From the NCBI GenBank assembly GCA_964247055.1, contig OZ176055.1:8122001-8186000 (forward strand): a DNA stretch of 64,000 nucleotides, written 5' to 3'. This document shows positions 1-64,000 of this stretch, piece after piece. Below the pieces are notes generated by a model. The model was given only the letters and a program-made list of their open reading frames with translations. It made no database searches and had not been told where the DNA came from. The position numbers and the translations under genes were made by a program. Source of the stretch: Paragordius varius (taxonomy: Eukaryota > Animalia > Nematomorpha). How positions within the stretch are numbered: position 1 is the first letter of the stretch; each line of letters opens with the position of its first letter.

Positions 1-10
1 AATTGTGTAG

Positions 11-3000
11 GGATTCACAATTTCACCCCAAAGAATTGAAATACATGTATCGCATGTTTAAACAGGTTAACTAAAACCATACATTACAATATAAAATTTC
101 TCGTATAATTTGTCAAAAATAAAACTCTTTCAGTTGTGGGATAACAGTGTGACTTGGTTTCAGAAAAAATTAGCAGGTGAGTTTCAATATTTTTGGTTAA
201 AAAAGTTGCATTTTTTTGATATCAGGTAGCCTACTCGAGATACAATTTAGATAAAATGTCACAAAAGATACACATATATCAGGTGTAGTTACAAGTTTAT
301 ACCGATTTATTGGAAAAATGTTTTGAGATAATCTCTTATATTTTGATGTCAGCTCCCACACATTTCACCCATTCTCAGTAATATATGAAAGCCATGCCAA
401 ATAAACTAATTGCATTTTGGTGCAAACCATTGGTCAAGCCTTTCTCTTGCGCCTCATAATTATTGAAGTGCTGCTCTTCGAGGATCTGACCCATGATGCG
501 AACATGTCTAGTCAGATGGCGCTAGATCAAAAAAGCTAAGCAGACGCGAAAAAATATCTTTATAAGCGATTACAAATTCATTTCTGGTTCTGTTGTCTGA
601 GATGGAGCATGTCAGGTAACAAAGAAAAGTTGATATGTTTGCTAACCGATATGTCGTTTCCACTTAATGTTTACTCTTAAAATTAATCTGAATATTTGCG
701 TATTACCGGTTTTAGCGAGATTAAAAGTTAATAACAATATCGCTCTAATCTTACCAAACGTGCCGATGGACCAGCTTGACAAGGTGAGCACCATTTTTCC
801 GTTTTGAAATTACTTAATAAGAATATTTCTTATCGTTTGTCCCAATTCGATGCAGAAATAATTTTTGTTACGTTAAAGCCGGTTTACACAAGTCTTTTTA
901 CCATTTTTGCTCTTTGACGTTCATTCAAATTGTGTGAAACCCATTACTGAGGTTTTAATCATTCCCAGTGTTTGGAGATGTCTGCTGATTGTTTTTTGTG
1001 ATATATGTTATGCTTCTACAAATTGCCGATAAGTTTATTTTAGGCCAAACTTTTCCAGTTGTTTTTTTTCGCAGTTAAGTGGTTTACCCCACCCATAGTT
1101 TTTCATATATCGCACGAAACCTTGTTTTATGTTGTAATCGATAGGGGTTTACCATATGTTCCCACCCATCGATGACTTTTAGCCTTTTTCTTCTGATGGA
1201 AGAAAAGTGATGCGTGCCGCAATTCTTTTTTTTCATTCACAAAATTCCATATGAATACCAAATGAAAGACAAAAAGCTTCCTTTTATCTCCCTAAAAAAA
1301 TTTAATGTTTGTAATTTAATGTCAGACGAGCAAAAATGGGTCTGTATCAAATTAATCGTCTGCGTACTTCTCACTCACGCCTACTCGTAATTAAGCCGGT
1401 ATTAACTCATGACTACACCTGTTATAAACCAGGAATCGATGGTGTCTAAAAAATTAAAAAATACCTTTTATGATCATGAAAAATTATTATTATTATTATT
1501 ACATTACATAATTTCACTCGTGAGAGCGGTCACGTTATACAACCTGTCTCGCCATAGTACTCTATCTATGGCGTCTTCTGCATAAGATCGTATTCCGATA
1601 GCTCTCTTTTTATTGTATCTATCCATTTCGTTTTAGACCGCCTACGTCCTCGTTTTCCCTGAACTATATGATTATCTATTATTTTTGCAATATAATTAGG
1701 ATCTTTTCTTTCAATGTGCCCGAACCAACGTAGCACATTTTTTGACATTCTTTCCACTATTGGTTTAACATCTGTGCCCCCACAAATAAATCTATTCTCA
1801 TCATTCTAAGCATTTTCATTTCAGTCACGTTAAAATGTCTTTCTTCGGATTTTTTGAGACCCCACGTCTGTGAATACATCATTAAGGGCTGGACAACTGA
1901 ACAGTATTACCTTTCACTCTAACATCAATATTTGGATCGCATAATACGCTTAAAATATTCTTCCAATTTACCCAGCTGCTCTTTATTCTTAAATTAATAT
2001 CATCGTTCAACTATCCATCAGAACTTAACATAGCCCCCAAATATTTTCAACTTTCTTTACCCCCCAACTATAATCAACCATTCTTTCATGTTGTGAACCC
2101 CCAAAAGTAATAAGTTCGGTTTTTGCTTTGATTAATTTCAGACCGTATTGATCCAGTATAACAACCCATCTGTTTACTGTTCGCTTTAACTCAATTGATG
2201 GATCAGACAAGATGATTATGTCATCTGGATACATTAAGTACAAACCTGAACTCACATTAACGACCTTGGCTACCTCCTCCATACAACAATAAGGGGCTGA
2301 TGAGCCTTGGTAGACTCTATGCTTTATTGAAAAGGGCTCTGATAAACCTTGTGGGGTTTTAATCCTGAAGGTGTGGGATTTTTACATTATTTGTACAACT
2401 TAATATAACTTTCTGGCACCTTTTTACGGCGGAGACTCCACCAAATAGATTCTCTAGGTTCTCTATGTCAATTAAAACCCTGTGTAATTCTTTCTTTTTT
2501 GCAATGTGTTTTTCAATAAACCTCCTAACCGCATGTATAGGATCTACTGTTTTTCCTGGCTTGAAACCAAATTGATTTCCTTCTATAGATATCATTTTCC
2601 TGATTCGTTTTTCAATTATTTTTTCGAAACAATTTCATGGTGTGCGACATTAGTTTTATACCTCTATAGTTACTACATTCATTTATATCACATTTTCATT
2701 TAAATAAAGGCACAGTTAAACTTTCCTTCCATTCAACCGGTATTTTATAAGTTGTAACAATTTTATTAAAAACACGCTCCAAGAAATTTAATCCAGCGTT
2801 TCCAAGCCTTTTCCAACAATTTATATTTATGTCGTCCGATCCTACAGCCTTGTTGTTTGGCATATCCTTGCTCAAAGAATTAAAAATTATAAGCAAAGGA
2901 ATAAGCGCAGGATGGATTTACCAGGTTATGCGACTGCAATAAAAGGAAAAGATGGAAACTTGTTGTGCTAAAATGTCGAAATATTAAAAAGATGGAAAGA

Positions 3001-5074
3001 GTACTTTGTGAGTTTAAATCAAGGGGTAAACGATATCTTTTTGCCAAACACAATTGAAGTGACTAATAGACCAATAGAATCAATAACAGAAAAGGAGGTA
3101 GAATCTATTTGTTAGAAATGCCAAACAACAAGGCTGTAGGCTTGGACGACATAAATATATATTGTTGGAAAGTGCTTGGAAACGCTGGATTAAATTTCTT
3201 GGAGCGTGTATTTAATAAAGTTGTTTCCATTTATGAAATTCCGGTTGAATGGAAGGAAAGTTTAACTGTGCCTTTATTTAAAGGAAAAGGTGATATAAAT
3301 GAATGTAGTAATTATAGAGGGATAAAACTAATGTCGCACACCATGAATTTGTTTGAAAAAATAATTGAAAAACGAATCAGGAAAATGATATATATATAGA
3401 AAGAAATCAATTTGATTTCATGGCATGAAAGCCATAGACATGCGGTAAAAAAGTATATAAATAGCATTAATTTTTATTTTCTTTATGAATTTTGAAACTG
3501 TACCGGTTCCTAATTTGATATTTGGTTTAAAAGTTATATAACAAGTGGGTGTTGCACAAAAACGTTTTAAATCTAACTCTGGTTTCAAAAATTAAATTAT
3601 GAAACAAAAATCGGTCGGGAAAACTTTAGAACATTTTCCATAAAATAGAAATTCTAGCATCAGTACATAGGCAAAAAAACAGAGCATTTATAAGTTTTTT
3701 ATTTATTTAATCGTTTGTTTTAATATATATTTTGTCCTCGACTTTTGTTTAGCATTGTCCGAACGGTTATATGACACTTGAAAGCTTTAACGAAATACTT
3801 AATTCAATCTTTCCAATCGGAGGTAATTTATTTAGAACATATGAATAGATGCTTCAAGATACGCAAAATATTTTTATTGTTGCTTTGACCTGCATAATAA
3901 TGGTTTGGTGGAATTTAAAGTATAACATAATATTTTTTAACATTATGCACAAATCATTCATTCCTTAGTCATTCGTAGAAACTTTATCCAAATTAAATTT
4001 TGGTACGACCCACGAAAAGGCCCAAATAATTTATAAAATGTATGACCCTTTGGGCCGTGGATACATTGATAAAAAATCGCTTCAGAACATTTTAAATAGC
4101 GTGTATGAATTGGCTGATATAAATTTGGAATCTAAGAAGGAAGTGGTTTCTCAAAAAGCCGATCTAATTTTGATGAAAGTATGATAATATATATTTTTTA
4201 TGAATATATATATACATATTTCGATTTATATATATATATATATATACATATTTCAATTTGTATCATGATTGGTAAAATCGCTTCTTAGAGTGAATTATAT
4301 ATAAATCCTATATATTATTTACTTCATTTTTATATAATGTAAATTATTACGTCAAAATTTTCCATAATATATTGAGTACAGCCATACCACTTTTCTATTA
4401 TTTGATCTAATCGTGTAAAAAAGCACAAAAAGTCCTAACAGTGGTATATTATACGGAAAAAAATGTTATCATACGTTTTTGATACCAAGTAAAAGGCATC
4501 CTAATATTTTAATAGCTTAACCTAAGATAACATTATCACATTAAATTGACCCTGAATATTACATATATCCACTTTCATTCACAATAAAAATAAATTTTGT
4601 ATTTCTGTGCTAGATAAATTATTGGGATTAATATTTTTCCATTAGTTTGGTTAATTATTATTTTTTAAAAAAATGCCAATTAATTTGTTTATATTAATTT
4701 TCTCGGACGGGCGGCATTTTCAAAATATATTAGCATTAAGTAATCTACAAGATTTCAAACACAAAGAAAACATATTATTTTCGCCAAAATTTGGAATAAA
4801 TTATTTAGAAAATTTGTTTGAAACGCGGGCTGCAAAATAAATTCAAGGGTCGTTGGACACCAATGATTCTACAATCTAGTCTGGAAAATTATTCAAAAAA
4901 GTGAATTAAACAAACTAATAAAGTGTGAGTTTTTTTAGCTCAGAGACAAATATCTTTAGGGTTGAAAGAAATATCTATGGTATATCACATATTTTTTACA
5001 CATAGGCTTGCCGTGAAAATAAATCAAAGCGAATAACATTGGAAGAATTTCAACACCTACTGGTAAATGAATGA
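11..5074 (+). CDS. KChIP/neuronal calcium sensor (recoverin-family) EF-hand protein, 5'-partial (upstream exons outside window)
   Basis: Exons 11-65, 3753-3822, 3849-3919, 3969-4178, 5006-5074 join in frame with GT-AG ends. They translate as DSQFHPKELKYMYRMFKQ-HCPNGYMTLESFNEILNSIFPIG-DASRYAKYFYCCFDLHNNGLVEFK-SFVETLSKLNFGTTHEKAQIIYKMYDPLGRGYIDKKSL...-ACRENKSKRITLEEFQHLLVNE*. This parallels KChIP (KELQ.LYRGFK.ECPSG...FP.GDASTYAH..F...FD). Exact orthologue uncertain. Confidence 0.8.
279..1422 (-). mobile_element. Decayed full-length mariner (Mos1/mauritiana-like) DNA transposon in an intron of the KChIP-like gene
   Basis: Imperfect TIRs TCAGGTGTAGTTACAAG (279-) and GACTACACCTGT (-1422) are flanked by TA. 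Minus-strand frameshifted remnants resemble mariner transposase: LRHASLFFHQKKKAKSHR, WVSHNLNERQ, DLAPSD, EEQHFNNYE, LDQWFAPK, EWVKCV. Confidence 0.85.
1483..2900 (-). mobile_element. 5'-truncated RTE-clade LINE (reverse transcriptase 3' half, degenerate) with (TAA)n tail
   Basis: ORF fragments include IPVEWKESLTVPLFK, GNQFGFKPGK, LMYPDDIIIL (YADD-like) and LRWFGHIERK...GKRGRRRSKTKWID (typical RTE C-terminus). (ATT)6 at 1483-1500 is a (TAA) tail on the minus strand. Stops and frameshifts occur throughout. Confidence 0.9.
2905..3445 (+). mobile_element. Second RTE LINE fragment in opposite orientation
   Basis: The translation reads ILKRWKEYF...EMPNNKAVGLDDI...IPVEWKESLTVPLFKGKGDINECSNYRGIKLMSHTMNLFEKIIEKR. 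This is the region just upstream of and at the start of an RTE RT domain. Confidence 0.9.
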
Positions 5075-5923
5075 ATAGAGCGTAAGGCCCACCAATCTTT
5101 TTTAAAAAAATTTTTTTTTCATGCTTTTACTGTGATATATATTATATATTAACTTCAAAAACCAATTAATTAGTAAATTATTTATAATAATTGAAACACA
5201 TCTATGACATTGTATTATATATATATATATATATGTAATAATTAATTATGCTTTTCCCACAAAACTTTTTAGCAAAATTAATTACAAATCTTATATAAAT
5301 AAATGCATATATTATATTAATATAAATGCATGATAAAGGACCATGTACAATACCACATAGTATAATCATATAATTAAATAAAATGCAAATGTTGAAAAAA
5401 AAATTCCAAAAATTCTAAAAATATCACAAACATTACATGAAGATTCTAGTTTTAGAGATACGATAAAACAGCTTGATTATATATGATTAAAATAATCTAA
5501 TATAAAAATATAATTTGTAAATGCAGTGTATATAGTGAATAAAATGCTTAAAAATTGATCTGATCAATATTATGGCTAAAATGAAGGTAAGATAATAATA
5601 AAAAAATACTTGATATTAATATTATAGATTCCGTTTTCGATGGATATAGTAAATTTAAAATTATCCAGACAAAACACTTAATGACAAATATTTTCATAAA
5701 ACTTATACATAACTAATCAGTTTGCGTGGTAAATAGAGGGAATAAAGAAAATTGTTGATACACCAATTTAATTTTAAATTGTAACTGTATAGTTTGTGCA
5801 GTAGGATATTTTATTTCAAAAATATTTTGCCTTTTAGTTTTTTACGCTTTATCTGTATAAGTTCAATTTTTCCTGTAAATATACATATATATAGATGATT
5901 AAAATAACGCATAAAACATCGCT

Positions 5924-8900
5924 TTAATGTTTGTTAGTAAGAAGACCCGTCTTATAAAATTTGTGGAGTTGATTTTTAGCACAAACATTGTTGCTTGGTA
6001 ACGTTTCATTTTTCCCAGTTCCAGGTTTTCGTATAAGAGCCCTACATTCCTCAGCAGTGTTATTGGAAAAAACTGCATTTAGCGTTGAGGAAGTGGTCGA
6101 ACTTGACATTTGAATCGCCGTATTTTGCTGAGTATTATTCATTATAGAATTGGGGCCCTTACTAATTGTGGTTAGTTCGTTCCCACAATCATTTGTATTG
6201 ATATTTATGCCATCAACATCATCACCATGATTGGTAAGGTTAAGAGATGCTCTATTTTCTGCATTTTTTAAAATATAAAGGGGCATAGAAAATATTGTTA
6301 GAAAAAAATGAACAACACCCTAAGAGAATAAACCAATTTTATTGTCAAAAATCTCAAAAGGTTTATTAAATATGTTTGAGTTTTTTATGTTTGAGCTAAG
6401 TTTACTGGCAATTAACAAAATATTCACATATAATTAAAATGATGGCAGTTACCAAATAATCGTTTTAAAACTTGTTATATACGCAAAAAACGGTTTTTTT
6501 AAGTTTTTTCCCCCAATATTTAACATTATTCATTAGTTTTATATACAAAGGATTTTAGCATTTATTAGCAATCTTCGTATACATTTTATCATATAAATTT
6601 AACTCAACCTATAAGATCTTTTGATGGCACATTCCATAAATTGCGTAACTCATAAATTCTTTCCTCTACGCAAAAAGCAGATAATCTGGCTTCAGCATCT
6701 TGATCCCAGCAATGTTGAACTGTTTCTTTGAAAAATGTGATTGCCTTGAGAAAAAAAACCAATTAAAAACCAAATTTACATCAAACTTTAAACAGAACAG
6801 AGAAATTCTATGACGGTGTTTTTTTGAGTTGAAAGCAAAAAATATTATTTGGTTTATCGCCGATGATTAATTAACAATACAAATATTATTATCATAGATA
6901 TTTATTTATATTACAAGACTGAAAATTTATTAAAAAAATAATGATACGGTATCTAATCTCTTTTGTGTTATATCAGACTCTCATAATGTTACCAACGTCA
7001 TAAAATAATTATTATCATATATTTCATATTTAAATTTATTACTATTTATAAAATTAAATTAATTTTATCTATAAGTATTCTAAAAGGTTAAAATAATTTA
7101 CATTATAATGCGTAGTTTTCTCAATTTTGCTATTACATTTTATGTTGTAATTATTTAAAGTTGACTTACCTTCCTGAAAGGTTAATATTATTAGTATTTT
7201 AGAGCCCTCATTTGAGTCAAAAAAAGTAAAGGAAAAAAAACTATTTATTATGTCATATATCTGCAGAGACATATTAAATAATATTTGTCAGTAAAAATTT
7301 TGAATAATAATCATAATTATACGGTTTCAAAAAAGGGAAATATACCTTTATGTGAAAGCGAAGGTTTATTCTAACACTCTTTATTTGAAAAACAATAAAA
7401 AGGATAATCAAATGAAAACGCAAATAAAATTTGTTAGGATAAAGCAACATTTTTTCACGTTAAAACAACATTTTTTCAGTCAAAAGCAACATTTTTTGCA
7501 AGCAAACGCAACACTTTTTCAAGTAAAAACAAGTAAAAAAATGTAGCATTTGCTTGAAAAATTGTTGCTTTTGATCGAAAAATGTAGTCATACCTCATCA
7601 GTCTTCCATTCTTCCGGGAATATTGGTCGACATTTATTTCTGGCTACAATGACTTGCATATCCTCAAAGGTGGGATGTAGACCCACATCTTTTTGAAACG
7701 GTAATTCATATGGTAAAACTTCACAATCTAGCAAAACAAAAAATATAAATTGTTTAATTTGAAAAAATTTTTTTTACTCTTTATCAGAGGTTAAAAATAT
7801 GGAGAAATTATATTTTTAACAACAAAACACAAAAAAATTGAACTAATTGATGAAAGGTATTAATTTAGAGGTAATTATCCACAAAAACATTTTTAATGAT
7901 AAGCTAAGAAGATAATAAATGATCACACAATAATTTTAGTAATTAAAAAACTAAAATATGTATGTGTAAAAATACGTAGATATACAGTAAATATTGAAAA
8001 TATACGGATAAAGCGTAAATATATATAAACAAATATTTTTTTTCCAAAAAACAACCATAATTTTTAAATCTTAATTTTTGTATTAAATAGAGGTGTATAT
8101 TACTAAATTTAATTATTTAATTTACAATCGTAAAATAAACAAGCTATATAGAAAAATTAAGATTTAAAAAATGGTTGTCTTTTGAAAAAAAATTTTTCTT
8201 TTTATTTTCACCTAATTTTCCGTATAATTTCAATTATTACTGTAAATCACAAAAACTCTCCCGTTTGAAAACAATTAACTAAACGCATACTCTAAAAAAT
8301 ATAATATAGAAACTATGTGGGTGACGACAATGGGTTGTTAAACAAGATTCGTGTTAACGTCGTGAATAATGAAAGAAAATGAAAATAAATTTATTATAGA
8401 ATACTCAAGTTTTTTTAAAAAAAACTCCTGATGATGCCATTGGGCGAAAATTTGAGTCTATAATAAATTTATTTTTATTATCTTTCATTATTCACGACGT
8501 TAAAACGAATCTTACATAATAAAAAAAGACATTAATTAAATCAAAAAACGATCAAAAAAAAGATATAAACCATTTTTATATAAGTGAGAACATCGACGTG
8601 CAACTTCCCACATAACAAGAGAAAAGGCATAAATATCGACTTGTTTAAGGGCAGCTTCACAATCCCTCAAATTGATTGAGCCCTCCAAAACCTCAGGTGC
8701 CATATAACGAATAGTTCCAACCTACAAAGAAAAAAAACCCACAAAAAATTGAATTAAAATTTTAAAAAAATTATATGAAAAAAGTTATAAAATTAATTAA
8801 GTGTGCTATAATAAAATGAGAAAAGGTAAAATATTATAAATGACTGAAATCCATAAAAAATAAAAAAAAATAATTATATTTTAAAAAAGAAATCCAAAAA

Positions 8901-11900
8901 ACCTATATATAAAAATTTCAAAAAAACAATCAAAAAAAACTTATATATAAAAATTGAATTATCATAAAAAATTAAAATTTTATGATAACAAACTATATTT
9001 GTTGAGATAAATGGTTAAATAATATATAATAAAATAACTAAATGTTAAGTAAGTAAAAATCTATAAAACATAAGTCATTATATATAATCGAGTGAAAATC
9101 TATAGCAAAAAGTTTAATAATAAAAATATGGTACTAGGCTTGATTTTCATATGATATACTAATTCTCCTTTTATAAGAAATACAGGTATGTACAAAATAT
9201 ATATATAAAAAGATAAAAAATTCAAAATTAACAAAAATTATTAATATTTTTTTTTCAAAAATATATGTAAAATTTATTGTAATATATTCATAAAAATAAT
9301 TTACATCAGGCAGTGTTTTCTCTTTAAAAACGGTTGTTTGATTTTGTCTCATCATATCCTTTCCATTCAAACAGGCATTAGGTATTTTGGGTAATTTACC
9401 TTTTAAAAACAAATCAAATTTTTTTAAGTTGATATAAATATTTTAAAATTGGGATTTAACATAAAAAAGGACTATATTATCCAACAAATTTTAAACAAAA
9501 CCGTATATTTTGATCTTACATTAAAAATGAAGAAACAAAAACAAAAAAGTTTTTTTCAATATATACATCATTTTTCAGTCAAAAGTAACATTTTTTACAT
9601 AATTTTTTCAAACAGAGACAAGTGAAAAAATGTTGTTTTCGCTACAAGAAATGTTAAATTTTCTTGTAAAAATGTTGCGCTTGCTTGTAAAAATGGTATA
9701 AAAATAGGTGACTAAATTTTTACAACTTTCGATATTATGAATTGTGTGAAATATGGAATTAAGTATTCCTCAACTCAAATCCATATTTATAAACCCTAAT
9801 CATGGCGCTATATCACAAAATATAAATACACTGCTTTTTGATTTGTACATCATTTATTAACTTTACCTAATTACATTACATATTTTACGTCCCATCTATT
9901 CAAAATTTGACCATTTTATAGGTAAAAAACCATCTTAAAATGTTTTAAAATATTAAACTTTAAATTTTACCCTGTATCAATCCATTATGTGTCATAGAGT
10001 GTGAATTAACAAGCGGATAAGCAAATCCTAAATCACAAATAACGCATTTATTCCCAGCCTCCGATATCAAAATATTTCGTGTATTCAAGTCTCGATGTGC
10101 AATTGGTGGTTTACATAAATTATCTGTAAAATAAAACGGAAAAATGGATTAAAATAGTCTTTTGACCAAAGTTAACAAACTTTTTTGGGAGGCAATCTTT
10201 TTACTACTCTATTTTTTTATTAATTTGGAATTTACTTGTTAATGAAAAAAGGGTATCATTGGTAATAAATTGATTAGTTAAAATTTATTTTGCACCGTTC
10301 TCCGTATTACTTATTATTATGCAACATTTATGGAGATAAGTAACAGTTTATATATTTTAGAATTTCAAAACCACCTTTTCAAAACATAATATATTTTCGG
10401 CATTCTATAATAAAAACTTTACACAAAAAAATCTTTATATTTGGATAAAAATAAAATAGTATATATATATTATATATATCACTACCTCTGTAAATAAGTT
10501 TTTGTAGGTGAGATATTCCCTTAATAATAGTTTCCAAGATGTTCAAAAATTGTTGTATCGTGAGTATATTGTTCTAAATTATAAATATAAATTATCATAT
10601 AATTATTATAAGTTTGAAATTAAAAACATACTAATTTTTTAAAACCGATAGGGAGCATTAGAAAATTTTAACTACTATTTTTCAAATTATTCCCTTCATA
10701 AAAATATTTTTTTCTTAAATTTTTCAGATAAAATTAAAACACAAAATTTTTCGTAGTTATAAGGTTTCTGTGAGTATTAATTGACATTTTATCAAATCAA
10801 AGCCTAAATTTATAAAAAAGGATCGAAAATTAAAAAAATTACAATATAAACAGTGTATCCATCACCAAAATTAATCTTTTGGGAAAATATATCTGTAAAA
10901 AACTATAGTTCTGAATATAACATATTTTTATTTCAAATTAACTTTATAATTATACGGCAAAATTCGAATCAAAACTAAAGTAAATAGAAAAATCATTTTC
11001 ACAACTTTACAAATATATCATGTAATTAATTATACTTGTAGAAATGTTTGTAGAGATCCTTCAGACATATAATCAAAAACTAGCCAATATTCGGGCGAAA
11101 CGTTAGGAGCTAATTTAAATTCCCGAAAACCATGGAAATTAAGTATATTGGGATGTTTTAAACATGGGAGTGTGTATATCATTTTTTCATTTTGATAATA
11201 AGCAAGGTAAGCTTGTTTATACACTTTAACCACAACAATCTATCACATTATAGGGTATAAATTGCTGTAGAATTACAGTAAGATTAATAAATTATTATTA
11301 AGGAAAAAAAACAAATGAATATCCAAATAAAATAAATGATAGCTTATAATTGAAAAAATATGTTAAATGGTGTAAGTAGATACAATAGAAAGGATTCATC
11401 GAGGATCGTATATGGTTTATTTATTATAAATTTTGTTAACCATGTCCTAATTATTGTAGAGTTATCATAAATTAAATATGTAATCCAAGGGTGACACTGC
11501 CCTCCAAAATATTTCTCCTGCCCGCGACTAAATCGATAATTTATAATTATCAATATGCTAATTTACAAAAACTAAATAGTAAAATTGATAATTTTCAGCT
11601 AAATTTTGGCATAGCAAGCAAAAAATGTTTAAATAAATGGTAGTGGTTATTAGGTTCACAAATTTTTTATGGTTTATAAAGGGAATCTTATAAAGCTTTT
11701 GTTCATGCGCCTCGAATGCCGCACGGCACGTGTAACTTCTGAGTTAAAAATGCGACCCATAAAACCATTTCCTTTTGGAGACCCCGATAAAACTTATTAA
11801 ATTTATGATACTATTATATAAAATATACGACTCTCTTCAAAACCAGTTTTTTTTAAATATAATAAGATTACTTATGCTATTTACCATGGACTTTTCCAGA

Positions 11901-13186
11901 TTTTGGTTAATGTATTAATTGAAAACCTAATTTGTCTGTATTTTTAAGCAATATAATTAGTGAAAAACAACATTTTTTAAAAAAATATGATTCCAAAAAC
12001 ATAATTTATTGGTAAAAATGATTAAATATTTTAGATTATTTTATTTAACAAAATAGTCATGATGCGGATAAAATATCATCTTTACCATTATAAGCAAACA
12101 GTCTATTGTATATCAAAAAAATTGGAAACAAAAATTAATTGAAAAACTTAATTTAACAAAAATAGTTTAGGTTTACTTGGGAATTTTGGTTGGCTTCTGT
12201 ATTAGAAAGCAGTGCTGAGTCATCAGTAGTTTGAGATTTTATTCTGCCTTTCCAAATTATTCCATACCTTCCCCTTAACATATATATATAAAAAAATATT
12301 ATAAAACGGTACTTTGCAATGAAAAAACATTAAAAAATAATTATCAATAATAAAAAAATGCGAAATTATTTACACCTTATGTGTGATATATTTTTAATGG
12401 TTTTTGCATATCATAAATATATTTTGACAAAAAAATCAAAAATCAAATCGTTTTTACAAACCTGTCTAAAATTTCGATTAATTCGATTCGCGAAAGAACA
12501 TCCGATGAAACAATGTTAAAAGCTTGTTTGGTGGAATTATAAAGATCTTTTTTCAATTTAGCGTGATATCGGGCATACATACATTTAGTAAGAATATATA
12601 CCACGGTTGACAATATAAAAAATGAAATAACTCCAATCGTTATATAAAGTGGTAAATTATGCTTTCGATGTGATGTATCTAGAGGATCCGATTCTAAAAA
12701 AATGGATTCAACGCATAAAAATTACTTGAAAATTTGAGAGTTTTGGTTACGTTTTTAAAGACATATCGATATTTACGATTACAAAAGGTGCCAGAACAAC
12801 AGCAAAAGAGACTTTTAGGGAGTTTGTCATCTTCGACTAAGGAAATGCATTCCTTATTATTACATTGTTGACCGGCTGGGTTAGTCCAGCACCCTATCAA
12901 TTAAACAGTTTTTAATAGTAGTATATAATAATTATAAATAAATAATGTTTAAAATCAAAAAACCTTGTTTAATAATAGATTGATTATTTTTAATATCCCA
13001 CATCGTAAAACAATAATGCTTCCCAACAATGCATTGAACGGTATCAGGATCCAACAAAATTCCCATATCAGATATGTTTTGTCCATTATATATTTGATGA
13101 TATATATCTTTGAAGGCACATAATGTTACATCTTGGGCAAAAATTAAACCAAAACCACAAATAAAAGCAAGGCATATTTGCCGCAT
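5924..13186 (-). CDS. BMPR2: BMP type II receptor Ser/Thr kinase (BMPR2/wishful thinking-like), 12 exons
   Basis: Exons (minus): 13186-12964, 12893-12726, 12693-12462, 12273-12177, 11239-11036, 10573-10486, 10123-9971, 9399-9305, 8721-8571, 7727-7594, 6744-6609, 6258-5924. Signal peptide [17 protein letters not shown]; ectodomain LCAFKD...KQGCW...CCCSGTFCN; [22 protein letters not shown]. Kinase motifs: [68 protein letters not shown]. The exon-2 donor could alternatively be 12776. Confidence 0.9.
7433..7590. repeat. Short palindromic element of ~20-bp repeats (AAAGCAACATTTTTTCA...), second copy at ~9565-9700
   Basis: Direct repeats of AAAAGCAACATTTTTT are followed by their reverse complements (AAAAATTGTTGCTTTT). 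A similar cluster lies in another BMPR2 intron. Confidence 0.55.
8344..8513. mobile_element. Hairpin element (~65-bp inverted arms) with a hammerhead-like motif in the loop; probably Penelope-like-element derived
   Basis: Arms 8344-8409 and 8450-8513 are near-perfect reverse complements (AAGATTCGT.TTAACGTCGTGAATAATGAAAGA...AAATAAATTTATTATAGA). Confidence 0.7.
8424..8457 (+). ncRNA. Minimal hammerhead ribozyme-like motif (PLE-type variant)
   Basis: The sequence is ACTC-CTGATGA-T-GCC-ATTG-GGC-GAA-AATT-T-GAGT. It has stem I ACTC/GAGT, the core, a 3-bp stem II and a palindromic stem III (AAATTT). There is an extra U after the core and a weak UUU cleavage triplet. Confidence 0.55.
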
Positions 13187-13581
13187 TGTGTTCAAAATTC
13201 ACATGGCATTCAATAAAACAGCATTATTACTAAAAATATTAAACTAAAAATGAAAGTGTTTAGTTTAACGTTTACTTATAATACATAAATTCGGAGTATC
13301 ACTAAATTAATAAATATATCAGGATAAGAGATTAATATTTTTGTGATATACGTGTCATTTTAAAGTTAATCAATTATCTTGAGTTCCATATCTAATAGCA
13401 AAAATTGCACAATGTTAAAAATATTTTTTTAAGCTAAAGGCTTTTTCAAAATCATTCATATATTGATACTTTCAAATTTTTGGATAATTTCTTCCTTCAC
13501 AGCCATTTAATAATTTGAATTTTATTTAATATATAAAGCCAAATTTAATGCATTATTTGGCATACGAGAAGATTTAGGTAA

Positions 13582-14145
13582 TTAACTATTAGATAAAACA
13601 CATTTAGTTTAATACTTCGATCCTAATTGGGGTAGTTGGATACCCCAGGCCTTTTTAATTAAAATCTTTAAAAAATATGAAAGGAATCAAAACCATGGCA
13701 AAATTTTTCACTTAAATAACATTAATAAACCGAAATATATAAAAAATTTTATTCAAAAATACTTGATTTTACTTATTTTAACCAAAACCAAACGTAAAAT
13801 TAGCATGTGTATACAATGGTAAAATTGTAAAATAAAACAAAATAAACCACTTTTACCATTTCTATCAATGTTAGATGTAATTTATAAAAAATTAGCGTTA
13901 ATTTTACCTTTAAAATTACGTGAAGACGATATTTTGCAAAAATGTAAAATAAAAATAGCGTCGAAGTAGTTTGACATGGAAAATATTTAAACAAATTTTT
14001 ACATATATTATTGGGTTATTTATATAATTTTTATTAGGATAGAAGCATAAATTCAAATTGGGACCGTTTCCTTCAGTTTTTTTTAAATACTAACTTTAAT
14101 TATGTCTGGGGTATTTAGATACCCCAATTTGAATCAAAGTGTTAA
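13582..14145 (+). mobile_element. piggyBac-like MITE (family B), copy 1, left end degraded
   Basis: Inverted repeat CTTCGATYCWAATTGGGGTA ... TACCCCAATTTGAATCAAAGTG-TTAA. The interior is homologous to the copies at 14985, 50249 and 61063. Confidence 0.75.
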
Positions 14146-14984
14146 AATGAATGGTAAAATTTATCCTAGGGTTATTCATCACCATTGTTTCCTCTGGATT
14201 TTAAATAGCTTCTAAGGCATGAACATAGTCCAAATATTTATATGAAATATATATATATATATATATAATATATATAGATAGGAAAATCTATCAGGAAATT
14301 TTTTGGTTCTCAAAAATTATTCCACTTTTGTGGGTAAGCTACATTGGAAGATGGCATGCCCACATTTTGTTAAACTTTTTTTAATGAGAGCTAAATGCCT
14401 TATAGCAAAAAATATCGCTAAAATAAAATAGGTATATATAAATAGCAATTTAATTAAGATTTAAATTTTCAAATGTGGGTGCTGAAAGCCCAAGTTTTTT
14501 GGCTATTAGCAAATAACAGTTTTAAAAACATGATTTTTGATATCAACTAAATTTATTTCAATATATTCATTCTTAAAAAAAATAATATTTAGCAAGAATA
14601 TCTTGAACCCTTTTCATACTATTTTGTGGCTCGACAGAAGGTATATAAAACACTTTATTTAAATACACATTTTCTATCAAATTCGTATACCTGAACATTT
14701 TACTTCAGAACTTTTTGTTAAAGGTTTGTTTGCTTTCAAATTTTATAGAAGTCAATAAAAAACACACTTAATATTAAAATTTGAAGACGTCGATTATATA
14801 GATTTTCATTATATTTAAAACGTTTATATACGGTTCATACCAATCAAAATATTAAGTATCATCAAAATTTTCCTAAAATCAAATTTTTGATTAGGTATGA
14901 TTTTTTTGTATATATAATTGATATCAGAATTTAGCAAAGACTTAATTATCACGCATCGGCATGCGTTTATTTAAACAAGTCTAT

Positions 14985-15506
14985 TTAACACTTCGATTCG
15001 AATTGGGGTATATAAATCCCCATATTGAATTTGAATTAGGATTTATAAAAAACTACTGAAGGAAACGGTCCCAATTTAAATTCTTGCCAAAATTCTAAAT
15101 AAAATTTGTTTTGAAAGAAAATTTCATATCAAACTACTTGGACGTCATTTTATTATACAAATTTTTTGAATATATCGTCTTCATTTAATTTTAAGGGTAA
15201 AATTATAGCTATTTTTTTAATTAAATTACATCTAACATTGATAGAAATAGGAAAAGCGGTTTATTTTGTATTATTTTTCAATTTTACCATCGCACACATG
15301 TCACGTTGTAAATTTTTACCTATTGATTTTAGCTTAAAATAGGTAATATCAAGTATTTTTGAATCAAATTTTTTATATATTTCGGTTTATTTATGTTATA
15401 GGGCAAAATTCTGCCATGGTTTCGAATTTCTTCCACAAGCCTGGGGTATTTACCTACCCCAATTTGAATCGTATGACAAAATAAATATGTTGTATCCAAG
15501 TGTTAA
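14985..15506 (-). mobile_element. piggyBac-like MITE (family B), copy 2, inverted relative to copy 1
   Basis: TTAA-CACTTCGATTCGAATTGGGGTA ... TACCCCAATTTGAATCG..spacer..GTATCCAAGTG-TTAA, with TTAA on both sides. Confidence 0.8.
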
Positions 15507-16154
15507 AAAAATAATTTGAGACATTTGGAGCCTAATCTAAAAATTGAATTTTTTTATAATATTATATTATATGTAATGTCTGATATTCTTAGTGATTTTT
15601 GGATGAATTCAGCTTTCACCATAAAAATTTTAGTATAAACAAAATTCGCAAATTTTGTCATTTTTTAATATGGAGGACTTACCACAAAAGTGTAAATAAT
15701 ATATCACTCGTAACCATAATCCTGATATTATTGTTATCATTATGTATTAGATTAAGTTAATTTTTTACATTGCGAAATAAAACAGAGTAGCGAAACTTCT
15801 TAAGATATAAAAAAATAGAGTGGGTATATAAACCAAAATCTGTTTCTCATTTACAACCACATAAAGTGTTAAAGAAAGAAAAAATGAATTATTTTAACCT
15901 TTATGCCTATTAGCCTAGGATTAGGTACATATCAAAGGAGAAAATCTGTAATTGCTCAAAACGATCCTTCGAGAAAAATATGGATAATTAATGAAACACT
16001 AATTTATTTGGTCTCATAATGAGCAAATTAAAACGAAAAAAATAATAGACATAATGAAAAAACGTACTATAGGAACTTTGAAACAGTTAAATATGCAGGT
16101 ATAAGAAAGAAAAAATGGAAGACAACAGTGCTTATTTTGAAATTGAATTTTTTT

Positions 16155-16198
<44 letters not shown>

Positions 16199-16335
16199 CA
16201 TAAAATGTTAGATGGTATGATAAAAATTGAATATGTGATGAGGCGTTATGAAGGCAATTTTTAACGCGTTTAAAATATCATATTAATATTTGCACATACC
16301 ATAAATCATACCTAAACAATATGTGATTAAAGGGT

Positions 16336-19300
16336 ATGTCGCGGAGTTTTTTCTTTAATACTCAAAAAGCTTTAGCTCGTTCTATTGCTACGAATGTAGA
16401 AAATTTGGAGGAAGTTTTTATTTTTATAAATTATGATAGGTTAAAAAATTGTTAGAGTTTTGTCCATATTACAATGAAGGCTCTAATAATTGTGATATAA
16501 CAATCAATTCTCATTATGCGCTAGTGGCGTTATCAATATATTTTTTGGATTCCAATCTTAAAGTTTATATATTATCAGTAATGATTGTAGTGCAAAACGG
16601 AAATAATTGAATATTTAAAATCTTTGATCCGTAGGATACCAAATGCGGCATGGTCGACTGAATTTTACAAATATTCCAAATATCGCATACCACTTTCCGA
16701 AGAGTTTGCATTTTGTTTGGGATCTCTCCTCAACGAAATTGATATAAGGGATGAAATGATTGAAGGAGAAGTTTTTTTCATTTACATTATATATGTAGTT
16801 ATTTCTTACATTAATTACAACGCTAAACCAATTAATTGATTCCAGTTACCAATTGATTGAAATAAAAGATGGAAAAATTGATGGTATTTTATCAATCATT
16901 TATTTTATAGAAACGGTTTTACTAATTTATATACCTTTGATTATTGGATTTTTTCGGTCTTTGGGGCAACCAACCTTTTTGCAAGATTATGTTAACATAT
17001 TTTCCGAAATATTTCCATCTTCATTCCCCTACTCCACCATAGTTAATCCGTGTTATTCGAATTTTCAGGATGCATTTAAGCTAGGTAACTTTTACTTATC
17101 TTATTTTTGGATGATTATTGATATTGATTATATTTTTTACGCTTAATATAATTCAAGTTTAATTTTGAAAAGTTTATTTATCATTTTTATCATGTGTTTA
17201 TATTTAAGGCTTTGAATGATATTAGTTTATTTTTATTAATATATTTTTTTTGATCTGTTCATTTTGTTTTAGGTAAACAGTCAAGGAAATCGGTACTTTT
17301 CAGTTCAATGTCAGGCGTCGGACCTCTAAGAAATCATAATTTACAGCAAAACAATTTGAGTATTGCAGAAAATAATTCAGATGCATTTTTTTTCGGTAAT
17401 AATATGCATATGACATTTACGCAATATGTGGAATATATGTATCCCACACGAAAGGATGAATTAACCCGACCCGTATATCGTGAAAAGGAATGTGCCACAA
17501 AATTTTTAACACTAGTAAAATATTAATTTTAATATTGTTGGAGTTTTATATATGAAAGAAATTTCGATTATTATTATATGAGAACTGTCTGAAATATTTG
17601 GATATACAGTTGAATTTTTTTGGTTTATTTAAGCTTAATTTCTTGAGATTTGACCTTGATATAAAATTGTACTAGTTTGAAATTTTTAATACAGTAAAAA
17701 TGATATTAAAAAGACACGTAATCATAAAAAACAATTTAAAACATACATTCTTTAAACCCTCATTTTTTGGTGTATAGTTTTAGTTTTCTAAAAATAGAGT
17801 TGTAAATTGTAACACTCCTAATTGTTAATTCACTACTGCAATTTACATAGAAATCAAATGTGTTTTCTTTATAATAATATATTAATCTTTATTTTTTTAC
17901 GTTTTTTCTTATATTTATTTTTTCATGAAAAGACAATTTTTACATTTTGGTTATTTTAAAATACAGTGTCATTTCAAGTTGCATCTAAAATGTTATTAAT
18001 TTTACAGGTTAAACGCATGTTAAATCGAGACTTATTACTAGCCCTAGACAATAAAACTACCAGTTTTAGCAATGTAAGTAAATTGGATCCTATATATCTA
18101 TTTTTTATACCATTTATACCTCAATTTCTCCCTTGAACAACAATTCAAATTAACTCTAAAGTAAATCTTACATTTTTGATAATTTAAAAAATTTCTTAAA
18201 TTTTAAAAAATGAAATTTTTTTCAAGATTTAATATATATTGAAAAAAAAATATCAGCCATAAAGAAAAACAATCTATATTAATAATGATTTATATTAGTT
18301 CGAAAATACATAATTTAATTTTAGGGTGAATTTGAATTGTTTGAGGGTGAATTTGAGGTGCAAATGGTATGTTTTATTTTATAATATATTTTTTTATTTT
18401 GCCATTATTGTAAAATTAATTTTTATGTTTAATTCGATAGACTATTCATTATTCCTACTTTTATACATCCTACAAAGAGGTCATAACATACGTCAATCTA
18501 AGTTTTGCATTCAACCTTGTCCAAAACATTAAGGGTAAATTTTATTCTATTTTTTTTGTGAGTTAATCTTTCTATTAAATTTTCCTTAATGTTCCTAAGT
18601 TTATTGTGCAACAAAATTTTTGAACTATTTTCTTCCAAAATCGGGGGTTGTTTATGAACTCTTTTAAGGTAGAAACAACAAACAATATCATTAAAAGTTA
18701 TGCAAAATAAATTATAGGTATTTAATATTTAAGAAATATTATATATAGTTTTATTTAATATATTTTCATTATTATTGAATCGTATAAATACCAATTGGTT
18801 AAAATTTCTCACATGAAATATATCTGATAGATCCTAGCCCTGACATTAAAGACGATATCTATCGATTTGTCCAATCAATTTTCTTGAGCTTACAAGCCGA
18901 CCTATATAAATTTACACATCATGGTACTTTGCTACACCTTATTCAACAACAATACGCACATAATACGCATCATTCAACCAAAATGAAAGATAATACTAAA
19001 AACACCAATTATAACGGCAACAATGAAAAACATTTAAATAACTTTGTTACAACAAATTTGCAAAGAAATAGTTTTTCAACTTTGTTTGGTGGCAGTAATA
19101 TGCTGATGACAAGCCATAAAAATATAACACATTGGAAATTTGACTTGTGTGTTAAATCAAATGCCCTTTGTATTGAAATACTGATTTGGGCCGTGAATAG
19201 ATCGGAATGTATGTGTGTGTGCCTTTTTTTATTTTCCTACTAAAATATTTGGATTGATATAAGATTTTTTGCTTTTAAAAAAAACCCATTTTATGAAAAG

Positions 19301-22300
19301 TTTGACTGGGGTCAATATTAATTTGTGCTATCTAATTTTAGTTTACTAAGTTATCGTTTCTATACTCTCTATTGAGTTTAGTTATATGATATAGAGTATT
19401 ATTAAAAATGAATTTTACTAACTTTAAACCAGTGTGCGGTAAATGCCTGGCATTATTAATTGAAAAATTACCAAGTTTTTACTGATATAAATATTATTAA
19501 AGTTTCAATGCTTTATAAATTTATTCACTCATACTTATGACTAATTAAAGTTAAGTTTTTAAAATTTCAGTCTTTACTTTATTCTTGTTTTTTTTCTTTT
19601 TTTTTATTTATAAAATATAATATATTTTTTAATCAATATTAGCTATCGAGGGATTCACCATGAAACTCGTGGAAAAATTATCATCGCATTACAATCTGAG
19701 TATTGTTATTGCATATATGCCTCTACTTATGGCTTGTATTAAGGTTTGAGATTCTATAATTTTATTTTCAAAATTGTAGTCTAAAATCAAATAATTATTC
19801 TATTCTAAAACAACTTTTATGCATGTTTATATGCATATAGGCGTTAGGCGATTTAGCCTTGAAGGATTCATTTTTAGCGCAATCTATTATAGTTCCAGCT
19901 TTGTTGGATCTTTTGTTGAAACCAACATCACCCCTGGGAAAACTTTACAAAGAAGAGGTTGTAGTATAAAATTTTTAGAATTTTACAAAAATCAAAAATA
20001 TAAAGCGAAAATGTATAAAATGCATATTTTTTAAAGAAGGCCATATTTTTTTACTCTGATAACGTAATGATTACGCATGGGTTATATTACTGTTTTCCTA
20101 ATCATATTTATTCCAACCCAATAAGATAAATTATAATTAAAAAATCAAGGTTAAAAAGTATGGTTTTTTTATAAACATCAGTTTTTTACGTTTTTAAGGC
20201 AAATTTTTTTTATAATATAAAGGTTAGATATCCAAGTTTTACACTCTGAAAATTAAATTAGGAAAAATAGAGATTCTTTACTAAACATATGTTATATTAA
20301 AATGTAAAAAATATTAGTTTTTAATTTATGTTTTATAAATGCAATAATATCTATCCTAAAATATGTAAAAGATCCAATATTTTACATAATGTAGGAGATT
20401 GAAATAAGGAAAAAAATGAGTTTTACCGGATTTGAATCGTACTATAACACAGTCAACTCCATAAACCTTTTCAAGAAGTCCAACACGACATCCGCAAACA
20501 AGTTTGTCCGTCAAAATGTTCAATCATCAAATTTTGATATCCTTTGTGGGCTAATTATTGAAAATATTTGCAAGTTTATACAATTTCTTGAATAATTCAA
20601 TATTTTTAAATAAATTATATATAATTCATTTCATTTATTTATATATATTTAAAACCAGTTGTTTTCAAAATTATTATACATCATTTTATTTTTCTTATTG
20701 AATTTAAGTTTTGTAATCTTATAAGGGATAATAATTGAAAAATATATATCAAATTTATAAATTCTAATGAATTTAAAACTTTTATTAATATTTATTTTTA
20801 TTTTCCATTTATTTTAAACGAATTATTTACTTTTTTTAATTCATTTAGAGCGCTGCGAGCTATTTATATCCGTGATAGGGATTGTGTTCAAGCCTTATTG
20901 GCATCCCTTTCGGGGAGATTATATTATGCCGATATTGTTTCAAAGTAATTTCTTAGTTATACCTTTTTTTATAAATCATTGATAATTTTATGGAAATTTA
21001 AAATATACCATGTAAATTATTTTAATTGAAACAAACTTGTATAAGTTAATTGGATATTATTGCATAAATTTTTGTCTGCCTTTATTAAATTAAGTGTACC
21101 TTTAAAAATAGCCATATATAAATTATTACTAAACTCTATAGTAATTTGTATAAAATCGGTACCAAATTAATTTTATTAAATATACAACATCGTCTTGTAA
21201 AAAATTAAAACGTTGCAATTATAAACAATTTATACCTATAATTATACATCAATGTTTTTTTAACTATAGACAAACTTTATTATTTTACATCATACGCTAT
21301 TGTGAAAGATATATTATTTGTGTCTATTTGGATTAATTTTTTTTTCAATTTCATATTGCATTAAGAATTAAAATTTTTTACAAAAGACAACCATACTTTT
21401 TTAAAAACAATTCAAATTCACCCTAAAATAAATTGTGTGTTTAGAATTAAAAATTACTTGTATTTTTTTATATTTTTAAAAAATGAAATTTTGTTTAAAA
21501 TTAATATAATACTGAAAATAATAATAAACTATGCCATAAGAATATATTTTATATTAATGATGGGTTATATTAGCCCGACATAATTTTTTAGGGTGAATTT
21601 AAATTGTTCAAGGGTGGGTTTGAATTGTTTAAGTGTGAATTTGAATTGTTCAAGTGTTATTTTAAATTGTAAATGGTATATAATTCAAAATTGCAATTAA
21701 TTAGTTTACGTAGAAAATATCAAGGTTTGCAAAAGTATAGTTGTCTTTTTTTAAAAAAATATTTGTCTTTTAGTTTTTACATTTTGTCCATGTAAAATTT
21801 TTTATTTTTACTGTAATTTCATTTTTTGTCATGATTTGTTTTAAAGAGAATCAAGCATGGTTTCCCACGATACAATAGTGGCTTTGGGTGAATTGGGAAT
21901 TCATTTGAGAGATATTCCACAAGTTATGGAATCTGTTTTAACCATTTTTATGCAAAGGTTTGTTTTTATACATATATTTTTATAAATTCCGTAAATTTTA
22001 AATTTTTAGTATAAGTCTTTAAAATAATGTTTTGTGGTGTGGATTTTAACGCTTGTAAGCATTCATATATAAATAAGTGATAGCTTTTGAGATATTTTAA
22101 CCAAATCAAAATTTTAAGCCTTTGTTTATTTAGCGTTACTAAATAATGGGATTATTACTAAATTTGTTGTGAAAAAGCTTTAAATTCGAAAATTTATCAA
22201 ATTTAATTAATATTTAATAATCAAACTATTTGAAGCTATTTGATATTTATTACAACATATTTTTTACATTTGTTAATTGTTTACCGGTCAAAATTTACTT

Positions 22301-25300
22301 AAAATTAATTATATATGCACTTATACCTACTGTTATATTTCGCAAGCTTTTTCATTTAGGTTTATCCAATTATATTTTTATTTGTCTTTAAATTCAAAAA
22401 CTACGAAAATCTTATGTCCGTTTATTTAATTTAAAAATTGCATACATATATTATGGTTTAGTTTAATTTTTGTTTAATATAAATGACATAGATTTGGACA
22501 TCCACCATCAGAATTTTTGGATGTACTTATAATTAGACAACTTGGTAATATTCTTTATGCCGCATACCTAGGGACGGGTGATAGCTATGCAGATGTATAT
22601 TAAAATATATTTAATTTGTTATGGTTTAAATTATATTAATGGTTTTTTTTTCTATGTCATTATTTTTTATTTTACTGCATAAAGTTTGCAAAACATAATA
22701 AAATGTAAAATATCTGTATCCAAAATTTACGTTTTTTTTAAATAAAAAAATAGATTTTAATATTAATCAACCATTTTTTTTTTTGGTTTTTTCTGAAGTT
22801 TATAAGGTTTTTTACGACTCTGTAAAATAAGGGGGGGAGATTCGCTATTCCATAATGAAATACATTAATTATATTATCTAAGTGAATTTATTTTCACTGA
22901 AATTTGCGATTCGTTTTTCAAAAACTTTGGCCTTTTCACCTTTAAACTCTGTAATAAGTAGTAAAAACCGCTAAAATTTATTTTTTTGGCACATACATTT
23001 AGCAAAAAATATATCGTGAAATTATGGATTTATTCGTTATGGTAATATTGAAAGCGGCCCAGTCCTCGCTCACGCAAAACAATATGAAATCTCACATCTC
23101 TATGGACATTAGTTACAAGTTAAAAGATATTTTTTTATTAAAATTTTTATAAAATTACTGGATTGATAATCATATAGAATATTTTTGATGTTTTGATTTG
23201 ATTAATATATAATTCTAGTTTCAATTCATTTTTTCTATTTACAAACTTTTTTGTAATTATCTTCAAGGAGAGCCTCATTCGAAATAATCCGTACATTGGG
23301 ATTTGTGGTTATGAAATTTGGCACTTTTCCAATACGAAAAAGTAAACAAGGCCACACTGCAAATATAGATGCTACAAATAATATAAATCGCCATTATAAT
23401 ACAGGTTTTCTTATGACTTTTAATTAGATTTTAACCATAACTGTAAATTAAATGGATAATTATAGGTAGTTTTGTTTAAAACCCTTGATTGAATTTTTAT
23501 AATTATTTATCCAATGAACCTGCTGAATATTAACTAGTTTATTTATTTCTCTTTTATCAATTAAAAATTACTGATAATATTTTATATTTAAAATAGTATA
23601 ATATATACATATTTAAATTTTATCTGGACTTTTACCATGTATTTTGAAAATTATATTTGTAATTTACAAATATTATTATAGGAATGACGGCTATACCCGA
23701 GGAAGTGACTTCAGACTCCACCAAATCAACGCATAACAAAATGGGGAAAGATAAAAAATCAAAGGTATATTAATTATAAGATTTAACCTTAAATTTTACT
23801 ATACGGAAACATAAGTTTTGGATAAGATATATTCCAAAAGGAAAATTCTGTTTTTTAAATTAACTATAGTTTGATCCTTGTATTTTTTATATAATCCATA
23901 AGATTGCGGTTGTAAAACACTGATTTTAATCATATAAATAGGTAATCAAATAGATTATATTAAAAATTAAGGAAAATATGTTATTTTTTGAAAATTTAAT
24001 TACTTTTTTATTTACTCTGTATATTTTTAGTGAATACTCTAAGCTTAACATTTTTTGCTAATTTTTTCCCCTAAATTTATATTTTTTCATTATACAATTA
24101 ACATGTTTTCACTAGACTACAACACAAGGCTTAATTACAAACAATGGTGGTGTAGCAACAACAAATCAAAATTTATATGATAGTTGGCAAATGGATATGC
24201 TTATGAGAATCCTGGAAGTTTTTGTCCAATTAGGTCTTGAGAATCAACGTAATATGGTAACGGAAAGGGGTGCCCCCTTTTTTGCAACGTTAAATCAAAA
24301 TTTTGGACCACAAACTGCAAATACGATATCTACCGGTGGTCCACTCCATAAAGTCACGAGCAATCCTTTGTTTGAAGGTTTATATATATAATATACCATT
24401 TACAATTCGAATTCACCCTTGAACAATTCATATTCACCCTCGAACAATTAAAATTCACCATTGAACAATTCAAATTCACTCTTGAAACAATTTAAATTCA
24501 CTCTTGAAACAATTTAAATTCACTCTTGAAACAATTTAAATTCACTCTTGAACAATTCATATTGAGGCTTAAACAATTCAAATTCACCCTCGAACAATTC
24601 AAATTCACCCTAAAAACAAATTATGTGTTTTCGGGCTAATATAAATCAACATTAATAAAAAACATATTCTTTTGGCATAAATTATTATTTTTTCAGTAGT
24701 ATGTTAATTTTAAACGAAATGTATTATTAAAAAAAATATAGGTAATTTTTAATATTTAAAAACACCTAATTTATTTTAGGGTAAATTCGAATTGTTGAGG
24801 GTAAATTTGGATTTAAGGGTGAATTTGAACTGTAAATGGTATATATATGGAATTTTAAACTCAAAAAATGGTTATAAAAAGTGTATTAGGTTGGTGGTGT
24901 TTAGATTGAGTTAGGGTTAAAATATATTAATTTTTAGTATTATAGTAACTATTTGATACATCCCCCTATAATGATACTCTTTAATAAGTTTTTTTAAAAA
25001 AAACAGCATCTATAAACAATCAGTTTATGCTAATCATTTGCACTTTTTTTGATTTCTAAATAAAGCCATAATCGTTTAAAGTTGAAAACACATCTCCACA
25101 AGCATAATACTTTGGAATATTTGTTTTTAAAATAAAGTAATTCTTCAATATATAGTCATACTTAGATGTAAAGGATGGAGTTGTCCGTTTACTATTTGCA
25201 TATAAAACTTATTACTTTTAACATATATATATATATATTTATATATAAATATTTAGATACTCCGTACAACACTATATCCAGTATGGTTCCACCCCTAACC

Positions 25301-28300
25301 TCTCACAACAGTATGGTTCAACTTTTTCCTCAATCCTATGTTAATTTTAGCAATCCAATCAATAATACTAATTCATTTGGGATGGCTGGTCTTTTATTAT
25401 CGAATACGGCATCTAATTTAGCTGTTTTAAGCAATTTAACTACCAATTTCCCCCCAAATGCTTCGCCTTTCATGAATAATATTTCGATTGCCAACGTGGC
25501 TGGCTTGAGTGCTTCAACGATAAAAGCTATAAGTTATGCCGAAAATTTGGGAATTTTATTACCACTCATTGCTTCGGTAAATTGAATGGAAATTATATAA
25601 AAAATTTTCTACCAGATCCAAGGAAAATAATTTTTGTTATATAAAATATGTTTGTGAATTACTTTGAATATGTGGGTATGAGAAATTTGAAAAATCATTT
25701 TTTTTGTTAAAATTAACTAAAATCGGTTATATATAAGCATTTTGGTTTTTAAAAAGAAAAAAACTTTCTTTTGATTTATATATCGATCAGGTTTAATTGG
25801 TTCCTAATTTCTAAATTTACGGCTAATTTAATCATTTTGATTCATGGTGATACAATCGCCCCATAAATATAAATCAGTTTGCAAAAATTTATATTATATA
25901 CTCTTTCTTAATACTGATTAAAAAAATAGCAAGCAATAATTAAATATGCTATCATTGTATGAAAAATAACAAGAAAATACCATTTTTCCCAAATCGGTCT
26001 TGTTATTTGGTTTCAGTTTATTAAAACGATTCAGGCTCGAATTTATGCATTTTTTGGTTTAATTATGGCAGAAAAATTGTTTTGAAACGGTTTCTCAGTT
26101 TTACAATATAAGTATATTTAATTTGCTTATCACTTCCTTCACAATAGATTATGAATAATATCCCTTTTGTGCAATCGCCCAAGCCTAGGTTACATAAATT
26201 ATTTCGTGATTTTTGGCTGTATTGCGTACTATTGGGTTTTTCACAAGAAAAAAGTATATGGCCCAGAGAATGGTTCAGGTAATTGCAAAATTATATATTT
26301 TTTTAAAAAAGACCTAAAAATTTTTTTTATTAATTTTATAGTTTTTGAATATTTTTAATAATATTTACGATAATTTTGTATTAAACCTTCGCTATACTTT
26401 AAAAATTTTTTACTTATCATCCTTTTTTTCATCCTATAAAAATAAAAATCTCGCTTAATTTCCCAATTTACAGGTAACAAAATTAAAAACTTTTGTTATT
26501 TAATATACCATTTACAGTTCAAATTCACCCTTAAACAATTCAAATTCACCCTTGAACAATTCAAATTCACCCTTAAACAATTCAAATTCACCCCTAACTA
26601 AAATATATGTTTTTTAAGATTAAAAATTACCAATATTTTTATATATTTTTAAAAAATAAAAATTTTGTTTTAAATTAAATATAATACTGAAAAATAATAA
26701 ACTATGCCTAAAGATATATTTCACACTAATAATGAGTTATATTAGTTTAAAAACACATAATTAATTTTTAGGGTGAATTTGAATTGTTCAAGGGTGAATC
26801 TAAATTGTTCGAGGGTTAATTTGAATTGTTCGAGGGTGAATTTGAATTGTTCTAGGGTGAATTTGAACTGTAAATGGTATATATAAATATTTAAAAATTG
26901 TATATTAGTTGACAAACTAATTCATTTATTTTTATCTCAATTATGAAATTTGAAATGTATTTAAAAATATTTTCTAATTGAAATTAACCATATATACATA
27001 CATATATTTATTTAAATACCAATAGTCTACAAAAATTATTTATTATTTTGGCAGATGTGTTAGTATTATAGCTTCGAAATCACCATTACTCATTTTCAAA
27101 GAACATTTAAGGTCTGACCTTCATTATAATACCGCTATCAAAACGGATAAATTAGGACAGGTTAGATTTAATTAATTAATTTTTTTTTAAAAAAATATAT
27201 ATTTTAAATTTTATGTATTTTAAATTTTTTAAATATATATTTTAAATTTTTAATTTTTTTACGGATAGAATGAAGCACTTAGTTTTAAAAATATGTTGTT
27301 ACAAATCTTGAATCATAAACCCGAAATTGTTTCATACATTAAACAAATGACGATGGCTGAACTTACATATATACTATCGATATATCAATTGGAAACACTA
27401 CGGTAAAAAAGATTTTTTTTAATGGGATCAAAAATTTAAAAATGTATTTTTATAAAAAATTGTTTTTATTTTATAAAATTTTACTTTTTTTGCTAAAATT
27501 TAATCGAATTATATCGTTATTTTTATTCCTATATTGTCACAATATTTTACTCGTAGTGTTTAAGGAATATATTATTTCTTTTTAAAAAAATAACGTTAGA
27601 TATCTTTGATTTTTTTCACATTTTTCCCTTTAGCATAAGAAATTCCATAGATCCCAATGCTGTACATTTCATTTTTTATTATTTGGAGGATCGAGTTATA
27701 CAAAAAGATAAATCTGGCATATGGGAATGTGTTTGCACCTTAGCTGAAAATATATTTAGGTTATTTAATTTATCTTTTTTATTTTATAATTTAAGAATTT
27801 TTTTTTGATTAATCTTAATTTTATATTGCTAAATGTATTAATCTTATAATTTAAATTATCAAAATCTTGCAATGTTATATTTTAAAACATTATAATTACT
27901 ATCAAATTTAGTTAGTTTTAATTTGATTCGTTGTAATTCAATTGGGAGGAATTCAATAAATTTACGATATGTTAACCCTTATATAAAGTATTATCTCATT
28001 TTGAGTGTGCATATATTATTAAATAAAATTTGGTTTTTTTAAAAAAAAGACCTGATAATACATTATAACAAACTAACTAAGCTTTAATAATAATGAATGA
28101 AATTTATGAATATTCCGCCCTCAAAACCACGAATTTTAACAAATAAATAAATAATATTCTATCCGATAAAAATATATTCCGATAATTTAATTCCCCCCAA
28201 ATACCCCCCATAGTTTATACATCAATGAAATGATTGGAAAGCCAAAGAATAAAGAAACCCTGAGCGAACTAGAGAGACAAGCCCAATTCCTCCTCGTTAA

Positions 28301-31300
28301 ATTTAATCACACAATCAAACGTATTCGAAAGGTGGCGGATTATTGCCTAGCAAAGTTGGTTGACAATTTCCCACATTTGCTTTGGAACCGGGTCGTTATT
28401 AAAACTATGTTGGACCTTTTACATTTGCTGTCGAAATCTTTATATATGGTATACTACCTTTTTTGATGGAAATTTGACTTAAAAAATGAAAAGTTTAAAT
28501 ATTTTTTTTCCCATGGCGTTGGGATCGAAAATTTTCATTGAAACTATGTAGGGCCTTTTGCGTTCATTGTTAAAATCATTATATATGGTATACTACCTTT
28601 TTTTGATGTAGGAATTACTTAAATGAAATGTTTAAATCATTTTTCGTTCAACATTGGCTTTGGAATCAAAAATTTTCATCGAAACTATGTTATTGTTTAA
28701 AATCTTTATAAAGTGACCACGAACCTATTGCATTTATGCTAAATTCTTTATGTATGTTATACGCCCTTTTTTTGCTTTCTATATATCTTTGGAGTTAAGT
28801 TTCTACACCCCCTTTTAACGGACTCATAAAGTTAAGCTCAATTTTTAAAGTAATAAGCAAAGTAATGTATATAAATACGACAATTCACCACGAAATAATT
28901 TATACGTTGATCTAGAAATTTAAGAATTTGATATTTATATAGTAATTTATGCTTTTTTGGTTATTTTATCATGCGGACAAAATACCGAGCCCTATTTTTG
29001 GATAAATATACCCAGTAGTCAAAGGTATTTTTTACAAAAATTATGAGTTTAACTGACATATATAATTTATACCATTTAAAATTCAAATTCACAATCTATT
29101 CTTTCGAATTCACCCTAAATATAAATTGTGTGTTTTCGGGCTAATATAACTCATCATCATTTATACGAAATTATCTTTATGAAATGGTTTATTATTTTTT
29201 CAATATTATTTTAATTTTATACAAAATTTCATTTTTCTTTAAAATATATGAAAATATAGCTAATTAGAATCTCTAAAACACATATTTTTTTTGAGGGGGG
29301 GGGGGTGGGATTAATTCTTAGCGGGTGAATTTTATAGATGTAAATATAATATTTTTTTGCAACCTTTAGAGTCCAGATGATAATATTGAAGAATTTTATT
29401 ATGTGCCTGAAACGACATACAAAATTAGATTTATGGACGATATTGAAGGACGTGAAAAAATACTTCAAGATTTTACAGATCGTTGTAGCAGTTAAGATTT
29501 TTCCCCTATCTATAAATATTATTTAATTTTTTATCGGATAATTATTAACTGGTATATATATATATATATATTATATATGTATATATATATTTAACTTTTT
29601 ACCGTTAAAAACTTAATTTTATTGCATAAGGATGATATTAAGTTGGCTTGCTCAATGAAGCTTTTATTAATAATTACAAAGCTGCCTATAAGATTTTTTC
29701 TGATTAAATCGACCTAAATTAGAAAAAAACTAGCAATTTCAGGTAAAGTCAACCATATTTTTTGAATAATTTTATACCTATAGAGATGCGAAACATGGTA
29801 TTGTGAGATATGGTTCCTCATATTAAAGAATCTATTAGTTTAAAATAACCGTATATTACTTTATGTAGACATTTTACATATTTAACTCGATTTTTTTCGA
29901 AAATTTCCTGAAATATCTAATACCTTTATAATTCAATTTCACTTGAAATTTTTTTTGTATTAATTCATATTTTTATTTAGTGTTTTCCTATAAAAATTAT
30001 TATACAAAATATACCATTTACAGTTTAAATTCACCCTTTAACAATTTAAATTACCCTCAAACAATTCATATTCACTTTAAAATAAGTTATCGGTCTTTTA
30101 AGATTAAAAATTACCTTTAATTTATAATATTTTAAAAAAATGCAATTCTGTCTAAAATTAATATAATGCTGAAAAAATAATAAACTATGTCGCAAAAATA
30201 TATGATGAGTTATGTTACCCACATAATTTATAAATTTTTCTAGGGTGAATTTAAATTGTTCAGGGTGAATTTGAATTTCTTTGAGGGTGAATTTGAATTG
30301 TTCAAGGGGGAATTTGAATTATAAACGGTATATATAAATAGGTATAATACAAGAAGCTTTACGCTGGGCCCCAGTTGCTACCAAATCATGCCTTAAAAAT
30401 TATGTTAATGAAACGAGCGCATCAATATCTTTTGAAGGTATATTTTATATTTTGATTTTGATATTTAATGTCATATATTTTCTTAATTATGTATATCCTA
30501 TATTTGCTTGTTCTAAAATACGAGTTACATTAAAGTTTTTTTAAAAAATTATTTTAAAATAAAATTTTTATCGTAATTTATTTCCACAATCTCTGTTTTT
30601 CCTTTTTAAAAAGCTTAAAAATCACCAACTTTATTTGATATATATATATTATAAACATCACTATAAATCTATGAAAATTTATGTGAATTTTTATATAACC
30701 ACTTTTCAATCCATAAATTATATGTTTGACATTAAAAAATATTTTATTATCTTTTATTTTTTGGGGATTTTAAGGTTGTGCTTTTGATTACCATCAACAT
30801 GCAGGTTTATCCCTGGCGTTAGAATCTATCTTAAAGCATTCCGGACTAAATGCAAATGTTAGCCAATTAATGGTACATTTTTTTACATTTAAGCTCAATC
30901 TATAATTTATTTTTACAGCAAAAATCAATATAATACAAGCGAAACATGAAAACTAAAGTTTTTACATAGACAACCCTATAAACCCTAATTTTTTTACATA
31001 TAACTTATGTGTTTAAGTTTATAAAATATATAATAATAGATTGAATTAATTTACATCTCTATTTTCTTATTTTGCCAAAAAAATGAGGGTTAATTGGTTG
31101 TCTTTTTTAAAAAAATAATCTCTGTGTTTTAGTTTTTACCCTATGTCTCTATATTTCCAATTTGTACTGCAAATATTTTGTATTGCTCAGGGTAACTATT
31201 TTGATCGTTGGCCAAGTTGTGTTAAATTTGATACCTCGAAATTTTTGTCCGAAATCAATTTGCAAATACGTTTCCAAGGCGAAATTGAAGGATTAAAGGT

Positions 31301-34300
31301 AAGTATTTCTTTTTGTTTAACAAAATATTTTTTATCAATAGCAAAACCTTCTTATAATCAACCTTTTTTTAATTACGGTTGTTGCTTATTTCACATTATA
31401 GTAGGACAATTTGCAACACAGTAATGTATGGAAAAAACAACAAAATGGTGAATAAACAATTTATTCCATTCTTTTTTTCCATACACTCATGTGTTGCAAA
31501 TCGCCCTACTATAGTTTGAAATAAGTAACAACTATTAAAATGCATACTGAAAACACGCTTATAAATTAATTAAATAATGCTGTTTTTACGATTTTAAATA
31601 GGCTCCCAATATTAAGGATTGAAAGTTACCTACCTATCTATAAAAAATAAGAATTGTATATTAATTTTATATATTTTTTCTAAATTTTGAAAATGGATAC
31701 CATATTTCAATCAATATATTTATTTAATTTTTTTCGAAAAATTCATTTATTTTTTGGCATAGAAGGTCATGATACAAAAAATGAGCCATGTATTTTTTTT
31801 GACCTGGCGTTTACTGTTTATTGTAATAATCAGTTAATCTATAAATATATCTTAACAGAAATGAAATTTAAAACGTAGAAATATTTATTAAATTGAATGG
31901 TATTGCCTAAAATCTAATGGTATGCGTTAAATATAATATTAAAAGTAAATTTTTACCCAACTCTTTACAGGGTTACCTATAATATCTATGGTAATATCAC
32001 AAATTTTAAATCTAAAAATTAACTTTTTTACACCAATATTCATATAATAGGGTTACCTGAAGTTTGAACTATAATAGCAAATTATAAACTATTTTTTCAC
32101 GTCAATCTTCATTTAAGTAGCTTTACACAAAATGAGATTAAAAAAGTAATTTTCATATTTTTATATAGTGTTTAAATTAATATTTTTACGTGAAATGAAT
32201 TTTCATTAAAAAATTAATAGTTTTATTTTTACGTAAAATGAATTTTTTTCCAAAAAAATTAAAATTTTAGGCCGCTTATAAAGAGAAAGGGCTCAGCGAA
32301 ACACAGTTATCTCAATCACTCGTTCAAAAATTGGAATCAATCAGCACTAATCATATAAGCAATGAAATTTATCGTGATACCTATTTAAAGGCCACAGCTA
32401 TGATAATTTTTGCTACTGGTATACCTTGAGATTCTCTTGCAAAACACTAAAAATATATACTTGAAAATTAGTATTTCAATTGAAATTATAAATTAAAATT
32501 AGAATATCAATATTTTAAAAACATTAAGGCAACTTTTTTTTCAAAAGTGAAAATTAGTATTTCAATTGAAAATTTTATAAATTATAAGAGAAATCTTAAA
32601 AACATTAAGGCAACTTTTTTTTCAAGACAATTAAACTTTTTTAAATCTTGATTTTTCTTATAAAAATTTTATAATTACACATGTAAAATATATAATTGAT
32701 TATGTTAATTTTACTACACATTATTACATACTTGGCAGTTTAAAACAATGAATATTTAAAAAAAATTGATTTGTCCTTATGTTTTTTTACGTTTTATCTA
32801 TATAATTTAACTTTTTTATCGTGACACACACTTGTATTTTTCGCATAAAGAAAACGATGATTGTACTATTTTAGAGTTAGATGAAGATCTTTTACACCAA
32901 ATAGCATGGGCCTATTTGAATCGATTTAACATTACAACCATGGAAACGGTGGTTGAATGTTGGGAATGGTTATTAACATCTCGACCAGATTTGGAATTGA
33001 AAGTAGTCAAATTTTTTGTTTAAGAATAGTTTGAATCAATTTTATTAAAAATTAATTGTCTATACATTAGTTTTATTATATTTATGTAAATGTTTTTTTA
33101 ATATTGTTAGAATTTTTATAATAATTTTTTTATTAAAAATATTATAATACTCAATAAAGTTTTTACAATCTGATAACTCTTAATTTAAAATACCATCTCC
33201 TTTAAACATTTCATAAAACCTCAGTTCCAATATATATATACCATTTGCAATCAAGAGTGTCCTTGAACACTTCAAGTTGGTCCTTGAACAGTTCAAGTTG
33301 GTCCTTGAACATTTCAAGTTGGTCCTTGAACACTTGAAGTTGGTCCTTTGTTTTTTTTGTTTTGTTTTTAACTTTTACCTTGATCTATTTTATTGTTTTT
33401 AACCTATTTTCTATTATTTATCATAAAATCGATAACAACGTTAAATCTTTGAGTAACCGTATATCTTTATTAATTTCTTAAAATTTTGTATATTTATAAT
33501 ATTTTCATACGAAATGAAAAAATATATAAGTTTTCTGGGTTATTAATTACAAAAAACATTTAAAAGTTAATAATTTTATTCTGAAAAAAAAAGTTTGAAA
33601 CAAAAAAGTGGTTTTTCAATAAAAATGTTTTGTTCTAAATGAATAAATATATAATAAATAAAGAAAATTAGGTTAATTAATAAAAAAATAAATGCAAAAA
33701 TTATGGTTATATCAAAATTTAAAAATTATAATGACCAACTTGAAGCGTTCAGGACCATGAAATGTTTAAGGACCAACTTGAAGTGTTCAGGGACCAACTT
33801 GAAGTGCTCAAGGACCAAATTGAACTGTTCAAGGACCAATTTGTTCAAGGACACTCTTGAAGTGCAAATGGTATATACAATTTTTTGTTTAATATTTTAT
33901 ATTTTACTTTAGTTTTTACGTGAAATGTTTACCGCATGGGACTATTCAATGCAAAATAAAATGGGTATTTTTGAAGAGATTGATACAAGCTCAGCTAAAC
34001 AATCTACACCCCTGGCTTTGCGTGAAGGTATTCCGCTAAAACCCACGCAAATTAATATGGCACCCCATTTGATTTGGATTAAAGTTTTAATTTGAACAAT
34101 AATTTTATTATAAATTAACAATTTTTTTCGTTAGAACTGACTTTTTCAAATTAAAATGAAAGATAAATATGAAAAGAAATAATAAGCTTTAAGTAAACAG
34201 CGCCTTAATTGCGTACGGTTTTTGTGTTAGTTAAGAGATCTATTCTTAAAATATTTCGATTTTATTTTTCATTGATAATGAGCTAAAACAATAAAAAATT

Positions 34301-37300
34301 AAAATTTCATTTTTTCAATTTTAATATACATTAACCATATATATTAATGATAAAATTAAGGCGAAAAGGTATTTAATTACACTTTTTATTTTAAGATTTC
34401 AGCTTAATATTTTCCCAACCCACAATCAGCTTATTATAAGGAAGGGCTGGACGATATACACTGTAATATCAATATTTTTCTATATATGATAGTTTATATA
34501 CCAAAGGATTGAGGTAGCGAAATACAGTAATGATGATACCATTGAACTGTTTGCCCATTTCCTTAATTCGACTTTGTGTGACAGTACAGCGGTCGGAGCT
34601 CCTAAACCAATTATGTCTCGACACATTTCAACCATAAATTGTAGGTGAGTAAATAAATTGAAATATCCTATATATTTTGGTATAAAATGGAAATAGATTT
34701 AAGACCTTAAATTTTTTAGTAAAATATAATTGCATACGAAATTTAATAAACTTTGGAGCTTTTTCGGTATTTATTATGCAATGAAATCGTTGATAGAAAA
34801 TATATATAAAATTTTATAGTCAAAATATTTTGTTTTGTAATAGCATAAGTTTTTTGAAGATACCGTAATAATATTTTCTGACAAATTTCCTCCTTATAAG
34901 ATATATTTTACGAAAATCGAAATATATTTATTTATATAAAAAACAATATGGGTAAAAGAATTATGTTACGTGGTTTTTATAAAAATATTTCGTTTTTCTT
35001 TATACGATAAGATTTCGCTTACTTATAAATGCTTTTTCCCTCCTTCAAATGGATGATATAAGCAACAATATTTCCTCCTTGGTAACTCTGGAAGATAGCT
35101 TGAATGCAACGAATGATTTAGCGAATGTCCAACAATTATTAACACAATACCCAAATATGTCACAATCTGGTTTTAATTTTCTTTTTCTTTTTTTTTCGAT
35201 TAAAAAGATGGAATTTTGTATTGGTTGAATTTCAAATGTTTTTAATAAGATAGACATAATTTTGGATATAATTGATTGATATTTATGTTTAAAATTTGAC
35301 CGTTTGCCAATGTTTAATTTTAGTTTTATATGCAAAAGACATGCTTAAAAACAAAAAATTAACTGGTAAATTTTGAATTAAGATGCGTCTAAAAGACAAA
35401 TAATTGTATTAAATAATTTGAATTTTTACATTTTAAACAATAGCTCATGGTCGAAATTTTTTATTTAAAAATAATTTAAATAAATTTTTTATATACTTTA
35501 GGGAATATCTCTTCTTTACCCAAAATAACTTCAACATCCGATCAAGAAAAGATTTTTGCCGAGAACGGTCCTAATAAAACAACCAATGTACCAGATTCGA
35601 AATTAGTAAACGTCTTTTTACATATTACATTCATTTGCAGTAAAAGACAAATCTTTAAAATTAGAAATGACTAATATTTTTAAGGCAGCTATAGTTTTTC
35701 AATCTTGTTTTTTTTTCTATAAAAACTTAGGATTACAATTACGAAATATGTAATTAAGTGTGTTAGCAAATTACATATCTCTTACTTAATTTACAATCCA
35801 AAACTATAGGTTTTTCTAAAAAATTATGGCTTAAAAAATATAGTTGCTTTTTTAGATACTTATTTGTCTTTTAACTTTTAAATTTTATCTTTATAGTATT
35901 TTTTGCTAAAATTTTCTAAAAATTATTTTGTATATTTTTATAGCTTTCATCAGTTAATAATATGAAAAGCCTGTACGATCCAAATTCCACCAAACTCCTT
36001 TTGTTGGAAGATATGTATCCTGTCATAAAAAAGTTAGTTAATTAGTATTCTTTAAATATAAATTTTTTAGGTTATTTTATTAATTACAGTAAACATGAAA
36101 ACTTTATTATAAACAAAAAATATTAGATTAATATTTTTTTATACATAAAACCATATTTTTTGTCCTTATTTTTAATTGTCAAACACAAATGTAATAATCT
36201 TATCTTTATTTCCTATTTTCATTCCGAAAACGAGAGGTATTATAAATATAAATACGGAGCTTTTTTAAAAAAATATTTATTTTGCTTTTTATTTCGAAAA
36301 TATTATTTTATAATTTTATTTATACTGTTTACTCTTTATAAATATTATATTTTATTATAAATATATAATAGATATGCCATCAATATACGTTTTGTTAAAC
36401 GAATCTCATCAAAAAACTTGAATATAGTTGTGTTACGTGATAGAGTATACTCTATGGCTTTTGATTATTTCTGGTAATTTTTTTTAGTTTTAAAAATTTA
36501 AGAATATTGCGAATTTATATAATTTTGAAAAGTTAAGTTTGTTCATTGCAGTATATTTATTTTATAAAAATATAATTTTTTCTTCCCTATATAAATTTTT
36601 TTTATTCTATGTTCAAAATTTTTTTTATGATTCGTATTTAATATACCATTTACAGTTTAAATTTACCCTTGAGCAAATTAAATTTACCCTAAAATAAATT
36701 TTGTATTTTTTAAGATTATCTTAATTTTACAATATTTTAAAATATGAAATTCTGTTTAAAATTAATATAATGCTGAAAAAACATTAAACTATGTCGTAAA
36801 AATTTATTTCATATTAATGATGAGTTATATTATCCCGAAAACACATAATTTATTTTTAGGGTCAACTTGAATTGTTCAAGGGTGAATTTGAATTGTTCGA
36901 GGGTGAATTTAAATTGTTCAAGGGTGCATTTGAATTGTTCAAGGTTGGATTTGAATTGTTCAAGGGTGAATTTTAATTGTAACTATTATGCAATATCTAT
37001 AGTACACCTCCCCAGTGTCCCTCACAAAGTTCGGCATATTTGAAAGATGATGCGCTCGTTTTACTTAAATTTTGGCAAAATGTTGCGGTTGAAAAACGTT
37101 TCCTGAGGAATTTGATTTCTTTGAAACTGAAAGGTGGTATATCACATATATTTTGCTTCAAGACTTTTTTTAACTTAAAAAATTTTTTTAGGTTTGTGCG
37201 TTATTTTTTAATCGTAATATATTTTTAGAAAATTATAATTTTTTATACATTGTTATTTTAACGATGATACTACTAAACCATTTATATATTTTTACCGATA

Positions 37301-37313
37301 ATGGCACTTTCTT

Positions 37314-37371
<58 letters not shown>

Positions 37372-40300
37372 AAAAAAATATCTAATTTTTTTCTTTTAGA
37401 TCGATTCGATATATGTATGGAGCAGATTAGCAATGAAAATAATGTATGTTTCAACAATTTACCGTTTTTTAAATGTTTTTTTTCTATTTTTATATAAATA
37501 TATAGAGTATGGCAAAATATAAAAATAGTAACAGTAATAACAATAATGCAAGCAAAACGGCGGGAGAATCTGATTTAGCCAAAGAATTTATGCAAAAACG
37601 AAATCTGTTACTAACATTTTTGGTAAATATATACATATATATATATATATATATATTAGAAAGTTATTAATTATTTCCAAATAGTAGCAAATACAACAAA
37701 GGGCAGTATTATTGGCTAATAATATAGTAAAAAGTGAAAAAAACCAAAAGTCAATAATACTGCCCCCTTTTTGTATTTACTATTATTTGACAATAATAAA
37801 TAACTTTCTAGCAATGTATATACTTACTCATACTGTATATATTTTTTTTTTAAACATCAGGGTTTTTTCACAATATGTTAATAGGTATAATATATACAGT
37901 ATGCATTTTAATGGTTGCTTATTTCACACTATAGTAGGGCAATTTGCAACACAGGAAAGTATGAAGAAATAGGAAAGGAAATAATTGTTTTTTTAAAATT
38001 TTTTGTTTTTTCCATACACTACTGTGCTGCCAATTGTGAATTAAGCAACCATAATGCATACTCTATTTTACCAATCTTAATATTAATTTACTATTCTATT
38101 ATACACAAAAGTTGTTTTTAAAAAAACAGTGATGAAACAAATTAAGAATATTTTGCTTTATATTTCAATAAATGACTTCATTTACCGAAATGATATATAA
38201 ATTTAAGTATATCTAATAATATAATCTATTTTATTGGTAAATGTTTCATCCTTTCCGAAAAATAAAATAATTTTGTATTATTATTACTTATTCATATTAT
38301 TTCAGAAATAAAAATCAACTTTTGATTTTTTTGTTACATTCCAAAGGCAAATGAAATTGAAAGACTCATAGTTTGGCTTAATCCATTGAGTGAACCAAAT
38401 AAAATTTTGCCGAATGAAGATGCCATAGCACCCTGGAAAATTCAAAGTATCTCTGAGAAAACGTGGAGGGAAATGGCTCGTTTAGCTTGGACAATAAGCC
38501 CATCCCTGGCTGTTTACATGCCCCTACGGTAATTTTGGTGCTCTAGAAAAAATTAAATTTTTTTTATAAAATTAAATTATTTGGATTGTTTTAATGATGA
38601 TGAATTTAGCTTTGCTTTGGTTGCATTAATAATGAAAAAGAATGTAATTTTTTTTGTATTAAGTTTATTGGAAAAATTAACCGTTTTATTGGACATTAAG
38701 ATATCAACACTTACTTATATCAAAGCTCAGTATAGTTTTTAAATTAAAAATATAGCATTTGGATGAAAAAAAATTATAAATGTTTTTTTTTAATTTACGT
38801 CACTTTTTATACAAAATTACTCTGAAAATTGACAAAATCTTAGAACAAGACAAATGATTTTTTTATAACCAGCCATATTTTAATATTGTTATCAATTATA
38901 ACTATTTTATGCATCCTAAAACGATAGGGTAATTTTAAAAAATATGGGTTGTTGATGTTTTTTAAAAAAAAATATTTACCCTTTAATTTTACGTTTTATC
39001 TCTTGAATTTCAACAAATTACAACTTTTGTACCATTATTATCATAACAAAAATTTCATTTCGATAACCATTTTCTATTTTTTATCCAAAAAAATTTATTA
39101 ACTTACAGTCATGTATGTTTAGAATTGTCAGATATACGTTTTTAATTGATTTTACTTTGTTTTTAATTGTTTACAATAAATAAGCTATTATTATTTTAAT
39201 GCTTAAAAATGCGCATGTTGAAAGTTGACATATCAAACATTAAAACAATTAAAAACAAATTATAATCATTTAAAAACGAATTTCTGTCAATTCTACATAT
39301 ACATGACTGTACTTACTCGCTTATATATTCGCACACACAGATTTACATCATCGCAAGCCTTGAAAGATGAGGTAGGTAAATTGGTAGTTGCTCATAGTCA
39401 TAATGTTAGTCACATACCTGAAGCCCTAAGCTTACTTATAACACCAACTCGGGTCCAAACGGATGCCCGTGAAATATCTGCCATCTATAGTTGGGATGCA
39501 TCGACCATTCCTCCTACGGTAGCTCTAACGTTTTTATGTACGCGAATTTTCCCATACCATCCGCTCGTCGTACAATTTGCCATAAAAATATTGGAATCAT
39601 ATCCCCCGGTGAGTGTGATGTTTGATTTTGATATTTAAAGATTTTTTTTCAAGATTTGATGAAAATTTATCAGTTTTTATGAGAATTTGGTTAAATTTGG
39701 CATATAATAAAATTATATAAACGCTTCGACCATTCCTCCTACGGTAGCTCTAACGTTTTTGTGTACCCGAATTTTCCCGTACCATCCGCTCGTCGTGCAA
39801 TTTGCCATAAAAATATTGGAATCATATCCTCCGGTGAGTGTGTTTCGTAAATTATAATCTTGAAAAAAATTTGAGATTTGATGTTTTTCATAAGGTATTT
39901 ACAGTTTTTTGGTAATAGTTTTGGTGAAATTTGTGCATATAATAAAATTATATGAACGCTTCTATCATTCCTCCTACGGTAGCTTTAACGTTTTTATGTA
40001 CGCGAATATTCCCATACCATCCGTTAGTTGTACAATTTGCCATAAAAATATTGGAATCATATCCTCCGGTGAGCCTTGTTTGATTTTGATATTTAAAGAT
40101 TTTTTTGAAAAATTTGACGTTTTTATGAGAATTTTAAGGTTTTTTGGAATGAAAATTTTGGGGAATTGAATTTGGAATAGGGTTTAATTATATGAACGCT
40201 TCTATCATTCCTCCTACGGTAGCTTTAACGTTTTTGTGTACGCGAATTTTCCCGTACCATCCTTTGGTTGTACAATTTGCCATAAAAATATTGGAATCAT

Positions 40301-43300
40301 ATCCTCCGGTTAGTGTGTTTGGTAAACTATATAATTTTGAAAAAATCTGAGAATTTCAAGGGTTTTTCATGAGGTATTTGCAATTTTTTGGCAATAGTTT
40401 TGGTTAAATTTGGCATATGGTAAAATTATATGAACGCTTCTACCATTCCTCCTACGGTAGCTCTAACGTTTTTATGTACGCGAATTTTCCCATACCATCC
40501 GCTTGTCGTACAATTTGCCATAAAAATATTGGAATCATATCCTCCGGTGAGTGTGTTTCGTAAATTTTAATCTTGAAAAAAATTTGAAATTTGATGTTTT
40601 TCATGAGGTATTTGCAGTTTTTTGGCTATAGTTTTGGTTAAATTTGGTATATAATAAAATTATATAAACGCTTCTATCATTTCTCCTACGGTAGCTTTAA
40701 CGTTTTTATGTACGCGAATATTCCCATACCATCCGCTGGTCGTACAATTTGCCATAAAAATATTGGAATCATATCCTCTGGTGAGCGTGATGTTTGATAA
40801 TTAAAGATTTTTATGAAAATTTTGACTTTTTATGAGAATTTTAAGGGTTTTTAGAATAATAGTTTTGGTGAATTAAATTTGGAATAGGGTATAATAATGT
40901 TTTCATGTACTTTTTTACCATACCCACTAGTTTTACAATTTAATAAAAATTTTGGAATCTCATCCCCCAGTAATTATGTTAAATTTTATAGAATATTTAT
41001 GAGGTTTTATTTGAGTTTTTGATATTTTAATGAGGTTATTAAAGGTTTTTAGGATTATTTGTTTTGGTAAATTAAATTGATTATTATGAATGATTCAACC
41101 ATCCCTCTACTGTAACCTTACGTTTTTATGTACTCCAATTTTCCCATATCATTCGCGTTGTACAATCTTCTATAAAAAATTGGAATCTTACCCACCAGTA
41201 AGTGTTTTTGGTAAACTATACTATTAAAATTTTTGAGGTTTGATGTTTTGATTAGCATTGGGGGGAGGGGTATTTTTATGGTTTTGATAAATTAACATTG
41301 GAGTAAACTTTAATTATATGGATGCTTCTATCATTCCCCCTATCGTAGCTTTAACGTTTTTTATGTACGCGAATTTTCCCATATCATCCACTGATCGTAC
41401 AATTTGCCATAAAAATATAGAAATCATATTCCCCGATATGTAAGTTTAATGAATTTTAAATAAGATTTATGAGAGGTTTGATGGTTTTAATATAAAGTGT
41501 AAAATTAGGTGTGTCACCAATTTTGTTTTATATTCATTTTTTCGAAACTGAGATGATAGGGTATAGTTAAAATGGTTTTTATTTTAAAATATATATTTAT
41601 TAAGAACATATTTTAAATAGTTTTTAATTTATATAACGTGTTGGGTTATGAAATAAGTAATAGTAACGTGCTCAATACTTTACAATCGTAATCCTTTAAG
41701 TATAATAGAAAAAAGGAAACATTTTAAAATTTTCCCATCTATATATGAATATATCGATATTAGGAGGTTTTAATCTTTTACATCCCGCAATTGGTACAAG
41801 CTGTGCGCTATGATTCAATCGGTTATGTTAGCCAATTTTTGGTTGCCATGGGGATAAAATCTCAATTACAAGCACATCAGCTGATTTGGAACATGAAAAC
41901 TAACCAGTACATGGATGAGGAAGGCAAAATTAAAGATGGTATAACTTATATACTATTTTAGTTTTTTACATTGATAAAAGAATGTTTTTTTAAATTTTAA
42001 CAAGTTAACAGGTTAAATATAAAATTATAAGGCTTAACTTATATTTTTAAAAATAATGAAATTTATGTACATTTAAATTCTGTTTGATCAGGTAAAAATA
42101 TTTGACTATTTCCATGCGTACATCTTTTCCATCATAAAATATTTAATTTAACCATATACAAGCATATTTTAAATCTTATATTGTCCATTTATGTAGAAGC
42201 CCTTTACGATAAACTTGAAATGATTATGGCACAAATGACGAATCATTTTTCACCCGAAGCTCGGGCTTTTTACAATCGTGAATTCAATTTTTTTAAACAA
42301 GTATATTTCTACTTTTCAGTTCAAAATAAATTTCATTTTTGATTAACAGTATTCTAATATAATGATAAAATGGTTTATATGTTAAATTTAATCTTTATTA
42401 TAGTTTACGTTTATATGGAATAAAAAATTATTTCTATTTTAGATTTTTTTAAGGTTTATATTTTAACTGCATCGTTTGTAACCATCAAAAAATTAAAATT
42501 TCATTGTTTTGGTTAAGTTTTCTCGTACCCTAAACGAGCATTTTATTACTTAAAATAAGGTTTTTTAATAAATTACGATTATATTATTTGGTATTTCTTT
42601 TATAACTAATTTAATATAATTATTTTAAAGTTTTGTTTAAATATTGTAGATCACGAATGTAAGTGCAATCATAAGACCTTACCCCAAAGGGAAAGCTAGA
42701 AAAGAGGCTTGTTTAAAAGCGCTCAAGAAAATAAAAACTAAAGCTGGTTGTTATTTACCCTCAAATCCGGAAGCCTATATAATAGATATTGATTATGCAT
42801 CGGCTAATCCTATGCAGAGGTATACCAGGAAATATATTTAATTAATTACTTTTGATATATGTCTAATAGACATATAGAAATATAAATATTTATTATTTCC
42901 TCATGATATTGGCAAAATTGGAGTTGTATTTTTTATAAATAATATTGAATGAAAATTATATATATAAATTTTAATATTTTACCCGTCACCACAAGTATAT
43001 CCAGCTTTTATGCGCTATGCAAAAATATTTTAGTGATATTGATTTTATACTAACATGTAATTGATCACTTCTCCCTTAGATAAATTCGATTGTGGAAATA
43101 ATATTTCCTCGTTATGACCTACTTTTTTGTTGAGAAAACAAATTTATTTTAAAGTGTATCAACATCCGTTTTTTTCAATAATATTAAAAATATTAATAAA
43201 CTCAAAAATTTATTAAATTTTATTTTTACTCACTTTTGACTCATTATAAGGGCTCAAAATAGCCACAAGGTTTTTTTAACCTAAAAAACAGGTCCTACAG

Positions 43301-46300
43301 ATCAGAAAAATGCAGGATGAACGGCATAAGCTCTTTAATAAGTAAAAGGCTTTGTTTGAAAAAAACTTATAGTATACGGATTTTACTATCGAAGAATTAA
43401 TTAAAGTTTTCTATCAAAATTAATTTTTTTCATCTTACATGTAGTGCTGCAAAAGCACCCTACTTAGCCCGTTTCAAGGTCCAAAAATGTGGCATAAATG
43501 AATTGGAAAAACTTGCTATCGAATGTTCAGCCAGTGACATTGCTTTAAATTCATCTCACCAGCAACCAAGGAAAAGTTTTGATGATATAGACCTTTTAGC
43601 CCTACGGAAAGAACAATCTAAAAATACGACAGAAACAAACAATAATTTGATGACAATGTTAAATGATGGCCGAAGGCGTTCAAAATCTATTTCCTCTGAG
43701 AGTGGAAAAGACGACTTGGATGATATGGCTTCCAATGAATCTTTTTGTAACTTATTTTACAGTTTTTATGTGGATGTTGGATTTTTTGTGATTTAGCAAT
43801 AGCTAAAAATTATAAGTAAAAAATAATATCCTAATAAAAATATCGTTGTTGGGCTATGGTGGCATTCTTCAGTAAATAAGTGATCATATTAGCTTTTTAA
43901 TAAGTGTGCGATTGCGGCATCATTGAGGTTTAAATTGCAAGTAGTTAATTGATTTTGTTTTCAAAATATATTTATATACCCAGTCTTTAAAGGGTCGAAT
44001 ACTTTTCTTGTTGTTTTAGAGATATACTTAAGTATTTATTGGTGATTTTCTTGAGATAGTTGGTGCTTATGATTACTGAATCGTAGACGATTTTAAATTT
44101 TTGGAAAATGTATTTTTCAAAAATATTTTACAGGGAGTTAATTTTAATGTAATCTCAAATTTTTATATAAAATGTCATCTTATTATATGTTTTATTTCTA
44201 GCTAACGAAGATGAAGATGATATGGAAAAAGTAATTAGTATAGTTACCTATTTTACTATTTTCCAAATTTCAACAAATATTATATATACCATTTACAGTT
44301 TAAATTCACCCTTGAACAATTCAAATTCACCCTAAATAACAATTATGTGTTTTCAAACTAATATAACTAATTATTGATATAAATATATCTTTATGGCATA
44401 GTTTATTATTTTTTCAGTGTATTATTTTAATTTTTAAACAAAATTTTATTTGTAAAAAATATATTAAAATATAGGTAGGAATTTTTAATTTTACAAAACA
44501 CATAATTTATTTGAGGGTAAATCTGAATTGTTCAAGGGTGAATTTGAACTGTTTAAGGGTGAATTCAAATTGTTTAAGGGTAAATTTGATTTGTTCGAGG
44601 GTGAATTTGAATTGTTTAAGGGCGAATCTGAATTGTTCGGGGTGAATTTGAATTTTTAAAGGGTGATTTCGAATTGTTTGAGGGTGAATTTGAATTCTTA
44701 AAGGGTGAATTTGAATTGTAAATGGTATATCGAAAATTTTTTTAAATAAAATTGTACATTAACTTATTAGAGTTCACCCGTTAATACAAAAGGCAAAACT
44801 AATGTTAAATCTTCACGAAATGCACGACACAAAAAAGGTGGAGCATTTAAAAGTAATAAAAGACGCTCCCTACCTCCATTGTTACCGGCCTCGTCAGCTT
44901 TCCCAGTTTATTGGCAGGCTGCCATCTTTAAAGTTGGTGATGATGTTAGACAGGTTACGTTTTTTGCACACACAAATAATTAACGGTTTAGGGGGAAGGG
45001 GGGGGGTTTGTATAAATTTTTATTCACACTTCATTACATATGAAATTTTCTCCTATATATGTTAATAATACATTTTGCTAATTTTTTCTTCAAAGGGTAT
45101 TTATAATTGTAAGAAATATATACATCAAGTGTTTTGGGTTAAAATATGATTATTCAACATATTCAAAAGCATGTTTTATGTATACGTCTAAAACGAAAGA
45201 TTTTGAACCAATCAGCAGATTTTTAAGTCAGTATTTAATTTAAAAAATCAGGCCAAATTATAACTTAATTTTTAGCACAATATTTTAAATTAAAAACAAA
45301 TTAAAAATTATGTGGCATAAAGCGAGTATTATAAATTTTAAAGTGCGAGTTTCTAGGAGTTGGATAACTTTTTTGTAAACCTAAAATTTATAAGAAAGAG
45401 TACAAAAAACAATAATTTTTTACACTTCATATTATAGGGTGTCTTAACCTTGCAAATTATAACATTGTTGTTTAAGAGATTGCGTTTCCGTGGGTTTAAA
45501 CTTACTACATTTGTTTGTATTTTCACAAGGTGTTTCTAATATATTAACCAACATATATTTTAGGGAAATATAATACAAACTAATTTGATTTTCCTTATAT
45601 TTTAGCTCTAAAGTTAATATTTTCCTTCCCTTAAAAATTAAAATATAAAAGTCGCCTTATTATTTTTTCATAGGATATGTTAGCTTTGCAAATCATTACA
45701 CTATTTAAGAATGTTTGCGTTTCCGGGGCTTTAGACTTACTACATTTTTTTGAATCTTCATAAGGATGTTTTAATATTTAATCAACATATATTTTGGATA
45801 ATATAAAACAAATCTAATTTGTCCCTCACTATATTTTAACTCTAAAGAATCAAAATATCAATATTGCTTTATGAATATTATTTCTCATAGGATATGTTAG
45901 CTCTGCAAATCATAACACTATTTAAGAATGTTTGCGTTTCCGCTGGTCTTGACCTATTCCTTTACCCATACCGCGTAGTGGCCACCGATAGTGGGTCCGG
46001 GGTTATAGAATGCGTGCCAGACTCAAAAAGTCGAGATCAATTAGGTCGACAAACTGATATTGGTCTTTACGAATATTTCCTGAAAAAGTATGGGGATGAA
46101 TCCTCAGTTCCATATCAAAAGGTAGGTAAGGTTCAAAAAATGATTTTTTTACAATGAATTTAAAATTGTCCGTTTTTTGGTTTTATGTCATATAATTTTT
46201 TAGAGCAAAAATGTGGGTTTTGTTTTACAGTTATTGTAAAAAGTGATGAAAATGGAGTTTTTTGAAATCCTAATTGGGGAACAGGGTAAGGTTAAAGTTG

Positions 46301-48360
46301 AACGTTTGACTTGGTAACTTACCCAAAATTTTTCTTGTAGAAATTATTAAAACGTTGCAAATATCGGACTTAGATATAATATATTAAGATTATCGCCTGA
46401 TACAGGAAAAAGTACAAAATGTTTTAATCCATATATTGTGCAATTAATTTCAAACTTACCTATATCATTTATTTATTTTTATCTCCTTTGATTAAAAGTA
46501 TGATAAAATTTAAATTAATTGCTACAGTATTAATGATTTCAAAAAAATTTCGAACTTAACATATTTTTGTTTTATAGGCACGTCAAAATTTTATCAAAAG
46601 TATGGCCGGTTACAGCGTAATGTTATTCCTCCTTCAAATCAAGGATCGACATAATGGAAACATTATGATTGATTCTGCTGGGCATATTATCCATATTGGT
46701 GAGAGCTTTTTTATACACGTATAGTCTAGATAAAATGTTTTTTACTTAAACAATGTTGCATATTGAATGTTAATTGGAAATAATTTATTTAAATACAATT
46801 ACAATTTTTCCAAATATTTATGACAAAGTTTTTATCGTTGTTTCCCAAAAAGACGAAATTTAAACAAACAAAAAACTACTTTAATAATTGGGACACGCAT
46901 ATACTCATAAAATGTAAGATGTTTTTCTTTGATAAATCGGCAGTATATGCTTTAATATAAACAAGTATCGAAATGGCTGCTAAATCTTAAAAAGTATATA
47001 TTAAAATTAATTTGACTTTTTGGTAATAATATAAAGGTGAAAACTTTTTGGACGGTATTTTAATAAATTTCATATTTTTTACGTGGCAAATAAATTTAAT
47101 TATTAATGCGGTTTACATTCTATCAAAAGCATGATTATTTGAAAAAAAAGAAATATGCGATTTATGGGCACAATAATTTAGTTTTTGCAAAATAATAATT
47201 GAAGATTTTTTGAAAAGATAAATATATTAACTCCTAAAAGTTAGTTTGATGAAAAATGGCGATTCTATATAATTTATTCATATTGTAGATTTCGGTTTTT
47301 TGTTCGAAAGCTCACCCGGTGGAAATTTAGGTTTTGAACCGGACATAAAATTAACCGATGAAATGGTTATGATTATGGGCGGAAAAATGGAGGCTAACGG
47401 ATTTCAATGGTTCACGGAATTGTGTGTAAAAGGATATTTAGCATTAAGGTAAAACGCGGTTTAATGAAATTTTTTAAAATTTTAAACAATAAGAGATTAT
47501 TGCTCAACATTGTGAGTAAATCTACATTGCTGGATTTTACAGTTAAAAAATGCCATAATGTTTACAGTTAATAGAATAAATGGTAAATTTATAAAGAGAA
47601 AAGTATATTGTCAATGAGACTATATATTTCAAAACTCTAAATTTTAAAAGGCAATATTTAATTCAAAACAATGTATTTTTAAACATATTGTTGTTGCAAA
47701 ATCTGACAGTTTCACCTAATTACTACCGTGATGTTTGCCGTCAACATTAAGTTTTTATTTAACATTTATTTAAAAAAAGACGTTTTAAAACAATCCATAT
47801 GGAAAAATTTAATGGCTTGAAATATTGAGCCAATTTTAAAAATGACGACCAAATTTACCATAATTATTGCGAAAACATCTACCCCGCAAAATTCTCAGAG
47901 GCTGAAACCAAAATGGGTCTCATAAAAATTAGGAAAATAGACAAGTTTTGCGTTTTTTGTTAAAAATTATAATTGGATATTTCAAATTTCAAAAAAATCC
48001 ATATTATAATTTTAATATAATCCATGTTTTATAAATTAAATATTGTCAATAATACAATAAGAAATATTTATATAAACCGACATTCGCTTTGAAAATACGC
48101 TTTCTATGTTATGGTATTAAATTTAAATATCTAGGCCATATGAAGAGGATATCGTCACGTTAGTGTCACTCATGTTGGACACTCGATTCCCATGTTTTAG
48201 GGGACAAACTATAAAGCTTTTACGATCCAGATTTTCAGCGAATTTTTCGGAAAAGGAAGCAGCCCAATTTATGATTGGAGTAATACATAGATCATATTTA
48301 AATTATCGCACACGTGCTTACGATTTATTGCAATATTATCAAAATCAAATTCCATATTAA
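16336..48360 (+). CDS. PI4KA: Phosphatidylinositol 4-kinase alpha (PI4KIIIalpha), ~52 exons
   Basis: Hand-spliced exons: 16336-16413, 16440-16562, 16591-16770, 16799-16883, 16911-17084, 17273-17514, 18008-18073, 18441-18534, 18831-19208, 19643-19743, 19841-19957, 20395-20573, 20849-20944, 21847-21957, 22492-22594, 23003-23118, 23268-23404, 23682-23764, 24116-24377, 25257-25576, 26148-26278, 27055-27160, 27269-27402, 27634-27759, 28214-28448, 29370-29490, 30342-30437, 30775-30872, 31191-31298, 32271-32418, 32875-33002, 33913-34083, 34493-34644, 35012-35169, 35502-35605, 35944-36032, 36372-36473, 37003-37136, 37400-37443, 37506-37622, 38347-38528, 39341-39608, 41764-41938, 42197-42300, 42650-42819, 43445-43746, 44202-44230, 44771-44953, 45891-46121, 46578-46698, 47289-47448, 48135-48360. 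Motifs: [66 protein letters not shown]-terminus QYYQNQIPY*. Confidence 0.95.
18106..18370. mobile_element. MITE family A copy (TATACCATTT termini, 20-21-bp subterminal repeats)
   Basis: TATACCATTT... and ...GGGTGAATTTGAATTG...AAATGGTAT, with an interior shared with other copies. Confidence 0.7.
21405..21680. mobile_element. MITE family A, partial copy
   Basis: AACAATTCAAATTCACCCT ... GGGTGAATTT repeats ... TGTAAATGGTATA. Confidence 0.7.
24392..24843. mobile_element. MITE family A copy with expanded left repeat array
   Basis: TATACCATTTACA followed by about 9 units of (GAACAATTCAAATTCACCCTT)-like sequence. The right end is GGGTGAATTTGAACTGTAAATGGTATA. Confidence 0.85.
26504..26881. mobile_element. 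MITE family A copy
   Basis: TATACCATTTACAGTTCAAATTCACCC ... GGGTGAATTTGAACTGTAAATGGTATA. Confidence 0.85.
28405..28715 (+). repeat. ~137-bp tandem duplication (2 full + 1 partial units) spanning a PI4KA exon end and donor
   Basis: AAACTATGT...AAATCWTTATATATGGTATACTACCTTTTT occurs at ~28405 and ~28541, with a partial unit at ~28682. Confidence 0.75.
29068..29338. mobile_element. MITE family A, degraded copy
   Basis: TATACCATTTAAAATTCAAATTCAC..., family interior, and a remnant GGGTGAATTTT. Confidence 0.65.
30010..30332. mobile_element. MITE family A copy
   Basis: TATACCATTTACAGTTTAAATTCACCC ... GAATTATAAACGGTATA, ending <10 bp from the acceptor at 30341. Confidence 0.8.
31377..31533. repeat. 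Palindromic MITE-like element, related copy at ~37905-38055
   Basis: GTTGTTGCTTATTTCACATTATAGTAGGACAATTTGCAACAC ... GTGTTGCAAATCGCCCTACTATAGTTTGAAATAAGTAACAAC. Confidence 0.7.
33237..33875. mobile_element. MITE family A2: same TATACCATTT termini as family A but a different 21-bp subterminal repeat
   Basis: TATACCATTTGCA...(GGTCCTTGAACACTTCAAGTT)n ... (AACTTGAAGTGTTCAAGGACC)n...TGCAAATGGTATA. Confidence 0.8.
36642..36982. mobile_element. MITE family A copy
   Basis: TATACCATTTACAGTTTAAATTTACCC and a right-hand GGGTGAATTT repeat array ending ~20 bp from the acceptor at 37002. Confidence 0.8.
39498..41445 (+). repeat. Tandem array (~235-bp period, ~9 units) of the last 111 nt of PI4KA exon 39341-39608 plus its splice donor
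   Basis: Coding-like units start at 39498 (true exon), 39723, 39958, 40198, 40436 and 40670. Degenerate units lie at ~40905, ~41090 and ~41323. Each intact unit ends CCG/CTG-GT(G/T)AG. Confidence 0.95.
44285..44729. mobile_element. MITE family A copy with expanded right repeat array
   Basis: TATACCATTTACAGTTTAAATTCACCC ... about 9 GGGTGAATTTGAATTGTT units ... TGTAAATGGTATA. Confidence 0.85.
45430..45945 (+). repeat. Tandem triplication (~220-235 bp) of a PI4KA intron end, acceptor and catalytic-domain exon start
   Basis: CATAG|GATATGTTAGCT(T/C)TGCAAATCAT(T/A)ACACTATTTAAGAATGTTTGCGTTTCCG occurs at 45674 and 45891. A decayed unit lies at ~45439. Confidence 0.85.
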
Positions 48361-48471
48361 TAGAATAAATTATTTATCCCTATATGCATATGTCTAAGGT
48401 ATTCTAGTTTCTTTAATAGTAGTAGTTCTGTATTCTATCCCACATAATTTCAATACATTCCAACCTATATA

Positions 48472-48672
48472 TTAATAAGCCATACTGGTAACGAAACAGA
48501 AAACAGCAAACGATACTTTCAAAAAATTGGCATTAAATCTGACCTTCCCAGTTTCGGCTATACGTGTATTTAAATCTGCTTGAGCACGTTTTAAAAATAA
48601 CTTTTGCGCCCCTGTGATGTCCTTGCGATCTCGAAAGAATCGATTACTGTCGATTTCGATTCGCTTAGACAT
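48472..48672 (-). CDS. Small membrane protein, possibly cytochrome c oxidase assembly factor 3 (COA3/CCDC56)-like; 3' end uncertain
   Basis: ATG-initiated 66-aa ORF: a helix AQKLFLKRAQADLNTRIAE, then hydrophobic VSFAVFCFVTSMAY. This resembles the COA3 pattern (AQ..F.K...N..R.. then TM) from memory. The expected acidic tail after the TM is missing. Confidence 0.45.
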   Translation of the reverse strand: MSKRIEIDSNRFFRDRKDITGAQKLFLKRAQADLNTRIAETGKVRFNANFLKVSFAVFCFVTSMAY

Positions 48673-50248
48673 GCGATGAAGTATTCAGCAGATGGTCATA
48701 AATATTTTTTCCTGTTCGTCTTTTAATTATATTTATTATATGGCAAAACATTAGATTTGAATTAATGATATATTATACGTTTTCTTAAACAATTCTTAAT
48801 TTAAAAATTAAAATTTATAGGGTGAATTCTATAATAGATCTTCATTGATAAAATGAGGTATTTTAACTAGAGGGCTTGGAACAAAGCAAATTAGGAATTA
48901 TCGCATTATTATAAATAGTTTCATTACAGTTTATATGTATCACAAAGCCTCTGTCAGATTAGGGTGCCATCAGTTATGCGCTTAATATAATTTTCAAATT
49001 TTTGATAAGAATCAAATAAATACGCTTCCCAATTACAATTTTTTGTATAGCTTTATGCTTAAAAATACTTTATGTTAATTTAATTTGTATATCATTAAGT
49101 AAACCTACGCTTGATTATGAGATAAATTATAATAAAATGTATAAATGTTATGTTACTTTTTAGAATTATCTTAGATTAAATGATGAGTATTTTAAAAAAA
49201 AATTCCTTAAAATCCTATAATGTACTTACTCTGCTTCAAAATCGGGGAGTCTAAAAAATATTCTGATGAAATATGTATATTCTGATAAAAAATGTGTCAA
49301 GATCATCATGGTGCTTTAGTTTTTTCCCTTAATATTATAAGAATAGACTTTTGTGGTAACTTATCCATAGCAGAATATGGTAATTGACCACACTTTGAAT
49401 GGTTTATTCCAACAAATATCATTAATATATATCATAAACATATAAAAACATTTTTAGTTTTCTAAATTGGACTAACACTCTCAAAATAAGCATCAATAGG
49501 TCGAGCTTGCTTGTTAAATACTAAATTATGTCATCAAAAATTCCGAAAAAATGAATGTTTTGAATATAAATTTGATTTATAGGGGAATTTTATTGATTAA
49601 TTGAGCTAGTTTAAGGCATTAATCGCTATAGGATATTTAAATAATCACTTTTTCTCGATAATTTGATGTAAACATTTTGATCACCTTAAAATTGTGATTT
49701 AAAGATTCGTTTGCAATCACATATTGATGAATAATTTAAAAAAAAACAATTTATTTATTAATTTTAAAAATATTTTAATCAAAATTCTGAGTTAAAATTT
49801 ATTTAATATTAAGTACTTCGTTTTAAATAATATGTTTGTAAAATATAACTTATTTTCGACACGTAAATAGTATAATATATATATATATACACCAAAATTC
49901 ATTTAAAAACGTCTCATAAAAAATAAATAAAAATTGCCTACGGTTTCGAACACTCTAAAAGATGTCCGTCCTCAGCGTTAAAAAATATAAATGGATATGG
50001 ATAAAATGGTTCTTCTTTATATGCAATTTTGAAAATGTTTATTGTTGTTTTTTTCTTGTAAATAATAAGTTTAAACCTTATGTCAAAAAATCTAGATAAA
50101 AATATATTTTGATAGAAAATCATTATTTTTATGCTGACTTTAGTTTTTGGTTTTAAACGTCCATATAACATCGTTTTTATGATAACAATCCAAATTGCAA
50201 AATCTTATCTCACATTATGCTAAAAAACATTTAAAAGATTTATATTAA

Positions 50249-50826
50249 TTAACACTTGGACACAACTCATTTATTTCAGTCCTTCGGTTCAAATTGGGGT
50301 AGTTGGATACCCCATGCCTGTTTAAAATTAAATACTTTAAAAAATATGGAACAAATAGAAACCATGGCAAAATTTACAACATTAATAAACCAGAGTTAAT
50401 AAAATATTTTATTTAAATATATTTGATATTTTTTTTAATGTAAAACCCAATGGTAAAAATTTAGTTAACGTAACATATGTGCGTTTTCTAAATTGAAAAA
50501 AAATACAAAAGTAAACCACTTTTTGTATTTCAATCAATGTTAGATGTAATATAAATATAAAATATTAGCTTTAATTTTAACGTTAGATTCAAGCAAAACG
50601 ATATTTTGCATAATTTTAGCAGATAAAAAATGGCGTCCAAGTAGTTTGACATGGAACTTTTTTTTCAAAACGAAATTTTGTTTAGATATTTTGGCTTTTT
50701 TATATAATTTTTATTAGGATAGACGCATAAATTTAAATTGGGACTGCTTCCTTCAGTAGTTTTTTAGATATTTAATTTCAATTTAGTCTAGGGTATTTAG
50801 ATACCCCAATTTGAATTGAAGTGTTA
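50249..50826 (+). mobile_element. piggyBac-like MITE (family B), copy 3
   Basis: TTAA-CACTTGGACACAAC..spacer..CTTCGGTTCAAATTGGGGTA ... TACCCCAATTTGAATTGAAGTG-TTAG. Confidence 0.8.
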
Positions 50827-51607
50827 GGATGAATAAGCAATTAATACCACAAAAATATTTTAAATTATCACAGAAAAAAAAGCTCCACTTATGTTTTTAT
50901 AAAAAAATGTTGGTAGCCAAATAAATATCTTTATTTTACAGCTACAAGAGGCATTTAGCTGTAATTTGCGTAGCGCTTAAAATCTCGCTGATTTGCTTAA
51001 AATGTGCTTACGTGACAAATGGCTAGAAATATTTGTCGATATTATATGGTGCAAGGCTTTGAGACACAATAATTTTTTATTCGGCCCCTTAATTAATAAA
51101 TACCACTTTTTTAACATATTACAAAAACGGTTTTTCTTCATAGAAACTGCATCAAGATTAAAATATAACAGGTAACCGTAAAGAAAGAGAACAAATATGT
51201 TGAAAAGACAACATACTTTTCTTACCTAATTTTATTAATGTAGTCTGTTGTTTCATTCTAGATTTTTTAAAGTTATTCTGAATTATTTACATAAGTTCTG
51301 CTGAATATAACTGTATTTTTGAATTTACAAAACTTCATGATTTTTTTAAATATGAATATAAATTAAAATAATTGGGTTTTATAAACTAGATATGCTACAA
51401 TGCGTTATTCGCTATTTAACTTGTCAAACTGACTTGATTCTTATTGGTAAACCCAAGTGTTTATAATTCCATCTACATTTATATGCCATTTTTAAATTAG
51501 GCTCTAAGTTGAGCACCCATAAATGGTCAGCAAGTTTTTTCAAATTTTTATTAATGAAAGTTGCGCAATATAAAATATAACATAAACATTAAAATGCTAA
51601 AGTAAAT

Positions 51608-51788
51608 TACAGTGTGAGTAAGTATATTTGCTAGTATTGAAAATGGCATATACAGCAAAGGGCAGTATTGAAGGCATATAAGTCATTTTTTTAGTTTATA
51701 TTATTATTAGCCAATAATTCTCTTTGCTGCATATGCTATTTGGCAATAATTACTGAAAAACTGGCAATGTACACTTACTCATACTGTA
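51608..51788. repeat. Palindromic MITE-like element (TACAGT termini), related to ~37682-37838
   Basis: TACAGTGTGAGTAAGTATA ... TACACTTACTCATACTGTA, with internal AAAGGGCAGTATT shared with the 37.7-kb copy. Confidence 0.55.
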
Positions 51789-52544
51789 TAAAATCGTATT
51801 TACAAATAGTACTAAATACAGTATGTACACATTTATATTGGCCAATTCGCATTATGTTTGGACTTGTTAATACAGTAGAATATAGGAATATATTACACAA
51901 ATTGTTGATATTAAACAAATTTTTCCTATAATGAAACATTAAATATCTTTATTTAATTATGGATTGTTTTTTACAAATTTTTTTCCCACAATTTTTCGTA
52001 TAAAAAATATTTTCATTTTGACTAACACAATGAAGTGCAGAAGACAGCTAAAATATTATTATAATTTATAACTGAAGCACTGTTTTGTATTTAAAAGACT
52101 CTATCCAAATAATTAAAGATCAGATGTTTGGCGAATTTTGGGTGGCAATATTTGTCTTATATGGCCTCTGACCCTAAAATATAAATTCAAAACGTTTATT
52201 ATTCCTACTAACTTAGTATTTGAGTCTCCCAAAAACGTACAAACGGACCCCAAAATTAGACTATTATATACATTAGACCGAATGTCCTAAAGAGCTTTTC
52301 CAAAAAACAGAGCCTAAAAACCTGGAGTGTCCTGCTTACGAAAAGTACAAAAAATACCAAATTTTGTAATTTAAAAAATGGAATTATCAAAGTAAAATTT
52401 ATATTGGTTAAATAATTTTCTGAAGACGTTTTTCTGAATTGCGCCAATGAATTAGCAAAATTGTTAAAAATAAATAAGAGCTATATAGCGTTCATAATTT
52501 TTTAGTCTTATGTTTGGAACCCATTAAAATATTTATAATGCCCA

Positions 52545-52615
52545 TATATTTCGAATGCCGCACGCCGGATTTTTTAAGTCGAAAACGCGACCCACGATGC
52601 CATTTGAGTTAAGAT
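52545..52615. repeat. Dispersed repeat core (CGAATGCCGCACG...AAAAYGCGAC), also at ~11712-11765 and ~60872-60925
   Basis: Three similar GC-richer cores sit in AT-rich DNA. They are probably remnants of one decayed DNA transposon family. Confidence 0.5.
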
Positions 52616-54010
52616 CCACTCTATAAACAAATTAGCTTATGTTGATTATCATCTTTTTATCCAATTTTTAAACAAGGCCCTAATTTTCAAGTTAAAATAA
52701 TTTAAATACACTTCTCACAAACTTATTAGTTTGGTGTTATAGGATTTGCATAACCTTGTCAACAAATTTTTCTCACACGAGTTTTTTTGCATTTTCTGAT
52801 ATTTACTATCATTTTATCAGAAGATCTGAAAAAAATGATGATCACACCAAGAACTATGTATTTTTTGATTATATATGATTATGCGTCCTCTTTATAAAAA
52901 TTTTAGTAAAAATGTTGCTTTTAAAATGTACAAAAATGCCCATTTGTGATATATCATTCGCGAGACTAATAAAAACTCTATAAAATGCATACTAAGTTTT
53001 ACATCGATAATTATTATTGTACATAGGAAGGGACTAACCCGCGAAGCAAGAGCGTTTTTCTTAATATATTTTTAAAACTAAATGAAATTAGCTAATACTT
53101 TATGTATATGGCAATGAATCCCCAAAAAAGATAACACAAGAAAGTGTTTTTGATTAAAACACTTATTTATTGCTTTTATGTCATTCCAAAAAGCCATTTG
53201 TAATTTTATATTTTTTGAAAATATACCATCATATTAATATTATTTTCTTTAAAGAGCTTTTACTTTCACAATTCAAAAGACTACTAATATAGTTTAAGGT
53301 ATTCTTGATCTGTTATAGCCATAATGTAATAAATTTGCAGTTATAACTATGCATTTTACTACGCACTAGGTAAAATAATTTTGATAAAGTTAATTTTCAT
53401 TAAAAAAACCAAACCAAAAGCTTTTTTAAAGATTTTTTTTAAAATTTATACTAATAAAGCCCTAATAATTATATTAAAATAATTTAATGATTTTTAAATT
53501 AGTTAGTCTGTTAAATTTTGACTTATTTAAGGGCTGAAAATTTTGACCATATAAAGCCAAATAACTTTTACATCAGTTCGATTTAAAAAAATAACTACCA
53601 TTCTAAAGATACAGTTTTTGAGCTCTTTCGAATGATATAAAATGGCCCTATATTTAAAACTTTTGATTTTGAAAATTTCGAGTTGAATGTAAATCGGAGC
53701 CATTATTATCGATAAACCCTAATAAAAAAAAATTCTTAGGTGCTGGACAAATTTCCTTTTCAGATATATTATTTATGTAATTTAATGAAATAAAATTTAA
53801 ATATACAAGAATGGCAGTAAAAAAAGTCAAAATTTGTCGACTAGTGTAATGAATGAGCCAAAAGTTATAAAAAACAAATCTAATTTTCTTTCTAATACGC
53901 GTGAAATATAATTAATTATATTTTATCTTTTGTTAAATAAATCATATAATGAATTGAATCATATATTTTCTTAATATGATTAACGAATTCGAATAAACTA
54001 ATCTTTAGAC

Positions 54011-54285
54011 CAGGGGTGGCCAACATACGGCCCTCTTAAGCTTTGTGTGCGGCTAGCGAAAAATTTGGAATCTATAATTTGCTAAAACATGCTTTTGCAT
54101 CTTAGTAAAATTGAATGATCTTAGACCATTTTCGCCAAATAAATATGTCCAAATAGCAAGAAGGAGAAAAAATTGTTACATGCCGTTTTCATTTTACAAT
54201 CTTATGTTTAAAATCTATAAATTATTTATGAATGCCCATATATATTTTAAAAGCAGCCCGCGAGGCCATTCGGTTAGACACCCTG
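54011..54285. mobile_element. hAT (Buster/Charlie-like) MITE remnant
   Basis: CAGGGGTGGCCAACATACGGCCC ... GCCCGCGAGGCCATTCGGTTAGACACCCTG termini. The flanking 8-mers CTTTAGAC / TTCTGGAC are only a degenerate TSD. Confidence 0.65.
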
Positions 54286-54525
54286 TTCTGGACCTAACCA
54301 TGGTAAAATAAAAAAAAATTATGCATAACTTTATAGACAAAATAATTTCCAAATGCAATTTATTCAAAACCTATTAACTATAAAGGTATAAACAAATCAT
54401 GATAAAAGTTTTTTTTGAAACAATCAAGCCTTTGTAAAACCATTAATTCGCATTTTGGAAATTATGGTTTACATTATACAAATTTTCTTTGGATGAAATG
54501 CACATTTATTTATTTTTTGACATGC

Positions 54526-57105
54526 TTAAGAAATGGTAGATAAATAATCTTTAATTTCATTATTATTTAATCGTTTAAATCCTTTTTGATTACAAACACC
54601 GACTTCAATGTTAGTTTCATTAATTTGGCCCTCAAAATTTTCTTTTAGCGTTAAAATTGCCGTGTGTATAGCATCTTCAAGCTCAATATCTTCATTATAT
54701 CTATCAGAATTTGTAATTTGGTAATATTATTTTACTAATAACAGTTGTTAAAATCCGTAAGATAACGATAAAGGAAAATTTAATAGAATTAAATGAAAGT
54801 ATAAATAGAAATTATAAACGATATGTGAAACCCTTCGTCAATATTAATCGTAGACTAGTTTCGTGCTTGTTAGCACTCATCAGTACGACACAACTATTTG
54901 ACTTGACTTGGGGTTTTCACATATCGATTTCGTATATAAATCCAACTTGGCAATTTTGGTATAAATGCAGTTAGTTATACGAATCTAAATTAAATTTAAT
55001 GGAATTTATGAAAATTAAACTGAAAATTTGAAATATAATTTCTATATATACTTTCATTTAATTCTATTTATTTTTCCTTTATCGTTCGTTATCTTACGAA
55101 TTTTAACAATGTTATTACAAAACATAACCAATCCGTTATATACCATTACAAAATATTATTTTACGAATTAATAATTCAAACAATTGCCGAAGTATGATTA
55201 AATTTAAAAATAAAATTCAGTGAAATCATAGTAATAGGTACAAAAGTTTTATAATGTAACCGATTAAATTGCAAAAAATAAAATATATATAAAATAAAAT
55301 TAATGTAAAACAAGCGTAAACACCCCTTAAAATTACCCAAAATCATATTACAAAAATTATTAATAGAATTAAATTATATGTAAAAATACTCACCCAAATC
55401 ACATTAAAAAACTTGAATATTCAAAAAAAACGCAAATATTATTAAAATGTTGAATAAGGTTAAAAAATTGAAAAATATCAGTAACCTTTTTTCAAGAAAC
55501 GTTCTACCATTAATACAATTCTTTCCTAAAGCCGTGGCTTTCCATGCAAAATATGCTCCCTAAAGACACATAGAAAATTTTAATAATATAAAACTTATTG
55601 AATGCAATATATAAATGATTTAAATATCTATGTTATTTCTACTATAAAAATATTTAAATAAGATGACTTTTAACACTATTAGTTGTTCGCACAAAGAGCG
55701 TGCAATAATTCAATATTATTAAAATGATTTCATTTGTTTACAATTTTTGCAACTTTAATTATATTCATAAAGAAACTTTTTGCATTTTAAAATCAAATAT
55801 AATTCTCAATACTTTTTATCACAAATAAGAATTGAGATTTTATATGAATAAATCTCCGTAATTTTTTTAATAGGTTTGACTAAATAATTTAGTAAAGTTT
55901 AATTGTATTTTATTTGTCGTACCGAAGGATCACATTGATATAGAAATGGTTTATTTAAATCATCATCCCATCCAGCGATAAGTAAGGAGACTCCAAAAGG
56001 ACGTACACCTCTATCATAAAAAGTTAATGTTAAAAATCATATTTTTTAAATATATAATTACCAGATTTAAATGTTTAAAGTTTAATATAAAATTAAAAAA
56101 AGTCATAAATACAAATCATTAAAAGACAACATTTTTTGATCTTTTAATATCTTCAAAATAAATTATGTGATTCCATGTGTGAATATAGAAATGAGTGTGC
56201 TAGCAATTTAAATCTCTATTTCTTATTGCGCAAACCAAATCAATAGGTTATTGGTTGAGAAATTAATATTTAAAAAATATACTTTTTTAATCAAAATAAA
56301 TATAATTTTGTACTCAATCATACGATTTGTTTTATATATTCATCTTTTTACTGTAACTTTCGAATTCCCTACCCAGATTGAGTATAATTTTGGACAACGG
56401 CAGCAATTTTTTGAACCAATTGATTGGGTGACACATTTTCGCCATAAACAAGTTGATAATTTTGAGCTATTCTCCGACCCTCTTTAACCAATAACCTTTA
56501 AAAGGAATTATATAATTTTAATTCCGCAATTTAGTTTATTACTTTTTAAAATATTTTGTGATAAATAATTAAGTGAGTAAAAAACGCTTTAAAATATATA
56601 GAATTTTAACTTGATCATTCTATAATTAGACCAGAACATGTTTATATAAATATTTATTATTTCCAAATAAAAATTATGGAGAGTGAAAGCCCGCTTTCGC
56701 TGATTTTTCACGCAAAAGTTCATTTACATTTTTATGCCGATCAAAAAATATATAATCCGAAATTAATGTAATTTTTGTGAAGTAATTAAAAAATGATTTT
56801 TAACCTAAAATCAGGACCTAAGCCACTGTAAGTCATCCCACAATTTGCGGATAGAGCTTCAACTTTTCTTACGCTTGACTCATCGTACAAAGGGGATTTA
56901 AACTTTTTTTCAGAAGCAATAACAACTCCATTTTTGGCTTAAAATATTAAAACATAAATACGAACCTTTAATCCCGAGAGAAGGTGCTCCCGCAGCCACT
57001 GCCGCTAAAGCATACTCAATCTGAACCAGTTTTCCTGAAGGACTATTAGTTAAAATAAAAGTTCAACCTAAAAGTTGTCAAAGAAAATGAATATTTTTCA
57101 CTCAT
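54526..57105 (-). CDS. PSMA2: Proteasome subunit alpha type-2, 7 exons, 235 aa
   Basis: Exons (minus): 57105-57068, 57042-56966, 56937-56805, 56495-56373, 56010-55923, 55559-55486, 54700-54526, totalling 708 nt. Translation: [44 protein letters not shown]...[20 protein letters not shown]...[17 protein letters not shown]...[25 protein letters not shown]. Confidence 0.97.
54737..55116. mobile_element. Nested-hairpin element (~80-bp outer arms, 15-bp inner arms) carrying a hammerhead ribozyme; probably Penelope-like-element derived
   Basis: Outer arms 54737-54816 / 55034-55116 are near reverse complements. Inner arms are CGATATGTGAAACCC 54819-54833 / GGGTTTTCACATATCG 54911-54926. Confidence 0.75.
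54848..54888 (-). ncRNA. Minimal type I hammerhead ribozyme (PLE type, palindromic stem III)
   Basis: The minus strand reads TCGTA-CTGATGA-GTGCT-AACA-AGCAC-GAA-ACTAGT-C-TACGA. It has a 5-bp stem I, an exact CUGAUGA/GAAA core, a 5-bp stem II and a self-complementary ACUAGU. The GUC cleavage triplet places the cut after 54853. Confidence 0.88.
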
Positions 57106-57191
57106 GATGGTTTATGAGTCGAGCGTGACCGAATATATAAAAGTTTTGGCAGATGCCTTGATCAGCAAATCCACTGATTTACAAATAATAT
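57106..57191. promoter_or_regulatory. Probable shared bidirectional promoter between PSMA2 and the beta-trefoil gene
   Basis: Only 86 bp separate the two divergent ATGs (57105 minus, 57192 plus). No transcript data are available. Confidence 0.55.
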
Positions 57192-59573
57192 ATGGCAAAG
57201 GAAAGATTATCTTCCATTCAAATAAATACTCCCAGTGCACCTCCACCTTATGAGCACGCTATTAATCAGCTTAACGAAGTTGCTGGTCCTATCGAAACGA
57301 GAACCTGTGTGGTATGATTTTCTAGTTTTATATTATTGATTAGAGGAAAAATTCCAGTGAAAAAAATCGAAACTCTATCGGTGGCCTTATGTCTGATGTA
57401 ATTGGTGCTAGTGTACATAAAATTAAAGAGTCTGGTATGTTTATTTAATAATTATAGGAAAATATCTTTCCAGCAAAGAGCATAAATATTTGGAAACGGG
57501 TAATGTAGTTCAATTGATCTCCAAAAAATCTGGTCATTCCCTTCAAATTTTACAAACGCCCCAAGGTCACTTACTCCTGGATGGATCTGGAAAAGAAGGA
57601 CCGTCTGCGTTTAACAGTATTGCAGTTTTTTTTATAATTTTATAAATACTTTAATAAATTTTTAAGCCATATATTTTTGAATATGCCTTTTAAAGTATTA
57701 CGTGTTATCTATTTTTTAATAAATACTATGTGTAATGCCATTTATAAATTTAAACCTATCATTCCATTCCGATAATACATTTTGAAGGACGTCCTCGTAA
57801 TAAAAATAAATGATGAAACTTTTCTTTAGATATATTTTGGCTTTAACAGCATTATGATTTACAAATTGTTATTAATATTAATATTTTTTAGTGAATAGAA
57901 GAGAAATTAACACTACCTATCATAAAATAAAATTTTTTCTTTTTTCACCAAAACGAACTATCATATCTACGCTTTTTTTAAATAATTATCACCCAGAATT
58001 TTGTCACTTACACGCAGTTTTTAGCTCATAGGTATCAAAAAGTTAAAAAGTTATACAAAATTAACTTACGCTTTTGATCATTTGCTAAGATCAAATAACA
58101 GAATGATTTACTGTGGAGTACATATGTTTTCTAAATTATTTTATTATTAATTCCAGTTTTTGAAAAACAAAATTTTCATATCGGAGATATAACATTTAAT
58201 TTTGAGATGACATATAATTAATCTAATTATAAATTACTTTTATTTTATTTTTATGTGTTTGTGTTTTAGGCCTATTTACTGTTTATAAAGACCCATCTTC
58301 ACGCATAACCCTTCACAATCATTTCAATTATTTGGCCATCATGAATGGTGTCCTTACATTATTACAAGGGGTACTTTATTTTTTTTGTGATTTTAAATTT
58401 ATAAATTATGTGAAAAAATATTTTTTGTTTAATTATTATGTTCATTGATTTCAGTATATTGTATGCGAATATGATTTTTTAATTTTGGTTCCATGCTTGG
58501 CAAATTTTAATTACATAATTTTATAATAATATTTTATGATAATTAACCTAGGTTTAGTGTTTAAGGGAGCTTAATTTTTTTATGCCCATCCATTGTTTAA
58601 TATGCGCTATTTTCTAATTAAATAACTTTATTAGTATATAACCAGAATTTAGTGTTAACATAAGCGGTCTGATTGGTTTTTATTGTTGGGTTAAAATTCC
58701 GACATTATCGTTTTGTTTTTCTATAACCAATCTTTAGTTCAATAAATTTATGAATTAAAACCACTTTTAAAAAAAAATTATAAAAATAAATTTAAATTGA
58801 AAGCCGCAATTATTACATATGTTATAATAAAACTATCCATATTTGGATATTTATATTATATATATATATATATATATATACATTTTTTGCTATAAAATCA
58901 TATCAGCCTTTTAAAATTTAGTCCTTAATGTTTTAGTGTTTGTGATTCACGATTAGGGAACACATCTAAAACCTTCAAAATATTTCTTTTTTTTTCGCAG
59001 TTTAATCAATCATGATTGATATATATTTTATGTATATATATATATATATATTATATATATACCATTTACAGTTCAAATTTACCCTTGAACAATTCAGATT
59101 CACCCCCGAACAATTCAAATTCACCCTAAACTATGTGTTTTTGAACAAATATAACTCAATATTAATATAAAATATATCTTTATGGGGCGTAATTTATTAT
59201 TTTTCAGTTTTATTTTAATTTAAAACAAAATTTATATTTTATTACCTATATTAAAATATAGGTAATTTTTTATCTTAAAAAACATGTTTTTTATTTAAGG
59301 GTGAATTTGAACTGTTCCCAAGGGTGAATTTGAATTGTTTAAGGATGATTTTGAACTGTATATGGTATATATTAGGCCCAAACTGGACCAATTGAGCAAT
59401 GCTTTTTCAACGTGAGAGAAGTGATTGGAACAAATGGAAATTACATAACGCTAGAATCGGCCAAAGAACCTGGTCGTTATGTGGCTGTCACATCCTCAGG
59501 GAAAATTAAATCACCAATTACCACATCATACGCCGATCCTGAAACGCATTTTGCCCTGCGGTTACTGGTATAA
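57192..59573 (+). CDS. Leaderless beta-trefoil protein (IL-1/FGF/fascin-like fold) with N-terminal PSAPPPY motif, ~222 aa
   Basis: Exons 57192-57311, 57344-57434, 57458-57616, 58270-58370, 59376-59573 (669 nt, open). Three trefoil-like repeats: VVQLISKKSGHSLQI, RITLHNHFNYLAI, YITLESAKEPGRYVAVTSSG. The last resembles the FESxxxPGxY motif of IL-1/FGF/AbfB trefoils. An alternative last exon from 59674 is possible. Confidence 0.7.
59058..59369. mobile_element. MITE family A copy abutting the acceptor at 59375
   Basis: TATACCATTTACAGTTCAAATTTACCC ... GAACTGTATATGGTATATATTAG|exon. Confidence 0.8.
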
Positions 59574-61062
59574 TTAGATGGCGCTTTTATTGATAAGGGG
59601 GAAGAGGGCGAATTAAAAACCGCATTTGTTTAAAATACAATTTAGCTTTTAAACTTGATTTTTATCGTTTTAGGCTACAAAATATGGAATAAAGATGAAA
59701 ATTGACAACACACACTTAATATCATTTCAGTATTTTATACAAGTTATGTGGGAAAAATTTAAGGTTTAAAATCATAATTGTCTTTTTTGAGAAAAATATT
59801 TTAGTTTTTAATCGTATAATTTAAATTTTCACTGTAATTTATAAACAGTGGAAGAAATAATATAAAAGAATTATCAAGGCAAAATATGATTTTTAGACTG
59901 TTTAGCACACTGCCAATCTACAATTTTATAACATTCATTTGGATATTTACTTCGTATTTTAATGCGTAGATTTTGAAACTATCCCGTTTACATTACTTGA
60001 AGAAATATTATGATAAAAAAATTTGTATTTGTAACAATAATGATTCAATAATGTAAAACCTTCGATGATAAAAAATTTCATCTTTATTGTGATAGGCCCG
60101 TAAAATTGTTGTTTTGCGAAAAATTAATAGACATTTTTTATGTGAAAAATATTAAATAATAAGCCAGAAACGCTCTAACCTTTGGCTTAATATAGACCTA
60201 TTTTATATATAAGATTTCCTGCTTAGAATTTACACAATAATTAGGCTGGTGACTGTAATATATATTCATTTTAAAACTAGCAATCATTCTTTAACAATGC
60301 AAAATTAATATGCCCCTCTCGTATACTTTGTTTCCCTTCTATTATAATATTTTTTATTTAACCATATATTTTTGCCAATTATATTTTGTTTTTCACTTTT
60401 ATAAAACTAGAGTTTTAGTTTTTTATCTTGAGAGATAACTTCTTAGTTTCAATAATGTATGAGTAAGTATTATCCATTAATTTGTAGACTTTAGTTAATA
60501 TACGATATTGATATCTGATTAATTTATCTTAATTAAATTAATTTTGATAATTTTCTTGAAGTTAACTAACTAAAAGTTTTTTTCGTTTTTATTATTCACA
60601 TTCTAGTTTACTGTTGGATTATGTATGTATCGGTACCTTTTTAGGACTTTAGTTTTTTTGCTTGACCAATATCCAATTCTAATTAATATAATTCATTTAC
60701 TTTTCAACACGCAGTTCCCCAGAAATCTAAGTAAATTAATCTTTTAACAAATTTTCTGAATTAACTTCGCCCCAAGATCGGTAAACTAGCCGAAAATGTT
60801 AAAGAAATAGTAATTATTATAATCTTATGTTTAAAAACCAATAAAATATTTGTTAATTTCCATATATTTTACGAATGCGGCCCGGCCGTAGGATTTTTCG
60901 ATTAAAAAATGCGACTTGCAAAGCCACACCCTTGGCTTTAAATATGTAAAAAATCAGTAATTGTTTTCAAAAAAAGTTTTTATTTTAAATTTAAATCATT
61001 TTTTTTCATAAGATTTTTTTTATAAGAAATCGATCAATTTGTCAAATTATTTTCGCAATAGC

Positions 61063-61652
61063 TTAACACTTGGATGCAACACACTCATTTTAGTCCTTCG
61101 ATTCAAATTGGGGTAGTTGGATACCCCAGGCCTGTTTAAAATTAAATTCTTTAAAAAATATAGAAGGAATCGAAACCATGGCAAAATTTTGCACTTATCT
61201 AACATTAATCAACCGAAAAATATAAAAAATTTTATTCAAAAATACTTGATATTATTTATTTTAAGCTAAAACCGAAAGGTAAAAATTTCGTCAACGTGAC
61301 ATGTGTCAAATTGTAAAATTGAAAAATTATACAAACTAAACCGCTTTTTCTATTTCTATCAATGTTAGATGTAATTTATATAAAAAATTAGCTTTAGTTT
61401 TACCCTTAAAATTAAATAAAGACAATATTTTGCAAAAATTTTGTAAAATAAAAATGGCGTCGAAGTAGTTTGAGATGGAGCTTTTTGTTCAAAACAAAAT
61501 TTTATCAAGATGTTTCGGCATATTTATATAATATTTATCAGGATAGAAGCATAAATTTAAATTGGGATTGTTTCCTTCAGTAGTTTTTAAAAAATATTAA
61601 TTTAAATTTAGTCTGGGGTATTTAGATACCCCAATTTGAATCGAAGTGTTAA
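61063..61652 (+). mobile_element. piggyBac-like MITE (family B), copy 4, most intact
   Basis: TTAA-CACTTGGATGCAACAC..spacer..CTTCGATTCAAATTGGGGTA ... TACCCCAATTTGAATCGAAGTG-TTAA. Confidence 0.85.
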
Positions 61653-62090
61653 TAATACATATTTTTTATCTTTTTAGTTTCGCGCCACAGCAACCGAAAT
61701 AAAAACAAACAAAAAGAAATGAAATGCAAAAATATTTGGTTGAACCCAGTGATGGAAAAAAAATTATATATTTAATTTTAAAACGAAAATATAGTGTTTA
61801 GTCATTTTAAAATTTAATTATATCTATTTACATACATATATAACATACATATATGGATAATATAATGCAAACATCCCATATCATATAATTTTAAACGTTC
61901 TCATTAATATATATTATTATTATTATAAAAATAAATCTAATTTAAGTCTTTTATCTTATACTCCTTCCTAGTTTTAAAATCAAAAATAATTTATTTAAAA
62001 AATATACATATATATTTACTAAAGCAACGGTGTTTTTTAAAATTTTCATTGCACAATAATTGGATAATTTTATACGTATATGTTGATATA

Positions 62091-62741
62091 TTATCCATAT
62101 AGATCAAAATTCATGGGGGTAGGTTTATAAAATTTTCTTCGAAAGGAGGAACCGAAACGAAACCTTCGTTTTTGACCATCATTATTTTTTTCCATATTCG
62201 CTGCATCATTCCCATAAAATAAGGAATTTGCAAAGAGTTTTGAGGTTTGCGGCCCTTCTATATTACGTTTCCTACCCGCTGGGCCCCAACTCACAGAACT
62301 AAAAAGGTAGGGTGTAGCATCTATATTCAACTCTAAAACCGTATCTTTTCCCTTTCTTCCTAATTGGAAATTATCATTTAATACCAAATTTTTTCGTTTA
62401 TTTCCATCGATAATTATCATTTTATCTTGGAGTGGAAATGATCTAACAACGGGTCTAAATAAATTTGTTGGATATATGTAAGCTGGCCCATTTTCAGACA
62501 AATATTTTTTTATGGGTACATTGCTGCCTTCATTTTCTTCATTATTAAGGGTTTGACCCGGTAACCAACTTTTAGAATAAAAGACTCGTTTTAAACGCTC
62601 ACCTCCGAACTCACCGAAGAAGGGTTCAGAATCTTCAGGATTTTTATAAGAATTTTGGTTAGAGATTTGCCATGCGGGAACATTCGATGCCAAAAATGAG
62701 TGTGTTTGGAATAAAAGTATGAAGTATAATTGATGAATCAT
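62091..62741 (-). CDS. Secreted neuropeptide-precursor-like protein, single exon, 216 aa
   Basis: This is the longest ORF in the track. It has a hydrophobic N-terminus, many dibasic sites (KR, KK, KRK, GRK, GRKR, KRR, RRK), Gly-basic amidation signals and a terminal Gly. Confidence 0.7.
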   Translation of the reverse strand: MIHQLYFILLFQTHSFLASNVPAWQISNQNSYKNPEDSEPFFGEFGGERLKRVFYSKSWLPGQTLNNEENEGSNVPIKKYLSENGPAYIYPTNLFRPVVRSFPLQDKMIIIDGNKRKNLVLNDNFQLGRKGKDTVLELNIDATPYLFSSVSWGPAGRKRNIEGPQTSKLFANSLFYGNDAANMEKNNDGQKRRFRFGSSFRRKFYKPTPMNFDLYG

Positions 62742-64000
62742 AAATTGCTAATAGAGTAATATTTAAGGTGAAAGGAATAATCAGTTACAAAAAATGTACT
62801 TTAAAAACGAAAATTATATTAAAGTAATTAATGTATGTTCGGAATAAAACCCTTGACTAAATATAAGAGTATTTTATGTAAATCTAAATAAGTGTATAGC
62901 GAGGAAAAAGTATACTCTGAGTGACATATATGTGTAAATTATATAAAAATGGTGACATATTGAATATTAATGGGGGACGACCGAAGAAAATGATACGAAA
63001 TAAACACATTTTTTCCACTAATTTAATTATTTTTTATTGTCCAGTTTTAATTAACAACAACATTGTTTTACAAGTAATATATCTAAATATAAATGAGATT
63101 GATTGATTAAATTATTATTATTATTAAGTAATTAACCATACGTTTTGAGTTTCCTAATTATTCTACTTTTATATAAATTTACATGTTATTAAACATTGTT
63201 TTTGGCATTGGAATGCAAAAGATTATTTTTGTTGTGTGTGGGTTTCTTTTTGAAACTAAAATTAGATTTATGGATAAGCACACCGTTATTTATAACTTTA
63301 TGGTGAGAACAATAAAAACCAAAACAAATTTCTTGTGTTATTATTGATTAATTTTTGGCGGAATTAATTAATGCTGTTTTATTTGTAGGTAAAAAGTTGG
63401 TGTTAATGTTAACAAATTCTTTGATAAACTTTTTTGGTGTGTCGCAATCGAAAAGCGAAAAATTTACTAATTAATTGATAGCTTTGTTAAATGAACGAAA
63501 AAACGATCTCAAGGGATGAGATTTTAAAGTTAGTTAATGTAAACCAATTGTGGATTGAACATTTCAATTAGTTTTGTAACTTTATTTTATTTTTTAGAAG
63601 GCAACCCCGTCTTTGTAAAAGCACTCATTTTGGAATATAGTTATTATATTTTACTTATAATAGTAAATTAATTTTTAGAAACCTAATACCTACAATAGAT
63701 AATTTACATATATTTTAAATATATTTTCAAAATATCAAGATTAACTTCTATTTAATATATCATACCTAGACCGCTTTCAAGTTTTATGCACTGAGCCAAA
63801 TATCAGGGTTATTGCTTTTGGTTTTGGCTTTACGAGTGATTTAAAAAGTTATACACTTTTGTGATGAATGCTCCATATCAGAAAATAAAATATAAAATAA
63901 CTACATATAAAAAACAAAATAAAATTTTTTTAAAAAATTTAATTTTTAGATGTGATTAAATTTTTTCGCTCTTCTAAAATAGGCTGTTTCTTTTAATATA

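Follow-up and report, generated by a model that had tools for sequence, protein, structure and literature searches.

Very short, AT-rich introns, probably spliceosomal, at the 5' ends of genes in a repeat-rich, hairworm-like genome

Introduction

Introns of ciliates measure about 25 nt in Paramecium and 15-16 nt in Stentor, and those of nucleomorphs are also short. Among animals, introns below 30 bp are stated only for myxobolids and Dicyema, both with compact genomes, in a study that also cites ciliates and Stentor and names no hairworm in its main text (PMC13644364, September 2026). In Dicyema japonicum and the myxobolid myxozoans nearly all introns are short, with a median of 22-27 bp, and repeats are few (PMC13644364). 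The microintrons of flatworms (tapeworms; Opisthorchis felineus) show length peaks at 37 and 90 bp (summarised in PMC7716572).

The window analysed here, the whole stretch of 64,000 nucleotides, belongs to a genome of 110.6 Mb with 25% G+C, a hairworm-type mitogenome and repeats at depths of 1e5-2e6. A preliminary description of the window had reported ten ultra-short GT-AG introns in five genes and had considered such sizes to be known mainly from ciliates, nucleomorphs and dicyemids, a list from which the myxobolid myxozoans were missing (PMC13644364). The sequence and homology evidence presented below suggests, with a probability of roughly 0.88, that these segments are genuine U2-type GT-AG spliceosomal introns forming a very short, AT-rich class that is clustered at the 5' ends of genes beside long introns.

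As in Dicyema and the myxobolids, the hosts are parasitic, GT-AG introns below 30 nt occupy conserved positions between conserved exons, the 5' splice signal is reduced to approximately GTa, and the U2 snRNA is canonical. Unlike in those animals, the short introns are a 5'-proximal minority in a genome which is not compact and carries high-copy repeats: the approximately 40 introns in the window range from 23 to ~1,900 nt, most of them being 240-940 nt long, with a median of ~350 nt. The phylum also differs, going by the mitogenome. With flatworm microintrons (PMC7716572) the locus shares parasitic worm hosts, genomes that are not compact, and short introns that lie beside kb-sized ones, are clustered in the gene and are found mostly at its start; it differs in phylum and in having its mode at 26-28 nt with no peak near 36-37 nt. 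The size range is that of ciliate and nucleomorph introns, which however belong to protist genomes with unimodally short introns.

Ten candidate short introns

All ten segments were present with the coordinates and lengths first described, and each starts with GT and ends with AG on its strand when read directly from the sequence; given the composition of this sequence, GT and AG at two fixed ends are expected by chance at ~0.0015 per junction. In coordinate order the lengths are 26, 32, 26, 28, 28, 27, 28, 25, 32 and 23 nt, so that eight of the ten measure 23-28 nt as read (mode 26-28 nt, minimum ~23 nt). G+C makes up 12.8% of the interiors; the flanking exons have 34.8% (z = 6.8) and the long introns 21.7%. 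The intron class is extremely AT-rich and mostly in the 20s of nucleotides.

The size of an intron was considered fixed where just one GT-AG solution was workable, where homology was exact to the residue, or where both applied. For six of the ten, whose sizes are fixed, removal of the segment restored the conserved frame without gain or loss of a residue; the fit is exact to the residue in the NCS-family gene and at PSMA2 intron 2, and good to a few profile positions in PI4KA. The remaining four sizes are not fixed: at three junctions an intron is required with more than one possible size, and the fourth segment (16884-16910) is not forced. The initial view that most of the introns are forced applies to the six, and its count of five genes to NCS, PI4KA and PSMA2, with an intron of unforced size in each of the other two genes. 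The features are as follows.

3823..3848, plus strand: 26-nt GT-AG intron of an NCS-family EF-hand gene, phase 1, splitting an Asp codon; size fixed
3920..3968, plus strand: next intron of the NCS-family gene, 49 nt, read from the sequence, with an EF-hand in the downstream exon
12694..12725, minus strand: 32-nt candidate intron of a TGF-beta type II receptor-like kinase gene, between the ectodomain and transmembrane exons; size not fixed
12894..12963, minus strand: first intron of the same receptor-like gene, 70 nt (alternatively 88 nt)
16336..48357, plus strand: PI4KA gene, four short 5' introns followed by longer ones
16414..16439, plus strand: PI4KA intron 1, 26 nt; size fixed
16563..16590, plus strand: PI4KA intron 2, 28 nt; size fixed
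16771..16798, plus strand: PI4KA intron 3, 28 nt; size fixed
16884..16910, plus strand: PI4KA candidate intron 4, 27 nt, in frame; not forced
54529..57105, minus strand: PSMA2 gene, introns of 25, 28, 309, 362, 363 and ~785 nt
56938..56965, minus strand: PSMA2 intron 2, 28 nt; size fixed
57043..57067, minus strand: PSMA2 intron 1, 25 nt; size fixed
57192..59570, plus strand: gene E, weakly FGF-like beta-trefoil, introns of 32, 23, ~653 and ~1,003 nt
57312..57343, plus strand: gene E intron 1, 32 nt (or 35 nt, 57309-57343)
57435..57457, plus strand: gene E candidate intron 2, 23 nt; size not fixed

Homology at the junctions

Exons were searched singly and not as a joined protein, and most of the short exons had no match in Pfam. 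Word searches with exon 3 of PI4KA and exon 3 of PSMA2 also gave no match, full-length relatives being removed by the length filter. In PSMA2, intron 2 is placed to the exact residue: exon 2 corresponds to human PSMA2 residues 15-39 and residues 2-44 of exon 3 to human residues 42-84, so that the first residue of exon 3 is 41 and the split codon is 40, the protein being contiguous at 39/40/41 in agreement with the Pfam coordinates. Intron 1 is the unique GT-AG solution at its junction. Exon 2 enters the Proteasome_A_N signature (23 positions) at position 10, and exon 1 with the split codon supplies the nine residues preceding that position; this was read from the sequence, exon 1 being too short for a search, and a solved-structure search with the exon 1 fragment found nothing.

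The 26-nt segment of the NCS-family gene is the sole frame-keeping GT-AG solution, and its retention would introduce an internal stop. In alignments with neurocalcin and hippocalcin, exon 1 corresponds to residues 38-59 and exon 2 to 61-83; the split codon is residue 60, making the junction residue-exact at 59/60/61. The gene had been named KChIP, which is too narrow, as NCS-1, neurocalcin, hippocalcin and KChIP are alike among its best matches.

The exon map of PI4KA was obtained from an orthologue profile, built from 58 orthologues, and tblastn; exons 1-3 abut in the profile, although the N-terminal matches to it are weak, with E-values that apply to a search of six sequences only. By extrapolation exon 1 reaches about profile position 41, and the start of exon 2 lies at 44; the 26-nt intron 1 between them is the unique GT-AG solution. 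Extrapolated likewise, exon 2 reaches about position 89 and exon 3 starts at about 90, with a 13-nt solution as the sole rival to the 28-nt intron 2. At intron 3, also a unique solution, exons 3 and 4 meet in the profile to within ~3 positions, and exon 3 matches human PI4KA residues 96-150. Solved-structure searches with exons 1, 2 and 4-5 returned nothing useful. The top PI4KA matches by name were ticks, mites, tunicates and sharks, and carry no taxonomic signal.

On this evidence the six introns in NCS, PI4KA and PSMA2 are well supported as ultra-short introns that would be of the U2 type. The 27-nt segment of PI4KA is probably an intron as well: the profile places an 8-residue insertion over it, adjoining another insertion of 11 residues, and its interior has 9% G+C.

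The remaining three junctions allow several sizes. In the receptor-like gene a frame switch is needed between two ORFs upstream of the kinase exons. Seven GT-AG solutions, 32-104 nt long, would keep the frame, and one of them is the 83-nt alternative already given in the preliminary description. At the first junction of gene E there are only two solutions (32 and 35 nt), retention leads to an internal stop, and the interior has 14% G+C; at the second, eight GT-AG solutions of 20-68 nt exist, and the best sites among them (GTATGT...TATAG) are those of the 23-nt solution, which has 5% G+C. Homology searches found no homologue of gene E spanning either of these junctions, and a solved-structure search with its exon 3 gave nothing useful.

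These multiple solutions, together with the stop-free 27-nt segment and the presence of 49-71-nt introns in the genome, are what would be seen if only the six homology-fixed introns were ultra-short and some of the other four were different, the 27-nt segment being coding and the receptor and gene E junctions using longer sites (35-104 nt). Against this, splice sites look best and G+C is lowest in the short solutions, and these lie in the same 5'-proximal place as the verified short introns of PSMA2, PI4KA and the CCT genes; we regard such a restriction to six as improbable.

DNA and RNA sequencing support

DNA contigs from a second study (X3) span 56918-57119 and 57304-57469, are identical to the window and hold the four segments of PSMA2 and gene E unchanged. 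In the DNA runs X1 and X3 the segments are covered as deeply as the surrounding sequence, and they are not skipped by any joint or contig. The polymorphism is intron-like: in a second allele, present in X1 at half depth, PSMA2 exon 2 has three third-position changes, all synonymous, the 28-nt segment has a 2-nt deletion and two substitutions, and the 25-nt segment has a single substitution. Genome-wide searches recovered a single PSMA2-like locus, the one in the window, and neither a paralogue nor a second copy of gene E.

Indels from sequencing or assembly, or decaying pseudogenes in which nothing is spliced, are a very improbable source of the segments. No point in favour of this was found, and it is largely refuted. 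Where contigs of the second study give coverage (PSMA2 and gene E), they are identical to the window and the segments are not indels; the GT-AG ends in ten of ten segments, the exclusively synonymous polymorphism in PSMA2 exon 2 and the single-copy state of both genes also speak against it. Removal of the segments from somatic DNA rather than from RNA, as by ciliate IES-like or other programmed DNA elimination, deserves equally little credence, since the size range is similar to that of Paramecium IES but the ends are GT...AG and not TA...TA, and the DNA of X1 and X3 keeps the segments at neighbourhood depth without a skipping joint.

RNA-labelled runs under the same species label yielded no reads on the stretch (X4) or two contigs only, both diverged (X6). 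The X6 contigs are spliced and hence RNA-derived, and they come from a diverged relative. One (record 17) joins PSMA2 exons 2 and 3 as modelled, the only one of the short junctions to be crossed, and the other (record 18) matches the junction of exons 3 and 4 of gene E.

Genome context and snRNAs

The short introns are clustered at the 5' end (PI4KA introns 1-4, PSMA2 introns 1-2, gene E introns 1-2 and receptor introns 1-2), with introns of about 100-2,000 nt further downstream in these genes. PI4KA has at least 17 inferred downstream introns of 108-937 nt plus several larger ones. CCT genes, selected by a Pfam search blind to introns, have introns of 26, 28 and 36 nt and of 57-71 nt at the 5' end of the domain, followed by ~35 downstream introns of 220-1,300 nt, with the same pattern in four CCT genes.

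Some of the long introns carry high-copy repeats, namely at 54671-55183 in the last PSMA2 intron and at 58946-59458 in gene E. The long introns had been called TE-filled, which is borne out as far as very high-copy repeats in two of them are concerned, but no transposase or reverse-transcriptase ORFs were seen inside the PI4KA introns.

The suggested check of the snRNAs showed the pairing motifs of U1, U2 and U6 to be present and canonical: U1 (124 bits) has ACUUACCUG intact, U2 (178 bits) GUAGUA and U6 (114 bits) ACAGAGA. A U12 snRNA was not found in the genome, from which its absence does not follow.

Splicing and the effect of retention

The first three bases of the short introns are GTA in five and GTT in five, and among 17 inferred long PI4KA introns ~11 begin with GTA and 5 with GTT. 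Both classes show only GTW, and the idea of a stronger 5' splice site in the long than in the short introns was dropped. In the interiors, which are 87% A+T, A-containing motifs lie 8-16 nt upstream of the AG, as chance predicts at such a composition, and no branch point can be named. We infer that the ordinary major spliceosome would excise the segments from pre-mRNA through intron definition, and that recognition may need little beyond an initial GTW, a terminal WAG and, between them, A/T-rich sequence that offers candidate branch adenosines. The earlier proposal of a spliceosome handling both size regimes is reasonable, with a precedent in flatworm microintrons (PMC7716572).

Retention was said to meet stops, which is the case for nine of the ten segments: five contain an internal stop in frame and four lead to a frameshift stop 13-38 nt downstream, while 16884-16910 reads through stop-free. 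A premature stop would be expected to catch most retention, the same idea of NMD-visible retention as for ciliate and nucleomorph introns. In contrast to those introns, no depletion of multiples of three is demonstrable here (p = 0.10). The argument that nine of ten lengths are not multiples of three, as expected under NMD visibility, was accordingly abandoned as not significant; it was also biased by the way in which the introns had been found, and short introns of 3n length with in-frame stops occur elsewhere in the genome.

Implications

Tentatively, hairworm-like animals could add a third, independent lineage to the animals with introns below 30 nt, and be the first with a 5'-proximal class of them in a repeat-rich, long-intron genome with canonical snRNAs, although we consider this rather doubtful. 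If true, the extreme shortening of introns would be independent of genome compaction, the lower intron limit of the metazoan spliceosome would be separated from genome streamlining, and a system with canonical U1, U2 and U6 would be at hand for studying that limit.

Annotation tools with a minimum intron of 30-40 nt would produce frameshifted or truncated 5' gene ends. Should the reading for hairworms be correct, gene finders blind to such introns could account for part of the reported "loss of universal genes" and of the ~70% BUSCO values in this group. The hairworm genome papers examined leave introns unmentioned, and one of them gives a BUSCO completeness of 71.6%. Since tools miss short introns and these papers are silent on them, the claims of gene loss in the phylum would merit re-checking with a lower minimum intron size.

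The Ten Short Segments and Their Genes

The ten candidate introns of 23-32 nt lie in five genes of the window, which were called by combining six-frame reading with protein family and structure searches:

Exons from 3753, plus strand: NCS-family EF-hand gene; introns of 26, then 49 nt
6607-13198, minus strand: TGF-beta type II receptor-like kinase gene; introns of 70, then 32 nt, then kb-sized
16336-48357, plus strand: PI4KA; four short introns, then at least 17 placed at 108-937 nt and several larger, to about 1.9 kb
54529-57105, minus strand: PSMA2; introns of 25, 28, 309, 362, 363, and about 785 nt
57192-59570, plus strand: gene E, a weakly FGF-like beta-trefoil gene; introns of 32, 23, about 653, and about 1,003 nt
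Outside these five genes, 62094-62747 on the minus strand holds an open frame of 218 codons that matches no Pfam family and has no recorded exact copy.

As the preliminary description had reported, all ten segments are bounded by GT and AG on the strand of their gene and have the lengths given there; the chance of finding GT and AG at two fixed positions in this sequence is about 0.15%. The G+C content of the segment interiors (12.8%, and at most 21% in every one of the ten) was compared with that of the flanking exons (34.8%, z = 6.8) and of the long introns (21.7%). If the segment is kept in the transcript, a stop codon is encountered within it in five of the ten cases and 13-38 nt downstream in another four, and the 27-nt segment at 16884-16910 yields no stop when kept. 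The argument that nine of the ten lengths are not multiples of three did not hold up statistically (p = 0.10), and this count is biased because a stop-free intron with a length divisible by three cannot be spotted in raw sequence.

Precision of the Intron Boundaries

For each segment, every GT-AG pair that would join the open frames on either side and leave no stop was listed.

GT-AG solutions for the short introns
3823-3848 (NCS-family gene), 16414-16439 and 16771-16798 (PI4KA), 57043-57067 (PSMA2): sole solution
16563-16590 (PI4KA): one rival solution, 13 nt
56938-56965 (PSMA2): four solutions, the choice made by homology
57312-57343 (gene E, intron 1): 32 or 35 nt
57435-57457 (gene E, intron 2): eight solutions, 20-68 nt
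12694-12725 (receptor gene): seven solutions, 32-104 nt, the previously named alternative of 83 nt among them

Six of the introns, in the NCS-family gene, PI4KA, and PSMA2, are fixed by these solutions and/or by homology, and the receptor and gene E introns admit several sizes.

Alignment to homologs was used to place the coding sequence on both sides. The first two exons of the NCS-family gene correspond to residues 38-59 and 61-83 of neurocalcin/hippocalcin, with residue 60 encoded by the split codon. In PSMA2, exon 2 corresponds to human residues 15-39 and residues 2-44 of exon 3 to human residues 42-84, from which it follows that the junction at intron 2 reads 39|40|41 with residues neither gained nor lost. 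Within the 23-position alpha-subunit N-terminal signature, exon 2 begins at position 10, and the nine residues preceding it are those of exon 1 and the split codon, which were read from the translation since exon 1 is too short for searching. For PI4KA, 150 relatives were fetched with one large search seeded with a kinase-domain exon, and a profile was constructed from the N-termini of 58 full-length relatives, to which the exons were aligned singly and the matches extrapolated to the exon ends. On this profile exon 1 ends at about 41, exon 2 extends from 44 to about 89, exon 3 from about 90 to 148, and exon 4 starts near 152. In human PI4KA, exon 3 has its match at residues 96-150. Reading through exons 4 and 5 produces an 8-residue insertion over the 27-nt segment, beside another insertion of 11 residues, and this segment (16884-16910) is probably an intron.

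DNA and Transcript Contigs

Contigs of sequencing runs were compared with positions 54500-59600 of the window, covering PSMA2 and gene E. X1 is a DNA run with the same species label, and X3 is a low-depth run from a different study and with a different organism label. Both runs contain the two short segments of each gene, X3 records 11 and 13 are identical to the window over 56918-57119 and 57304-57469, and no contig skipping any of the four was found in X1 or X3. Since the contigs of both runs keep the segments, the four are neither assembly indels, an explanation that the preliminary description had named as a possible refutation, nor removed from the sampled DNA. X3 has the locus at 2-7x depth, and stretches of it are identical to the window. 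The run may represent a host or mixed material, or this very animal filed under a different name.

X1 also contains a second allele at about half the depth. It differs in PSMA2 exon 2 by three changes, all third-position and synonymous. The 28-nt segment shows a deletion of 2 nt besides two substitutions, and the 25-nt segment a single substitution; such a pattern is expected for a selected exon flanked by two freely changing non-coding pieces.

A further run, X6, was guessed to be RNA and yielded two contigs, both from a diverged relative and not from this organism. In the second of these, exons 3 and 4 of gene E are contiguous across the inferred 653-nt intron, which identifies X6 as spliced RNA. 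In the first contig PSMA2 exon 3 runs directly into exon 2, and eight codons before and two after the junction share one frame. The contigs of this relative stop short of the other eight junctions.

Short Introns in CCT and Proteasome Genes

As a sample chosen without regard to introns, CCT chaperonin genes were located in this genome by Pfam search and their 5' parts were cut out. One gene contains a 26-nt intron (C1:9887362-9887387), directly after which the Pfam match restarts at profile position 18; another has introns of 28 and 36 nt, the latter (C2:9804720-9804755) being a multiple of three with an internal stop and corresponding to 12 surplus codons relative to the profile. A third gene has a 57-nt intron (C7 near 1468201-1468257), likewise a multiple of three with an in-frame stop, and a fourth has introns of 71 and about 70 nt. 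The short CCT introns are all situated at the 5' end of the domain; further downstream, about 35 introns measure 220-1,300 nt. A 27-nt intron (C1 near 6948961-6948987), a multiple of three with an in-frame TAA, occurs in a proteasome beta gene. Overall, lengths in the short class range from the low 20s up to about 70 nt, the mode falling in the 20s, and the class is polarised to the 5' ends of genes. The introns of 36, 27, and 57 nt bear on the idea that retention must be NMD-visible and are too few for testing it.

Splice Signals, Repeats and Genome Context

At their 5' splice sites, short introns show only GTW, and so do long ones. In the 17 inferred long PI4KA introns and four long PSMA2 introns these sites are no stronger than in the short class, with GTA or GTT and little beyond, T at +3 being common. 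The 5' splice-site signal is likewise minimal in myxozoans and Dicyema (PMC13644364).

Two very high-copy repeats are located at 54671-55183 in the last PSMA2 intron and at 58946-59458 in the last gene E intron, with a summed X1 contig depth of 1e5-2e6 versus about 1e3 for single-copy DNA. The repeat at 58946-59458 is made up of short units in tandem, which are also present in PI4KA introns, e.g., near 30049-30318, 33183-33909, 36849-37040, and 44510-44758. No transposase or reverse-transcriptase frames were seen within the PI4KA introns, and reverse-transcriptase-like ORFs were read at about 1570-3400. At 39336-40795, the intron after one PI4KA exon contains the tail of that exon (profile about 1424-1462) six times in tandem. 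Some 150 nt before the exon at 45891, part of that exon's start is duplicated (45674-45739).

The assembly comprises 110.6 Mb in 44 contigs with a G+C content of about 25%, and the window is its stretch C6:8122001-8186000. In the mitochondrial contig, C44, there are zero-loop palindromes whose arms measure 131 and 97 nt, an oddity described for Nematomorpha (PMC6649704), and next to cox1 a palindromic unit of 49-52 nt is repeated in tandem (these features lie at L011:53-314, 773-1472, 4064-4257). The mitogenome is of hairworm type.

Comparison With Published Cases and Probable Splicing Route

Among 51 animal genomes, introns below 30 bp were reported only from myxobolids and Dicyema (PMC13644364, September 2026), and no hairworm is named in the main text of that study. 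The word "intron" is absent from the hairworm genome papers compared, and our literature searches returned no report of such short introns in hairworms. In flatworms, short introns that form clusters biased towards the 5' end occur together with kb-sized introns, with length peaks at 37 and 90 bp (PMC7716572). The present case resembles myxobolids and Dicyema in intron size and flatworms in architecture, and joins the two features in a different phylum.

The short introns would most likely be removed by the ordinary major spliceosome through intron definition with minimal signals. The preliminary description had pointed to the snRNAs in this regard, and U1, U2, and U6 are present in the genome in several to many copies with canonical 5' splice-site (U1), branch-site (U2), and ACAGAGA (U6) motifs. 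U12 snRNA was not found in the genome search, which proves nothing about its absence. Among 46 U2 matches genome-wide, a large group of genes and gene fragments is clustered at G000:C3:257000-528000, U1 genes are clustered at G000:C6:565000-633000, and U6 was found twice.

Follow-up and report, generated by a model that had tools for sequence, protein, structure and literature searches.

We wondered what a hammerhead ribozyme with an apparently complete core might be doing in the last intron of the essential proteasome gene PSMA2, and whether it acts on its host gene or is merely carried along by it. The motif lies at 54848-54888 in the 64,000 nucleotides of DNA analysed here (the window). The last PSMA2 intron (54701-55485, minus strand, 785 nt) opens with GT at 55485-55484 and closes with AG at 54702-54701, and its limits follow from the translations of the penultimate exon (55486-55559, minus strand) and of the last exon (54529-54700, minus strand), the latter starting with a (R) and ending in STIS followed by a stop codon. 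The PSMA2 exons were searched one by one, each as a separate query; the last exon matched residues 178-233 of 'proteasome subunit alpha type-2' in the PDB with an E-value of 2e-23 and is single-copy in the 110.6-Mb genome. Because gene and motif are both encoded on the minus strand, the hammerhead is sense to PSMA2. The splice sites and exon translations thus agree with an initial annotation of this DNA, which had placed a sense hammerhead in intron 54701-55485. The predicted cut site is separated from the 5' splice site by 632 nt and from the 3' splice site downstream by 152 nt.

Read on the minus strand from 54888 to 54848, the motif consists of UCGUA, CUGAUGA, the hairpin GUGCU-AACA-AGCAC, GAAA, CUAG, UC and UACGA, with self-cleavage predicted directly after the UC. 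Stem I (54884-54888 paired with 54848-54852) and stem II (54872-54876 paired with 54863-54867, loop AACA) comprise five perfect base pairs each. The remaining elements on this strand are CUGAUGA (54877-54883), GAAA (54859-54862), the palindrome ACUAGU as stem III region (54854-54859) and C17 (54853). The core nucleotides C3-A9, G12-A14, A15.1, U16.1 and C17 are all there, as is the G10.1-C11.1 pair, and a GUC site puts the predicted cut 3' of C17, between 54853 and 54852. Full core, perfect stems, palindrome and cut site had all been named in the initial annotation, and all can be read directly from the letters. Helix III amounts to two base pairs closing a 2-nt loop; it is sterically impossible in a monomer and can form solely as a 6-bp intermolecular duplex. 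By retaining this 2-bp equivalent of helix III, the hammerhead differs from a strict 'min-HHR'.

A structural descriptor that combines the core with complementary stems had its single match in the window at 54848-54888, and no match in 300 simulated 64-kb windows of equal dinucleotide make-up. An Rfam scan at the gathering threshold found no hammerhead; in E-value mode the best match was Hammerhead_HH9 with 26.2 bits (E 1.9e-4), half of the gathering score of 52. The 31-nt hammerhead core has at least 220 matches in the genome at up to 3 mismatches versus 0 for a reversed control, and at least 100 genomic copies carry a 31-nt core identical to that of the copy in the PSMA2 intron. A hammerhead-like sequence arising by chance in AT-rich DNA, for which the Rfam score below threshold could be taken to speak, was rejected on the simulated windows and the reversed-control counts and deserves practically no credence. 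The sequence confirms a real type-I hammerhead motif, for which self-cleavage is predicted.

The hammerhead sits inside an ORF-less insertion (54740-55151) that makes up 412 of the 785 nt of the intron, is oriented in sense and leaves 39 nt to the 3' splice site downstream. The insertion has a GC content of 25.7% and no start-to-stop ORF above 49 aa. Its forward arm (54740-55038, minus strand) corresponds to the ~300-nt segment A of a repeat unit, carries the hammerhead and is 93-94% identical to many genomic copies that share its 5' start. The second arm (55034-55151, plus strand) is inverted and 5'-truncated, comprising the last ~85 nt of segment A and ~35 nt of a segment B. Over 81 aligned columns the two arms are 89% identical. 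The inverted arm contains no hammerhead, so that the whole intron has a single one. A 17-bp direct repeat, AATATTATTTTAC[T/G]AAT, bounds the whole insertion; the left TSD copy (54723-54739, AATATTATTTTACTAAT), identified by a repeat search, and the right TSD copy (55152-55168, AATATTATTTTACGAAT) are identical at 16 of 17 positions. We rejected a forward arm reaching the 3' splice site, as a comparison of four copies puts the end of the arm at 54740.

BLAST of 54740-55115 against the genome returned at least 144 pieces. The family unit spans ~455 nt, of which the first ~303 nt are segment A, where the hammerhead lies, and the next ~152 nt segment B. Two arrangements were found, namely head-to-tail tandems repeating every 444-455 nt and (-)(+) head-to-head pairs with a variable spacing of 191-638 nt. 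The family is also dispersed, and thus represents a short multi-copy hammerhead repeat that is both tandem and scattered. With at least 220 copies in the family, the motif is nothing peculiar to PSMA2. Abundant transcripts of such a family could in principle provide a dimer partner in trans.

The PSMA2 copy was aligned with three other copies (L002, L003 and L008). In all four the arms terminate at the same two unit positions, the arm junctions vary from copy to copy, and each of the three other copies has a TSD of its own (13-17 bp). Judging from this alignment, the four are independent retro-insertions and not copies of a fixed-terminal-repeat MITE. Inverted repeats of ~75-90 bp near both ends, together with the flanking direct repeat, would also be expected of a MITE-like DNA transposon with terminal inverted repeats around the hammerhead. 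However, the length and junction of the inverted arm differ per copy, the arms end at different unit positions, other copies are arrayed head-to-tail at intervals of 455 nt, and the TSD length is not constant. The MITE reading was rejected after the four-copy comparison and is extremely improbable.

By its sequence and arrangement, the retro-inserted family is of a known kind, that of the animal retrozymes or Penelope-type hammerhead elements. Animal non-LTR retrozymes are tandem or dispersed type-I hammerhead repeats of 150-450 bp (Cervera & de la Peña 2020, PMC7229834; Li, Clavereau & Pollet 2026, 10.64898/2026.07.22.740005). Like these, the family is small, ORF-less and low in GC, has a type-I hammerhead and TSDs, and occurs as tandems with a ~455-nt period plus dispersed monomers; its short palindromic helix III is also found in those amphibian retrozymes that require dimers. 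The likeness is drawn from DNA sequence. Unlike a retrozyme, the PSMA2 copy is a monomer with an inverted truncated arm and cannot release a circle by two cuts.

The likeness to Penelope elements is equally close in some respects and absent in others. Metazoan retroelement and Penelope hammerheads have a very short palindromic helix III and are thought to act as dimers (PMC4209133, PMC6765202), which fits the earlier statement that the form of helix III seen here is typical of Penelope-type hammerheads. The Penelope pLTR hammerheads share type I and a tiny palindromic helix III with our motif (Cervera & de la Peña 2014, PMC4209133; Lünse et al. 2016/17, quoted in PMC6765202). Like Penelope-like elements, the family shows a head-to-head and tandem architecture with variable TSD, and the genome has Penelope-like ORFs with RT and GIY-YIG, the RT being assigned by look-alikes. 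In contrast to an autonomous Penelope-like element, there is no RT and GIY-YIG ORF between hammerhead-bearing repeats. Going by their description, the Schistosoma Sm-alpha/Sj-alpha SINE-like elements are a further parallel, as short, non-autonomous, multi-copy retroelements with a type-I hammerhead.

Which machinery might mobilise such an element? GIY-YIG matches in the genome lie in open frames of 758-788 aa, often arranged as head-to-head pairs, and one 788-aa frame reached 27 bits for GIY-YIG in the genome scan. Pfam hmmscan of the translated GIY-YIG ORFs at E<=0.01 found no RT and gave nothing for the 788-aa frame, and a PDB search with the GIY-YIG frames found nothing. The Atlas look-alikes of one frame combine HTH_animal, RVT_1 and GIY-YIG (score 0.98), which is the Penelope architecture; the Penelope assignment of these frames comes from the Atlas look-alike search only. 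The hammerhead was absent at the Penelope-like ORF loci examined, and we found no clear homology between the family unit and the ORFs examined there, the sole similarity being a weak one between the 3' tail of one Penelope-like locus and the unit (32 nt, 81%, E 0.06). No RT/GIY-YIG ORF lies within the 412-nt insertion or adjoins the PSMA2 copy.

A Penelope-like element is a plausible candidate for the mobilising partner of the family. Both strands are nicked and extended by PLE enzymes, with internal initiation (PMC11167929), and animal retrozymes have been argued to be non-autonomous PLE derivatives (10.64898/2026.07.22.740005). The element in the PSMA2 intron is most probably a non-autonomous hammerhead-bearing retroelement, an animal non-LTR 'retrozyme' or Penelope derivative. 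Its forward arm, truncated inverted arm and 17-bp TSD form the pattern that target-primed reverse transcription of the Penelope type commonly leaves behind, whose step of both-strand extension we infer for this insertion from the literature.

An intact core might suggest that the ribozyme is maintained by selection. Across 27 other copies the majority frequency was 0.994 in the hammerhead versus 0.97-0.98 in the flanks, a figure to be read with half of these 27 copies having been chosen by an exact hammerhead match. The PSMA2 copy differs from the family majority by ~10 substitutions and a 5-nt duplication in 231 nt (~4.3%), and its hammerhead differs at 1 of 41 positions. This is 54851, where the family has G and the PSMA2 copy A, turning a U.G wobble into the U-A pair that underlies the perfect stem I of the initial annotation. 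Besides this A, the variants private to the PSMA2 copy include an additional AAGTC at about 54898-54902 and a variant at 54844. At such divergence, a core of ~17 nt would stay untouched by chance in ~47% of cases according to our own arithmetic. Because of this expectation at ~4% divergence, the intact core needs no selection, and on these comparisons conservation in the hammerhead does not exceed that of its flanks. The earlier reading of the unmutated core as a sign of recent insertion or selection therefore loses its second half.

The first half fares better, as the insertion is apparently unfixed. The locus was found in two runs only, X1 and X2, of the same sample, both of which yielded DNA contigs spanning introns; none of the runs recorded as RNA contained it or the family. 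A contig of X2 joins 54739 to 55183 and skips 443 nt, at a depth of 221 out of ~400. On the left it breaks exactly where the left copy of the TSD, itself identified independently, comes to an end; linked differences are present in it at 54658 (T/A), 54685 (A/G) and 55217. The two exonic ones, 54658 and 54685, are synonymous third positions by frame (Ala GCA->GCT and Ile ATT->ATC). The X2 contig appears to be an empty-site allele at about half frequency, the insertion thus not being fixed; this was read from one Logan contig whose counterpart is absent from the listed contigs of X1, whose letters at the joint are given as 'not known' and whose right break overshoots by 14 nt the position predicted for an exact empty site. 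Other parts of the genome also show high heterozygosity in this sample. The insertion is of some age, as its arms differ by 11% and its TSD copies at one position; given the heterozygosity of the sample and this arm difference, it can be polymorphic without being very young. As an allele lacking it apparently occurs in the same sample, the insertion would still be segregating.

Would the hammerhead cleave the PSMA2 pre-mRNA? In isolation, the 41-mer is predicted to prefer a misfold that pairs core nucleotides C3-G5 (-10.0 vs -7.9 kcal/mol). In the RNAfold MFE structure of the whole intron, a long RNA hairpin is predicted (54728-55124, minus strand): 55124-55034 pair with 54728-54816 in three helices that total ~83 paired bases, and the hammerhead domain lies enclosed by them. 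In the whole intron, stem II has a probability of 0.9-1.0 and stem I of ~0.25, and the fully competent secondary structure accounts for ~0.2% of the predicted whole-intron ensemble; for AT-rich RNA such thermodynamic predictions are rough. At the end of the long hairpin, the hammerhead would accordingly adopt an inactive fold for the most part. The intermolecular ACUAGU duplex is estimated at -4.8 to -6.2 kcal/mol, corresponding to a Kd of ~40-400 µM, where the dimer energy is that of the isolated 6-bp duplex, as the pairs of the dimer cross in concatenated strands and RNAcofold cannot represent it. By our own estimate of the pre-mRNA concentration (~pM to low µM), we infer that this Kd would lie far above any plausible value.

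These predictions fit with what is reported for related ribozymes. Single Penelope min-hammerheads show no detectable cleavage and their dimers low activity (PMC4209133, PMC6765202), and amphibian retrozyme motifs are weak as monomers and efficient as dimers (PMC7229834). Efficient cleavage as dimers, which the initial annotation had ascribed to hammerheads of this form, therefore holds for the amphibian retrozymes and is overstated for the Penelope min-hammerheads. Its expectation that monomeric pre-mRNA is largely spared agrees with the folding predictions. As cited in PMC10919898, Fong 2009 reported splicing to be disturbed by fast intronic ribozymes only, not by slow ones. In a single PSMA2 pre-mRNA, the hammerhead would form no helix III by itself and would find no second hammerhead in cis, and its cleavage before intron removal would be rare or absent.

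It had nevertheless been suggested that cleavage as a dimer could increase at higher transcript levels and so provide feedback on PSMA2 and the proteasome, making the hammerhead a functional regulator. Sense orientation, intact core and palindromic helix III would suit such a role, and there are precedents for it: in amniotes the intronic ribozymes HH9 and HH10 act on the mRNA of their host gene (PMC6155905), and a further case is that of the CPEB3 ribozyme (PMC10919898). Like HH9 in RECK and HH10 in CTCL, our motif is type I and lies in sense orientation in an intron of a protein-coding gene. However, HH9 and HH10 are single, ultraconserved at orthologous sites and equipped with tertiary contacts (de la Peña & García-Robles 2010, quoted in PMC6155905). 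In contrast, the PSMA2 motif is one of many family copies, is conserved no better than its flanks, and has an apparent insertion-free allele in the same sample. The intron has one hammerhead, the 6-bp dimer contact is weak at the estimated concentrations, and with the cut site 152 nt before the 3' splice site only seconds would pass until the intron is complete. Concentration-dependent feedback finds no footing in these results; a role in proteasome feedback is unsupported, and a regulatory hammerhead is very unlikely. The motif would have no designed role in PSMA2 expression.

The hammerhead is thus, with high probability, a passenger: a copy of a segregating retro-insertion that happens to lie in sense orientation and most likely cleaves the pre-mRNA rarely or never. 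What this analysis adds is an apparent allele with an empty site, along with kinetic and thermodynamic arguments against a regulatory function. A perfect-looking ribozyme within an essential gene need not signal regulation.

A passenger ribozyme could still be part of an insertion that alters PSMA2 output by other routes, as a segregating expression variant that is either neutral or mildly deleterious. Its ~83-bp dsRNA hairpin might be a target for editing or dicing, or the use of the branch point or 3' splice site might be altered. Points in favour of such an effect are the predicted long hairpin itself, the distance of 39 nt to the 3' splice site, the apparent polymorphism and the reported depletion of retrozymes from Xenopus introns (bioRxiv 10.64898/2026.07.22.740005). 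On the other hand, the exon-adjacent 39 nt are unaltered by the insertion, and the assembled insertion haplotype is otherwise an intact, single-copy essential gene. We regard this possibility as unlikely, and the passenger reading as the better account of the locus.

Likewise unlikely is a measurably lowered PSMA2 output from the insertion's own allele, brought about either by trans-dimers with family transcripts that share ACUAGU or by the ~83-bp hairpin. If true, a retroelement bearing a ribozyme would have produced natural variation in the expression of an essential proteasome gene. Whether hammerhead retroelements in sense orientation within introns carry a cost for their host gene is a question raised by the reported intron depletion of retrozymes. 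Since the insertion appears to be heterozygous and the alleles differ at two synonymous sites of the last exon, allele-specific expression is readable at this locus, which provides a ready-made test of such an expression cost.

Comparison of four independent insertions of the retrozyme family, namely the copy in the last intron of PSMA2 and three further genomic copies (L002, L003 and L008), revealed that both arms end at fixed places. In all four, the forward arm stops at a single unit position (...AACTGTTATTA). The end of the inverted arm is also constant and falls at a different unit position (...CCATTACAA), roughly 35 nt beyond the forward-arm end. In the PSMA2 intron these ends lie at 54740 (forward arm) and 55151 (inverted arm). 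Judged from these four sequences, the two positions probably represent reproducible start points of reverse transcription, recalling a Penelope-like element for which internal initiation has been reported.

Penelope-like open reading frames were found elsewhere in the genome. Frames matching GIY-YIG are present in L033 (G000:C1:4910500-4920499; 3849-6212, minus strand, 788 aa) and in L034 (G000:C6:302000-311999; 5044-7317, plus strand, 758 aa), arranged as head-to-head pairs with a direct-repeat period of 2,485 nt. Their Atlas look-alikes have Penelope architecture, combining RT and GIY-YIG; Pfam identified no RT in the L033 and L034 frames themselves, and a search of both loci for a hammerhead motif found none. 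In L034, the stop codon of both Penelope-like ORFs is directly followed by a 32-nt stretch (3701-3731 and 7338-7368) with 81% identity to unit positions 215-246 (E 0.06), which lie just 3' of the hammerhead in the retrozyme unit. This similarity is a weak hint that the autonomous element and the retrozyme family might have a 3' tail in common.

The PSMA2-intron copy carries an additional AAGTC at 54898-54902, upstream of stem I, which is a tandem 5-nt duplication. Because most family copies lack it, the duplication is useful as a private marker when reads have to be assigned to this locus. The insertion also contains, at its 3' end, a UUUUAAC heptamer (54747-54753, minus strand) that precedes the 3' splice site of PSMA2 by ~47-50 nt; by its sequence, this heptamer is a putative, branch-point-like element.

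DNA contigs further revealed that the sequenced sample holds two strongly diverged haplotypes across the whole PSMA2 locus. Window positions 56890-57070 exemplify this, with ~10 differences within 57015-57070 as well as several small indels, all of them present at roughly half depth.
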